Part shown: piece by piece, positions 1 to 64,000 of the stretch | Layout: each line of letters begins with the position of its first letter | Numbering within the stretch: position 1 is the first letter of the stretch | From: Macrostomum lignano | Taxonomy: Eukaryota | DNA: 64,000 nucleotides | Assembly (NCBI GenBank): GCA_002269645.1 | Contig: NIVC01001035.1 | Span: 186,001 to 250,000, forward strand | Reading direction: 5' to 3' | Made by a program: the position numbers and the translations under genes | Notes under the pieces: generated by a model | What the model was told of the DNA's origin: nothing | The model's database searches: none | Seen by the model: the letters and a program-made list of their open reading frames with translations, nothing else

Positions 1-182
1 TTCAATTCAATACTAACTAGTATACAATATATATCAGAATACAAAGGCCAATGCTTTTATTGAAATATTACTGGTGTAAGCTTACAAAAAACCTAGCATA
101 TTACATTTTTATTGTCTTTCTTCCTGGTATTTTGATTGTTAGGGTGCCAAAGGTCATATATAAAATAGGATTTTCTTGCTCC

Positions 183-1208
183 TGTTGTACTTTGGGTTTT
201 CTTGGGGTGGCCTGGTAGGTCTTTGAATCCCACTGTTGCCACCAGTGTAGTACTGCTGTTTGCTTCCCAGTTTAGGCCCTTGCAGATTACCTTAAGACTC
301 GAGCCTCTTCAGTGGGAAGTTCTCTCAACTCTCTCAGTTGCGTAGGTAGTGCTGCCACCAGTTCCTTCAGGTCTTGGCCTTCGGTGAGGTGAGCTTCCCG
401 TCGGAACGAAATAATGAAGTCAACGAACACAGCACTGTGTGCAGATTTAGAGCGCAACAAATAGGGCGTCTCATCAGCAGTACCTGCCAGGCTAGGATGG
501 TAGAGGGAGGGCTGAGTTAGCCTCTCGTAGACTTGGATTGACTTGGTCGGGTTTCAGTCGGAGCAATAGGAATAGAATCAATATGCGCAAAGGCTCGGAC
601 ACTCGGGATTTAGTCACATGCAGACATAGAACTCGAAGTTGAACAGAAAGAAGACTCCTTGACGGAAACAAGGGGGAGAGAGCTCCTATTTATAGCTGGG
701 AAACTCCCGCGCTCAAGACCTCGTGACTTGTTCTATTTTTAGAACTGACATCACTCGAGAGTCTCGGGCAGGGTACAAGTGCGCGTAAGACCTCGTGACT
801 TGTTCTATTTTTAGAACTGACGTCACTTGAGGGTCCCCGGCAGAGTGCACATGGCTGTGACTCAGTTGCTATGGGAAGGGAGGGGTCCAAAAGCATGTGA
901 CTCACCTGGTAAACAGGGCCAACAAGTGCAGTAAACATGTTTACTGCACTTTAAGACTCAGAGAACGCAAGAACTGTCATGTGACTTGCTCACATGACAG
1001 AGGAAACAGGACGGAAGTGAAAAAGAGACAGCCCACAGTCGAGAGACTGAGGGCTGAAAACAGAAATGCAGCAGGGCGGAAAGGACACAGGGGGCAGCAG
1101 GTAAACGAAAGAGCTGGTAGGCAACCAGCGGCAGACAGCAACCCAAAGGGATGGCAAGGGAACGGCTGACTAGGGCAACGCCTAACCATAAACTAGCGGC
1201 TCACTACA
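183..1208 (-). repeat. 3' LTR of the Gypsy element
   Basis: Colinear with 13511-14550, starts TGTTGTAC and ends CACTACA on +. Contains an internal duplicated AAGACCTCGTGACTTGTTCTATTTTTAGAACTGAC unit. Differs from the other LTR by substitutions and indels. Confidence 0.93.
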
Positions 1209-1220
1209 CTCTCCCCGTTC
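1209..1220 (-). promoter_or_regulatory. Polypurine tract (plus-strand primer)
   Basis: Minus strand GAACGGGGAGAG directly precedes the TGTAGT start of the 3' LTR. Confidence 0.8.
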
Positions 1221-1717
1221 AAATAAAGAGGCGGAGTGAAGGCGGAGTGCGCCTTTATTTAAAAGGTAAAACGTTGGCTATACTTCAAACAGTTGGCCAT
1301 GGCGATAGGTTGGAGTGTCACATGGGAACGAACAAGGGCTGGGTCAAGGCCCGTCGTGTGACCCGAGTTGAATGCACATGATCAGAAAAGAGGGGGGCAC
1401 TAGCCCCAGCAAAAGAGCGCCTAAATGCCGGGATGCAGGCGACAGATGCAGAGCCCGTAAAAGGTGAGGGCGCCTTCATGGGCGCAAAAGAGCAATGTGC
1501 TGTTATTGGCAAGTGGGTTGCCCACACCAAGGCAGAGCCCGAGAAAAGACTAAACGCGGAGAGGCCGGAGGGCCCTCGGGTGTGAAGAATGAGGACGATC
1601 GTCCTTGAGCAGCTCGGGGGTGCCTGCCCAAACAAAAGAAAAGCGCCTAAATATAAAGCACTAGGACATGGCATTAATGTTTTGGCATGCAGCTTAATGG
1701 GGCGGAGAGCTTTAGGT

Positions 1718-2996
1718 TTACTCCGAGTTCACATCGCAATTTTCAATGATAGCCGGGACCACCGGCGTACAACCAGTGATCTGCGCAGCCGTGAACTGGC
1801 CGACATAGCGCACTGCCTCCGGAAACCTGGGCCGATGGAGGTTTGGGGCGGCGACATCAGCGGCGTCATCTAGCAGCCGCTGCTGGTCTTTGTCGGCGAG
1901 GGCGCGGAGCGTGGACCAGCGTGGCCACTCGGCCACCGTCAGAAGCGTCCCAACGTGAGCAGCCATCGTCAACAGCCGGGCGATATGGTAGACCGCGGCA
2001 ACATAGTGGTCAATGGCCGTTCGGAGTCCGGTGGGCATGGCCTCAGCTTCCAGGTGGTCAGGAGCTGGCTCAATATCATGCGACAGAACGGCGGCGATGG
2101 CAGCGGCGACGGTTGGGCTCTCGGGCGAATTCGGCGGGGCCGGAGGCGAGCTAAGGTTCGGTGAGCCTGTCGCCGAAATAGCAGTCTGGACACTGCGCGA
2201 CGTCTCCGACCTGGGCTGGACAGAGTCGCTCGTCTGAGTGGCCGCTTCACAACGGCCGGCGGCGTCCAGATCGTCCTCGGGAACCGTCGGCAATAACGGC
2301 GAGCCTTCGCTCGGCGGGGAGGCGGGCTCAACCCGCAGCTCAGGGCCGACTAGCCGGAGGACCTGTGGTACCTGCGGGCAAAGTTGAGCTGGAGCCTGGC
2401 CAGCTTCCAGCTTGGCTTCCACGCCCAGAGTCGAGGCCGAAGCCCCGGCTCCGAGGTGGTCGCCGCAGGCGGCTTCCGGGGCCGGGACCATAGGCTCGGC
2501 CTTTGGGCAGCGAGAGAGTCGGCCTCCCGTGATCGACTGGGCCTTCAGGCTCCGGCGCTGCCGCTCGAGCTCGCGATCGACTTGAGCGCCGAGGGCCGCA
2601 TTGAGCTGCCTGGCGTTGTTCACCGCAGGCGACTGGACGCGCCGCACTGGGGCCGGGGACTCTTCGTTAGTGAGATCGATGAAGGCCTCACCCCTCACGC
2701 GAAGCACCGGCGGTCCGGTTGGGCCCTGTACCCCTACGGCACGCCTCAGGCAGGGAGCGGCGCTCCGGCGGTGGCGAACGTCGGCGAGACAGGCGGGCAG
2801 GTGATTCTGGCCTGGCTGAGGGCCTGCCGATCCGGCTCAGAACTGGCCGGCGTGGAGCGTCAGGCGGACCGCCGAATGGCTCATATTGGCCGGCCATGGC
2901 CCCAATTGGTCGAGCGTAACGGACCGGCGAATACGTTCTAGGCCGGTTCTGACGCGAAGCGGCCTGGCCCTCTTCGGTCGGCGAGCGCTCAATCAA
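1718..2996 (-). CDS. Extra ORF in the env position of the Gypsy element, split by one frameshift; function unknown
   Basis: Overlapping ORFs 2688-2996 and 1718-2707 (the latter frame stays open to ~2835). Both lie between pol and the PPT in the sense orientation. Confidence 0.55.
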
Positions 2997-3441
2997 TGCG
3001 CTTGTGTGATCGCCGGTGCATTTCTACACTGAAATGCGGTTTAATTTGTGCGCAGATGCGGGCGGTGCGACTAACATAAGTCTTGGCCCTAGGATTAATA
3101 ACCAGCCTCTCAGGCTGCCTACGGTTCCTAGCCGGCCTACCGGCATCTACAGATTCTACAGTCGCTTCCACCGGAGTGGTGCACAACGACGGCCCAGGGG
3201 TCTGGACCACAGAAGAGGCATCGCGAAGGGCGGGAGCAGAAACGAACGGTAAAGAAACGGAAGGCATAGACGCATTAGGAACAGGCTCATGCAAATGGCA
3301 TTCACCACACGGCACTGGCTCACGCCGAAGTGCACTTGCCTGGTTCGCTGGTGTCGTGACCGGTCCACCTCCTGGCAGCACCTCCGGGATCGCCAAAGGC
3401 CGGAAGTGCCATCGGAGGGCCGGCCTGGCGTCGTAGCCATC
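2989..3441 (-). CDS. pol: Severed C-terminal tail of Gypsy pol/integrase
   Basis: Removing the LINE and one CATC copy restores DEQDDAD-GYDARPALRW in frame. The tail contains the RPARNRRQPERL motif typical of Gypsy integrase ends. Confidence 0.85.
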   Translation of the reverse strand, partial: DGYDARPALRWHFRPLAIPEVLPGGGPVTTPANQASALRREPVPCGECHLHEPVPNASMPSVSLPFVSAPALRDASSVVQTPGPSLCTTPVEATVESVDAGRPARNRRQPERLVINPRAKTYVSRTARICAQIKPHFSVEMHRRSHKRID

Positions 3442-6400
3442 TTCTTCTTCTTCTTCTCCGTTTATCGCCTTGCGGCGTGGAGTGAACAGCGTCAGGCTTC
3501 ACCGCAAGTGCGTTTGTGTCGCGCCATGTTTGTCGCCGATAACGTTCTTCCGTACTTGTCGCATTCTGCTGTCTTCCTTCGGTATTTTCTTGCTCTTCTC
3601 TTGTTCTCCTCCATCTCCGGTGGATTGTGGTGTTGTTCTTTACATGTCTTTCTGTGCCTCGCTAGGTTCGATTTTACGATTGTGCTTCCACATTGCTGAC
3701 ATTTTACTCTTGACGCATCTATTTCCGTCTCGCCTTGGCACACCTTCTCATGGTTTGCCAGGGTCGCTTCCTGTCGGAACTCCTTGTCGCATTTGTGGCA
3801 TCTGAATTTCACCGGCTCTTTAAACACGCGATGCATCCTCTTTTGGTGGATGGTTAGTCCGCCCTTGCTTTTACACACTTTGCCGCAGAGTTCGTATTCG
3901 CATTTGAAGCCATCTCCAACCTCTCTCGGGTTCGTTTTTACGTGGTACCGTTCTTGACTTCGTTCGATCAGGCTGTTGTTACTGTCCGTCTTGGCCTTTT
4001 TTCCTTGCACTCTCTCCCACTCTTGTAGGTGTACAGTCCGCTGGTGTACTACGTTCCGCCAGTGTTTCCTGTCTAGAACGTGGCGTTCGATGTCTTGCGG
4101 TTCCATACCGGCTTCCCGGATGAGGCGCTTCCAGTAGGATATGGTGTTGTTTTTCCGTTTTTTGCGCTTAGGGATCCTTTCCAGGCCTCTGTACCACCCT
4201 AATACGGCTTGCTTTATTTGTCTGTCGTCTTCCATCCGTAGGACGTGGCCAATCCTTTTTAGGTGACTTTTCTCAATCTTTGTTCTTAATGACACAACAC
4301 CTAGTTCGTTGCGGATATCTTGCATATTTACTCCTAGGCTTTCCATTTCGCGCAGCGGTTCCATTCTCTTGTTGGACCAAATGTTGCGGTATGTTTTGTC
4401 GATGAACTGTTGCATTTTCTTGATTTCGCCGAGCAGGAACGGGCGGGTGTTCGCATGGAACAGGAGTACACTTTCCACGCACGCCTCGACCACTTTAGCT
4501 TGTGTGGTCTTTTTCAGGCGGCATCGATGGAACCTTTTCCTGATCGCATTCCACGCTTTGGCGGCTCTCTGGATTCTTTGCTGTGTGTCGTATCTCCTAT
4601 CCATCCACGACCCTAGGATGCGAGTTTTACCTCCGACGGATGTTCCTAGGGCCATCTCCTCCTGTTTCTCGTCATTTGTCAGTTCTTCGAACTTCTTCAT
4701 ATTCTCTTTGGTCGTTGTTAGGCTTCTCGTCAGTTCTCTGCCATTGCCTAGGATGGTGGTGTCGTCTGCAAAGAGCGATGAGGTCCACTTGACCGTTCGC
4801 ATCTCCGAGTTGTACTGGTTGATTCTCTGAGGTGGCAAGGAGTGTCCAGGTAAGTACGTCCATTCCACCCCGCAGCTTAATCCTCTGCTGGCCGCTTCTG
4901 TCTCCCGAGTTTCTTCCGCTTTCCTGATGCTCGCCTGGTGGTAGATGTTAAATAATATCGGGGAAGTTGGGCATCCCTCGCGTAAGCCTCGCTCGGGTAG
5001 CCATGTTTCGCTTGATTTCTCCTTGCCTTGCACTTTATACGCGGTATGTTCATGCAGGTCTTTCAGTTTTTCGATCGTCTCTTGCGGCATCTTGTACGCT
5101 TGGAGGATTCCCCACAGGATCGGCTCGCACACTCTCGGATATGCCTTACGGAGGTCTAGGAGGATTGCCGTTTCTGTGTCTTCGATGTTGCAGTCTCCTG
5201 ATGCTCTTTTTGTTTCCAGGTACTCGGCAATGTCCTCGTGCATCCTGGTGAATATCTGTGCGTTGTCCGCCGTCGATCTTCCACTTCGGAAGCCGTTCTG
5301 GTTGTCATCTAGCGCTCCTATCACTTCTGCCCAATTCCGGATTCTGGTAGCCAGAATGCGGGCTAGTATTCTGCTGAGCATAGGTAATAGGCAGATTCCT
5401 CTGTAGTTATTCATGTCTGCTCGGTCTCCCTTCTTGAATAATGGAATAATGAGTCCAATTTTCTCGTTGTCATTCCATTTGTGCGCTCGCTCTTCAAACA
5501 GAAAGCGGATCCTTGCATACAGTTCTTTACGTACTGCGTCTGGGGCGATTCTAATGTATCTGATACGAAGTTCGTCCTCCCCGGGACTTCGGTCTTTCAT
5601 TTCTTTAATGGCTGCTTCTATTTCAAGGTCCGTTGGGACTGTCGTCAGTTGTGTTCTTGTCTTTTCCGTATCTTCCTGTTCCTTCATGGTTTTGATTGAT
5701 CTGATCAGTTCGGCTGTTTCGGTTTCCGGGTTTTCCAATCTAGTCCCTTGGATTCTTTCCAAATGGTTCTTGAAGTCATCTTCGTCAAAGTTGGTGTCTG
5801 TTCCGCTGTTGTTCCACTTTCCTCGCTTGTCCAACATCCTTAATTTCTCATAGACCACTGCGATCTGGCCTCTATCCGCGGCATTTCTGCATTCCTCAGC
5901 GATTGCGTCCCACCAGTTTTCCTCCCATTCCGCGAGCTTCTTTTTTATCTTTTTTCGGATAGTTGTAGTCGCTAGGCGGGCTAGGGTCGTCGCCGCCGAG
6001 GTGGGGTCTTCTCTGACGCATGCGTTGCGATGGGCCAGCGTTTCTGCCAGCTCTCTTTGTTGTGCCTCGTGTTCGTCCAGGTGGGGGGCCATCCACGGGT
6101 TCGTTACTCGTGTCACCGTGCCGCATACGTGCCTTGCACTGTCGATGATTGAGTTTTGAACGTCTGTCCATTTCATGTCTGTGAGGTTCCTGTCCTGCTT
6201 CTCTCTTAGTTCTTCGAATCTTGTTAGTATTTCTTTTTTTAACTCAGATGCCTTGTTCTCGTCGTGGAGTTTCCTCCAGTCGATGTTCTTCCGCCTGCGT
6301 CTCGTCTGGTCCTTGACGTACTTGTTCCGTGTCCAGCCCCGAATTATGACGGTTTTGGGCAGGTGGTCCGACAAGTTGCACTTGTTGTGGTTCTTTATCG

Positions 6401-7550
6401 TTTTGACCAGGCGGTGTCTGTCCTGCGCGCGAGTTATGAAGCCGTCTATCTCATACCACGTGCCGGTGCTTGGATTTCTCCAGGTTCCCCGGTTTTTTGA
6501 CTTGTGGAACGAGTTGATCCAGGCTAGATCATTTGTCACTAACCAGTTTGCGAGGTCTTCGCCCTGCTGGTTGGTCAGTGCTAAGCCAAACTTTCCTCGA
6601 TGTTGCGCGTCTGTGCTTTCAAATTTGCCAATCTGTGCGTTCATGTCACCGCCAATGATGATTGGTTTGTTCTTTCTTTCATTATGAATGTAACGTTCCA
6701 GGGTGTTTCTGAGCTCTGCTAGTTCCGTTTCGTAGTCCGGAGTGCCTCTAACTGGGCAGTACACGCTGATCAATGTCGCGTCGTATATTTCTATCATGAT
6801 CGCTCTGTTCGTAATCTTCTTTTTTGATCCGCTGTCCTTCCACGTCTGGTATAATTCCTGGTTTAGGATGATGCCTGTTTTCTTGCCGTGAATCAGGAAT
6901 GAATTTTGTTTCGGTTGGTGGTAACTTCTTATTCCGTCTGACGGTGCCGATAACTCCGAGATGAGGGCTACCTCCCAATTCTCACTCATAATCTTTTTTG
7001 CGATCTCTCCAAAACGCGTGCCGAACACGTTTGCCCGCTGGACATTCCATGTTGTTATTCTCAGCTCGTTGTTTAATGTTTCTCTGCGTTTGTTAATCTT
7101 CTTCGTTCTTCTTGTTCCACGGCGTCGGGTTCTTCTGATTAGTCTGCTTTTCTTCTCTTTTTGGGTTTTCGGTCGTTTTGTGCTTTTTCTTGGGTTTTCG
7201 GATTCTTTCTTTGGTCTTTCCTTCCTGTTTGGTCCTGGGTTCTTCTCTACTGTCGTCAGCTGTGCTTTCACTTCCGCCGACCTTTGTTTCCGGCTTGGTC
7301 TTGTGCGGCTCTGCTGTTCCTCTAGCTCTCTACCTTTGTGCTGTCCACTGGTTTTTGCCTGGTTAATCTCGGTACCCAGGTCGGCTACTTCTGGGTACCA
7401 CGAGTGAAAAGGGCCGGTGTCGTCGTACTGGCTTCCGCCAGTGGCTTCGATCCATGGTCCCTTCCGTTTGCTCCCTTCTTTGCCAAGACTTTTTCGGGTC
7501 TTGTCCACTGGCCACCTCGTGAAGGTGGGGGAACAATCGGCCAGCGTCAT
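3442..7550 (-). mobile_element. 5'-truncated non-LTR retrotransposon (APE-RT LINE, RTE-like) with a (GAA)n tail
   Basis: CATC duplicated at 3438-3441 and 7551-7554. A (CTT)n run at 3442-3457 forms the 3' tail. One long ORF. Confidence 0.92.
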
Positions 7551-7553
7551 CAT
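3492..7553 (-). CDS. LINE ORF2: APE endonuclease, reverse transcriptase and C-terminal zinc fingers
   Basis: TWNV, GGDMNAQIG and SDHLP (APE). NYRGICLL, QNGFR and LFADD (RT). Four C2H2/C2HC-like fingers in the last ~140 aa. The first codons come from the flanking pol sequence. Confidence 0.93.
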   Translation of the reverse strand: MMTLADCSPTFTRWPVDKTRKSLGKEGSKRKGPWIEATGGSQYDDTGPFHSWYPEVADLGTEINQAKTSGQHKGRELEEQQSRTRPSRKQRSAEVKAQLTTVEKNPGPNRKERPKKESENPRKSTKRPKTQKEKKSRLIRRTRRRGTRRTKKINKRRETLNNELRITTWNVQRANVFGTRFGEIAKKIMSENWEVALISELSAPSDGIRSYHQPKQNSFLIHGKKTGIILNQELYQTWKDSGSKKKITNRAIMIEIYDATLISVYCPVRGTPDYETELAELRNTLERYIHNERKNKPIIIGGDMNAQIGKFESTDAQHRGKFGLALTNQQGEDLANWLVTNDLAWINSFHKSKNRGTWRNPSTGTWYEIDGFITRAQDRHRLVKTIKNHNKCNLSDHLPKTVIIRGWTRNKYVKDQTRRRRKNIDWRKLHDENKASELKKEILTRFEELREKQDRNLTDMKWTDVQNSIIDSARHVCGTVTRVTNPWMAPHLDEHEAQQRELAETLAHRNACVREDPTSAATTLARLATTTIRKKIKKKLAEWEENWWDAIAEECRNAADRGQIAVVYEKLRMLDKRGKWNNSGTDTNFDEDDFKNHLERIQGTRLENPETETAELIRSIKTMKEQEDTEKTRTQLTTVPTDLEIEAAIKEMKDRSPGEDELRIRYIRIAPDAVRKELYARIRFLFEERAHKWNDNEKIGLIIPLFKKGDRADMNNYRGICLLPMLSRILARILATRIRNWAEVIGALDDNQNGFRSGRSTADNAQIFTRMHEDIAEYLETKRASGDCNIEDTETAILLDLRKAYPRVCEPILWGILQAYKMPQETIEKLKDLHEHTAYKVQGKEKSSETWLPERGLREGCPTSPILFNIYHQASIRKAEETRETEAASRGLSCGVEWTYLPGHSLPPQRINQYNSEMRTVKWTSSLFADDTTILGNGRELTRSLTTTKENMKKFEELTNDEKQEEMALGTSVGGKTRILGSWMDRRYDTQQRIQRAAKAWNAIRKRFHRCRLKKTTQAKVVEACVESVLLFHANTRPFLLGEIKKMQQFIDKTYRNIWSNKRMEPLREMESLGVNMQDIRNELGVVSLRTKIEKSHLKRIGHVLRMEDDRQIKQAVLGWYRGLERIPKRKKRKNNTISYWKRLIREAGMEPQDIERHVLDRKHWRNVVHQRTVHLQEWERVQGKKAKTDSNNSLIERSQERYHVKTNPREVGDGFKCEYELCGKVCKSKGGLTIHQKRMHRVFKEPVKFRCHKCDKEFRQEATLANHEKVCQGETEIDASRVKCQQCGSTIVKSNLARHRKTCKEQHHNPPEMEENKRRARKYRRKTAECDKYGRTLSATNMARHKRTCGEA

Positions 7554-10500
7554 CGGCGTCGTCCTGCTCGTCCTCGGGGATCGGCGTCAGGGTCGCGGGT
7601 CCTGCGCCGTCGGGAACGTCAGGCGGTCGCCGACGCGTCCTTGGCTTGTCGACTTCAGGATCGGAAGTCCTCGTGTAGTCAGCGTCAGGCACGAGCAGAA
7701 GGTTCCGGCGATGGACGACTAGTTTGTCTCGTCTAGCTCTCGGGTTTGGCAGTCTCCGTCGAATCTTGTAGACGACCTCGCCCTTGGGCTCGACGACTTC
7801 GTACAGCGCTTTGCGAGGTCGATGAAATTTCGCCGCCTCGTCCGGCTCGAGTGCCGGGTTGTTGAGGAAGACCAGATCACCAGGTTGAAGCTTCTTAGCG
7901 GCAAGCAGGTTCGAGTAGTGCTCGTCTCGCAGTTGTTGATGCAGATGCAGGCGCTCCTTGGCCAGCTCAGTCGCCTCGTCCAGGCGACGTTGGAAGTCTT
8001 TGACGTAGTCGGGCAGGTCGGCATACTCGTGCAGCTTCTTCAGCGCGTTGTCGATCGGTAGTCGGAAATCACGGCCGAACACCAGATAGTGAGGCGTGAA
8101 ACCGGACACCGGGTGCACGCTGGAGCGGAGAGCCATCAAACAGGCCGAGAGGAAGGTGTCCCAGTCGTTGTGGTTGCGCTCGAGCAGACAGGTGAGGACA
8201 CTCTTCAGCTGCTTGTTGAGGTTCTCGACTTGTCCGTTGGAAGCTGGATTGTACGGTGTTGTTGTCGTATGCCGAATGCCAAACAGGTCGCAGAACTTCT
8301 TGAAGGCCGAGCCGGTGAAGTTGGTGCCTTGGTCGGTGTGGATCCAGCATGGTACACCGAACTCGGGGATGAAGCGCTCCTGCAGAAGCTTGATGACTGT
8401 TTTGGCTTTCTGGTTTCTCATCGGGTAGGCGAATGGATACTTCGACGTCGCATCGCACAAGGTCAGGATGTAGCGGTTGCCGCTCTTGCTCTTCTGCGCG
8501 ATTGGTCCTACTACATCACAGTGGATTCTACCCAGAACTTCGCAAACTGGGAAGCTCTGGACCGGAACTCTCTCTCGCCGTCGCGATTTACTTTCAAGGC
8601 AGGTGCGGCACTTACTGATGAAGGTCTTGGTAGCACGGGCTAATCCGGGTCTCCAGAACCGTTCTCGTAGCCGCAGTAACGTCTTCGTCTCGCCGAGGTG
8701 TCCACACAGTGGCGAACTGTGGAGCTCCTGGAGCACCTGGGCGTCAAGGGCCTCAGGCAGAACAACCTTTGGCGGCTGCTGGCCATCAGACAGGTCAATC
8801 AGCAGCAGGCCGTTGTCCTCCTGCAGGTTCTCGTAGTATCCGAGCAGGTTCCGCTGCTCCTTCGTCAGGCGCAACCGGGCGTCGAACTCAGGCTTCGGGG
8901 CTTCGTCCTTGACCAGGTTGAGCACGTAGCTAATGGCTCGGTCAGCGCGCTGGGCTTCAACGAACTGTTGGCGAGTCATCGGCATCTTCAGAAAATCAGT
9001 GAGCACGGCGCGGCATGGCTGAGGGGTCATGACTCCCGCAGTCTCCGCTTTAATGGCTCCAAGTGGATCACACGGCACCGTCTTGTCGGCGTCAGGATTA
9101 GGTCGCTCCGAGGGACTTTGTCTCACAACGTCGGCGTACGTCCGTTGATCTCGTTTCGAAGTTCTCATCGTCGCTCTCGTGACAGAAAATTCCGCAGATG
9201 GAGCAGCGCGCATGCCTCCACTGCCTCGTCCAGGCGACTCTTGGCTGTAGGGTGGGACGCAACACGTGAAGCACGCCTCGTCGCTGGCAGCCGTAGCCGT
9301 CGGCTCAGTCGTCGTCAAATCTGGGTGAGTCTTCTCCTGCACTGGGCGGTGTCGCAAAGGGGGACTCGACTTTCCGCACAGGCGATGAGCAGCTGTCTGT
9401 CGGCCCCGGGGGCAGAGCTTCGACCTTGCAGCTGGCGCGAGATTCTGGCCTCTGTCAACACGGCGAGAAATCTCAGCGAAAGGCTCGGAGGGGTTGTAAT
9501 TAAATTGCTTGTCCGGAGTTGCGTTGCGGGCCGTCATCAGAAGGGCTGCTGGTGCGGTGGCCTTTGAATCTTGGTCCGTGGTCGTCTCCAGAATCCGAGA
9601 CCGGAAGTCTTGGGCGTTGTCAAGGAGGTCTGCGTCAGCGGTGGCCTCTAGGACTTCGTCCAGGTTGGTCTCCAAGTAGCGGCAGTCGGCGTGGGCATCG
9701 CTGCAGAGGGCTGTTGTCACAGTGGCCTCTGGGTTGTCGTCCAGGCCGGTCTCCAGGCGTTGACTGCAGCGGTGGGCGTCGTGCTGGAAGGCTGCTGGTG
9801 CGGTGGCTTCCAGGTCTTCGTCCAGGTCAGTCTCGGCCTCCAAGTTGCGAGAATGGACAGTCTTCGGGAGGGCTGCTCCGGCAGTGGCCTCGGGAGTCGC
9901 GTCCAAGTCCGGTTCCAGGTCGTGGTCCTCACCGGGTCGGGCTGCAGAACCGGGTTGCTCTAGCAGTCGGCCATGGTCGAAGAAGATCGGCGGGCCCTCC
10001 GGTCTTCTTGACAGGGCATCAGCGTTGGCGTGGTCCTTGCCTTTGCGGTGGTTGAGCTGGAAGCGGAACTCGCTTAGGCGTTCGATCCAGCGGCCTAAAA
10101 TACCTGTGGCCTGAGTTTGGTTCAGTAACCACAGTAAGGCCCGATGATCGGATCGAACTTCAAACTTCTTGCCGATTAAGTAATGACGGAAATGTCGCAT
10201 AGCGTCCACAATTGCAAGCAGCTCTTTCTTCGTGACCGTGTAGCGCTTCTCAGGATCGCGAAGTTTACGGCTAAAGAATGCAATTGGACGTTCGACGCCG
10301 TCGGATTGCAGTTGTCCAAGACAAGCGCCTATTCGAATATCAGAGGCATCCGTGTCGAGGACAAACTTCACTGCAGGATCAGAATTAAACTCAGGCAGAG
10401 CGAGAACTTCAGTCGAACACAATTTCTTCTTCAGAGTGTCGAATGTGTGCTGATGCTCGGGAGTCCAGTGCTGCCGCAGGCTGCCAATGTCCTTTCGCGT

Positions 10501-12396
10501 CAGGGCATGCAGCGGCGCAGCCACTCCAGCGTAGCCGTCGACAAACTTGTGGTAGTAATTGGCGAGGCCTAGGAATTGTCTCAGTTGAGTAACGGACTGT
10601 GGCACGGGCCAATCACGGATCTGCGCAATCTTGTCCTCACAGGTCTTCAGGCCGTCGGGAGTCACGACGTGACCTAAATAATGCAGCTCCTTGAGGAACA
10701 AATGACACTTCTTCGGTTTCACTTTGATGTTGGCTGCGATGATGCGCTGGAGTACAGTTCGCAAGTTATCCAGCTGTTCCTCGAAAGTCACTGAGTGCAC
10801 CACGATGTCGTCCATGTAGCCAAGCGCAGTCTTTGGCGTCAGGCCGTCCAGGAGCTTATTGATGCAACGCTGAAAGCTGCCGGGACTATCGTGGAGACCC
10901 ATTGGTAGAACGTTGAAACAGAATTGGCCGCGGTCGATCACTGAGAATGCCGTCAAGTGCTGGTCGCAGTCGCGCAGCGGGATCTGCCAGAATCCTTGAG
11001 CAAGGTCCAGGCTAGAATACCACTGAGCACCACGAAGCTTCGCGAAGGTTTCCTGGATGTGCGGCAGCGGATACGGGCGATACATACACCGGTCGTTGAG
11101 AGCTCTGAAGTCGTGGACTAGTCGGATGTTGCCGTCCTTCTTGGGCACGATGAGCATTGGTGAATTGTAGCTCGAGTAGGCAGGGCGAATGATGTGCTTC
11201 GCCAGCATCTCGTCTAGCAGGGCGTCGAGCTTGTCCTTCAGATGAGGCGGGATTCGGCGCGGTGGAAGCGCAACTGGTGTCCGGTCCTTTAAGATGATCT
11301 CGTGGGTCACCAGGTGAGTCAGGCCGGCGTCTAGCGAGTGCTTGGAGAAGGCCGCTTGACATTCGACTAGTAGATCTCGCACTCTTTGATGTTGTTCTTT
11401 GGACAATTCGCTGTTGATCTCGACTTCATCTAGCCATGCTGTGCTGGACTCTTCAGAGTTCTTCGGGAGGTGTCGCACTTCAGGTTCGGGCGTCTCACTC
11501 AGGTACATCAGGTCGGCAGTTCGGATTGGCGTCGCAACACCAACACGGATACCGGCTTGCAGGAACACCTCGCTGTCGGCGGTGTTGACGACCTCAATGT
11601 AGCCGCGACCTTCAGGCATCGTCATCAGAGCAGGCGCTGCTTCCAGAGCGTTGCAGCTGGGATGCAGTTTCGACTTAACCAGCTCGACAATTGATGGCGA
11701 TCCTCGATTCTCAGGGTGGCCGTCATCCAGTCTGACGGCAAGCAGAGCTGAACTTCTAGGCGGCAGGGTGCACTTTTCGGAGGTGTACACTCGGCAGGTC
11801 TGAAGCTCACGACGCGAATAACGAACAGGGATGCACGTGCCATTGTTGAACATCAGCATTCCTTGAGCGAAGTCCAAGTTCTGGCAGTGCTCTCGCATAA
11901 ACGATACGCCAAGCAAGTTTTCACAATCGGAGACCGTGACGAGGAATTCGGTGTCCGCGACGACATCACCAAACTCCACGGGGATGGTCACCTTACAAGC
12001 AAGTGGGAGCTGCGTCCCATCATACATAGTTACGCAATCGGGAATAGCATGCGATATAATACAACGAGGCATCCGACGTCTAATAGCGGCCCAGGTTGAC
12101 GAACCAAGAAAGTTTTTCTGGCTGTCGCTATCAAGCAAGAAAGGGACCTCTCGACTCGCAACTCGACCAGTGACGTACGGATCGGCCTCACGCGCATGGA
12201 TTTTTTGATTCGGGGAGGTGTCCACGAAACCTCCGCACTCCGCGTCACTTACTGGCGAGCGACTGTCGGACTGGGCATTGGCGCCTGCACAGCCGACATC
12301 CTCTTCTTCTGGTGACCTCTTGGAGTCTGCCAAGTAGCCTGGGCTTGGACCTCGCGGAGGGCGGTGCCGTTGTTGTTCTCCGCCTGGCCGTTTCCC
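7551..12396 (-). CDS. pol: Pol polyprotein (protease, RT, RNase H, integrase), interrupted by the LINE at 7550
   Basis: Protease site FLLDSDS (DSG changed to DSD), RT YMDD, RNase H LDTDAS, integrase H-H-C-C, and D,D-E (HCDVVGP / HTDQGTNF / GQVENLN). Confidence 0.95.
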
Positions 12397-13496
12397 TGGT
12401 TATGGCGCATCGGGCACTGGGCACTGCGGTGACCGGGCTGTCCGCAGCTGTAGCAGATTGTAGTCTTCGCCGGCGGGCTGTTCTTCTGCTGTTGGTCACG
12501 CTGCACCAGGTGATCAAGCAATCGCTGCTGCTTCTCGATCAAGTCGGTTAGAGTTAGCAGGGCTTGGGCGGTGACGTCTGGCTTCGGGTCGCCGTCCTGC
12601 TCCCCGTCCAACATCCTAACCGGGGGTTGAGCGTTTCGCTGCGCCAATTCTTTGGCGCCTTCTAGTCGTCGTAGTTCTCGAATCGCAGCAAAAAGATTGT
12701 TCGGGCGAACCCAGTACAGCCGTTCGCGCAGGTCTGGAGTCGTCCGGATACCAGCAAGGAATTGATCAGCAATCTCCTTCTCGCGGTCTTCAGGATGCAT
12801 TCGAGGATACGCACGTTCACCAAGAGTTCTCAGGGCGTCAGCAAACTCTTCTGCTGACTCATTCTTGCCTTGTTGACGACGCCTCAACAGCTCTCTGTAC
12901 TCATCAGCACCACCATGACGGGCAAATCGCTCTAACAGACGCTGCTTGACCTCCTCGTAGCTGGCGAAATGCGGAAGATTCATACTAAGCAAGGAAGGAT
13001 ACGCAGTAGCCAAATCCAGACTCGCGATGAGGTGTTTCATCTCGAACGGGTCGACAATGCGCTCCATCTCGCAACGCTGCTTGAACGCGGCAAGCCAGAC
13101 ATGAATGTCCTGACTTGGAGTAAACTTCACAATTTTAACTTGTTTACTCACGGGCCGCTCCATCTGCTGCTGCAGAGCTGCCATCATGGTCCTCACGTCC
13201 TGGTGCGTGATGTTCCGGCCGATGTTGTCCAGGCCTTGCAGAAGCTCGTCTGGCGGGTCGTCGGACACATCGCTTCTGGCACCTCGCCTTGGCGTCGGCT
13301 GCTGACCAAAGTCGTTGATCGCTGCTGCTGCTGCGGCGTCCGCTGCCGCAGGCCTCGAACTGCTGATGTGCTGATCCAGCCGGCTGCTGCACCGGCTCTC
13401 GTCTCGTTCGTTGAACATGTTGAACTTGTAGTAGTCGCTGGCCGAAGTCGTTCTCGAAAGAGTGGTTGGCTTGGGTGTGTCGTAGTCGGATCTCAC
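12249..13496 (-). CDS. gag: Gag of the Gypsy element (retrotransposon capsid domain plus CCHC knuckle)
   Basis: RRRQQGKNESAEEFADALRTLGERAYP capsid-type motif and CYSCGQPGHRSAQC zinc knuckle. Confidence 0.92.
   Translation of the reverse strand: MRSDYDTPKPTTLSRTTSASDYYKFNMFNERDESRCSSRLDQHISSSRPAAADAAAAAAINDFGQQPTPRRGARSDVSDDPPDELLQGLDNIGRNITHQDVRTMMAALQQQMERPVSKQVKIVKFTPSQDIHVWLAAFKQRCEMERIVDPFEMKHLIASLDLATAYPSLLSMNLPHFASYEEVKQRLLERFARHGGADEYRELLRRRQQGKNESAEEFADALRTLGERAYPRMHPEDREKEIADQFLAGIRTTPDLRERLYWVRPNNLFAAIRELRRLEGAKELAQRNAQPPVRMLDGEQDGDPKPDVTAQALLTLTDLIEKQQRLLDHLVQRDQQQKNSPPAKTTICYSCGQPGHRSAQCPMRHNQGNGQAENNNGTALREVQAQATWQTPRGHQKKRMSAVQAPMPSPTVARQ
12390..12396 (-). promoter_or_regulatory. 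-1 ribosomal frameshift slippery site G GGA AAC
   Basis: Heptamer lies just after the gag knuckle. The -1 frame (KRPGGEQQRHRPPRGPSPGYLADSKR) is open into pol. Confidence 0.75.
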
Positions 13497-13509
13497 CGCT
13501 GCGTCACCA
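13489..13509 (-). promoter_or_regulatory. Primer-binding site (degenerate tRNA-Leu-like)
   Basis: TGGTGACGCAGCGGTGAGATCC starts 1 nt after the 5' LTR end and is complementary to a tRNA CCA end. Confidence 0.6.
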
Positions 13510-13510
13510 G

Positions 13511-14550
13511 TGTTGTACTTTGGGTTTTCTTGGGGTGGCCTGGTAGGTCTTTGAATCCCACCGTTGCCACCAGTGTAGTACTGCTGTTTTCTTCCCGGTT
13601 TAGGCCCTTGCGGATTACTTTAAGACTCGAGCCTCTTCAGTGGGAAGTTCTCTCAACTCTCTCAGTAGCGTAGGTAGTGCTGCCACCAGTTCTTTCAGGT
13701 CTCGGCCTTCGGTGAGGTGAGCTTCCCGTCGGAACGAAATAATGAAGTCAACGAACACAGCACTGCGTGCAGATTTAGAGCGCAACGAATAGGGCGTCTC
13801 GTCAGCAGTACCTGCCGGGCTAGGATGGTAGAGGGAGGGCTGAGTTAGCCTCTCGTAGACTTGGGTTGACTTGGTCGGGTTTCAGTCGGAGCAATAGGAA
13901 TAGAATCAATATGCGCAAAGGCTCGGACACTCGGTATTTAGTCACACGCAGACATAGAACTCGAGGTTGAACAGAAAGAAGACTCCTTGACGGAAACAAG
14001 GGGGAGAGAGCTCCTATTTATAGCCGGGAAACTCCCGCGCTCAAGACCTCGTGACTTGTTCTATTTTTAGAACTGACATCACTCGAGAGTCTCGGGCAGG
14101 GTACAAGTGCGCGGAAGACCTCGTGACTTGTTCTATTTTTAGAACTGACGTCATTTGAGGGTCCCCGGCAGAGTGCACATGGCTGTGACTCAGTTGCTAT
14201 TTTTAGCAACATGAGTCACTCCTCTCCTTAGGGAAGGGAGGGGTCCGAAAGCATGTGACTCACCCGGTAAACAGGGCCAACGAGTGCAGTAAACATGTTT
14301 ACTGCACTTTAAGACTCAGAGAACGCAAGAACTGTCATGTGACTTGCTCACATGACAGAGGAAACAGGACGGAATTGAAACAGAGACAGCCCACAGTCGA
14401 GAGAAACGCAGCAGGGCGGAAAGGACATAGGGGGCAGCAGGCAAACGAAAGGGGATAGGAAGCTGACCAGCGGCAGACAGCAACCCAAAGGGAGGGCAAG
14501 GGAACAGCTGACTAGGGCGACGCCTAACCATAAACTAGTGGCTCACTACA
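13511..14550 (-). repeat. 5' LTR of the Gypsy element
   Basis: Second copy of 183-1208, immediately upstream of gag on the minus strand and followed by a TGG-starting PBS-like sequence. Confidence 0.93.
14015..14036 (-). promoter_or_regulatory. LTR TATA box with an adjacent kappaB-like site (also at 687-708)
   Basis: Minus strand GGGAGTTTCCC followed 3 nt later by TATAAATA in both LTRs. Confidence 0.45.
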
Positions 14551-14639
14551 CTCCTTGTTTACTAGGGGTTCCAATGGCAACTAACAGGTGCTGTTTTTTT
14601 TAAAACTTGCTCACTTTGCTTATGTCAGCAGTCAGCAGA

Positions 14640-14972
14640 TTTTTTTACCCCAAGGGCCAGATAGAGAACCTAGAGCATGACTGCAGTCTAGATGAAAAGA
14701 GGAGATAAGAGGGAATAAAAAAGAAGGAAAGAAGATAGGAGAAAGGAGAGGCAAGGGAATAAAGGAGCAAAGAGGAGACAAAAGGAGAAGAAAGATGAAA
14801 AGAGAAAAAAGGAGAGTAGGAAAGAGAGGAGAAAAGAGAGAAGAGTGCTAAGAAAAGACAAACATTGACCAGGCTGGATTGCTATTATGAAGTTACAAAG
14901 GACCAAAAAGGCCAGATGAAGAGGCTTTGTGAGCTGCATGTAGCCTGTGGGCCAGAGTTTGCTAATCCCTGG
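14640..14972. mobile_element. Decayed non-autonomous DNA-transposon-like repeat (GA-rich core, hAT-like end); second copy at ~61550-61800
   Basis: 14875-14972 aligns with 61702-61800, and both follow a GA-rich run. The end GCCAGAGTTTGCTAATCCCTG resembles hAT/Charlie termini. Confidence 0.5.
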
Positions 14973-17900
14973 CTCATGATGGAAAATAATAAAATGGTCT
15001 ATGGTATATGTCTAGGATAAGTTTCATTTGTTTTTGCTTGTGTAGCACTGAAACTGAGAGGCAGAATTCATGCCAATTGTGACTGCCTTGAGCAGAAAGT
15101 TTTTCACAAAATACCAAGATAGGCATATGCAGATGCCAATGATAATATGCTTACTTGGTAGAAAAATGCATCTAAGTGAAGTGTGGCTATATTGAAAAAG
15201 ATCTCATTTGCCACTAAGGAAGACAGAGACAACTTTTTAGAAAGACAATTGACTTACTATTTTCTAGTGCTCCATATGCAGCATCCAAGTTCCTATTCAT
15301 GTATTAAGATATAGTACCCAATTGCAATTAAAGAGGCATAACTTTTAATAAGTTTATGATATTTTCAAAATTCTTTCACTGTCATTAAAAAGCCACTTTA
15401 AACTAAATCAGTTGCTGTTACTCTTGCTGACTATTAAAAAGAGTTGCATGAAAAAGTCCTAAGACTTTTTGGATTCCCATTCTAATTGACAAATTGGGAG
15501 AGAACAATGAACTGTCAATATCACATAATACCTTCTCTTCAATCTGAATCAGCTTACTTAATACTTGCTCAGAGGCATATGTAGCATTGGTTATTTAATC
15601 CTTCTTGCTTAGCTTATGTAGTAACATTTTGTAATATCCTTACTAATCAAAGGTAAAGAACTTCTTGCTCATAAGGAACCTTGTAAGCAGAAGTTCTGAT
15701 AGAGTAGAATTAGTCAAGGTAAGGTACATCATTTGAGGAGTAGAATTAGCACTAATTGAATAGAACATACTTAGCTCTAGAGAAAGACTTGTGCTACCTT
15801 CTTTGTCCTACTGAGCTATAGCTATGCTAGGAGAAATGTCATGTTTTTCCATTGTTATTTTATTCTTTGTCAGGTTAAGGAAGGCACTAGTTTATCACTT
15901 TGGTTTACTATATAATTTAGCAATCTATTAATATTAGAAATTGTGCTTAGTTGCTGCCAACAGAGTTGATTACCTTACTTTGACATTAGTGAACAATTAA
16001 TTAATACAAATAGATTTAATGACTAGACTCAATGTGGGTAAAATAAGTGATCTTGCAAGCTGGCTTTATTTATAGCATATAAAATACACAAATTGCTATC
16101 ACATATACTTGTAAAATCTAGCAAGTCGATTCTCTTGTGTTGAGCAACTTCTAGATCTCCATGGTGTGAAACTGAAAATTGATTCTTTAACAAAAAAAGT
16201 CATCAAGATTACTCTGAAGATACATGTTGTCTAAGTCAAGTCAAGTAGAATATATAGCTAAACATATGCTTTGCACTGGCTATCAAGTCATTGACAATTA
16301 TTTAGATACATTAAGAAAAAGTGTAGGCATGACATTGGGCTTCAAGAGCTTGTATGAATATCACTTTTTAAGCATGCTGCTATTTTTGTACTAGATGCCA
16401 AAAAATCCTCAGATGTTTCAATGAAATCTTGCTCCAAAAAGTAAAAACATACAATAAGCATCTTTGCATGCACTTTTTCAATGCCAACTTTAGATTAAGA
16501 AATCAATTTCTTGCCCTTTTCAATGGGATCAGATTGTTAAGTGGAAAATGCAAGCTTTTGTTATTCTCTTAAACTGCAAATTGATATATGACAATAAAGC
16601 CACCTTAGCAAATGAGCATAGAACTGCATTTATGAAAACTCAGCTGCAATCACAGATATACAACTGAGGGGCATGGCTACCTGCTTGCCATACACCTTGA
16701 TTCTTGTAGTGAGAAAAGTTTAGGCACAAGTTGTCCAGCCAATGGGCTACATCTTTAATCTTTGTAACCTCAAGAATGAATTCTATGATAGGCACAGCTT
16801 TAATAGACTTTGCAAATTGATACAACTGTACTACAAAGAAGGGTATTAGGAGAAGTGCACCTGAACAGGACAGAATGCCTCCAGTGGCATCTAGGTGAAC
16901 AGGTGTCATTAAGTTTAAATTGATAGCTACAGTACAGCATTCTAGCAATAGGGAAACAGATGTGTTGAATGAACCTAGCAATTCCATTGCCATGCTATGG
17001 CATTGAGGTCCTCCATGTGTTGTGTAGGATTTTAAGGTTGTGGACAATGTCATTTTCTTTATCTTCCTTAGCAACTGCTCTAAAAACTGTGATAAATGAC
17101 AGCAAGACAGCAGGTGTCACTAGTGAATTTATTAATCAAATCTTCATAGTTTCTATTGCATTAGTTCCTGGTTGAGTACTTTTTTGTTGAACAAAGACTT
17201 AAGCATCTTCAGAACCATGTTGCCAGTGATGTCGCATATCTGCTCTTCTGGTTGCTAGTTTGTGGCTAACATGCTCATGCTGCTTCTGGAAAGTCAGATC
17301 AATATCTACAAGTAAATTGAAAGGAAGCTCTGACATAGATAAAATAATGCTGCACCAATAGCCATTTCCTTCTGCACATAAGAGATGGAGCCTTTCAATC
17401 ATTGGTCAGGTGCAAGACTTGTCAATTGACATGTGTGGCACAATTCTCATTGCAGTCTCTTAGAAAAGGACAAATTACATCCACCATCTAGGACTTTTTC
17501 TTGCAGGTGGCGCTTAAAAAGCTTCTAGGAAATCTTAATGCCATGTCCTGCCACTGCTGCCTGAAAATATGGCAAAAATAGAGAGTCTTGTTTCATACAA
17601 ATAAGATTTTTTTTCAAAGGCAAAGACAGTATTCTTTATAGATATTAGATATAGAAGAAATGCTAGGGAAACCTAGAAAACTTAGGGAACAGTAATACTG
17701 ATGATAATACTAAAAGATCCTCCAATATAAAAAGTATATTGCAATATTGCAATTATAAGCATCAATACCAATGTTTGACATATATGATGTTTGATGTCTT
17801 GATATAAGCAATTAAATTATATAGAATATAATCTAGATGATGCTGATAGCTTCTTTTTTATTGCAAGCTAAGAAAATGACAATTAAGATATCCATTGCAA

Positions 17901-18589
17901 AAATAAAATTATATAAACTGCATAACAAATTTCTAATACAAGTTTCATTACTACAAGTATGTAAAAACTATTATTTACGAGTATAAAAAGCCATAGATAA
18001 TATAAATACAAGATAGGTCAATTCACTTCCTATAAGTAAGCTATATAAGAAAGCTATAAGAAAGCTTAAGGTTCCAACAGCTACTAACAATGAAATCTTA
18101 ATGTCTCTGCTTTTAAGATTTGTTGATAGATGGCAGCTCAAAAGAAACAAGTGGGGTTGACTGTTGACTAGAGTGAACCACCTTAAAAGCCAATCTATGT
18201 GGCTTATTAAAAAAAGACATGAAGCATGACATGACAAAACTGATTTAGAAAACTATATATTGTGTAAATAATACACTAAACTCAATAAAGCCTAAAAGTC
18301 TAAAGTCTAAAAGTAGCCAAACAATATTAAACCAACTAGCTATGACAGTCACTATGACAGATAGGTGAGAGACAGGTACTGCTGATATGAGCAGACACTG
18401 GACTTGCTAATTCACATGTTGCCAAGTACATTGACTGATGACTTTTAAAGTGGCCCGTTTTGAGGCTTCAACTCTCTAGTAGACTACTTGTTGATTGGCA
18501 GTTTGGCAGGGCTGGATAGTGAGGTTTGGGGTTCGAGTCGGAGATCACGAGACTTAACTCACTGATTAACTTCTTTCCAATCCTCCAAG

Positions 18590-21500
18590 CAGCGCGTTGG
18601 TGATGACAAACCATTGATCTCGCGTCGGGACAGTCACGACACGGAGTCTGGCAGCGGCCCGGGCGCCCAGGGTACCGCTGTGCCAGAAGTTGTCCACAGC
18701 TACGAAGAAATGCAGTATGACTTTGACCGGATTCGAGCGAAAATGAGGGAGCTGGCCCAGATGCACGACAAGCACCTGAACAGGTGATTATTGCAAGTAT
18801 AAGTATCCATTTTACAGTATGAGAATCTTGATTTCACACTATGAGAGTCCAGATTTCACACTATGAGAGTCCGATTTCTCAAGTATGAGAATCCGATTTC
18901 CCAAGTATGAGAGTCCCGATTTCACAGTATGAGAGTCCGATTTCTCAAGTATGAGAATCCGATTTCCCAAGTATGAGAGTCCCGATTTCCCAAGTATGAA
19001 AGTCCCGATTTCCCAAGTATAAGAGTCCCGATTTCTCAAGTATGACAGTCCCGATTTCCCAAGTATGAGAGTCCCGATTTCACAGTATGACAGTCCCGAT
19101 TTCCCAAGCATGAGAGTCCCGATTTCCCAAGTATGAGAGTCCCGATTTCCCAAGCATGGAGTCCCGATTTCCCAAGTATGAGAGTCCCGATTTCCCAAGC
19201 ATGAGAGTCCCGATTTCCCAAGTATGAGAGTCCCGATTTCCCAAGTATGAGAGTCCCGATTTCCCAAGTATGAGAGTCCCGATTTCCCAAGTATGAGAGT
19301 CCCGATTTCACAGTATGAGAGTCCGATTTCTCAAGTATGAGAATCCGATTTCCCAAGTATAAGAGTCCCGATTTCTCAAGTATGACAGTCCCGATTTCCC
19401 AAGAATGAGAGTCCCGATTTCCCAAGTATGAGAGTCCCGATTTCCCAAGTATGAGAGTCCCGATTTCCCAAGTATGAAAGTCCCGATTTCCCAAGAATGA
19501 GAGTCCCGATTTCCCAAGAATGAGAGTCCCGATTTCTCAAGTATGACAGTCCCGATTTCCCAAGAATGAGAGTCCCGATTTCCCAAGCATGAGAGTCCCG
19601 ATTTCCCAAGTATGAGAGTCCCGATTTCACAATATGAGAGTCCCGATTTCCCAAGCATGAGAGTCCCGATTTCCCAAGTATGAGAGTCCCGATTTCACAA
19701 TATGAGAGTCCCGATTTCCCAAGCATGAGAGTCCCGATTTCCCAAGTATGAGAGTCCCGATTTCACAATATGAGAGTCCCGATTTTACAGTCCCTAATCT
19801 ACACAACCGGGACTCCCGCAGGCCATCCCTCGACGACACCGTCGAAGAAGAGCAGCGCATCCAGGACGCCACCAAGCAGCTCACTGACGCGTTCGGTCGG
19901 TGCCACAGAAAACTGAAAGCTCTGGAAGGCCAGCGATCGGCCAGCGGCAGTCAGTTTGGCTGCAATATTCAGCAGGTAATTACTAGGTATTTATTGATTG
20001 CAAAGTCATATGTTTTGCAAACTCGGATTTAGGAATTTGGGATCTGGGATTGGTAGGGCGTGATTTTAGTTTTTTTGGGATCTAGCCCTTGATTCATTGA
20101 GGAGGATAGATTTTCTTTTTAATAGAAGTGCTTAGGAAGACTAGTACTTTACCTACTCCTCAACCCGACACTCCACCTACTGAACCCTACACCCCACCTA
20201 CTGAACCCCACACCCCACCTACTGAAACCCACATCCTACCTACTGAAACCCACACCCGCCTACTGAACCCCACACCTCACCCACTGAACCCCACACCCCA
20301 CCTACTGAACCCCACACCCCATCTACTGAACCCCACACCCACCTACTGAACCCCACACCCCATCTACTGAACCCCACACCCCACCTACTGAACCCCACAC
20401 CCCACCTATTGAAACCCACACCCCATCTACTGAACCCCAAACCCCACCTATTGAAACCCACACCCCATCTACTGAACCCCACAACCCACCTACTGAAACC
20501 CACACCCCATCTACTGAACCCCACACCCCACCTATTGAAACCCACACCCCATCTACTGAACCCCACACCCCACCTATTGAAACCCACACCCCATCTACTG
20601 AACCCCACACCCCACCTACTGAACCCCAAACCTCACCTACTGAACCCCACACCTCACCTACTGAACCCCACACACCCCCGCAGGCGCTGGCTCGCACTCT
20701 GCAGGACATGAGCAGCGAATTTCGCGCCTCCCAGTCCGGCTACCTGCGCCGTCTGAAGTCACGCGAGGACCGCTCGGCTTCCTCCGGTCTGTCGACTGCC
20801 GCAGCCGCGGCCGCCGCCGCCTCCTCCTCGGGTGGTGGCAGCGGCGGTCTATCCGGCGCCGACGATGACGGCCTGTCGGAGTTCATCGACCGAGGCTTCG
20901 CCCTACAGCTGGTTGAGGACAACACGGCGTTGGTGCAGCAGAGAGAGCAGGAGATCAACTCCGTGCTGCGGTCGATTCAGGTTAGTAGAGCTGCGGTGTA
21001 ATGATTAAGGAATTCGGCCTACCGCCTACTCATGAGTAGTAACGGGGGTGCTTTCACAAGCTCAAAAATTCATAGCGCCGAAAAATTTAAGCACACGAAC
21101 TTCAAGAACACGGACTAACTTTTTGTGTACCTCACCTTCTCAAGCAAGACTCAAGCTGCCAGCCTGGTGTCATCTGTTGAAGGTGCCAAGGGCTTCGAGG
21201 TGATGACGGAATTCTTGAGAGACCAGCTGAGGATGTCCAGCAATTGAGATTTGCCCACTGTCGAGTCTTGATCAGCGAATACTCGAGAAATTTGCAATAG
21301 GGTGTCCATAGTTACCTAGTGCCACATGTTGAATGTCAAGAAGCTCCATCTGGGTGAAGGCCAGTGACCAACGAAGTCGGAGCTGATGCAGACACATGTG
21401 GTCGACGTGCTGATAAAATTTGGAGGCCTGGCAAGGCTGCACTGAGGCGCAGTGCTGATTGGTGCACAGGGGTGTACTGAATTCACTGGCACTTATGGGA

Positions 21501-22472
21501 AAATCCGACCTGCTTCTGGCAGAATCGTCGAATATATCGACGGTCTGGAGGGCTGGCCGCTTGATTCTTGTTTGAGAAGATGCGCAACAAAAAGTGTTCA
21601 GATTGATGTTCGTGTGCCTGCGTTGCTCCGAAAATTGTCAGCTGGGGGATTCTTTGGTAGTTCTACTAATTTTCTACAATTTTTTTGTTTATTGCTAGTT
21701 TCTTCTCTACAATGCATTCATAGTTTAAAATTCTGCTTGAACTTTGCAGATTGCAGAAAGACATTTTTTCGAATATTTAATCCTCGTAAAAATATCATTT
21801 ACACTTGCCCCGGTCGGGCCAGATGTGCAACCTACAGCTCAGCTGCAGCTATTGGAACAACCGTACGCATCTGAAGGCTGCGTACGGTTGTTCAGTCCAA
21901 GGACTGAGGGGTCGCCACACACAGCCTCAATTACCCCAGCTAATGCTGGCACCCATTGTACAGCTGGGTGAACTGAAGCAATGCAGAGTTAAGTGTCTTG
22001 CTCAAGGACACAAGTTGTTCCAGTGGGATCGGGAATCGAACCCCCGACCTTCAAGTCGTGTGTCTAATGCTCTATCCACTAGGCTACAATCCCTTAATCC
22101 TCTTAGCATTGAGCAATTTCGGAGTCACGAAACAAGTTTTATGAAAAATCGGTTGAGCCTGAAATCAATCACACCAGTACCTAATATTAAGAACAACCAA
22201 TTAGCTTTAAAAATTGCTGTAAAAAACTCATCCAGGAACTGGGCGAAATCTTCACCGACGTGGCCCGCCTGGTTGTCGACCAGGGCGAGGTGATTGACAG
22301 GATCGATTACAACCTGGATCAGGTTGAGACCCGAGTGCACGAGGGTCTGCAGCAGCTCAAAAAGGCTGAGAAATATCAGAAGAAAAATCGCAAGATGCTG
22401 ATCATTCTGATCCTGGCTGCTCTGGTGGTGTTCTTCACAATTCTACTCGTGTTCACCAAGTTTAAGCGGTGA
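18590..22472 (+). CDS. STX16: Syntaxin-16; exons 18590-18783, 19822-19975, 20684-20980, 22236-22472; the first exon was not located and is probably upstream of the window
   Basis: The spliced product reads [45 protein letters not shown], SNARE motif VDQGEVIDRIDYNL and a C-terminal TM helix. All junctions are GT-AG and phase-compatible. Confidence 0.93.
18829..19790. repeat. Minisatellite, ~23-bp unit CCAAGTATGAGAGTCCCGATTTC, in an STX16 intron
   Basis: About 40 tandem, slightly variable copies are visible directly. Confidence 0.97.
20160..20680. repeat. Minisatellite, 21-bp unit CTACTGAACCCCACACCCCAC, in an STX16 intron
   Basis: Tandem copies are visible directly and run up to the splice acceptor at 20683. 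Confidence 0.96.
21790..22093 (-). mobile_element. tRNA-derived SINE (CORE-like central domain), copy 1
   Basis: Reverse complement of the element at 54628. It has a tRNA head with A and B boxes and the central TGTGTCCTTGAGCAAGACACTTAACTCTGCATTGCTTCAGTTCAC. Confidence 0.85.
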
Positions 22473-23030
22473 TCAGAGTGACTGGACTGGTTCACTGCAA
22501 CGACCATTGGAATATGTTAATAACAGCTGAATATAGTCAGTAATTATCAATAGTAAAATGAATTATGTTGATTCGTGTTATTCTATTAAATTATCTGAAC
22601 TGCTTTATTAACTGTATATTGCATTGTGTCTCGTCCTCTTGTGATCTGTGTTTTATTTATACAGTAGCTCGTATATAGTACACTTCATAATTAATAGACT
22701 TGCAGGACCATTCTTGAATCCAAATATAACAATTATTGATTATTGTAATTGACAATTAATTGAGCGGGTATTACCTTTAATTACATTTTCCTGATGTTTG
22801 TACACTTTATTTGTCTTCGTTTTTTAAAAACTTTCAGCATATTGCGCTGGAATTGCCGTGGAATCGCCGTGGAATTTCCGTGGAATTGCCCTGTCACAGC
22901 ACTGTACAACTCAAAGTAGAAGTTTGAATGTTGTACTTAAATGCATGTGGACACAAAAATGGCCTGACTTCTAAGCTATACCAGCTAGCAATCTGAAGCT
23001 TAACGGACTTGCTGGATCTTGACTTAAAGC

Positions 23031-25417
23031 ATGTGCTTGAAGCAGGTCCTCACCTTCGAAGGGCAGGATCTGGTCGAGGACGCCCTCTGGTCACTGCGGC
23101 CTGGCTGGCTGGTCAAATTCAAAAGCGGCCACTCCTGGCAAACCGGGGTCTACATTGGCATCGGATTGCTGAGCATCTCCGAAAATGGCGAGTCGTTTGT
23201 CACGCCACGACAAGAGGAGTGTGATACTGGCAACACCAGTCCGCTGCATCACCTGGTATGTCACCTACCCAGGTGCAGTTCCAGCCGTGAAGGTGTGCTA
23301 GCAATCAAGGACTTTCGAGAATTGGCCGAGAACTCTGAATCCATTAGGGTTTTTGAGTGCAACTGCGACGAGGCTAAGCGGAAGAGCATCATTCGTGCCT
23401 GTCTGACGCGGCTGGGAGAAGTGCGAGTCAATTCCGCCGAACTTTTTGAGCACTTCTCTGCGTGTAGGAAGGGGCAGTGGAAAACAATTTTCACAAATGG
23501 CTTTACTCTGCTTTGCGACGGTTTTAAAAGTCTCATTGGGCAGAGGCCTGCCACTGGAACAGCAAATGACTTGTCATCGGATTTGTGAGTGGGTGAAAAA
23601 TTTTCCTAATCTGGCATCAACTTGGGTCTTTTTAAGATCGGTTTTCTGAGTTTCTGGTGGTGACATCAAAGTCTGAGTAGGACACTGACATCACCAGGGT
23701 CTCAAACATGTAAATGGTGCTTGGGTCATCAGGGGTAGTTTTATAAAGTGCCAAGGTTTCACCATCTTACGTGTACATTTTGCAATTTCGACTCACTAAT
23801 ATCACATGACTATAAGCGATAAACCAATTACAGGCACATCTTTCTGCTGGAAAACACATCTGACTGGGTTGACGCCATTTCTCCAGAAAGCCGCCAGCGA
23901 CTGAGCGACTTCTCTAGAGCGTTGCTGGTTTCACCAAATTATGAAACAGCAAACGGCTTTGAGACATTTCTAAGTTGGATTGCGGGATTTAAAAGTGACA
24001 GTCGTGGCATCGGGACGAAAGCCTTGACAACAACTGCGTCACACTATCTGCGTTCGTTTACCAGCGCCAGGATTTCGCCGAAGTCAAAATGGTCTGGCGC
24101 AGCAGTGCAGTTTGAGAGGCTTAACGACAGTCTACAAGGTACGACCATGATAGTGTGGGTAACGGGTGCAAATGTACATATATGTTTACTTAGCGGGTAA
24201 ATTGTACCCTCTCAACTCTCGTGCCAAACTACATGTACATGTACTGTAGCTACATGTAGCTAGCTGCGTTCGATGCCTTGAGGCTTGAGTCAACCACAAA
24301 CAAAGTGCGGGGTTGTGTGTGTGTGATCGTATCTTTGTCTTGCCACCTCGCTCCTGAACTGTAGCCCAGTGAAATAAATGCGTCAATATATTTAAGGTTC
24401 ATTTTTTACCATACATTAATTCGGCCTATAGTTGATTTTAAGAGCTCGATCATTTTGTCATCTGACATTTCAGGACTCGACTCTTTCTTTAACGAGCTAC
24501 TGAATAGCTCCACCAGAAGGTGACTAATGTTTTCAATAGCTACATGAAATTACATACCAGACATTGCGAGTATGCCATTAGTAAACTAACTTTGCACTTC
24601 TTGTACTCCTAACTTCAGCGAGGAAAATGCTGCAATTGCCGCTCCTGAGAGCGATACTCGCACTACCCGACGCAACCCTCCGTCTCTGGATTGCTACCCG
24701 GTAACGTCTCCGCAAGGATTCTGCGCGGTCATCAACATCAACAACTACGATGACAATACGAACCTTGGCCGCCGCTCCGGATCAGAGCAAGACGTTGCTC
24801 GCATCAGAGAGGTGTTCGGAAAGCTCAACTTTGTGATAGAAGTCAAAGAGGACTTGACGTCACACGAAATCGGCCGTTTTTTGACGAATTTAGCCCACGA
24901 CGAAAGGCTGGAACAGCACGGATGCTTCGTGCTCTTCTTGATGGCGCACGGCTCGAAGCGAGAAATCTTCGGTAGCGATGGAGAGACAATAGACTTAAGC
25001 TACATTGTCAAGTCATTTAGGTCCCCAATTTGCAAGGGCCTGCGAGGTAAGCCCAAGATCATCGTGATTCAGGCTTGCCGAGGCATGCGACTTCAATTCG
25101 GTCAGCGCGGCCCCTTGAGAGATAGCTCGTCGGATAATGGAGAGTTCGGGTGCTACTCTCCTAGGGGCAAAGACTTCTTGGTGTGCTTTGCAAGCGGCGG
25201 AGATACTCCGGCTTTTCGAGATGCAAATACCGGTTCCGACTATGTACAGGCACTGTGCCGCGAGGTTGAGGCGCATTACCAAAGTGAGCACATTGTGGAC
25301 ATTGTCACCCGCGTCAACAATGCAGTTTGGCGAGCTCCGGTGCAGCAGGGAGAATTGCAACTCTACACAGCTCCCGAGTTTACTAGCAGTCTCACGAAGA
25401 AGTACTACTTGAGCTAG
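23031..25417 (+). CDS. Gene A: catalytically dead LRAT-like domain fused to an intact caspase; exons 23031-23584 and 24619-25417 (450 aa)
   Basis: Phase-2 GTGAGT...TTCAG intron joins the exons in frame. Caspase has MAHG and QACRG. The LRAT H-box His is replaced by Gln (WQTGVYIG) and NNCEHF by ELFEHF. Confidence 0.82.
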
Positions 25418-26287
25418 TTGAGATTCAGCTTTATCAACTGGAAACTGATTTAATAAAAAACTACTGCTTTCCCTTCATAGTATTTGAAAGTACCTCCTTC
25501 AGCTAATTATGTTGATTTCTGAGTAATGTGAAGTTGAAAATTAAAATCCATTATCCAATTGAGCTTCATTTTGCCGTATTAACGCTAATTAGTTACCCGA
25601 TCAACTTGACTTGAACGCGTAGTTGATCTTTAAAAAGCAATGCGTTCTTGCTGTATGAAGCGTCTCTTATCAACTACTTAAGATTCACTAAATCATTACC
25701 GCTTTTAAAACAATGCCTGTTATTTTCATGTACGCTACAGTTTGTATTGTAACGCTACCCAGCTGAAAAAAATGCTTAGAACTTTTGTTGCTCCTTTTCT
25801 ACCGCTTTAAAAAAATTTATACATTTTTCCACAATATAATCACTGTATACTTTTGTAGATTATTTATCAAAAAATAACTTTGCACTCTTCCGTAGATCAC
25901 CTGATTTTGCATACGATGTTTTGTTTTTTGAAAAAAAATGTCTACTGAGCAGTTTCCGACGAGTCCACTTGGTCAATTGCCTTGAAAAGCAAAAATGAAA
26001 AAGAATTGTGCGTTTATCTGTTCAAAGACAAGACTATTTTTCTTGCTACAGAGGAATGAAATTCTGCTGTCCTATTGTAGTCGATGTCTGCATAGTTGGA
26101 CATTGTAAACAGCCAGTCCTGCATTGGTGCACTTGTGGCAAACTACGGCAAGTCCTTGGAATTGCCGTGGATTTTTCTTTTAAATTAAAGCATGCACACA
26201 GACTACTCAACTCATCTATCGACGCGTGTACGTTCGGTGAGTTTAAGACATGCGCTACTGCTAAGGCACTTTGCTAACTTTGAAAAA

Positions 26288-29597
<3,310 letters not shown>

Positions 29598-30307
29598 GCT
29601 TTGTGAATTTGCGACTGTTGAGCAATAAACATCGCTACTGCACTTCTGCGGCACGTGACTGAGCTTGACTAGTACGAGCTAATGCTACGCTTCTATTAAA
29701 ATGAATGCCAATGTACTTTAGTAAATGTTCGTAAATGTTACGGCCTAGGGTTGACTTATCAGATATTGTCTAACAGTAAAAAGAAAGTTTTTAAAAATAT
29801 AGCACGTAGCGATAATTACTTTTCTGTCATACTTTAGTTTACTAGCATTGTGGAGATATGAAGAACTTTACTGTTCCTTAGTGTTCAGATCAGTTATTTT
29901 AAATGTAGTATTTATTTGATATATAGACGACTTATGTCAACTATTTTTACTAATTAAAATAGCAGCCTTTACTCCTTCCCTTCAATCAAATACATTGCGC
30001 AATTTCAAAGCAAGCCTGCAAGTTTAGCAGAGTTTGACCCTGGATATTTCGTATAGCTATTAGAACTACTTGGTTTTTACTCATTTAAAAATTAAACTTT
30101 ATTTGCTTCTTTAGCCTTCTCCAAACCAGGTCTTGACCTGTTCCATGCTTCATGCGACAGCAGTTTGTTCTGAGGACCTTATCTAATCAGTATCGAAGAG
30201 AATACAAGAAGACAGGTTGAAGCGTTCCCTAGTCATGTGAGCAGACGCAGCCAATGCATAATTGCTTGGTGCTTGGCAATGCAATTGCTTTGATCGCTCC
30301 GGAGAAA

Positions 30308-32051
30308 ATGTGCGTCGGATTCACCAACGGTTACAAAGACTTCCCGTACTGGAAGGTCAAGGAGGCCCTGGCCGCCATGACCCCGGGCTCGGCCGTCAGC
30401 TTCAACCGGATCGGCTTGTTCCACTTCGCCATCTACCTCGGCCTCGCCTGGCCCAAGGAGACCCTCGACGAGCCGATCCCGCTGGTGTGCCACTTCTCCG
30501 GCGACGCCAGCTCGGAGCCCATGGCCTCGGTGCGGCTGGACGACTTGCGCGAGGTGGTGCAGAACTCCACGGTGCGGGTGTACAAGTGCAGCTGCGAGCC
30601 GGCCAAGCGGATGCGGGTGGTCAGGGAGAGTCTGGCTCGGGTTGGCGAGGAGGGCTACAACCTGGTGACCAACAACTGCGAGCACTTCGTTCGCGACATC
30701 ATCAACAATAGGAAGTTCAGCTACCAGTCCTTCTGGACGTTTGCTGCGCCGCTGGTGCAGCTGCCCCGGCTGCTCATCGGAGCGCCCATCGGCGGATCCA
30801 TCGCTTCGTCGGCCTCGTTGAGCGCCTGCGTTGCCAGCAGTCTGACAAAATTCGCGTAAGACTTCATCAAACCCAGGGACAACTAAAACCCTGGGACCCA
30901 GGTTTTAGTTGTTCCTGATCAAACCGTTTGATTAAACGAGCTTAAACTATTCATTAGTGCTATCCATATACTAAAAATGATCTGTCGGTATATGTGTGTG
31001 TGATCGATTTTAGCAAAAGTGGCTCAACCGATTTTGTTCGAACTTGCACTGTTGCACTTGCACTTGATTAAACGAGCTTAAACTATTCATTAGTGCTATT
31101 AGTTACTAATAGCGATGGACGATAGAGATTCCAGGTGACATTAGATGACTTACTTACTTGACTTAGCTGCAGGGCGGTCCGAAGACGCAGCGGGGAGGCG
31201 AGCGTCGCTCATTCCGCTAGCCCCTGAGAAGTCCGCATAGGCTAGGGCACGGAGCCAGTCAGGGAGGTCTTCCGGCCCCGTCTGTAGCGTTGTCTTCAGT
31301 GGGGAAGACGGAGGCTCGTTTGGTAGCTCGGAGGAACTTGATGAGTCGTTGGATGTTCTCAGGCCGGCAAGCGTCGTCCAGAGACGGGTTGGGCCCGAGG
31401 TGGTTGAGCCGGTCTCGGTTGCAGGCCGGGCAGTAGCAGAAGAAATGCTTGGCGTCTTCGTTCTCGAAGTTGCAAAAGCGGCAGAGTTCGTTCCGTCGAA
31501 CGCCTCGGAGGAACCGTGGACGTCTGGCAAAGCAACCGTGACCTGTGAAGGTCATAGTGAAAGCGCGGATATCTTTTCGATTTTGGTTCAAAGGATTCTT
31601 CGCAGCTTGAGTGACGGGCAGGGCATGCCGCCCATTAGATGACAATCATGAGCCTTGTCTTTCTTTCAGAGCAAGACATTTATTGCCTCCCAACCGTCTC
31701 TGCAGCTCCTTAGGTCTCATCAATCCCGACATGGATCTCCTCGAGATCTCACTCTCGGGCTCCTCTGGTCTGTCAGCATCCGTTGACGTGAATCCCTGCT
31801 GCACCAAGGTGTACACTGGGCCAAACCAGAGCATCGAGCAGGAGCTGTACCACTGCCTCACCTGCGGCATCACCGGTAGCAGGGTCGTGTGCCGGGCCTG
31901 CGTGTTCATGTGCCACACCGACTGCGACACCAGGTGCTTCAATGACGGTCCAGGATTTTGCGACTGCCAGCACCAAATGTGCCTGGTCAGTTCGGAAGCA
32001 GCTCCATTCGACGAGCCCACTGAGTCTGCGGAATCTGTTGTAAATAGCTGA
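30308..32051 (+). CDS. Gene C: LRAT plus UBR-box-like zinc finger; exons 30308-30855 and 31706-32051
   Basis: FHFAIYLG, VCH and NNCEHF. Phase-2 GTAAG...GCAG intron. Exon 2 reads CTKVYTG..YHCLTC..VCRACVFMCH..FCDC, matching the UBR4/UBR7/FBXO11-type UBR-box pattern. Confidence 0.85.
30964..31063 (+). mobile_element. Short Helentron/HINE-like fragment flanked by a 36-bp direct repeat
   Basis: ATACTAAAAATG...GTGTGTGT...GGCTCAACCGATTTTG resembles non-autonomous Helentron 5' ends. A related reverse copy lies at ~33400-33530. Confidence 0.45.
31150..31632 (-). mobile_element. 5'-truncated LINE 3' end in the gene C intron
   Basis: 11-bp TSD CATTAGATGAC (31139-31149 and 31633-31643). (TAAG)n tail. 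Encodes TGHG...CRFCNFENEDAKHFFCYC, a LINE C-terminal CCHC region. Confidence 0.88.
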
Positions 32052-32684
32052 CCGTGTTTGGATATACCGAGCCAATTTTAACAAAACTGGGCAGTGTCGA
32101 AGCTGCTATTCCATGCACACTGATTGCAAAAACTTTCATTTAGAAATCTCGCTTCGTTTTTTACTGTTAACAGGTGCGTGTACGACTTATTTAAGTGAAT
32201 ATGCGTAATGTTTCATTCGCTGATCTACTGCTCGATTCCTGCTTGAAGTGTTTGTAATTAAAGATCCATACAAAACATACATTGTTACATTATACTATGC
32301 TCCTCTAAACAAAATGAGTGATATAAATATAAGCAGAGTCAGTTTTCTATTCTTAGCCCTCACTTCTCTGTAATTGACGGGAAAATGAACCAAAAATATT
32401 TTCGTTTGGATGTTCAAAAATAAGCATGACACAGCAAGAACGAATGCTATTTTCATATTCCTTGTTCGCGAGAAGAAAGACGTGCGTGCTGGCATTTAAA
32501 GACATCTCGTAGTAAATTTCCAAGAAATTCCTCGAAAAATTTGCATTATCTTACTTGAATAAACTTTACTCTATTTAAGCGTACTAGCAATAGAAAAGTC
32601 TGATCCTTCTGGCTTATTTTAACTTTGCTGTCAGCCAAGCACCCTGTCTAAGACTTTAACCTACCCGAAATTAGGAAACGCGCG

Positions 32685-34271
32685 ATGTGCCTGGACTCAT
32701 TGGAGAGTCGCTGCGAGGGCGATGGTCAACTCTGTAGGGACTTCGGCACAACGGAGGCTGGATTGGCGCGAGCGCTCATCGAAGCATCGCCAGGCTCAAT
32801 CGTCAGCTTTGTGCTCCGGCCCAATCGATCATCTGGAGATCTGATCTGCCATCGACATTTCGGAATCTATCTTGGTCATGCATGGATTGCCAAGTACCAC
32901 CAGGCTCTGGTTTGCCACAGTTACAAAAATCGACTGACAGTGTCGAATTTTCGCGACTTGGCTGAGCTGTCAACGGAAATCCGAGTTTACAAGTGCGACT
33001 GTGACGATGACCGCGACCGCTTTGTTGCTGAGTGCTTCCGCCAGTACGGTAGCTCGCCTGAGGGTACCTGTCTCGCTAGTATCAAACGGATTGTTTCGCC
33101 TGAAAGCACGAAAGAGCCAACGGCTGTTACCAAAGGATGGTTCAAGCGACTGCTGTCGAGGTATGGACCATCGGTTCTCTCGAATTCTGGACTTTTTAAA
33201 TGGCGTCTTGGTGCTCCGGCGCTGCCGAAGACTGATGAACCGCATTGCGCTGTCCTCGACGGGCTGCTCGATTCACTGGCTGGCTTGGATGAAAACTGGT
33301 AAAGACTGAAGTGCAGTTGGATATCTATTTTCTGTTTTTTGTCTATGGTATTCTATGGGATTAATACATCCACTAGGTAACCTATACGATAAAAGCATTC
33401 AAGACCAGTAACACAAGTAAATCTATTGTATCTATTAAAACTTGTTTCATCAAAATTGGCCCAGTAGTTTCGGAGGAGATATGAAACGCACATTACATAC
33501 AAACAGCGCGTCACTTTTAGTATATTGAGTGTTCTCACACAGCCTTTTGCGACCTTACAGAACTACCTGAAGACGTACAACCTGTAGTCTTCAAGTGCCA
33601 AAAGTTTTGATTCGTCAATCTTTTCAGAGATCTATGGGGTCTTACCAAAATCGCATGCCGAAATTTGCCCGCATAAGATTTCCGAATGCCCTGAATATTT
33701 TCTATTTGGCATTAGCTACAGAGGGGGACACTCTGTATACAGGGGTGAGGGTCATTTACAGACTTTAGTAGCAACTACAAATTGAAATGATCCCTGGGAC
33801 TGCTGCTGGAAGGTTGCCAATAACCTTCTTTAGAAGGCAGGCATTCAGGCAGATACATGTAAACTTCCTGTCGTCAAAGTTTTGCAAAACGATCCACAGA
33901 GTCTTTCTTCTAAACCATTTCGCAGTCTCATCGGCCTACTGAGCTCAAAGTTGGACATGCTTGAGGTCACTCTACACAGACAGCAAGTGGTCAGCTCTGC
34001 CAGCCCTAGCACTGCCATCCGCATCAGCAATCGCTGCACTCGAGACTTCACGGGTGAGGATGCCCAGGCTCACCAGGAGTTGCACGAGTGCCTCACCTGC
34101 GGCATCCGCGACGATCAAGCGATCTGCAAGCGCTGCGCAGAAGTGTGCCACGCCAATTGCTGCACCCAGAGGCTCAACGTGGATAAAGCTCGAGAAGTGA
34201 CAGGGTACTGCGACTGTACACATGACTGCTCACCCGAGCTCAAGCAGGATTCCCATCGGAACCGATCCTAA
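32685..34271 (+). CDS. Gene D: divergent LRAT plus UBR-box-like finger; exons 32685-33298 and 33926-34271
   Basis: RHFGIYLG and VCH are kept. The NC motif has diverged to GTCLASI. Phase-2 intron. Exon 2 reads CTRDFTG..ECLTC..ICKRCAEVCH..YCDC. Confidence 0.8.
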
Positions 34272-35323
34272 ATGTTGGCATGAGTTGATTCCATTCGAAG
34301 AAACGTATTACATGTACCATCAACCATGTATAAAATATCATTTAAATACGCTCGTACATTGGTCTCTACTGTTATGCCTACGTGATCGTTAATTTTGCTT
34401 ATATAAAAGTAATGTCGCACGGATTAGAACAGTGAGGCATCGACAATTCAAGTTAGGATGAATCACATTGGCCACTATAATTCCGAGTGCTTACTCGTCA
34501 TCGCTCGCATTACTATATAAACCTAAACCCATTGGTGATAATCTCTTTCCACTCGTGTTCACTGTTAATTTCCCATTCACATCCATTAAGAAAGTCAATT
34601 AGTTTCTGCACCTGCCGTGGCTAATATGTAACTAAAACCTGTGACAAAAATTGTTTTTACTTGCGCCATTTTTTACTTTAGTACCTGCCGACATGCGGTT
34701 TATCTCTTCTCTTTCTTAAATATTGCTGTTACGTACATTAGTATTGAGTATGCACTACCCGACCTGGGGTCGCTGACAAATATGTAATTTTACATTACAT
34801 CGACGTTCAGCCGACGTTTGACGACTTTTATTGCTGTACGGGGTGTGTTGTTTTGTACAATTCCATTAAATACTATTCCTAATACAACTAATATGTTTAG
34901 CTAATAAAAGCATCATTTGCATTCGCAAGCGAGAAGCCATTAAAATACAAAGCATACAAGAGATTAATAAACGACATAAACTAGCTGCATGGATCTCTCT
35001 CATTGTGGCGTGGACGTACGCTCGCAGCCAGCCAGAAAAAAATTCAAGGGTGTAAAAAGACCTGTTGAAAAATACGCGTACATATTAAAACAGTGTGGAC
35101 TTGCTAATTCTCGTAATGAAACGTTAATATAGAGCGTTTGAGATAAAAATAGAATGACGGTTAGAGAGAGTGTACAGAGAATGCGTACAGCTCGTAAAGA
35201 TAAGTGTACAGCGAAGCAAGTTCTGTCGCTTACAAGAAGCCGCAATTTTCCAGACTGTGGTTTGCTGTCGCTAATGCCCCCCGCAACATTTTGTAGAATT
35301 CGTTAATTCTAGCTAAATTAGCT

Positions 35324-38300
35324 ATGCTGCCTCCAGCTAAAAAGAAATCAAGAAAGCGAATACCTTCAGAAGTCTATGAAGACTTTATGATGGCCATTGT
35401 GACCAATGACACTGAAATTATTGACGAGTTCTTGAAGATTAAGCCACCACTCGACAAAAGAGTGTCATTTCTAGACGACAGTATGACACCCCTGACGCTC
35501 ACGTGTCTTCTCGGGAAGCCAGAAATTCTAAGAAAGCTAATTAAGGCCAACGCTGACGTCGACGTAAAAGAACTTAACGACACTTCGCCACTGTACGTTG
35601 CTGCTCAAGAAGGACACGACAAGATCGCGGACCTTCTAATTGAAGCGCAAGCGGAAATCGACTTCCAAAGCGCGGACGGGACTTCACCTCTTTACCTGGC
35701 TTCGCAGCACGGCCATCACAGAGTGGTGAGGTCGCTCATCGAAGCTCAGGCAAGTGTCGATTTACGAAGAAGCAACGGAGCATCGGCGCTGTGTATTGCG
35801 GCCCAGAACGGGCATCGGCTCGTGACCGACTTGCTGATCAGAGCTCAGGCGGATGTCAACATTCGGGCGGACAATAGCACAACACCTTTGTACATAGCTT
35901 CGCACAACGGCCACCATCTCATCGTTGAATTGCTGCTCAAGGCTCGGGCCGATCCAAACCTGCTACACTCTGACGGTACTTTTCCACTGTACGTTGCCGC
36001 TTACAATGGTCACTATCAAGTGGTTTCACTGATAGTCGATGCCGGCGCGGAAGTCAATCTGCGAGACAGTCAAGGCTGTTCCTCGTTGATCATCGCCTCA
36101 CAAAATGGTCACCGGCAAGTAGTAGATGTGCTCATTTCCGCAAACGTCGATGTCAATCTTCCAGCTAACAATGGCGCAACGCCGATCTACATGGCCTCGC
36201 AGGAAGGTCATAAGCAAGTGGTCGACGTGCTTATCAAAGCACAGGCTGATATAAACCTTTTAGCGAATGGCGATGCTTCGCCAATTTATACGGCAGCTCA
36301 GGAGGGTCACGACCAAGTGGTTGACTCCCTTATCCATGCGAATGCCGATGTCAATTTTCAGAGGAGCAATGGCCAATCGCTTCTATTTATTGCCGCGCAG
36401 GAGGGTCACGAGAAGGTTGTGGAATTGCTTCTGAAATCGGGCGCAGACCCCGACCTACCAACTGGCAACGGTTGGTTGCCTCTGCACGCAGCTTGCAAAC
36501 AAGGTCACCACATGGTCGCTGATCTTCTTATCAAAGCCCAGTCTGATATTAATCACTTGGCTCAAGGCAGCCTGTCGCCTCTGCTATTGGCTATTGAACA
36601 AGGTCACAGCAGAGTTGTAGAGCTACTCATCAAAGCGCAAGCCGAAGTCGACCTAACAATCTCAACAGGAGTATCCCTTTTCGAAGTGGCTAAAATGCTG
36701 GGTCATGACCGAGTGACAGCACTACTTCAGGAAGCAACCGCGAGTTCCACGGCGTCGTCTGAGACCCTTCAGGCAAACGAATTAAAGAATTCAAAGTAAC
36801 AAAGGGTTTTTTTATTTCGTCAACTACTTTGAAGTACTACTTATTTTAGATAGCAAAAGCTTAAAATTTACACTAATGTTACTCTTCAGACAAGCGCTAG
36901 AGGACGTTCAATTGAGCTTGGAACTAAACTCAACCCTTACTAAGGCAGGGTTTGTGAGCTCCCGAGCTGCAATGCAGAGCGTATTGGCTGACGTTCTTCA
37001 AGAGATTCTTCGAAAGCGATGGAATGGTGGCCAAATCTTCGTAGTTGGAAGCTACTCTGAAGGCTGGGGAAACAGTCTAAAAACGTTGGACGGCAGACCC
37101 GATGTAGAGTCCGACATAGACGTGATGAGGCTCATAGATGGGAGACTTTACCACCTGAATTACCGGTGCAACTGCTCCGAAGATGAGAAACTATTGGTGA
37201 ACTACGAGAATGGGCACATATTTTGTCCTGGATATGGTCTGTGCTAATTTGTTCATCATGTAAAAATCAACTTGCCTCACCGGTCTTAATGCGCCCGTTT
37301 ATGTTTGCTTTCAGCTTCAACTCCCGCGAACCCGACAACCGGCTCCAATCTGAGGCCAGCTGTGGACGAAGTGAGCGGCGTTCGGCTCTGCTGCTACCCC
37401 CTCATCGCACCTCTGCTTACGCAGAGACTCGAAGACTCCCAAATCCCCGGCTCGGTTTTAAGTGCTCTTCAACAGGAACTAACCTCGTCGCCATGTCACG
37501 TGGTACACGCCGCACCGCCCGGACACGCTGGTGAGCAGCTCCGGTTGAGCACAACTTTTTTAGAGAGGCGCCTGTTGCGAAGTCTCAGCACTCTACAAGG
37601 TCAGCTCTTTGTTACCATCAAGTACATAGTAAAAAAGGTCATTTGTCACAAAGAAGGCTTCAATGCGGCGGGTTTGAAGGCGTATCACATGAAAACAATT
37701 ACGTTTCGAATGCTCGAGCGAACACCAAGAGAGATCTGGAAGCCGGAGAACTTAGTATTCCTCATCAGAGAGTCCCTGCTCATGCTGATTAATGACGTGA
37801 GAAACGGCTGCACACCTCAGAATACAGATGGTCGAATCATGGATCACTTTTTCCTATGCGACGCCGCGCTCTACCTCAAAGGTGTCGATCGCAGCCAGTC
37901 GATGCTGCAGACTTTGGAAGCAACAATCCAAGTCTTGGAAGAAGTGACAGCGAATTTGCCTCAGTTTATACTGAAGTTTATAAAAAGTTTGAAACCAGTC
38001 AGCGACTCAGGAAGATTCTACTTTCATCCCTTCCTCATCTTGCCGTATCTTAACCAAAATCCCATTCCACTATCTGGGAGAATTGAGTACCACGAAATTT
38101 ACGATGTCGTCCGAAAATCATTGCTTTGCCTGACCCACGACGGCAGCAGCTATCAGTCGCAACTGTATCTCACAGAGATTATCGCTAGGCTACCAGACAG
38201 TGCCCGCACAACCCGTGAGGTTCTCAGAGCGCTGGCGTGTCTAAAGTTCGGATACAAGGACTCTGCCAAGAAGATAATAAAGTACACCAGGTCCTTCAAG

Positions 38301-38825
38301 GTGAGCCGAGGCTTTGATTTACAAGCGGAGGACCTTTTAGCTGCCGAAGCGACTCCGGAGAAAGTGTGGAATCATCTGAGAACTCAAGATTCTGCCTGGA
38401 AATTCAACTTTCATTTTGAGACGAGGCCAGAATTTCAGTTTCTTCCCGAGCTCTGGGCCGCCTGCTTCCCAACTCAGACGCTGAATTTTGACACCTGCTT
38501 TTACATCAACTTTGATGCCATGCTGCAAAGCATGCGCTTTCAACTGTTAGTGGACGAGGAGGAGACGACTGTCCAGTCTTGGATCCGTGATGTGGCCGGG
38601 CGGGAGGACGCCGACGAGCAGGAAGTGACGGTGGCGCTGCTCTGCTTGCGCGATGAAGCATTGTTCAAACCATTGCTGGACCGAGCGCAGTGGTTTCCGG
38701 CAGGAATTCCTAAGAGGATCCTTGAGGAGCTGAAGGCTAGATTTCGAGAGGACAATTGGAACGACTCTAGCCAATGGGGTCTTCAGCAGCTAAACCAAAT
38801 TTTAGAACGCTTGCTTCTTCGCTAA
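35324..38825 (+). CDS. Gene E: 13 ankyrin repeats plus a Mab-21/cGAS-like nucleotidyltransferase (cGLR); exons 35324-36795, 36890-37236, 37315-38825 (1109 aa)
   Basis: Ankyrin consensus (SPLYVAAQEGH) recurs 13 times. NTase GSYSEG...ESDIDVM, with a probable third Asp in VDEVSG. Mab-21 C-lobe motifs AYHMKTITF, WKPENL and DHFF. Both introns are phase-compatible. Confidence 0.85.
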
Positions 38826-40310
38826 ATATTACAAGCTAATAATGCTACAATTCAGATAAACTCCACGACATCAGACTTTAAAAAAGATTCTGACAAACTG
38901 AATGAAATACATGAATGATTACAACTGAAAAATTATCTGAGTTCCATAGTACAATTGCAAAGCAGTTTTTTAACACCGAGTTCTAATTCGGTACTATCAG
39001 TAGCAGTATTTGAATGTTTTACGAGTGCAAGGGGAAAAATATAAAGTTGTGGCTGCTAAGAGAAAATATTTCTGACCAATGTGAAGCCTCAGGACAGTTG
39101 AATGTCATGTCAGAGACATGAGTGTCGATCATGTCTGTGATGGATTTTGCTAGAATTTCTATGAGCATTATGTCTCTACCTTCTTGAGTCATTAGGTAAA
39201 CTACTTTATCATCTGCAGTAAGGTTTTTAAAATTCGAAACTTTCTCCGAGATTTCCTGCTCACATTTACAACGGAGTGTGCTACCAAGGTTCCGACTACA
39301 CTTCTACCCCACATGGCGCTTTGGACAGGTCCTGTTCTCGTAAGAGATCCTTGGTCTCGCAGTCCTTAGATATTGTTTCACAGGCCAGTTTATGGTTTTT
39401 TAATCTAAACTGTTAGGGTTTAAAATCTGGATTTCAAGATTCTGGATTTATAATTTCAAGAACATACTTTTCGATTGAGTAGCGCTATTTGAACCTGAGG
39501 CAGTGACATTTTTGCAGAGTTCTCTACTCTTTGTCTCCAGTGTGTCTCCAGTATCGTGTGCATTCTACTGAAGTGTAATTCATATAGATATTTCTACGAG
39601 GCATAAAGAAATCATATGCATTTCTAGTTAACCACAACAAGCGGCTGTTATAGTTCAAATAACGTAGGTTTTTCTTTTTACTATTTTACGAGACGTTCCT
39701 TAATCACCCAACCCACTGTTGGCACCACCCTCATTTAGGACTTTAATGCAATAAAAACACTGTTTAGTTTATAATCTTTTAACAGCTATTATTTTTATCG
39801 TAAATCCTTGATTTACCAGACAACTACATTCGCGAACTTGACTTTAGTTTAACCAAGTCTGCGTATACTTTGCTATCGCTGTAAATCATTCTCCTTATCT
39901 ACGAGCGTAACTCCGCAGAGAAGAAATGGACGCCCGCCCTAAGTCACTCGCTGTGTACACCGCAACCTGTGCCTCATTCACACCGTATGTGGGCTTTTAA
40001 AGGCGTCTAACTCACGCCTGCTTGCTCTCTGGTGTGCATGCACGTTTCTAAGGTGAAGTTCGTGAAAATTTCTGTCCTATAATTGTTGATTTGCAGGGAC
40101 TATACTTTTGCAAACCCAAGATAAAGGCTCTAGCAAATTTTGATAAAGCGAACTCAAAATACTCGCTAGCAAGTGTTGAGTCAAGGGCATTGTTGATCAA
40201 GCGTTCTGACTCAAGATTTCATCAGAACTATTTTATTCTTTGAAAACGAAAAGCGTACAGCCAGCCAACAAAGATCAAAGAGCTTTAGCCTGGAGTCTAC
40301 CTGTAATGTC

Positions 40311-41838
40311 ATGTGCGTGAGGCTCAAGACCGGATTCACCGATTTCAAGCCGCAAAGAATTCGCAATGCGATTCGAGCCACAGTTCCCGGAGGCGCCGTC
40401 AGCTTCAACAGGATCGGCTTCCACCACTTCGCCATCTTCCTGGGCTGGGCCCGGCCCAAAGGCGACGACTCGGAGCCGATCCCACTGCTGTGCCACCTCT
40501 CCGGGGACGCCACCAGTCATCCGACATCGGTTCGACTGGAAGACTTCAGAGACATCGTGCAGAATAGCATCATCCGAGTCTATAGGTGCTACTGCAGCGC
40601 TAGCAGGAGATCCCAGGTGATACTGGAGTGCCTCTATCGAGTTGGCACCATCGGATTCAACCCCGTCACTAACAACTGCGAGCACTTCGTTCGGCAGGTG
40701 ATTTGCGGTGAGAAAGTCAGCCACCAGACCAATCTGACGCTGGCTGTGCCGCTGCTCCGCCTGCCCCGGCTCATCGTCGGCAGCTCGATGGTGGGCGCGG
40801 CGGCGTTGTCGGAGTCGTTCAGCTGCGCCGGGAAATTAGAGGACAGCAGGTAAATGTGCTCACCCCCTGTTTATGAATAGAGTCCTCGACATTTTACTGC
40901 CACGAATTGACTGCCGACGCTAACCCTATCCTAAATCCTAATCCAAAGCCAAACCTAAACCCTAGTCTAAACCCTAACCTAAACCCTAGCCTAAACCTTA
41001 ACCTAAGCCTTAACCGAAACCCTAACCTAAAGCCTAATCTAAACCATAACCTAAGCCTCAACCTAAACCCTAACCTAAACCCTAACCTAAGCCTCAACCT
41101 AAACCCTAAGCTAAACTCTAACCTAAGCCTCGACATAAACCCTAAACTAAAGTCTAATCTAAAACTTAACCTAAGCCTTAACCTAAATCCTAACCTAAAG
41201 CCTAATCTAAGCCATAACCTTATAGCCCTAACCTAAACCCTAACCTAAACCTTAACCCTATATCGTCGGCAGTCAAACGCCAGGCTCCCGATTGTAAAAA
41301 AACTGGGAACTAATTCCATGCATAATGTTAAATAGCATGAGCCTTTAATGTGAGTGCATCTTTCAAGCAATAAAATATTTTGGTCATAGTATCGAAATTG
41401 AAGCCAGTTAAAAATTACAGGTAAAGTCAAAACCTAATAAGCAATCATTAAAATGGTTTCCATTCCAGATCTCTGGGTGTGCTCAATCCCGACATGGATT
41501 TGATTGAGATCACCCTGTCAAATCGAGGTCTGAATTTGACCAGCATCAAGCTAAACGCCAGCTGCACAAGAGATTTCGAAGGCTGCAGCCGCTTTTGCAA
41601 GCAGACTCTGTACAGTTGCAACACCTGCGCAGGTGCTGCAGTTTGCAAGACGTGCCAGAAGTTCTGTCACAAGGACTGCCAGCTCACAGCGGGCAAGGTG
41701 CAGGACGGTCAGTGCCACTGCACCCACAGCAAGAGAAAAGAGGCGACTCAGTTGCACCCAAAAATGATTTCAGAAATCAAGTCTCAAAGAGAAATTGAAA
41801 TGGTCTTGAATGATTCATTCAGAATTACAGTTGGCTAA
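40311..41838 (+). CDS. Gene F: LRAT plus UBR-box-like finger; exons 40311-40849 and 41469-41838
   Basis: FHHFAIFLG, LCH, NNCEHF. Phase-2 intron. Exon 2 starts SLGVLNPDMDL and continues CNTC..CKTC..CH..CHC. Confidence 0.85.
40907..41276. mobile_element. Inverted-repeat-bounded element filled with degenerate (CCTAAA/CCCTAA)n
   Basis: Perfect 13-bp inverted repeats TTGACTGCCGACG (40907-40919) and CGTCGGCAGTCAA (41264-41276) flank telomere-like hexamers. Confidence 0.7.
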
Positions 41839-43479
41839 TGTTTTTAGGCAGCAACGTTTTTTACAAGCAATTGGCTGTTACAGTATTGGTTGGTGCTTTC
41901 GCAGTTTTTGTCGAGAAGAGAGATTAAATATTTAATATGCTTTGGTCAGTGAGCGTGAAAGCACCGTCAAGAGCTACTTAAATATAGCTCTTATAGATTT
42001 TTTGTGTTCCACATGGACTGCTTTCTCTGTATTGATTCTCCATTGCTTCGTTCATAGTTATATATAATTACATTTGAATAGAAATCGAAAATAAACCCTA
42101 TTATTCAGTAGATTCATATCAGACAAGTTGAGACTTTCACGCGTTCTAAACAATGGAAAGATAGTGCTGCACAGCTTGAGGGTGCAATAATGCCTCTCAG
42201 GACTAGACCACGAGTGCCTATGGATAAAGTTGTCCACTAGTGGTCTAAGCATTATTGCACTCTCAAGACGTGCATCTGTCACATTGCGACTGGCAACATA
42301 GCCAAGTGAGGAGAAGACGTCAAATTTACCATAGACAAAGATCTAGCAAGTACTTTTATTTAAAGTACTTTAACGTCTATGGTGAAAACCATGATTAACT
42401 GCATTCACTTGTTGTCTATACTAGCCTATCACCAATGAAGACAACCAAAGTAATTTGAAATTTGATTTGATTGGACGATTAAGAGACTGGAGCGCAGAGC
42501 GATTTGATTGGTCACTTGGGCAGAGAGTATGATGTACCGGTACATTGATTACGCGTGACGAGGAACAGTTGAATTGACAATCAGATAAGATTTTCATTTT
42601 TAGTATATGGATAATAGGCGAGTCTATACTCATAAATGTTTAATTAGCCGTTTTGACTCATCACTGTGTCTGGATAAAAAAGTTCTTTATAATGTCTACA
42701 ATAGTATATGTTGATACTACACTATTAATATAATAACACCGGTAAAGTAATCTTAAAAAGTCAACAATAAACAAATAAGTAAATTAGTATTGTTTAATAA
42801 TATTACTACTAACCATAGCAATAAACTGACTACAGTGACTAGTATATAATTAAAATCAATTCTGATGCGACTGATTGGTTATCATTCCTTTATTTCATTT
42901 CCTGTAGTCCTGTGTAGCCCAATACTAAACAAAATTTATTTTTTGAATCCGATGTTTTTGAGTACAGTATATTTAACAACCATATTAACACTGTTAAGTG
43001 TAATTAACAACAAATATTTTGGATAGAATGTATAAAAATTATGTATCTAGTTACATATTAGCAATGCATCACATGTAGCCAACGCAATTTCATAGTCAAA
43101 TAGGTTTTAATTGAATAGCAGGTCTTGACGTCTTCATGCGATTCTGCGTCGAAGTTTCTTCTCCTTCTTCTCGATATTTTTAGCGGCATGAGCCCGTGCG
43201 GCCTGTGGTGAATATAAACACTGCTTGCCAAGCCCTGTGTCCAGCGCAGTACGTGTTCGAGCAAAGAACAACTAGATCAAAACGATATGCCAGTCTGCAA
43301 ATGCTTGACAAAGCTTGTAACCTCGATTCTCTAGCCAAAAAAATGTAGATAAATATGACTCAGGCAACATTGCAAAATGGAGCTGTAATTACTTAAAGCT
43401 GGAAGAAAGCTCGATTCTGTGGCAGATTTGATTAAAAATTGAATTTTTTGGTATAATAAGACCGGCCGGATTCGAACCA

Positions 43480-44833
43480 ATGTGCGTTGGATTTCTAAAC
43501 GGCTACAAAGACTTCAAGCCGAAGCTGCTCAACGAGGCGATCGCCGCCGCAGTTCCCGGGTTCGCGGTCAGCTTCGACAGGATCGGCTTCTTTCACTTCG
43601 CCGTCTTCCTGGGCTGGGCCTGGCCCAAGGGCGGCGACTCGGAGCCCATCCCGCTGCTGTGCCACCTCTCCGGAGACGCCAGCACGAAGCCGATGGCGTC
43701 TGTTCGACTTGACGACTTCAGAGACATCGTCCAGAGCTGCACCATCCGAGTGTACAACTGCAAATTCAGCGCGAAAAAGAGATCCCAGGTGATACTGGAG
43801 TGTCTCTATCGAGTTGGCAAGATCGGTTACAACCCGCTGACCAACAACTGCGAGCACTTCGTCCGGGGAGTGATCTGCGGCGAGCGCGTCAGCTACCAGA
43901 CCCGCTGGATTCTGGCTGCCCCGATAGTGCAAGTGCCGCGCATCGTCGTCAGCACTGCGTTTCTGGGGGCCGCCACCTCCGCTGCTTCGTCCAGCTGCAT
44001 ATCGAAACTCGAGACTAAAAGGTGAGGGATCAAGGTTCTTTTACAGAATCACTACTAAATTTTTACTCTTCAATGGATTGCCTTTTATCAACCTCAAAAT
44101 TGAAACTGAACTTCACAAAGTTCGAAATTTTACATCGTCAACTTTTTTCAAGTTGTGAACTAGCGGAAGTGGCTGGAGTAGTGATTTCGAGATTGCGAAA
44201 GATTCTGCTTTTATGAGACGATGTGCAATCCACAAAAGTCATGGAGTTCAAATCATGGGGACCAAATAATGTTAGCTAAAGTATGCAGCTCTATCTTGGA
44301 CTTGATGACATTTGGATTCCAAACCCAAGTAGGTCACATGTTCGGAAGTGAAAAGATCTCTGAATATTTGAGTGTATTCGCCAGCTGTTATAATGTGCTT
44401 GTTAAGTGCGAGTTAGATCAGTACGTTTACATGAAAACCATTGCTATTCCGCACGAATATCTCATCAAGAAAGCAACTTGCAATCTTCATCAGGTCCCTA
44501 GGTCTTCTAAATCCAGAGATGGACCTGGTTGAAATCCTCGTATCAAACAAGGGCCTGAATTTGAAAGGCATCAGACTGAATGCCAGCTGCACAAAGGATT
44601 TTGATGGCTCCAATCGATTTCCGATGCAGACGCTTTACAACTGTGAGTTCTGCAACGGCAGCAACTCAATCGCTGTGTGCAAGCCCTGCTCGAAACTCTG
44701 CCATCCAACTTGTGGATCGCTAGAAGGCTCCGTGACCGAAGGTTCATGTCGTTGCAGCCACCTGTCCATCTCAAAAGCGGCAACACAAACGACTCAACAG
44801 ACTTTGAAGAGTTCAGGCACTTACACCCCATAA
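43480..44833 (+). CDS. Gene G: LRAT plus UBR-box-like finger; exons 43480-44021 and 44494-44833
   Basis: FFHFAVFLG, LCH, NNCEHF. GTGAG...TCAG phase-2 intron. Exon 2 starts SLGLLNPEMDL and continues CEFC..CKPC..CH..CRC. Confidence 0.87.
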
Positions 44834-46150
44834 TATGCATGGGGACTGTAGTTTTAGCCAACAACAGTTCATTTGTTTGAGGTCAACTTAAGAGCAGAAG
44901 TGTGCAATTGTAAAGAGAAACATTCAATAAGACCCGTTGCGTTTTATGCGTGTGAATGCATCTTTATAAATTAATTCTGTTATTATTTTAGCATATACTA
45001 TAGTAATACGATTCTCAATCTGTTTTATAGTGTAATTATTGTACAAAAGTTTCTTGTAAGCGTTTTTCAGCGTCGAAAAAATGAACTAGGAGTACAATCT
45101 CTCTCTTAGTGTTGCCACGCGACTTGTACACTCTACATTATGTAGCTTTGTAACGCTTTTCAATATAAAAGCGCAAAAATATAAAGTACAAGCCTTACAA
45201 TTTTAACATTACTTAAAAGTCACATTGCAAGTAACGAAAATCACTTTTTGCGCGAATCAAGTGCAATGGGTGTTACAATATTGGGCCATACATGTGTGTA
45301 TCAGTCAAGTTGAAACTGCAGTCTTATTCATGGCTCAACGGCTCCGTCGCTTTATTTCTTTTGCCGAAAAAAGTTTAAACAATCTTTTGATATTTTGGAA
45401 TCTTAGGCGACTATGGATCTGCCCGGCATACGAAACGATCTTTTTGCAGTGGTTCTTGCAAGGCGAAACTATAGGGCCAGGGAATGTATTGTACAATTAA
45501 ATTATCATATTTCTATATACAAGTACTTAAACTGATTCAGAGCGAACAACAAGCTACTCTTAGTAGTAGCAGTAGTAGCATTTTGAGCGCACATGCAATG
45601 CAAGCGAGCAAAGTACAATGCTCGACTAAACTACTAAAAACGGGGCCAGATAAGGAGTACTCTCTTCCAGCTAAGCAGGACACGAACCATCAAGACAGGT
45701 CTTGACGTAGAAAAAGTTGTTTTAGGAAGGTCTCCGGGATTCGTTCTCAATGAGAACTGAACAGTTGAGTTCCGATCAGAAGAATCTGCGTTTTATGTCA
45801 ATTCTGATTGGCTGAGCCGATTTGTTAAAACACACGTATAACTTTTCGATTGGCTGAAAGCCAGCATGAAAATACAAGCTCATACATGTAATATATTATT
45901 GAGATAAAAGGGAGAGTGTAATGGGATAATCCGCGAAAAAAGGAATAAAACAAATATATTTTAGAGGAAAAGATTTAAAGCATGTAAAATTGATTCTATT
46001 CGAAATAAATCTGGTTTCTGTCGTTATTTTTACTGATTGTTGCGTAACTAAGTGCATCTATACTATCGGCAACGTATTTCATTGAACTGATATTTAATCA
46101 TTATCTTCCACAAACCGTTAAATATATAGTTGTCTTTCAGATTAAAATAC

Positions 46151-47159
46151 CTAACGTTTCTTCCTCCTCTTGAAACGGCGAATCTCCAATTCACACAAAG
46201 CGTCAATAGAAGGATCATTGAATAGACCAAGAGCAGCAGCAGGCAGCTCAGGCTCATCGATCAGTTCAGCCGGTTCTTCGCTCTCCTGCCGGCCGTGACT
46301 GCATCGACACACGTCCGAAATGACGTAACTCACACAGTTGGTTAGGGAGCCCCCGTGGCACCCTTCCCTACAGGGCCTGCAGACTACTTGATTCGAACTG
46401 CTGTGGTAAAGTTCCTGCACAAAGCGAGCGTCCTTGCACGCAAAAAAGTCAGCAGTACATTTGGCGTATTTCTGAACAGTTGCACTGAGCCCGTTATTGT
46501 CAACCATGATCTCCAGCAGGTCCATCAGAGGATCGAACAGGCCGTACGAACTTCGATTTGAAAATATGTTTTTAAGTGTCCAGAAGGATAACATTAGGAA
46601 AATTTATTTTAATTTTGACTCACCCATTCGTTAAGCTAATTTTGCAGCACTTCATTGCAAGGGCCGACGAAGATGAGCTCCAGAAGACAGTACCGAGAGG
46701 GAGTCTTGGAATCTGTAGTACAGCAAGGCGAGCTTGGTAGCTCTTCTTTTCTCCTTTTCCATTGATAACCTCGCGAACAAAATGTTCGCAGTTATTCTTC
46801 ATTAGATTGTAGTTGGTCTCTCCGACTCGTTTTAGGCAGTCCAGCACTACTCGAGCTCGCTTCTCGGCGCTACACTTGCAGTGGAAAACTCGAATGGGAG
46901 AAAGTCCGACAACGTCGCGGAAGTCATCGATTCGAACGGAAACTCTTGCATTCGAAGCAACTTCGCCCGAGAAGTGACACAGGAGAGGCACCGGGTCCGA
47001 TTGCCCACCTCTGGGGAAGGCCCAACCTAGGAAGATGGCGAAGTGGCCAAGAGCGACTCGATTAAAGCTGATGGCGGAGCCTGGGACCATGGCTTTCAGA
47101 GCGTCATCGGCCCGCGATGCTGAAAAATCGTCGTAGCCATTTGTAAAACCGACACACAT
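46151..47159 (-). CDS. Gene H: LRAT plus degenerate UBR-box-like finger; exons 47159-46624 and 46550-46151
   Basis: GHFAIFLG, LCH, NNCEHF. 73-bp phase-2 intron. The finger lacks the first CxxC (YHSSSN). Confidence 0.82.
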
Positions 47160-47688
47160 TTTTCTAAACTTTTGTGTGAAATACACTTGATGGCGTGAAA
47201 ACAAACAGCCTTACTACACTAATACAATAGAGATATAATAGAGAGAAATATGGAACCAAAGACTTGAAGGTATTTCCATGGAATTTCCTTTAGTTTTATC
47301 TTCTATATCTTTCAAAAACATCAGACTCGCCTTTCACCACCGTACAATGGTATAGAAAGGTATTTTACTTTTAAAGCCACAGGTAGCATAAAAGCGTACT
47401 CGCTGTACAAAAGGACGCAAACAAATTCGCAAGTGCGTCCAAGGTCTTTCACGCGTCACTTTAGTTCTGTACAATCTGCGTATGACCAACTCAGCATGTA
47501 GGTTGTTGCGCTTCAGTCGAATTTCAGTCGAAAAAGCAAGTAGATTGCAGATTGGCTTGCACAAACAATGAACTTGGCGTAGTGCTCTAGAAAAAAAACT
47601 GCAGCAGAGCGTACTAGATAGTTTATCAGCCAACAAACTGTCTCGGCTGTCCAAAAAGGATCTTGTTTACCACATTTCACCTCAAGTC

Positions 47689-48671
47689 ATGTGTGTCGGC
47701 TTTACAAACGGCTACTCGGACTTTGCGTCGGACAGAGTCGAAGAAGCGATCGTTGCCGCCGTGCCCGGGTCCGCGGTCAGCTTCAACAGGATCGGCTTCT
47801 TTCACTTCGCCGTTTTCCTAGGCTGGGCCTGGCCCAAGGGCGACGACTCGGAGCCCATTCCGCTGCTGTGCCACCTATCCGGAGACGCCAGCACAAAGCC
47901 GATGGCGTCTGTTCGACTTGACGACTTCAGAGACATCGTCCAGAGCTGCACCATCCGGGTGTACAACTGCAAATGCAGCGCGAGCAAGAGATCTCAGGTG
48001 ATCCTCAATTGCCTCTATCTAGTTGGCAAGGCTGGCTACAATCCGCTGACCAACAACTGCGAGCACTTTGTGAGAGAAGTGATTTGCGGTCAGAGCACCA
48101 GCTATCAGGCCGTTTGGACTCTTGCAGCTCCGTTAGTTCAGCTGCCGCGAATTCTTCTGGGTAGCGCTGTAGTCGGGGCCGCCACTTCGTCTGCTTCATC
48201 GAACTGCGCATCCAAATTTGAGGAGAATCGGTAAATGTTTAGAAATTCTTTACTTTTTCTGCATCCTGATGCATGGTTATTCATTGCCTGCTTTCCCATT
48301 TCAGATCACTGGGACTTCTTAATCCGGAAAGAGATCTAATAGAGATTATATTGTCAAAAAAGCATGGTTTACATTTACAAGGCGTCAAGTTGAATTCTGT
48401 CTGCACAAGGGAATTCGGAGGCTTAAGCACCTTTCCAATGCAGTTTCTCTACACTTGCAGAAGCTGCAGCGGCAGTGAAAAGATGGCGGTGTGCCGGCCA
48501 TGTCAGAAGCTTTGCCATGCAAAATGCATTTTTCGAACTGGAATTGTGTCTGAGAATGTGTGCCGGTGCTCTCACGCCATGAAATCAGAGGCAGTGCAGC
48601 TGCCTCTGCAACTGGATCTTCAAGAAGAATCTACTTCATCAGTCGAAGGCAACGAGGGTGGATCTTGTTAG
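47689..48671 (+). CDS. Gene I: LRAT plus UBR-box-like finger; exons 47689-48230 and 48305-48671
   Basis: Intact His/His/NC motifs. 74-bp phase-2 intron. Finger CRSC..CRPC..CH..CRC. Transcribed divergently from gene H. Confidence 0.87.
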
Positions 48672-48770
48672 CCCTTTATTTTACAAAAGCACATATGGTT
48701 TTAAGCATTTTTCTACATTGGACTACATTATGTTTCCTTAATGTTTCTGTTTATCAGTGAGAAAGATTCT

Positions 48771-48892
48771 GGGCCCGTTCTATGAAGCCATCGTAAGATA
48801 AGATCGTTCTTAGCTCCTACATGTATCTCCGCAGTGAAAAAGTTCCGACTTACGATCGAACCTACGCTACGACAGCTTTATAGTACGACCCC
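48771..48892. mobile_element. Small MITE (Harbinger-like termini); duplicate at 56639-56760
   Basis: Imperfect TIRs GGGCCCGTTCTATGAAGC and GCTTTATAGTACGACCC. Confidence 0.5.
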
Positions 48893-49739
48893 ATTATTCT
48901 TAAGCTATGAATCTTTTTAACTGATATTTTAGTAACAATCCCAGGCTTCATAATGCTTTCAGTTTTCTGTACAGCTTTTATTATTGTTAAAGACAATTAA
49001 GACGTTTTCGATGGTTTTGAAGCAAATCTTTTTAACTAACCACTTACACGTGCTTTTTACGGCACTTTCTGGGTGTATGTGACAGAGTAAACTACACAGC
49101 CACAAGTCTACTGAGATGGTAAAGAAATTGAGTTGCGGTCCAAAATTATACTGCCACTAGTAGATTGTAGTGTTGCAAAATTAATCGACCAATTCAAAGC
49201 CCCAAGTATACTAGTACGAGTAGTTTGTTTTCGTGTTGTGCACGCAGCTATTCGAAAAAGAAATGCGAAAAGCTTATTTAACTTTAGTATGCAAAAGCGA
49301 GTATTAATAAAACTAACCCGCTGTCCATTAAAGTTCTGAAATGAGAATTAGTAATTAAGGTAGCAATACTACAGAGTAACTATACGAGTCGTAGACATAA
49401 CTCATATTATAATACGCTCGTATTGCGTTGTCCATGCAGTCGTCCTCGCAAGTTTGAGGACTTCTCATATGCGCACGCAAGTACGGAGTTACAGGGAAGA
49501 TAAAGAGGGGAGCTTTTTAACTGTGTGGCAGTCAGGTTACATTCTGCATTCAATGTAAGTTTTTGCTTCCAATGCTTCTAAGAATAAGGAACTTCATTCT
49601 TCTATTGTTTCTGGCGTTATGTAGCTACTCGTACCAGTAAGTAGAATATTACGTATATCGTGACGGGTATCGTGCTAGCAAGCATCTAGGAGCGTAATGC
49701 AGAGCCCGTATTTCTGATCACCACCGACAAAGAAGACAA

Positions 49740-51323
49740 GAGAGACTGATGGCTACTCCAACCAGAGGGATTTTCTAGCTTCCATCGACTGCAGCGCATC
49801 TTTGCTTGGGTGTTGAGTTTCATTCAAAACTGTCAGAAGGAAAAGTATCAGCAAAGCAGCGGTGGTGGATGACCTCGAGGAGGTGAAGGAGCGTTTAGTA
49901 AGGTTTTTAGCTCAGGAAGAAGCGTTCAAGGCGGATGCAGTGACTGAGAAGAAGCTGCGGTGCTTGCAGTCGCTACGTGATGCGGCAGGAGTTCTACGAG
50001 TGGATGGCCGGTTGAAATTCAGGCCACTGGCGCCATTTGCAGCAAGACATCTGGCTATATTGCCGCGAAAGAATTGGATCACCAAGCTGATTATTTCACA
50101 ATATCACGAGCAGCAGAGCCACGGTGGGATAAACCAAACGCTGGCGGCGTTTTCAGCCAATTATCTGTGCTCGGGAAGCTATTCGCGAGTGGGAGGTCGA
50201 ATGTGCTGTGTGCAAGAGAGAGAAAGCTCGTCCCGTCGCGCAACAGATGGCTCCATTGCCTGATGTCCGCGTCGAAGGCTCCTTAAAAGCCTTCACAAAC
50301 GTAGCCATCGACATGGGAGGGCCGTTCGTCACTATTCAAGGCCGATTCAAGAAGAGGCAAAAATTCTATTTGGCGCTGTTCACATGCCTCGAGACACGAG
50401 CGGTACACCTCGAAATGACCTATTGCCTTGACGCGGACTCATTTTTGAATGACTTCTACCGAAATGTGAACCGGCGTGGCTTACCCAAGGCTATGTATTC
50501 TGACAACGGCGACAACTTTGCCACAGGTGCAGATGAGCTCCGACTTCTGGAGGAGCTGGACAGGACCAATGTCAGTCGCGAGACATCCAGGCAGCGAGGC
50601 AGCGAGTCAAGTGGAACTTTTAGCCGCCAGCTGCCCCACACTTTGGTGGAGCGCACGAGGTGATGATTATGGGTGACGCCGATGTCACCGATGAGGAGCT
50701 TCAGTCGGCGAGCACCGGAGCGGAGGCGCTGATCAACTGGCGCCCCATCACCTACCAATCGACGAATTCGAGAGACGAGGAGCCACTATTGCCAAATCAT
50801 TTCCTGCACGGTCAGGCTGATGGAAAATTTGCGCCAGATGTGTCCGACGATGTCGCGGCTGATCCGAGGCGGTAGTGGCGGCGCGTTCAAGAACTCGTGA
50901 GGCACGTCTGGCGACGCTGGATGCACGAGTGGTGGCCAGGGTTGCAACCGAGGGTCAAGTGGGCGGCGGTCGCTTTCATAAGACCAAAATTTCGCAACGC
51001 CAAAAACAACTGCATGGTCTTTCACAAGACCGAAACCTCATAAGACCGAAATTTCACATCGTAAAAAACTTAATGCAACAAGGACCATGCAGAATTTTCC
51101 GCGTTGTGAAATTTCGGTCTTATGAAGCCCCCCCCCCGTGGCGAGATGTGCAGCCAGGTGGTGTCGTCCTCGTCATCAAAGCAGACTCGCCGCGGGGACA
51201 CTGCCCGTTGGGACGAGTAGTCGAGGTCTACCCGGGTCCAGACAACCGAGCTCGGGTGGCCAGGGTCAGGTCGGGGGAACGGTATTCGTTCGATCTGTGA
51301 GCAAGCTGTGTTACCTCGAGTGA
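49740..51323 (+). pseudogene. Decayed BEL/Pao LTR-retrotransposon integrase region
   Basis: Frameshifted fragments QQMAPLP, FTCLETRAVHLE, YSDNGDNF, LPNHFLHG and the BEL C-terminal DUF5641-type PLGRVVEVYPGPD. Confidence 0.9.
50963..51137. mobile_element. MITE inserted in the BEL/Pao relic
   Basis: TIRs CTTTCATAAGACCAAAATTTCGCAACGC and GCGTTGTGAAATTTCGGTCTTATGAAG. GTGG is duplicated at 50959-50962 and 51138-51141. Removal restores RVKW-RDVQ. Confidence 0.8.
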
Positions 51324-51615
51324 GATGCGTTGATTATTGTTTAAGACTGTTAATTTTCTTTTCTGGACTTTTCTGATTTGGTTGAGTTTTCATTTTTGTG
51401 TTGTATCGTGTACCTCCAGAATGTGTTTTTGGCCAGTTTTGGGCTTTTTAAGCCGGGTTGTTTGTTTGATTATTGGTTTGTTTCTTTGTTTTTTGGTTTC
51501 TGGTTACCGATTTTGAAACTGGTTCTAAGTTTTTTTTTCATTTTGAACGCAGTTGGTGCATTTTTTCTAATCTTCCCGCTGCGATTGTGATGTCATCTTT
51601 TAAAAACCAGGACTT

Positions 51616-52098
51616 GCCTGGGCGGCCTTCGGTTCGATTCGGGCCGTCGTCCAGTCCGAAGCGCTGCCCGACCACCAGAGGGCTCGGCTGTAGCAGGCTG
51701 TAGTCGAAACCGTCCTGCTCTACAACGCCGAGACGTGGACGCTGACGGCTACGCTGGAGCGGCAGCTGGCCTCGGCGTACTCAGGGCTGCTCCGTGCGGC
51801 CTTTCGAGCTGACGAGAGCGTCGGGACCGAGGCCCTGTACGATCGGGCCAAGCTGCAGCGCCCGTCCACTATCCTGTGCCGGGGGCGACTACAATTGGCG
51901 GGCCACGTGATCTGGGCCGAGGGCTTCTGCCCCCAACTAGTTCAGGACGTCCTGCTGCTCACTTTGCAGGGCCCGTTCAGGCGGGGTCAGGAGCGAACCC
52001 GTCGATACGTGGACTGCCTGCTGTGCGACGCTGGGGCGCCCGACACTGCCAACGGAGCGGACTTCGTTCGCTCCCAGGCTCTGCGGCGCGCCATCTGA
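51616..52098 (+). pseudogene. 3' fragment of an RTE-like LINE reverse transcriptase
   Basis: AWAAFGSI...VVETVLLYNAETWTLT...RLQLAGHV, with an internal stop. Confidence 0.85.
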
Positions 52099-53039
52099 CG
52101 CGCCCTGTTCTTTGACTTTACATTTTGTTGTTGTTTTTAAGACCAATAATTTCATGCGCAGGTGCGAGGGCGAAGTGTGTCTTCTTTTTTGCAATGTAAT
52201 TTTTTCTGCTCCTAGCTAGAGTTCAGGCCCCTCTGCAGCGGTTTTTTCAAATTTTCTGTTGAAGTTATGCTTGAGGTTTTCTTACGTAAGTCTACTCTTT
52301 CGACTTAATTTACAATTGCGAGTTTAAGATAATTTTTTTCAAATGTTTCTATATTTTTTGTAATGCTCAGCATTCGAACTTTTGTTTCAGTTTTCTATCT
52401 TTTTGTGACGGTACCCTTTGTTAGATGCACTTTCCTACAGTATATTGACAAGCCCAACCCCCAGCTCTGAGTTTTGTAAATCCGCTGTACCCATCCCCAT
52501 TTTACACATAAGTGCTAGGTAAGGGCGCAAAGTTGCGGTCTCTCGCTCCAGAAGAGAAGAGTTCGTGTGTGTGTTTTGCTTAGCTAATTCTGTCATTGGC
52601 CTGTAGCCGTAAAGACGATCTCTTATTATTGTGAAGACTCATTTTTTGTATGACTGGAGAAGAGCGTCAAATCACGGCCTCCCAATCCTGTCAGAGGAAT
52701 CCCCAGAAAGTGACAGGTGCGGCCATTAATCATCCGATTTCTATACAATTGATTTATGAGCCTAGCTCAGCATGACAAGTCCAGATTCAATATATAAATA
52801 TACATTATATCGGGGATAAATAGGAGAGTGAATAGGATAATCCGCGAAATAAATATGATTAAGAGAAATATACCGGTGTATTTAGGAGGTAAAGATGCAA
52901 GGCGTGTAACATTGATTTTATTTGCAATAAATCTGGTTGGATCTGTAAATATCTGTGGATTGTTGTGTAACTAAGTGCATCTAAACTATTGGCAACGCAT
53001 TTTGTACGACTGATATTTAATCATGATCTTCCACAACTG

Positions 53040-54074
53040 TTAAATGGTTGTCTTACAGCATACAGAGGAAGAACGTCTCCTTCTTCTCAAACTGAAAATT
53101 TCCACTTCCCACAAGGCGTCGATAGCCGGTGTATTGAATAGACCAGGAGGAGCAGAGGGCAACTCAGGCTCATCGATCAGTTCAACCGGTTCTTCGTTTT
53201 CCTGTCGGCCGTGACTGCACCGACACACGTCCGAAACGACGTAGCTGAGAGAGTTGGTTCGAGAGTTCCCGTAGCACTCTTTCCTACAGTGCCTGCAGAC
53301 TACTTGATTCGAACTGCTGTGGTAAAGTTCCTGCACAAACCGAGCGTCCTTGCGCGTAAAAAAGTCAGCAGTACATTTAGCATATTTTTTAGCAGTTGTT
53401 TTGAGCCCGTTATTGTCAACCATGACCTCCAGCAGGTCCATCAGGGGATCGATCAGGCCGTACGAACTGCGATTCGAAAAGGGTTCTAAAAGTGACCAGG
53501 AAGATAGCGTAAGGAAAAATTTTCTAATTAAGCCTCACCCATTCATTATGCCAAATTCGGAGCCCCTTGATGAAACAGCCGACGAAGATGAGCCCCAGAA
53601 GACAGTACTGAGAAGAAGTCTTGGAAACTGTGGCAGAGCAAGGCGAACTTGGTAGCTCTTCTTTTCTCCTTTTTCATTGATAACCTCGCGAACAAAATGT
53701 TCACAGTTATTTTTTATTAGATTGTAGTTGGTCTCTGCAACTCGTTCTAAGCACTCCAGCACTACTCGAGCTCGCTTCTCGGCGCTACACTTGCAGTGGA
53801 AAACTCGAATGGGAGAAAGTCCGACAACGTCGCAGAAGTCATTGATTCGGACGGAAACTTTTGGATTCGAAGCAGCTTCGCCGGAGAAGTGACACAGGAG
53901 AGGCACGGGGTCCGATTGCCCACCTCTGGGGAAGGCCCAACCTAGGAAGATGGCGAAGTGGCCAAGAGCGACTCGATTAAAGCTGATGGCGGAGCCTGGG
54001 ACCATGGCTTTCAGAGCGTCATCGGCCCGCGATGCTGAAAAATCGTCGTAGCCATTTGTAAAACCGACACACAT
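53040..54074 (-). CDS. Gene J: LRAT plus degenerate UBR-box-like finger (paralogue of H); exons 54074-53539 and 53466-53040
   Basis: First 66 aa are identical to gene H. NNCEHF intact. Canonical GTGAG...GCAG phase-2 intron. Confidence 0.85.
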
Positions 54075-54627
54075 TTTTCTAAACTTTTGTGTGAAACTTT
54101 TCGGCTCTTCCGAAAAAATACATTACGGATATAGGAGGTTTTCTTTTTTCAGCACGAAAGATGCTGTTGCTTTTGATAGGAGGCAGACCCAATGTTCATC
54201 TTTTGATATTCCTAGAAGACATTGACTTGTTGATCCTTAACAGATCTTATCTATCTTCTTGGGTTGCTGCACAAGTACTTGCAAGAACGTGCAAGATCTT
54301 CGCTATGATAATACTTAGGCAAACTTACCAGATCTTGGCGATTTGCTACATCGAACAAGATCTTAACTTTTATATCTTTTTATAGCTTTGAATCGCATAT
54401 TTTAATAAATTTATTGTCCCATTTTTCCATAAAATAAAAAGTAATAAAGCTAGAATACTGTTTAAATGAATGACAAAACAAATGTACCCCCCTTCCTAAG
54501 ATCCGGCAACAACCGAGCAGATTGAGAAGATCTGCTAAGAATGGCACAGAGACAAGATCTGCTAAGTTTGAGAAACAGAAATGTCCTCTAGGGATGTTTT
54601 GATTTTCTTAAAGCCTTTTCGTTCAGA

Positions 54628-54932
54628 GGGGTTATAGCTTAATGATTAGAGCGTCGAACTCACAGCTTGAAGGTCGGGAGTTCGAATCCTGATCCTATTG
54701 AAAAAATCTGTGTCCTTGAGCAAGACAATTAACTCTGCATTGCTTCAGTTCACTCAGCTGGAAAAATGGGTGCCAGCATTAGCTGGGGTAATATCGACCC
54801 CCAGTCCGTACACTGAACAGCCGTACTCAGCCTTCAGATGCGCCGCGCAATAGCTGCGGCTGAGCTGTTATGGTTTCGCATCTGGCTCGACCGGGGCATG
54901 TGTAATCAAATAATATTACTATTATTATCATT
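54628..54932 (+). mobile_element. tRNA-derived SINE, copy 3 (full length, AT-rich tail)
   Basis: A box TAGCTTAATGATTAGAGC, B box GTTCGAATCC, CORE-like body and TATT-rich tail. Confidence 0.88.
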
Positions 54933-55559
54933 TAGAATATAATTCTATGCTAATTTTATATATTTTGAATAGAAGTATATCCTGTACATGTCCCGTACCT
55001 AAAAATCATAAAAATATCAATAATATAATCAATATATTATAAATAATAATATATATCAAAAATTATAAAACAAATTAGAGCTGAGATGCGCTATTCTTTG
55101 GTTATTAGGCACATGACATGTACGATTGTATGGCTCGTACGTAGGATACAAAATTGACAACACAGAATCCTAGTTTTCTGCCAATAGCTACCACTGGCAC
55201 TGGTTTGTATTTAAGCAGTAGCTGTGCAGCACTAAGCTATAAATAAGAGCTATAACTTTCGTGAAAATCTCGAAAAATGCTCTATTAGAGAAAATGCTGA
55301 ACAATGTGCCCCCACAGCAACAAATGCTACGCATACTCCGCTGGGCATAAAAGCAGAGACTTTATCAAAAAAGCAAGTGGCTTGCACATTCGCTTGCACA
55401 ATAAATGAACTTAACGCAATGCTCTGTAAAAAAACTGCAGCCGCAGAGCGTACCCTCGTACTAGATAGTTTATCTACCTACAAACCTACAAAAATATTTA
55501 CCCACAAACTGTCTCAGCTGTCCAGAAAGGATCTTGTTTACCACATTTCACCTCAAGCA

Positions 55560-56539
55560 ATGTGCGTCGGCTTTACAAACGGCTACTCGGACTTTGCGTC
55601 GGACAGAGTCGAAGAAGCGATCGTTGCCGCCGTGCCTGGGTCCGCCGTCAGCTTCAACAGAATCGGCTTCTTTCACTTCGCCGTTTTCCTGGGCTGGGCC
55701 TGGCCCAAGGGCGACGACTCGGAGCCCATTCCGCTGCTGTGCCACCTCTCCGGAGACGCCAGCACGAAGCCGATGGCGTCTGTTCGACTTGACGACTTCA
55801 GAGACATCGTCCAGAGCTGCACCATCCGGGTGTACAACTGCAAATGCAGCGCGAGCAAGAGATCTCAGGTGATCCTCAATTGCCTCTATCTAGTTGGCAA
55901 GGCTGGCTACAATCCGCTGACCAACAACTGCGAGCACTTTGTGAGAGATATGATTTGCGGTCAGAGCACCAGCTATCAGGCCGTTTGGACTCTTGCAGCT
56001 CCGTTAGTTCAGCTGCCGCGAATTCTTCTGGGTAGCGCTGTAGTCGGGGCCGCCACTTCGTCTGCTTCATCGAACTGCGCATCCAAATTTGAGGAGAATC
56101 GGTAAATGTTGAGAAATTGTTTACTTTTTCTGCATCCTGATGCATGGTTATTCACTGCCTGCTTACCCATTTCAGATCACTGGGACTTCTTAATCCGGAA
56201 AGAGATCTAATAGAGATTATATTGTCAAAAAAGCATGGTTTACATTTACAAGGCGTCAAGTTGAATTCTGTCTGCACAAGGGAATTCGGAGGCTTAAGCA
56301 CGTTTCCAATGCAGTTTCTCTACACCTGCAGAAGCTGCAGCGGCAGTGAAAAGATGGCGGTGTGCCGGCCATGCCAGAAGCTTTGCCATGCGAAATGTAT
56401 TTTTCGAACTGGAATTGTGTCTGAGAATGTGTGCCGGTGCTCTCACGCCATGAAATCAGAGGCAGTGCAGCTGCCTCTGCAACTGGAAGAGTCTACTTCA
56501 TCAGTCGAAGGCGACGGCTCTCTCTCATCTTCTTGTTAG
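55560..56539 (+). CDS. Gene K: LRAT plus UBR-box-like finger (near-identical to gene I); exons 55560-56101 and 56176-56539
   Basis: Same motifs and intron as gene I. Confidence 0.87.
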
Positions 56540-57969
56540 CCCTTATTTTACAAAAAACACATATTGTTTTACACAACTTTATACTTTGGACTACATTATG
56601 TTTCCTTAATGTTTCTGTTTATCAGTGAGAAAGATTCTGGGCCCGTTCTATGAAGCCATCGTAAGATAAGATCGTTCTTAGCTCCTACATGTATCTCCGC
56701 AGTGAAAAAGTTCCGACTTACGATCGAACCTACGCTACGACAGCTTTATAGTACGACCCCATTATTCTTATGCTATGAATCTTTTTAACTGATATTTTAG
56801 TAACAATCCCGAGCTTCATAATTCTTTCAGTTTTCTGTACAGCTTTTATTATTGTTAAAGAAAATTAAGACGTTTTCGATGGTTTTGAAGCAAATATTTT
56901 TAACTAACCACATATGAGTACACGTGCTTTTTACGGCACTTTCTGAGTGTATGTGACAGAGTAAACTAAAGAACCACCAGTCTACTAAGACGTTTATAAA
57001 ATTGAGTAGCGGTCCAAATTTACTGCTAGTAGCTCGTAGTAGCTATTGTAAAATAATGCAAATAGACCAATTTAAAGCCAACAGTATACTAGTAGTTTGT
57101 TTCCGTGTTGTGTACGCAGCTAGTCAAAAAGGAAATACAAAAAGCTTACTAAACTATTGTTTGCAATAGTATAGAGAGACAGTATACCCACTGTCTATGA
57201 AAGTTCTGAAATATGCATGCCAGGTGATTAAAGCAACTAATATGACTGAGCAACTCGCTGTCCATGCACTCGTCATTGCGAGCTAGAGGATTTCTAAAAT
57301 GGGCACGGAAGTACGGAATGAAAGGGAAGATAAGTAGAAGCCTTTACAACTGTGGCAGTCGGGCTTGAAAGTACGAAATGCAAAAAAACATGTACATTCT
57401 GCATTTAATGTACGTTATTGGTTCCAACAGTCTGCGTGCTAATACTAGCTGTGGTAAGCTTGGGAATAAGGAACTTCATTTTTCGATTTTCTTTCAAGCT
57501 GAACTGTAAATATCTTTGAATATAAAGTCCATGGAAAATCCTCAGAAATTCCATGGAAAATCCGTGATAAACCTTAGAATCATATAGCTCGTTGTCCTTG
57601 AAACTTTATTTCCAGAAAAGTGCATTCTTTTTCATGATGTCGAGCGTATTTCTCGCGAACTACGCTTGCTAATTACTTGTTCAAATCAGTTTTACACGCT
57701 TGCATCTCATCTATATGTTTATGCAGATAGCTGAAACATCGTTAGTCGTTATAACCTTTCCTGCCTACCCATTCCTGGCAATCCCTCACTGTGGATCCCG
57801 TGCACACCAGAGGCTTCTGTGGAGTCCCAACACACCTGCTGCACAATACAATCTACTGCCATCCTGTGTAAAAGGGTTTCACTGTACATGTAGATGGCAC
57901 AACTGGTACATCTATTGATAAATAAAGGTAAATATCAACATGAAGTTATTTATTTCTTTATTTGAGTTG

Positions 57970-58009
57970 CCGATGCATTTCGTCCATTTGCATTAGGACA
58001 TCGTCAGGG
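57970..58009 (-). ncRNA. Candidate minimal type-I hammerhead ribozyme (Penelope-like element type)
   Basis: Minus strand CC-CUGACGA-U-GUCC-loop-GGAC-GAAA-UGCA-UC-GG: conserved core, stem II and a palindromic helix III. Confidence 0.7.
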
Positions 58010-58963
58010 TCTTTTTATTTAAGAAACAATTTACTTAATTGAAAAAGTTTTACATCCATTGAAGTTACAAAATATTGTGCCAATTATTAAAACACTGATA
58101 GCAACTCATTCAAGAAGATGAGTAAAACAAGCTAATAACCAAAGAGAGGTCCAACCGATTGAGCAGATGTCCAAACTCCAGACTTTTAAGAATCATCACC
58201 TGTAATGCACCAAGGGATACAGGAGGAATCGTTTACGCATACTGCACTAAAATGTCACAGGAAGGAAGGAGGCCGAAAAACAGCACATCCGTGAATGTTT
58301 GACATCTGATGATTTCAAATATGTATGAAACGTAGACACGAAGAGAGTACACAAATCGATGCTGTGGGAGCTTGAGCTTGCTGGTGCTGCAATAGCGCCT
58401 ATGGAAACTGCTTCGGGTAAAAATACCAGGAGCCTATCACGAGATTTGCCTGCTAAGCAAAATAAATTTTATTCCTGGCGTTAAGCTATTAAAATATTAT
58501 GCGCGTCCAAGCGTTGCCCAGGTGCTAAAATTTTTATTCTGTTCTCAAAGTAGAAGAAGCTGGTATTATATTATATTTTAATTTTTCAAGTTTTCCATAA
58601 TGAAATAAAATGTGCCAGTTGGCTTTGCTCAGCTTTCCTTTTGTATGCAGCGCACCTCACCTCATAACAAGCACGAGTACTCGATGGGTACTTGAGTACA
58701 TATGTGTATATTAATATTAACTATGCTCAAATGTTATTTATCTCAGGATTAGAGTTTAAAAAGGGGAAGTTCGCACAAAAAAGTTTGGGTTTTTGTATAC
58801 TGGGACTTTGTGTCGGAAATTCCGTGGAACTACCGCGGAAAATTCATGCAAAAGACACTAAAACTTGAATAAAAATTACTTGATTTCAGCATGCAGCTAT
58901 AGAACACAGCTTTCCATATTGCGAAAACGGAACTCCTGCAAGCAAACAGAGCTAACAGCAGAC

Positions 58964-60013
58964 ATGTGCGTTGGCTGGACTAACGGCTACAGAGACTTCG
59001 AATCTGTCGAATCTGCTTTGAAAGCCATGACTCCAGGCTCGGCCATCAGCTTCAACAGAATTGGCTTGTATCACTTTGCGATCTACTTGGGCCTAGCTTT
59101 TCCCAGGGGCGGGAATTCGGGGCCGATTCCTCTGATCTGCCACCTCTCAGGTGGTGCCAGCACGCAGCCAAAAGCATCCGTTAGACTGGATGACTGCAGA
59201 GCCGTTGTGCAGAATTCTACTATTAGAGTGTACTGCTGCAGTTGCAGTGAGAGCAAAAGGGCACGAGTGATCTGGGAGTGCCTCTGGAGAGTTGGCGAGG
59301 AAGGGTACGACCTGTTCTTTAAAAACTGTGAGAGCTTTGTGCGCTATGTGATCAACGGGGTATCCGTCAGCTATCAATCTCTTTGGACTGCGGTGGTACC
59401 ATTTATTCAGATTCCCCGGTTTATTATCGGAGGAATCTCCGGAGGATCATCCTCTTCGTTGGCCTCATCAAGCTGCGCATCGTACTGCTTAGACAATTTG
59501 TAAGCTTGTGTGACGCATGTTGGTAATGGATAAATAATCAGCGGTCCCAGTGCGTGACAACGATTGTCTGGCGAGCGCCGGTAGGCGCGAGCCATAGACA
59601 AATCGTTGTCACGTGATGCGACCGCTGATTCTTTGCATTGTTTTTCTGTTTGACGATCCTACAGACAATGCATTGTTTGTAGCAATGGATTGTTCTGCAC
59701 TAAAAATGTAAATAATGATCGTCAAATTGCTAAACAATGAGCATTTTATGCTAAAAAGCTGAGCATTTTACTACGTCTATTGACTATTGAGAGACTATTG
59801 ACTACTTCTTTCTGTACTTTAATTTATTTCGCAATTTAAAGACACATCCGAAAATCTTTCAGAGACTACGGACTGATGGACCCCGAGGGTGATATGCTCT
59901 TGATTTCGGTCTCGAGTAGCGGCCTGCAGGCATCTGTAAAAGCTTTCCCCTCTTCGTATTTTTTTCGACTCGCTGAATTTGCTACATTTCTTATGGAGAG
60001 TTTTTCAGACTGA
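58964..60013 (+). CDS. Gene L: LRAT with a truncated second exon (no zinc finger); exons 58964-59499 and 59863-60013
   Basis: YHFAIYLG, ICH, KNCESF. Phase-2 intron. Exon 2 DYGLMDPEGDMLLISVSSSGLQASV is homologous to the start of the finger exons, then stops. Confidence 0.78.
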
Positions 60014-62236
60014 AGTTTAACGCTCATTCATCAATACGTTGTAACTTCTCATCTATTTACCTTTCGTTACGCTCGTACTCTAGCAATTTGATTGTAGCTC
60101 ATTTTGGTGTGTAGCCAAGGCTTGAAGTTTTCCAGTTGAGTTGAAAAGTAAAGTGCTAGGTGCGCACAGTTGCTTTATTTATATTTTTGCTATTTAAGAA
60201 AAACTGCATGATCGATATTTTACCTACACTAGAAAAACTGCACGATTGATAAATAAAAGAGCTAGAGATATCACGTGATTAATAATACATTACACAGATA
60301 ATTTATCAACTACTCTACTTAAAGTGGCAGTATGAGAAATAGACAATAATAATAATAATAATATAGTTATCATATACGTTATAGTAGAAATATTAGCGTA
60401 AAATATTATCTATCATTAAGTTGGTCTGTCAGGTTACACGACACAACACATTTTGCACTGTTATTAAAATCAATCGTATGTTTTGTACTCAACACATCTT
60501 TTAATTATACGCAAAAAATTATTTATTGACCTTAGGATTGCTAAAAATGCTTTGTCTTTGTACCCTATGATCCCATTCTTTGATATCCAGCCAAAGAGCA
60601 AAAGAGCAAAAGAGAGTAAAATCAATACCAGGAAAATCCGAAAAAAATTACGGAGCAACTTGCAAAAGTCCAATATGTATTTTTCACTTTTCGTTAACTA
60701 ACTATTCTAACAGGATTATAATTTCAGTTAAATAGGCCGAAGTGTGAAAAGTGTATAAAAATGACTTTCACATTTCTGCTTTTGACGGTTGCTTTAAAGA
60801 TAAAAATTTTTTCCCTATTTTCTACTCAGTTTTTCCTGAATGTATTTTTTCTATAATTCTTCGAGTTCTAAAACTGTTAGACAGATAGTTTTTTTTAAAT
60901 CGCGCGATGGTCTCAAATCTGATAATTTTTGTATGTACACAAATTCATATCTCAACAATCCAGTTTCTAATCTAGATTACTGACTTGGAAAGTCCCTGAT
61001 AGTAGTGAAGTTGCTTGTAATAAAAGGCTTTTTAGATCTTTTATATGGAATTAAAAACTATTTTAACACGATTTAATTATTGTAAAAGCGTGCATTAAAC
61101 GCAAAAGCGTGCTTAAACGGCTCGTAATCGTGTATTGGCTAGAGTCATTTAATCTACGAGAAATATATATAGTGACAAGCTGTTGAAACCCGCGGATTTT
61201 GAACCCGGGGAAACTCCAATCCCCGGAACTATTTTTGCATGTATTCTAAAATCTGAGGTCTAACTCAAACAAAAACAAATGGGTTGGGGTCAGGCGTGGC
61301 TAAGCATCCCGTAATGGATGCTTACGGGATCGCAGCATGGGTCTGCTCCATGTGACTGTTATTTCCTTCGACCTGTCTGACGTCTATGGCCCAAGTTTTT
61401 GTCTATGGCCCAAGTTTGTGTTGACGAAATCATCAATCGTCTATGGCACAAGTCTGGCGACAAAAACCTGTTTTGAAACTCTAAATATACACGGCTGGCG
61501 CGAGGGTGGAAAATTTTCAATGTTGCTGAGCTATGAGATATGTAGCTATGTAGCTATGAGATAGGAGAAGAGAGGAAATAAAAGAGAAGAGGGAAGAGAG
61601 AGGACAGAGGAGAGAAAGGAGAGGAGAGAAGGGAGAGAAGAGGAGGAGAGGAGATCCGACTTGGTAGCTGAGATAAATTGAAACACCAACCTTCAGCCAT
61701 TGTGGATTGCCATTGTGAAGTTTAAAAGGACCCGAGGGTCGGATAAAGAGACTTCGTGAACCGCATATATAACCTTCGGGCTGGAGTTTGCCAACCCAGC
61801 TACAGGGTTTATGGTATCGCTTCATTCGCTCAGTATTGTTGAATAGCTACAAATATGACTGCTCCGAGAAGGAAAAATTATGACCTAAGTGCATTGAAGA
61901 TTGAATGTACATGAGAGCTTAATTCGTACTCTCGCGATATCTCTGCTGCGCTCATTGCAGTGTGTACTCGCCATTCTGAAGTACCGCATTATGGGCGCAA
62001 AGTCTGCTTCTGTCTAACTCTTTCTCTATTCGCGTACTTTGGTTATTTTATTTTTTAACAACCAAATCGAGCTTTCCGCAGTGGCGCCCACCCACAGAAA
62101 CCATTTTTTTTAATTCGAAAAGAATTTAACAGTTTCTGAGTTTTTTTTTCCATTTGGCAAATTGATTTGAAAATTAAATTCCTTAAAAAGCTCTGATTAT
62201 CTAACAACACGTTAAGACTATTAGCTTGCAAAAACA

Positions 62237-64000
62237 ATGTCCCGCAAGCACTGCCAGAGCTGTGGCTTCAAGTTCGATGAATCCTGGACAGCCCACTGCT
62301 CCAGGTGCGACACGACTTTCGACTTCAACGGGGACGTCAGCAATGCCCTGTGCAAGTCGTGCGGCCAGGAGGCCTTCATAATGCAGGACGAAGTGATGGA
62401 AATTTGCAAGTTCTGTCTCAGAGCTCTAGAGGCAAGTAAATTTCAAAGATAATTTATGCTCAAAACCATTTTAATGTGTCTGCTTAGCACTTAACCGTCA
62501 ACTTGAATGCCCTGCAGACTGGAGAAGAAGGCAGAAAAAATGAAGCCACTGGAACTTCCTGTGCGTCAGACAAACCGGAATCTGGACAGAAGAATGACGA
62601 ATTCACATCCGATGTAAGTTGCAATGAGGTACAGATTTTATTTGGGTTTTAAAACTGAGCGTTTACAGAAGCTTTAACAAATTACACTCTGCATGCGCTA
62701 ATTCACTCTGTTATCACGAACTCTTACTTCAGAACGACCAAGACGAACTCTGGAGATGCGTGGGCTGCGTATGCGGCAACCAAGACCCTCACAGTTTCAA
62801 ACTAAGCACATGCAAATGGCCAACCAAATCTTATTACTGTCTGGACTGCAGAGAGCCGTACAGCGCTTTCATTTGGGACACCGAACTACGCTGGGACCAG
62901 TGCCCCAGGTGCAATGGTGACAAAGTTCAGGTTGACAAAATTGCAACGGGAGGTACCATGATTGAATGCCAAAATTGTTCTAGTAAAATCTCAAAGCAGA
63001 GATTCGATTTGCTACATCAAGAGGTGAAAGATAAGTGCGAGAATGAAGAGAGAATAAAAGATGGACAGAAACAGCTAAATGAGACTTTCGAGTGCCAATA
63101 CTGCGGTTCTGCTCAGGTTCAATTTGTACTCAGCGAGACCGAAGGCAAGCCGTGCGTGCTGCAACAGTGCGGCACTTGCAACAAAACAAAAATTCTATTA
63201 GCTTGGGACAAAGAAAATGACCAATTTGAAACTGCTGCAGACGACGAGAAAGACAAACAGAGCGACAAGAAAATAGCTGCGATTCCAGAGAAATATAAAA
63301 AGCTGTCAAAGTGCTGCGGAAACTTCGCCAGCCTCCATCCGGTAGAAGGGGATCCCGACGATGACCTGCTCGTGTGCGATCAGTGCGATCAAACTATCAG
63401 TCTAAGAAGCTTCGATGATTGCCAAATCCCGCAAACAGTCTCGGCCCTCCGACGTGCGGTCAAGGGCCGGTTCTCCAGAGGCAAAATGGGGCGCCCGTAT
63501 GCCTGTGTCAAGGTTAGCGACATAGACGAGCTGAAGCCGGCCGACCAGCTTGACTTTCGGAGGTCTTTGTACTCGCACCACGCTATAGTGGAAAAGACAC
63601 TCCCCGACTCCAAGGAAGTTCAGGTTATCGAATATACTGGCGAGTCAAACAGGCCAACTATTCAGGCCTTTTTGAATCAGCTGCCAACAAAGGCTTGCAT
63701 AGCAGAGAGCACTTTAAAGCTTCAAGACATTGTAAAATGCATGCACAGAGTTGACTATCACAGTCTAGACTGCTTCCACCCGAAAACTGTGCTGGAACGG
63801 GCGAAGAAGCGAGTCGGAGAGAAACAGTACCACGTCGTGGGAAGCAACTGCGAGCACTTCAGCAACTGGGCCAAAGCCAATGTAGCATTGTCCCGTCAGG
63901 TAAAGAAGAAGCAGAAATGGGCTCTGAAGAAGCTCGGCCGCTGTGTGACTAGGATTACGGACATCGGGGATAGGCTTCCGAAGGACGGATCGAGCAGGGC
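62237..64000 (+). CDS. Gene M (runs off the window): multiple CxxC zinc ribbons plus a classical LRAT/PLAAT domain; exons 62237-62431, 62518-62613, 62733->64000
   Basis: The open frame from 62733 reads ...ELKPADQLDFRRSLYSHHAIV...AKKRVGEKQYHVVGSNCEHFSNWAK. The first intron is GC-AG (GAG/GCAAGT). Confidence 0.85.

Follow-up and report, generated by a model that had tools for sequence, protein, structure and literature searches.

A tandem array of LRAT-fusion genes in Macrostomum lignano, probably a single lineage-restricted family evolving by birth and death

Within the 64,000-nucleotide stretch of Macrostomum lignano DNA analyzed here (the window), the region from 23031 to 64000 is probably a tandem array, shaped by birth-and-death evolution, of one gene family restricted to the M. 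lignano lineage. The region holds 12 LRAT-fold genes, eight UBR-type zinc-finger exons, two caspase exons and one ANK-Mab21/cGLR gene. These counts agree with those of a first-pass annotation of the same DNA, as do the domain identities that it assigned (LRAT/PLAAT-type Cys-His enzymes, an active and a pseudo caspase, UBR-type fingers and an ANK-cGLR-like nucleotidyltransferase), and its statement that no housekeeping gene is visible among the array genes also held between 23031 and 64000. The only non-family coding sequence in this region is an LTR-retroelement integrase fragment (49862..51300, forward strand; Integrase_H2C2 and DUF5641 in Pfam), and the left edge is adjoined by a gene of syntaxin type, the SNARE domain of which lies at 22260-22472 (E=1e-19). 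Sequences of LRAT, UBR and caspase type had been described as interleaved components of a module; they are mostly exons of fusion genes belonging to one tandemly duplicated family, so that duplication alone explains their co-occurrence.

Three types of gene make up most of the array, namely eight two-exon LRAT-UBR-box fusions, two LRAT-caspase fusions and one LRAT gene with a short tail; the LRAT exon comes first in each, opening with Met-Cys, and the part 3' of it varies accordingly. Every finger gene, and likewise g1 and g11, has a GT-AG phase-2 intron at the equivalent position. Spliced reading frames are uninterrupted, with canonical splice sites, in g2, g11, the cGLR gene and each of the finger genes. 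Six of the finger genes lie on the forward strand: g3 (30308..32051; exons 30308-30855 and 31706-32051), which encodes 297 aa from Met-Cys and for which the annotation of assembly copy L001 gives an LRAT protein of 315 aa; the divergent g4 (32685..34271; exons 32685-33298 and 33926-34271), for which the splice model is less certain; g5 (40311..41838; exons 40311-40849 and 41469-41838; 302 aa), matched by public proteins P0002 and P0003; g6 (43480..44833; exons 43480-44021 and 44494-44833; 293 aa); g8 (47689..48671; exons 47689-48230 and 48305-48671; 302 aa), which has a phase-2 intron of 74 nt and is 97% identical over its full length to P0001 (303 aa); and its duplicate g10 (55560..56539; exons 55560-56101 and 56176-56539; 301 aa), 98% identical to g8 across the LRAT exon. 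The reverse strand carries g7 (46151..47159; exons 47159-46624 and 46550-46151; 311 aa), identical to P0005 when compared by eye, and its duplicate g9 (53040..54074; exons 54074-53539 and 53466-53040; 320 aa). The second exon of g11 (58964..60013, forward; exons 58964-59499 and 59863-60013) is truncated, retaining the conserved starting motif and lacking the zinc finger. The twelfth gene, g12 (62237..64000, forward), is a zinc-ribbon protein in which several N-terminal zinc-ribbon motifs precede a classical C-terminal LRAT domain; the window stops within this gene, which at full length in L003 encodes 620 aa.

Both LRAT-caspase genes are on the forward strand. In g1 (23031..25417), which is unannotated in the public assembly, an LRAT-like pseudo-enzyme exon (23031-23584) precedes an active-type caspase exon (about 24620-25417). 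In g2 (26288..29597) an intact LRAT exon (about 26288-26848; the public annotation uses an upstream ATG at 26192) is followed by two middle exons (about 27766-27940 and about 28029-28106) and then a pseudo-caspase exon (28872-29597). The first intron of g2 contains huge trinucleotide microsatellites. The counterpart of g2 in assembly GCA_002269645.1 is P0006 (539 aa, PF04970+PF00656), and the same pair of domains occurs within one protein in P0007 and P0008.

Pfam LRAT (PF04970) was matched above its gathering cut-off by nine of the 11 N-terminal LRAT exons, and these nine and g12 scored 35-50 bits relative to a cut-off of 24.3. The two other exons, at 23031 (g1) and 32685 (g4), were recognizable through their paralogues only (tblastn E=2e-8 and 1e-4, respectively). 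The domain in g12 was found at E=4e-13 in the L003 copy, and its HHAIV...SNCEHF core is present in the window itself. Alignment of ten family sequences, comprising seven window genes and three public proteins, showed the catalytic H39, H62 and C124 to be invariant, as are C61 and the N-terminal M1-C2. Departures from the catalytic pattern were seen in g1, where the catalytic His is replaced by Thr and the catalytic Cys by Phe, and in g4, the LRAT domain of which is probably inactive because the NCEHF motif has degenerated to TCLAS. Behind the LRAT domain lies a moderately hydrophobic segment (residues 144-163; Kyte-Doolittle mean 1.5) that is borderline as a transmembrane helix.

The eight Cys-rich second exons are paralogous. 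Singly, they scored 17.6-23.2 bits with Pfam zf-UBR (PF02207), under its cut-off of 25.2 (E 7e-5 to 4e-3), and three of the eight had no zf-UBR match in Pfam. The family profile matched the UBR box of UBR4 (E=6e-7), the Cys/His zinc ligands of the two falling in register, and it also matched FBXO11 and UBR5. Zinc ligands are kept in six of the eight genes, the first CxxC pair being missing from g7 and g9. In the representative library, one of the nearest relatives having the finger alone carries 20 repeats of Pfam zf-UBR. Confidence in the AlphaFold model of an LRAT-finger protein is low (pLDDT 48), and fold-level statements about these proteins are therefore based on sequence profiles.

The two caspase exons matched Peptidase_C14 at E=2e-32 and 1.5e-32. 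The g1 caspase has the MAHG His and QACRG, as in active caspases, and its nearest solved structure is caspase-3 (E=5e-34); in g2, QACRG has become QTSQK, as expected of a pseudo-caspase. Loss is thus reciprocal, g1 combining a dead LRAT domain with a live caspase and g2 a live LRAT domain with a dead caspase. Pro-domains of ANK or kinase-like type are known from flatworm caspases through a paper that reports no further unusual platyhelminth pro-domain, does not contain the term LRAT and reports FADD to be absent from flatworms (PMC11463336).

Searches for homologous proteins returned relatives of which every one with a named source came from Macrostomum lignano, and when 1.84 billion representative proteins were searched with a profile, LRAT and finger were combined in two of the 150 best matches examined, both from M. 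lignano. Judged from these sequence searches, the LRAT-fusion family appears almost confined to this species. The first-pass annotation was not aware of a described system of this composition; the LRAT-UBR-box and LRAT-caspase fusions do appear to be new domain architectures, and the ANK-cGLR architecture had already been described (Li et al., 2023).

Turnover within the array is evident from a segmental duplication of 3.4-4.4 kb, the copies of which (45903-49342 and 52815-57212) carry g7+g8 and g9+g10, respectively, and are separated by the retroelement fragment. In two other assembly copies, L002 and L003, this segment is present once; copy number varies between haplotypes. Paralogues in the array share 29 to 98% identity, one member has lost its finger, and independent contigs of the assemblies carry the array genes with 92-99.5% identity. 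Pairwise dN/dS ranged from 0.08 to 0.56 for the LRAT core and the finger in pairs with unsaturated dS, and values above 1 were confined to the short linker in two pairs; in the comparison of g6 with g8, dN of the finger was about three times that of the LRAT domain. Taken together, the difference in copy number between haplotypes and the pairwise dN/dS below 1 support birth-and-death evolution under constraint. The first-pass annotation had proposed birth-and-death evolution and called for a dN/dS analysis; the former is supported by the single-copy state of the segment in L002 and L003, the spread of paralogue identities and the loss of a finger, and the latter gave values below 1 in both LRAT core and finger.

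Since the genes share an LRAT first exon and a conserved phase-2 intron, are intact and have dN/dS below 1, the array probably grew by local duplication and exon swapping, with no recruitment of separate defense components. Membrane rupture based on PLAAT is established (PMC12017856). By analogy with PLAAT enzymes, the LRAT module may act as a membrane-associated phospholipase/acyltransferase, anchored via the hydrophobic segment and possibly also via an acylated Cys2. In the caspase genes it would be a long pro-domain in place of CARD or DED, serving to gather an effector-type caspase at membranes, and g1 and g2 could heterodimerize and regulate each other in the manner of caspase-8 and cFLIP. 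In the products of the finger genes, the box of UBR type might bind a peptide or an N-terminus and so direct or gate the lipid-modifying domain. It is plausible, though unproven, that the array acts in immunity or regulated cell death.

The lineage-restricted family might also have no part in defense, its members being intracellular proteins of lipid remodeling or cell turnover that expanded in a highly duplicated genome. Examples of such functions would be organelle clearance, or the renewal of tissues and germline in a flatworm that regenerates. PLAAT enzymes do have non-immune roles such as organelle degradation, caspases function in tissue turnover, and a region rich in repeats and retroelements favors duplication. 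Furthermore, the array proteins begin with Met-Cys-Val-Gly-Phe or similar, unlike a secretion signal, which makes secreted digestive or seminal roles unlikely, and intracellular roles of a housekeeping type may apply. Nevertheless, eleven or more paralogues with presence/absence variation are more typical of families driven by conflict, and the C-terminal recognition domains diverge fast, as the finger of g6 relative to g8 illustrates; we consider a purely non-defensive family unlikely.

A more specific reading, which we regard as speculative and quite improbable, is that the LRAT family forms a flatworm-specific toolkit for regulated cell death, in which a PLAAT-type pro-domain stands in for CARD/DED and UBR-box sensors recruit membrane-destroying LRAT activity. 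If this were so, the eight UBR-box paralogues would sense new protein N-termini, either ends generated by caspases or pathogen proteases or the proteins' own invariant Met-Cys after removal of Met and oxidation or arginylation of Cys, with or without input from the embedded cGLR.

The ANK-cGLR-like gene (35324..38825, forward strand; exons 35324-36795, 36890-37236 and 37315-38825; in-frame GT-AG introns) encodes 1109 aa comprising about 12 ankyrin repeats, a nucleotidyltransferase (NTase) core, the helical bundle of Mab21 type and, at the C-terminus, a conserved extension of about 330 aa. The ankyrin repeats were recognized at E=7e-85 and the NTase part is weak in Pfam; the latter is, over about 400 aa, 38% identical (E=2e-79) to the curated M. 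lignano cGLR PAA86972.1, which is construct no. 89 of Li et al., 2023 (PMC9980059). The active-site spacing (V-V-G53-S54, 20 residues, D75-I-D77-V, 55 residues, V-D133-E) is nearly invariant in the family and follows the cGLR motif of the same authors (h[QT]GS X8-20 [DE]h[DE]h X50-90 h[DE]h) with two deviations, Val for Gln/Thr before GS and Glu after the third Asp. The family profile matched cGAS in the PDB at E=5e-4, and hhalign to mouse cGAS gave E=9e-6 in the helix bundle only. The AlphaFold model has a mean pLDDT of 62, with the NTase core below 50, and with this low-confidence model as query the top eight Foldseek matches were MAB21L1, cGLR, cGAS or MB21D2 (E=0.015-0.18). In M. lignano the ANK-cGLR family is dispersed and comprises at least 32 sequence clusters; members have been catalogued and screened as cGLRs, and ANK fusion is a known cGLR architecture (Li et al., 2023; PMC9980059).

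An integrated immune module with shared regulation had been proposed for the locus, in which a nucleotide signal from the ANK-cGLR triggers LRAT-caspase proteases and LRAT membrane-attack effectors. Consistent with this, the NTase retains the cGLR catalytic motif (GS, DxD and third Asp), caspase and PLAAT-type domains are typical of death and membrane effectors, the copy number of the array varies as in many immune gene families, and the cGLR lies on the same strand as its neighbors, 1-1.5 kb from the LRAT genes on either side, an association retained in L001. However, L001 is the same locus, 92-98% identical, and not an independent event. No LRAT, finger or caspase sequence was found within 10 kb of any of five paralogous ANK-cGLR loci (L004, L005, L006, L008 and L009), nor was a cGLR found within 10 kb of the paralogous LRAT-caspase locus L007 or the foreign LRAT homologue L010. 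Moreover, Pfam and PADLOC gave no domain known for cyclic-nucleotide binding (STING, SAVED or CARF-like) in the LRAT proteins, immune cGLRs are reported missing from most flatworms, and three M. lignano cGLR rows of the supplement table do not bear the note that singles out the 15 active enzymes selected for follow-up (PMC9980059). Because the paralogous cGLR and LRAT-caspase loci are without these partners, the linkage, seen at one locus only, is probably incidental, and the ANK-cGLR most likely came to lie in the array by chance or local insertion. The linkage noted by the first-pass annotation is not recurrent at the loci compared, and the region differs from a defense island, which is recognized by recurrent co-localization at independent loci. 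Given that the M. lignano genome measures ~760 Mb, we estimate roughly that the prior chance of one of some 50 family members falling within an interval of ~40 kb is only ~0.3%, and the linkage, at its single locus, may on that account be non-random. An integrated module seems to us very doubtful on this evidence.

That the array consists mostly of decaying pseudogenes or is an assembly or annotation artifact is extremely unlikely: LRAT catalytic residues are gone from g1 and g4, the caspase Cys from g2 and one CxxC pair from g7 and g9, and g1 is unannotated, but the spliced frames listed above are intact, dN/dS is below 1 in LRAT core and finger where dS is unsaturated, and independent contigs carry the same genes.

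Compared with known systems, the lineage-restricted array is not a new kind of system, despite its new domain architectures. Its likeness to prokaryotic defense islands and CBASS (operons of CD-NTase and effector) is superficial, an NTase standing beside phospholipase-like and protease-like genes; unlike in those systems, the co-localization does not recur, PADLOC gives ankyrin repeats only, the putative effectors have no nucleotide-sensing domain, and the genes are eukaryotic, spliced and born by tandem duplication. With animal cGLRs the window gene shares the GS...DxD...D motif, the Mab21 helical bundle and the ANK fusion, and it differs in the Val before GS and the long C-terminal extension. 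Relative to the UBR boxes of N-recognins (UBR4, UBR5 and FBXO11 type), the array fingers match the zinc ligands of UBR4, whereas the second His of CHxxH is Cys, the same chain has no E3 ligase domain, single fingers score below the PF02207 cut-off and g7 and g9 are short of one CxxC pair. The array proteins share with PLAAT/HRASLS and LRAT enzymes (PF04970, NlpC/P60 superfamily) the two His and the NCEHF Cys, their family profile matches the structures of PLAAT4/RARRES3 and PLAAT3, and a hydrophobic segment behind the catalytic domain is common to both; past this segment the array proteins extend into a UBR-type finger or a caspase, and the Met-Cys N-terminus is invariant in a family found almost only in M. 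lignano. Among caspases with long pro-domains other than CARD/DED, the g1 caspase is effector-like, with catalytic His and Cys present, and the pro-domain of g1 and g2 is an LRAT enzyme domain. Finally, CFLAR adjoins CASP8/CASP10, and as in the active-pseudo pair of caspase-8 and cFLIP, g1 has a tandem pseudo-caspase neighbor, g2, with which it may heterodimerize.

tblastn searches of the array (23031-64000) with one copy per exon type resulted in the identification of 11 LRAT exons, 8 Cys-rich finger exons, 2 caspase exons and one gene combining ankyrin repeats (ANK) with an NTase domain. Pfam confirmed LRAT in 9 of the 11 LRAT exons, Peptidase_C14 in both caspase exons (E about 1e-32) and the ankyrin repeats of the ANK-NTase gene (E=7e-85). 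Individual fingers score under the Pfam zf-UBR cut-off; a profile of the LRAT-finger family matches the solved UBR box of UBR4 (E=6e-7) as well as FBXO11 and UBR5, and its LRAT half matches PLAAT4 and PLAAT3. The twelfth LRAT gene is of another kind: it starts at 62237, is truncated by the end of the window, and carries zinc ribbons at the N-terminus with the LRAT domain at the C-terminus. The locus therefore holds eight LRAT-UBR-box genes (g3-g10), two LRAT-caspase genes (g1 and g2), one LRAT gene with a short tail (g11), one zinc-ribbon-LRAT gene (g12) and one ANK-cGLR (cGAS-like receptor) gene. The counts in the first-pass annotation (12 LRAT, 2 caspase, 8 UBR-like and 1 ANK-Mab-21) were all correct, and its domain identities hold.

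LRAT, finger and caspase sequences in the array belong, as exons, to predicted fusion genes. Every one of the eight finger exons follows immediately 3' of a same-strand LRAT exon, and in 8 of 8 pairs the GT donor overlaps the stop codon of the LRAT frame, a conserved motif, S-[LY]-G-[LM]-x-[ND]-P, comes right after the AG acceptor, and joining is in phase 2, with uninterrupted spliced products of 293-320 aa. The gene model is supported for g8 by database protein P0001 (303 aa, 97% identity over the full length) and for g7 by a match to P0005, which has no record as a called gene. The g4 splice model may be slightly wrong and was not matched as an exact window protein, while in g11 the donor and the beginning of exon 2 are retained and the finger is missing. 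Both caspase exons come last in genes of LRAT-X-caspase layout; P0006 (539 aa, PF04970 and PF00656) is the annotated counterpart of g2, and the LRAT-caspase paralogues P0007 and P0008 are located elsewhere in the genome. A middle exon was looked for in g1 and none was identified. The first intron of g2 (26850-27750) is filled by very long trinucleotide microsatellites that read as poly-Tyr, poly-Thr and poly-Leu frames. AlphaFold modeling of the LRAT-finger protein g3 from a 9-sequence alignment gave a pLDDT of 48.5, too poor for a fold search.

Examination of catalytic residues showed that the neighboring genes g1 (23031-25417) and g2 (26288-29597) are reciprocal pseudo-enzymes. The LRAT site of g1 is lost (His to Thr, Cys to Phe) and its caspase domain, closest to caspase-3 and caspase-7 (E=5e-34), keeps the His and QACRG; g2 has an intact LRAT domain and a replaced caspase Cys (QTSQK). 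In the unlinked paralogue P0007 both domains are intact. Across the LRAT-finger family two His and the Cys of NCEHF are invariant, as is a Met-Cys start; the LRAT motif of g4 is degenerate, and the g7 and g9 fingers are without one CxxC pair. All 11 N-terminal-LRAT genes begin with Met-Cys, mostly as MCVGFTNGY (at 23031, 26288, 30308, 32685, 40311, 43480, 47689, 55560 and 58964 on the forward strand, and at 47159 and 54074 on the reverse), and the same start occurs in the paralogues P0004 and P0007 and in a homologue on a foreign contig, L010 (9749). One may speculate that Cys2 is an acylation or lipidation site or a Cys N-degron, the latter option being of note in view of the UBR-type box found in these proteins. 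N-degrons are what UBR boxes read.

Macrostomum lignano is a free-living flatworm of the Macrostomorpha, and close relatives in each protein search came from this species only. Three contigs of GCA_002269645.1 are collinear with the window, one over 16279-39767 (L001, 92-98% identity) and two over 45445-64000 (L002 and L003, 95-99.5% identity), and the window is therefore read as a known M. lignano locus in another haplotype, homeologue or assembly version. The first 14,000 positions (1-14000) are retroelements, among them by inspection a non-LTR retrotransposon ORF of 1353 aa with endonuclease and reverse transcriptase (3492-7553, minus strand) and a Ty3/gypsy-like gag-pol of 1656 aa and 415 aa (7363-13496, minus strand). 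The left border of the array is a syntaxin-type gene (18614-22472), the nearest ordinary housekeeping gene, whose last exon (22260-22472) encodes a SNARE domain (E=1e-19) and a C-terminal membrane anchor. Minisatellite arrays with long repetitive open frames on both strands occur at 18800-19800, 20130-20710 and 40894-41236, two of them within introns of the syntaxin-type gene. Within 23031-64000, a retroelement integrase fragment (49862-51300, plus strand) was the sole other coding sequence seen beside the array genes. Past the right end of the window, L003 carries another LRAT gene (19758-20611, MCVGFTNGYQDF...) whose LRAT domain is interrupted by an intron filled with microsatellites, and the array therefore extends beyond position 64000.

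The g7 and g8 unit, a head-to-head pair (45903-49342), is duplicated as g9 and g10 (52815-57212) at 86-92% identity, with the integrase fragment lying between both copies. L002 and L003 each have one such unit ahead of g11, whereas the window has two, so that copy number differs between haplotypes or homeologues; the number of copies thus varies either inside the species or from one subgenome to another. Pairwise Nei-Gojobori dN/dS was 0.08-0.56 in the LRAT core and in the finger among pairs without saturated dS, and values above 1 were confined to the short linker in two pairs, with the finger changing approximately 3 times faster than the LRAT core (g6 versus g8, dN 0.335 versus 0.112). The dN/dS values and the copy-number difference support birth-and-death evolution under purifying selection and argue against a pseudogene graveyard. 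The birth-and-death component of the first-pass annotation held up.

A profile search of 1.84 billion representative proteins returned 681 matches at E up to 0.001, and among the best 150 of these LRAT and finger were combined only in two M. lignano representatives. The eukaryotic contig L010 carries an LRAT gene starting MCVGFTNGY with the same exon-2 motif, and the family therefore extends to one further organism or more. Outside Macrostomum, the closest relatives of the finger include proteins of 2 to 20 tandem UBR-type boxes in ENA assemblies (P0063, P0083, P0050 and others), P0063 having 20 Pfam zf-UBR repeats.

The ANK-cGLR gene encodes a predicted 1109 aa in three exons with canonical introns. 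Pfam scores its NTase region only weakly; the region shares 38% identity (E=2e-79) with M. lignano PAA86972.1, which appears as construct no. 89 in the 140-enzyme cGLR screen of Li et al. (PMC9980059). The motif required by those authors is present (GS, 20 residues, DIDV, 55 residues, VDE), and in hhalign the helical bundle matches mouse cGAS at E=9e-6, with a profile search of the PDB giving E=5e-4. The NTase region modelled by AlphaFold reached a pLDDT of 62 with a disordered core; the best eight Foldseek matches to this poor model were all MAB21L1, cGLR, cGAS or MB21D2, at E-values that were not significant. We considered 'SPCHVVHAA' as the third catalytic acid site, which would make the enzyme inactive, and rejected it: when aligned with PAA86972.1 and mouse cGAS, this stretch pairs with the 'PFYLVPK' strand of cGAS, and the third Asp is D133 in 'PAVDEV'. 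Following the Mab21 bundle, a region of ~330 aa (37900-38825) is conserved among M. lignano cGLR paralogues and is predicted with fair confidence to be helical; no known family matched it. Ankyrin-cGLR fusions are among the architectures listed by Li et al. (PMC9980059), and the M. lignano rows examined in their construct table bear no mark for the 15 active enzymes chosen for follow-up. Given the similarity to PAA86972.1 and this known architecture, the gene is placed by sequence in an already described group. In M. lignano this family comprises 32 or more clusters at 90% identity, the nearest relative of the window copy being only 56-62% identical.

The locus had been read as a candidate animal 'defence island' in which an ANK-cGLR sensor, a caspase protease and an LRAT membrane-attack effector form one module. 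Five paralogous cGLR loci were scanned by tblastn at the DNA level, each with 10 kb of flank on either side; LRAT, finger and caspase sequence was found at 0 of 5. Annotated neighbors there include an HLH factor, a serine carboxypeptidase, a VWA protein, ribosomal protein S30 and myosin, and one locus (L005) holds three tandem cGLR copies (4775-5823 on the minus strand, 12196-15140 and 26625-29418), so the cGLR family also grows by local duplication. P0007 is solitary, flanked by an inositol phosphate kinase gene and by one with a faint match to C-type lectin, and no cGLR or caspase lies near the LRAT homologue on L010. The sole repeat of the cGLR-LRAT association is L001, the same locus, and one evolutionary event therefore accounts for all the linkage seen. 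Pfam found no nucleotide-sensing domain in the LRAT proteins, and PADLOC gave ankyrin-repeat matches only. The sensor-protease-effector module is not supported, nor is an 'animal defence island' as a new kind of system. Co-regulation of the array genes is possible but likewise unsupported; literature searches, among them for the Mlig gene identifiers and in the supplement of the microbiome paper, yielded no expression data for these genes. The observation is confirmed and its interpretation partly supported, in domain identities and birth-and-death evolution and not in the module. For genome scans, this is a caution that an apparent multi-domain defence-like 'island' may consist of a single fusion gene's duplicated exons together with a neighbor present by chance.

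By analogy with PLAAT enzymes, which reach membranes via a C-terminal hydrophobic segment and can rupture organelles (PMC12017856), the N-terminal LRAT module is probably a membrane-associated phospholipase/acyltransferase. As a long pro-domain in the caspase genes, it would bring an effector-type caspase to membranes. Caspase-8 and cFLIP are regulated by heterodimerisation, and the adjacent live/dead g1-g2 pair suggests, by analogy, regulation of the same kind. For a UBR-type box without a ligase domain, the simplest role we infer would be to bind peptides or N-termini and so target or gate the enzyme.

A survey of lophotrochozoan caspases described ANK and kinase-like pro-domains in flatworms and no further unusual platyhelminth pro-domain, and the term LRAT is absent from the paper (PMC11463336). 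Searches for LRAT with caspase (Peptidase_C14), LRAT with UBR and Macrostomum with LRAT returned nothing relevant in the searchable literature. Both the LRAT-caspase and the LRAT-UBR-box architectures therefore appear to be undescribed, as new variants of known domain families. The interest of the locus lies in these fusions and the reciprocal pseudo-enzyme pair and not in the clustering itself. If functional, the fusions would widen the range of animal wiring between proteases and membrane-damaging enzymes, and would bear on the organisation of cell death in flatworms, which are reported to be without FADD (PMC11463336). They would then exemplify a PLAAT/LRAT-class enzyme serving as the long pro-domain of a caspase, and a UBR-type recognition finger joined to a lipid-modifying enzyme in place of a ubiquitin ligase.

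Follow-up and report, generated by a model that had tools for sequence, protein, structure and literature searches.

The window analyzed here is a 64,000-nucleotide stretch of contig NIVC01001035.1 from the flatworm Macrostomum lignano. Eight intact two-exon genes (C, D, F, G, H, I, J and K) lie at positions 30308–56539, from the start codon of gene C (conserved MCVGF) to the stop codon of gene K. In each, an LRAT exon is paired with a Cys-rich exon, and the eight pairs were located where the earlier note had placed them. A ninth family member, gene L, lies outside this interval. The exons are as follows.

Gene C exon 1, 30308..30855, plus strand: LRAT/PLAAT-type domain (H-box FHFAIYLG, LVCHF, NNCEHFV; Pfam LRAT 50.7 bits, cut-off 24.3), then a hydrophobic/Ser-rich tail; donor GC/GTAAGA
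Gene C exon 2, 31706..32051, plus strand: conserved β-rich linker, UBR box 31800–31973 (CHTDC, FCDCQH; Asp equivalent to UBR4 Asp1715 present; zf-UBR 20.0 bits; AF2 model retrieves UBR4/5/6 boxes with Foldseek)
Gene D exon 1, 32685..33298, plus strand: strongly diverged LRAT-like domain keeping the H-box His, the CH His and a Cys (GTCLASI); below Pfam LRAT, 200 bits with the window LRAT HMM
Gene D exon 2, 33926..34271, plus strand: linker, UBR box 34035–34223 (CHANC, YCDCTH; zf-UBR 16.7 bits)
Gene F exon 1, 40311..40849, plus strand: LRAT domain, with database proteins P0002 and P0003 as close copies
Gene F exon 2, 41469..41838, plus strand: linker, UBR box 41563–41727 (CHKDC, QCHCTH; no match to Pfam zf-UBR, 116.6 bits to the family profile)
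Gene G exon 1, 43480..44021, plus strand: LRAT domain
Gene G exon 2, 44494..44833, plus strand: linker, UBR box 44588–44761 (CHPTC, SCRCSH; zf-UBR 17.8 bits)
Gene H exon 1, 46624..47159, minus strand: LRAT domain
Gene H exon 2, 46151..46550, minus strand: linker, reduced UBR box 46295–46459 (first CxxC gone; CHGGS, VCRCSH; 7/7 candidate binuclear-site ligands present)
Gene I exon 1, 47689..48230, plus strand: LRAT domain
Gene I exon 2, 48305..48671, plus strand: linker, UBR box 48402–48575 (CHAKC, VCRCSH; zf-UBR 22.5 bits)
Gene J exon 1, 53539..54074, minus strand: LRAT domain, duplicate of H
Gene J exon 2, 53040..53466, minus strand: linker, reduced UBR box 53211–53375 (first CxxC gone; CYGNS, with the His also gone; VCRCSH)
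Gene K exon 1, 55560..56101, plus strand: LRAT domain, duplicate of I
Gene K exon 2, 56176..56539, plus strand: linker, UBR box 56273–56446, with the same protein sequence as that of gene I
Gene L, 58964..60013, plus strand: LRAT exon to 59499, intron 59500–59862 with the same phase-2 donor as in the family; exon 2 has the linker (DYGLMDPEGDMLLISVSSSGLQ) and stops after 49 aa, without a zinc finger

J and K together form a segmental duplicate of H and I. Two further LRAT-like exons (A and B), both with a caspase exon behind them, lie upstream of the array. Retroelement fragments are found between the copies and within the intron of gene C.

Splicing of the LRAT exon to the Cys-rich exon, as the earlier note had supposed, is borne out by the gene structures. 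The intron is GT-AG, in phase 2 and at an identical position in all eight pairs; its donor, xG/GT(A/G)A, overlaps the stop codon of the first open reading frame, and an in-frame phase-2 acceptor lies immediately 5′ of a conserved S-L/Y-G-L motif in each pair. None of the 16 exons is interrupted, and no splice signal is damaged. Existing gene models join the exons in the same way: database protein P0001 matches gene I at 97% identity across the full query (100%), and P0005, a UniRef entry, is identical in sequence to spliced gene H. The gene I intron is 74 nt long (48231–48304), and the GenBank gene for P0001, whose annotation was built from RNA-seq (PMC5730564), spans 986 nt, equal to the CDS plus a 74-nt intron.

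The first domain exceeds the Pfam LRAT (PF04970) cut-off in seven of the eight copies, with a best score of 50.7 bits. The family shares the H-box (HF.I.LG) and NCEHF motifs with LRAT and the PLAAT/HRASLS proteins, and its LRAT profile matches structures of PLAAT4, the nearest solved relative, over both. The catalytic motifs are invariant in the family (the H-box His, the NCEHF Cys and a second His whose alignment to PLAAT is ambiguous). As in PLAATs, the catalytic core leads into a hydrophobic stretch, but this stretch is weak here (Kyte-Doolittle maximum 1.25–1.76, borderline for a membrane anchor) and contains an invariant Pro-Arg. The flatworm proteins also differ from PLAATs by an insertion of ~11 residues between the two His, and by running on past the hydrophobic stretch into the linker and zinc finger. 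Outside the family, the best LRAT matches reach only E~1e-4.

The Cys-rich exon encodes a UBR box of the UBR4/FBXO11 type, in agreement with the earlier assignment. Among solved structures, the finger family profile finds UBR4 (E=1.5e-7) and FBXO11 (6e-6 and 1e-5), with weaker matches to the UBR boxes of PRT6, UBR1 and UBR5; no solved UBR7 box was among the matches. The 15 best Foldseek matches of the AF2 finger model are all UBR boxes, UBR4 being first with a probability of 1.00; hhalign pairs the finger with canonical UBR boxes at 98.9%; and 138 of the 147 top finger-profile matches scanned are Pfam zf-UBR proteins. None of the eight copies reaches the Pfam zf-UBR cut-off itself. A B-box, which the earlier note had raised as the kind of unrelated fold a structure search might return, was rejected together with a C1 or PHD finger, as profile, Foldseek and hhalign all point to a UBR box. 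The best profile and fold matches belong to "subfamily 2" (UBR4 and FBXO11/UBR6; PDB 8J9Q/8J9R and 7YRB/5VMD), whose layout, C..Q..Y.CxxC..VCxxCxxxCH....CxC, is recognizable in the flatworm finger. The marker of this subfamily, an extra Cys directly before the His (FBXO11 Cys872), is invariant in the flatworm fingers. UBR4 and FBXO11 carry the box on a ubiquitin-ligase scaffold, the flatworm proteins on an LRAT enzyme.

The flatworm pattern is C..Q.LY.CxxC..VCxxCxxxCHxxC..CxCxH. As previously noted, the usual CHxxH reads CHxxC in C, D, F, G, I and K, a change of the second C2H2-site His to Cys that is seen in only 4 of 349 related fingers. These six copies have a C2HC mononuclear zinc site. 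The site is absent from H and J, which lack the first CxxC and have Ser for the last Cys, with CY for CH in addition in J. The CxxC and HxxC set missing from H and J is exactly the separate mononuclear site. Seven invariant Cys/His match the binuclear cluster of UBR boxes, for which seven ligands have been described. Neither a counterpart of the C-terminal ligand, UBR4 Cys1724, nor the final ~13 positions of the Pfam model are present in the flatworm fingers, where an invariant His two residues past the CxC stands in for this segment. From its invariance, we propose this His of CxCxH as the seventh zinc ligand.

LRAT-UBR is a new architecture of two known domains. Among the top finger-profile matches in a search of 1.84 billion proteins, none from outside M. 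lignano has this combination, and the family is lineage-restricted within that sample. The UBR box is clearly a mobile module: other matches carry calpain, astacin, protein-kinase, AIG1 or RING partners, or arrays of up to 18 UBR boxes. None of the fusions and multi-box proteins found has an LRAT domain, and their boxes are canonical (CHxxH, F/Y-C-D-C-G), unlike the flatworm fingers. Their best single domains score no more than 44.5 bits with the family profile, compared to 109–116 bits for family members.

The finger diverges two to four times faster than the LRAT core, as the earlier note had remarked, with the exception of the D/C pair. Finger and core identities are 55% and 86% for G/I (dN 0.41 and 0.09) and 33% and 64% for C/I (dN 0.79 and 0.28); in D/C the order is reversed (41% and 36%). 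This divergence had been taken as that expected of a specificity module, a view that the dN/dS comparison does not favor. The ratio for the finger is 0.26–0.61, below 1 wherever it could be estimated. In the youngest pair, I and K, 12 synonymous and 2 non-synonymous codon differences are present overall, of which the linker and finger account for 5 and 0, respectively; the linker and finger of H and J differ by 17 non-synonymous and 7 synonymous changes. Variation is no higher in the columns that match the UBR4 pocket than in the remaining non-ligand columns. Since pocket-equivalent positions vary no more than other surface positions, the finger divergence may be plain relaxation rather than specificity tuning.

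In UBR2 and UBR4, the Asp between the CxC cysteines (Asp150 and Asp1715, respectively) binds the α-amino group of the ligand (PMC10687169). Only C and D have Asp at the equivalent position; F has His there, and the other five copies (G, H, I, J and K) have Arg. As the Asp survives in just two copies, the sequences make canonical N-degron reading unlikely for most of the family, and the suggestion that these fingers recognize N-degrons, including caspase-generated neo-N-termini, is weakened. Of the earlier interpretation, exon joining, the UBR box, CHxxC and the H/J loss stand; N-degron reading and the specificity module are weakened or unsupported.

The best explanation, to which we give slightly better than an even chance, is a lineage-restricted LRAT-UBR family in which the finger serves as a docking module, non-canonical in most copies. 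The Macrostomum-restricted, tandemly duplicated genes each encode a protein of ~300 aa with an N-terminal LRAT/PLAAT-type (permuted NlpC/P60) thiol acyl-enzyme domain, a hydrophobic and Ser-rich connector of ~45 aa, the conserved β-rich linker, and a single C-terminal UBR box of the UBR4/FBXO11 subfamily. Catalysis probably resides in the LRAT domain, which would be a PLAAT-like phospholipase or acyltransferase. The finger is probably a zinc-stabilized protein or peptide docking module that sets the place or partner of each paralog. Since the α-amino-binding Asp is replaced by Arg or His in most copies, docking is probably not canonical type-1 N-degron recognition, with C and D as possible exceptions. 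Duplication and relaxed purifying selection on the finger would then have given paralogs that differ in their binding surfaces. Protein-protein contacts have been proposed as the role of UBR boxes lacking N-degron binding (PMC4506424; PMC5606531), and the fusions of the box to calpain, astacin, kinase and AIG1 domains are in line with a docking role. The full-length AF2 model (pLDDT 39) gives no usable inter-domain geometry.

Alternatively, the finger could be a regulatory or structural appendage, for example an autoinhibitory lid or a dimerization element resembling the zinc-mediated dimers of FBXO11, and its sequence would drift freely except at the zinc ligands. The spread of variation across all non-ligand columns and the dimers formed by the FBXO11 box are consistent with this, as are the absence of the finger from L and the loss of one zinc site in H and J. 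The conserved linker survives even in L and therefore belongs with the LRAT part. However, the 5 synonymous and 0 non-synonymous differences between the I and K fingers indicate purifying selection and hence constraint beyond the ligands, at least recently, and we consider such an appendage unlikely.

A canonical N-recognin, in which the fingers bind free N-termini, including caspase neo-N-termini, and bring the LRAT enzyme to cleaved proteins, is a doubtful reading. The caspases involved would include the neighboring LRAT-caspase paralogs, and the cluster does contain caspase exons. N-degron-binding boxes such as that of UBR4 share the fold and are the nearest relatives; the F/Y-C-D-C motif is present in C and D, and in UBR2 and UBR4 the α-amino group is bound by its Asp together with the backbone carbonyl before it; and a Phe in F, G, I and K aligns with UBR4 Phe1671. 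Yet the Arg of G, H, I, J and K should repel the ammonium group, F has His there, and N-degrons are bound neither by FBXO11, which ranks second among the solved boxes in closeness, nor by UBR3, UBR6 and UBR7.

Several copies look decayed (D without a Pfam LRAT match, J without its CH His, L without a finger), which speaks against the docking explanation. On a further reading, the array is mostly decaying duplicates with no separate function for each copy. Besides these copies, the excess of non-synonymous changes between J and H (17 to 7 in linker and finger) and the retroelement fragments between copies and in the gene C intron would suit such decay. It is nevertheless very improbable for the array as a whole, given that all exons and splice signals are intact, that I and K are under strong purifying selection, and that several copies have transcript-based or UniProt gene models.

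Finally, a C1 (phorbol-ester/DAG) or other lipid-binding finger that anchors a lipid enzyme to membranes would suit a PLAAT-like enzyme, would agree with the UniRef name of P0003 ("Phorbol-ester/DAG-type domain-containing protein"), and could draw on CxxCxxxCHxxC, which we take to fit the C1 sub-motif CxxCx4HxxC, but it is scarcely credible: no finger has a Pfam C1 match at E up to 10, no C1 chain appears among the PDB profile matches (E up to 10) or the Foldseek matches, and hhalign places the finger with UBR boxes at the 98.9% given above.

Each of the eight ORF pairs between positions 30308 and 56539 of the window, which is eukaryotic DNA, comprises an LRAT-motif ORF of ∼180 residues and, behind it in the same orientation, a Cys-rich ORF of 120–145 residues (genes C, D, F, G, H, I, J and K). 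In all eight pairs xG|GT(A/G)A closes the first ORF, whose stop codon therefore belongs to a splice donor. One base ahead of S-L/Y-G-L, a motif conserved in the second ORF, is a polypyrimidine-AG acceptor. The common placement of donor and acceptor thus defines a phase-2 GT-AG intron of 72–850 nt, located at an identical position in every pair. The spliced products, numbered from the conserved start MCVGF, consist of 293–320 residues. Over its whole length, spliced gene I shares 97% identity with GenBank BOX15_Mlig006329g2 of M. lignano, and the GenBank gene of P0001, a database protein close to gene I, spans 986 nt, which is exactly the coding sequence plus the predicted 74-nt intron. The UniProt sequence of P0005 is that of spliced gene H, while P0002 and P0003 are close copies of gene F. 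GenBank annotation of M. lignano was made from RNA-seq and transcriptome assemblies (PMC5730564). The span of P0001, this RNA-seq-based annotation and the match to P0005 therefore agree with the predicted junctions and with the earlier note, which had proposed that the LRAT and Cys-rich exons are joined. The divergent pair H/I recurs as a segmental duplicate in J and K, with DNA identities of 86% and 92% for the two blocks.

The first exon matches the Pfam LRAT family (PF04970) above its gathering score of 24.3 bits in seven of the eight copies, the best with 50.7 bits (E=2.8e-13). Gene D, whose LRAT domain is very divergent, has no Pfam LRAT match. PLAAT4 is the closest solved structure to the family profile, with an alignment spanning the H-box and the NCEHF motif. 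The H-box, xHF[AG][IV][FY]LG, is found in all eight copies, and NNCEHFV in seven, the equivalent in gene D being GTCLASI. The H-box His, the His of an L-x-C-H motif and the Cys of NCEHF are invariant, with all three residues kept even in gene D. The invariant L-x-C-H is a candidate for the second catalytic His (His35 of PLAAT3), but an insertion in the LRAT exon makes its alignment to PLAAT4 ambiguous. PLAAT1–5 have a C-terminal transmembrane anchor. The stretch C-terminal to the LRAT core of the present family is hydrophobic and Ser-rich, contains an invariant Pro-Arg, and constitutes the hydropathy maximum in F, G, I and K only. The best 19-residue Kyte-Doolittle means are 1.25–1.76, and the hydropathy of this connector is only borderline for a membrane helix.

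The second exon starts with a conserved linker of ∼30 residues (LGLLNPxMDLLEIxLSxxGL), for which an AF2 model predicts three β-strands with low confidence, and the C-terminal zinc finger follows. With single sequences, no copy reaches the gathering score of Pfam zf-UBR (PF02207, 25.2 bits): genes C, D, G and I/K score 20.0, 16.7, 17.8 and 22.5 bits, respectively, and F, H and J give no match in the Pfam scan. The matches always cover model positions 2–55 or 2–56 of 69. Because they are sub-threshold, databases label these proteins as LRAT only. At the profile level, the sequences can be clearly assigned to the UBR box. Among solved structures, the family profile matches the crystallised UBR4 box with E=1.5e-7 and that of FBXO11/UBR6 with E=6e-6, the boxes of PRT6, UBR1 and UBR5 being weaker matches. 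Alignment to 19 canonical UBR boxes with hhalign gave a probability of 98.9% (E=2.9e-17, 62 columns). When 1.84 billion representative proteins were searched exhaustively with the finger profile, 153 matches were obtained, and 138 of the best 147 are Pfam zf-UBR proteins. Family members score 109–116 bits against their own profile and the best outside domain 44.5 bits; the family is, therefore, a well-separated clade.

The AF2 model of exon 2 of gene C has a mean pLDDT of 73.5, rising to ∼88–89 in the finger core. When this model was compared with the PDB using Foldseek, the 15 best matches were all UBR4, UBR5 or UBR6 boxes (8J9Q_A with a probability of 1.00 and a target-normalised TM of 0.63), and the first match of another fold was the B-box of TRIM28 (E=2.1, probability 0.44). 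The finger is, thus, predicted to have the UBR-box fold and not an unrelated one, which upholds its identification in the earlier note. A B-box was rejected, as Pfam gave no zf-B_box match, the family profile matched no B-box chain in the PDB and the lone TRIM28 match ranks below 15 UBR boxes, and PHD and ZZ identities were ruled out by the Pfam, PDB profile and Foldseek searches. We consider the domain identities and the LRAT-UBR fusion to be well supported. A full-length AF2 model of gene I, which bears on the placement of the finger relative to the active site, was unusable (mean pLDDT 39.3).

The same LRAT exon type is found with other partners in three further genes of the window:
23031–25417, forward strand: gene A, an LRAT-like exon followed by a caspase exon (Pfam Peptidase_C14, E ∼1e-32)
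26192–29597, forward strand: gene B, an LRAT-like exon followed by a caspase exon (Pfam Peptidase_C14, E ∼1e-32)
58964–60013, forward strand: gene L, with the intron position of the family and an exon 2 that keeps the linker and ends after 49 residues without a zinc finger

Gene A has lost the Cys of NCEHF (AELFEHF) and its caspase retains QACRG, while gene B keeps NNCEHF and has QTSQK instead of QACRG in its caspase. Gene A carries the phase-2 donor of the family (TT|GTGAGT), together with an acceptor of matching phase. No database protein supports an LRAT-caspase fusion for either gene, and the database matches to the caspase exon of B were all caspases of ∼35% identity that lack an LRAT domain. 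With a finger, a linker devoid of a finger or a caspase exon as its partner, the LRAT exon acts like a shared N-terminal unit whose C-terminal partner can be exchanged. This exchangeability is our main reason for taking the finger to be an adaptor and not the protein core. We infer that the eight LRAT-UBR genes encode PLAAT-like acyl enzymes, whose partner or location would be set by an atypical UBR-type docking finger, and that docking would be non-canonical in most copies. A rival reading is that the finger serves as a regulatory or dimerisation appendage.

In UBR boxes, the first CxxC and the HxxH form a Cys2His2 zinc site, and the second site is a binuclear cluster with seven ligands, which in the UBR4–7 subfamily include the Cys directly before the first His and a Cys 8–9 residues past the CxC (PMC10687169, PMC5606531). 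Seven finger residues are invariant in the present family: the first Cys, the second CxxC, the Cys of CH, the CxC and the His two residues after it. The six Cys are equivalent to C835, C865, C868, C872, C888 and C890 of FBXO11, whereas the C-terminal seventh ligand (C899 of FBXO11, C1724 of UBR4) is missing. The His of CxCxH may replace this usual C-terminal ligand, as judged from its invariance. The Cys2His2 arrangement of the mononuclear site was not found in any copy in the ligand alignment. Genes C, D, F, G, I and K combine CxxC with HxxC, a C2HC site that still has four ligands and is rare among related fingers (4 of 349). In H and J the mononuclear site is lost, with H retaining the His alone and J none of the four ligands, a pattern that fits the loss of a whole zinc site rather than random decay. 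Both the substitution of the second His by Cys in six copies and the loss of the first CxxC in H/J had been noticed previously and are borne out here.

The Asp between the CxC cysteines (D150 of UBR2, D1715 of UBR4) binds the N-terminal α-amino group (PMC10687169). The earlier note had raised the possibility that the fingers read N-degrons, including caspase-generated neo-N-termini. Genes C (FCDC) and D (YCDC) retain this Asp, and the finger could at best be a true N-recognin in these two. Against such a role elsewhere, the α-amino-binding position is occupied by His in F (QCHC) and by Arg (x-C-R-C) in G, H, I, J and K; in P0004, an unlinked paralog, it is Gln (FCQC). Arg at this position should disfavour a positively charged N-terminus, and FBXO11, UBR3 and UBR7 show no N-degron binding (PMC5606531). 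Canonical N-degron reading is, therefore, plausible in two copies at most.

The finger diverges faster than the LRAT core, as the earlier note had stated, with a dN 2–4 times that of the core (0.41 versus 0.09 for G/I, 0.46 versus 0.19 for F/I and 0.79 versus 0.28 for C/I). The dN/dS of the finger is 0.26–0.61 where estimable, dS often being saturated. That this divergence marks a tuned specificity module, as had been proposed, is not demonstrated: the pocket-equivalent columns show no hypervariability, ranking 12th–23rd of 58, and the equivalents of the UBR4 contact residues (E1670, F1671, F1713 and D1715) vary as other non-ligand columns do, and no more. Linker and finger together differ by 5 synonymous and 0 non-synonymous codons in I/K, the youngest pair, and by 7 synonymous and 17 non-synonymous codons in H/J. 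The notion of a decaying gene array is contradicted by the constraint on I/K and by the intact ORFs. A C1-like lipid-binding finger is rejected, as no Pfam C1 (phorbol-ester/DAG) match was obtained at E up to 10 and no C1 chain appeared in the PDB profile or Foldseek searches.

Among the best 147 of the 153 finger-profile matches from the 1.84 billion representatives, an LRAT domain is present in two M. lignano representative proteins only and was not found outside this species. Searches by word index, started from gene I and from the full-length profile, returned only five M. lignano clusters and generic PLAAT-like proteins (E∼1e-4). No record of the LRAT-UBR architecture or of the locus tag was found in the literature searched, and the box variant (C2HC, CxCxH end and Asp-to-Arg) was found neither in that literature nor outside Macrostomum. 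UBR boxes combine with many other domains (PMC4506424). The LRAT domain and the UBR box are each known; within the literature and databases searched, the novelty lies in their combination and in the box variant. The finger-profile matches also include P0006 and P0007, with 18 and 13 tandem canonical UBR boxes, as well as small proteins of ∼250 residues with three UBR boxes.

To our knowledge, almost all known UBR boxes serve ubiquitin ligases as substrate readers. In this family, the box is joined to a lipid-acyl/thiol enzyme domain, and its N-terminus-binding Asp is replaced by Arg in most copies. If the finger is a working docking module, both the range of UBR-box reading and the ways of targeting PLAAT-like enzymes would widen. 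The family also provides natural zinc-site variants of the UBR box (C2HC, loss of one site and a shortened C-terminus) that can be used to study the tolerance of the fold. Its wider importance is modest for now, given its restriction to a single flatworm lineage and its putative function.

Further ORFs lie between genes D and F:
within 35324–38825, forward strand: an ankyrin-repeat ORF of 491 residues
36876–37247 and 37305–38825, forward strand: two ORFs, the larger with a weak, sub-threshold Mab-21_C match (E=0.002)

The ORFs of 35324–38825 may represent a single ankyrin/Mab-21-like gene. PLAAT enzymes use their PLAAT-type domain to form an acyl-thioester and to pass acyl chains on to amines. 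The most novel proposal, which we regard as quite improbable, is a terminus-directed protein-modifying system, with the finger binding a protein terminus or another charged peptide feature and the PLAAT-type domain acylating or hydrolysing the docked protein. In C and D the docking site would be a free N-terminus, in the Arg-bearing copies a negatively charged group. Such a system could be one component of a cell-death or immune module linked to caspases, to which the nearby LRAT-caspase and ankyrin/Mab-21-like genes would also belong.

Retroelements, recognised by eye from their motifs, and repeats are present around and within the family:
3492–13496, reverse strand: retroelements
18839–19726 and 20240–20709: two upstream tandem arrays
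∼26900–27700: a trinucleotide run downstream of the LRAT exon of gene B, which reads as poly-Y, poly-L or poly-T
31259–31645, reverse strand: a reverse-transcriptase tail fragment inside the intron of gene C
40894–41236: an LNPN/LNPS-reading repeat inside the intron of gene F
49862–51300, forward strand: integrase-bearing retroelement fragments between the H/I and J/K pairs (gene I to gene J)

The retroelements include a non-LTR ORF of 1353 residues with a FADD reverse-transcriptase motif and C-terminal zinc fingers, and an LTR-type pol of 1656 residues with a YMDD motif and an integrase, preceded by a CCHC gag. On a related M. lignano contig (locus L002, NIVC01003758.1), the next downstream gene (16993–18537) specifies another kind of LRAT protein, with a called length of 620 residues and several N-terminal zinc ribbons. 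A Cys-rich, zinc-ribbon-like ORF at 62237–62452, near the 3′ end of the window, may mark the beginning of a gene of this kind.
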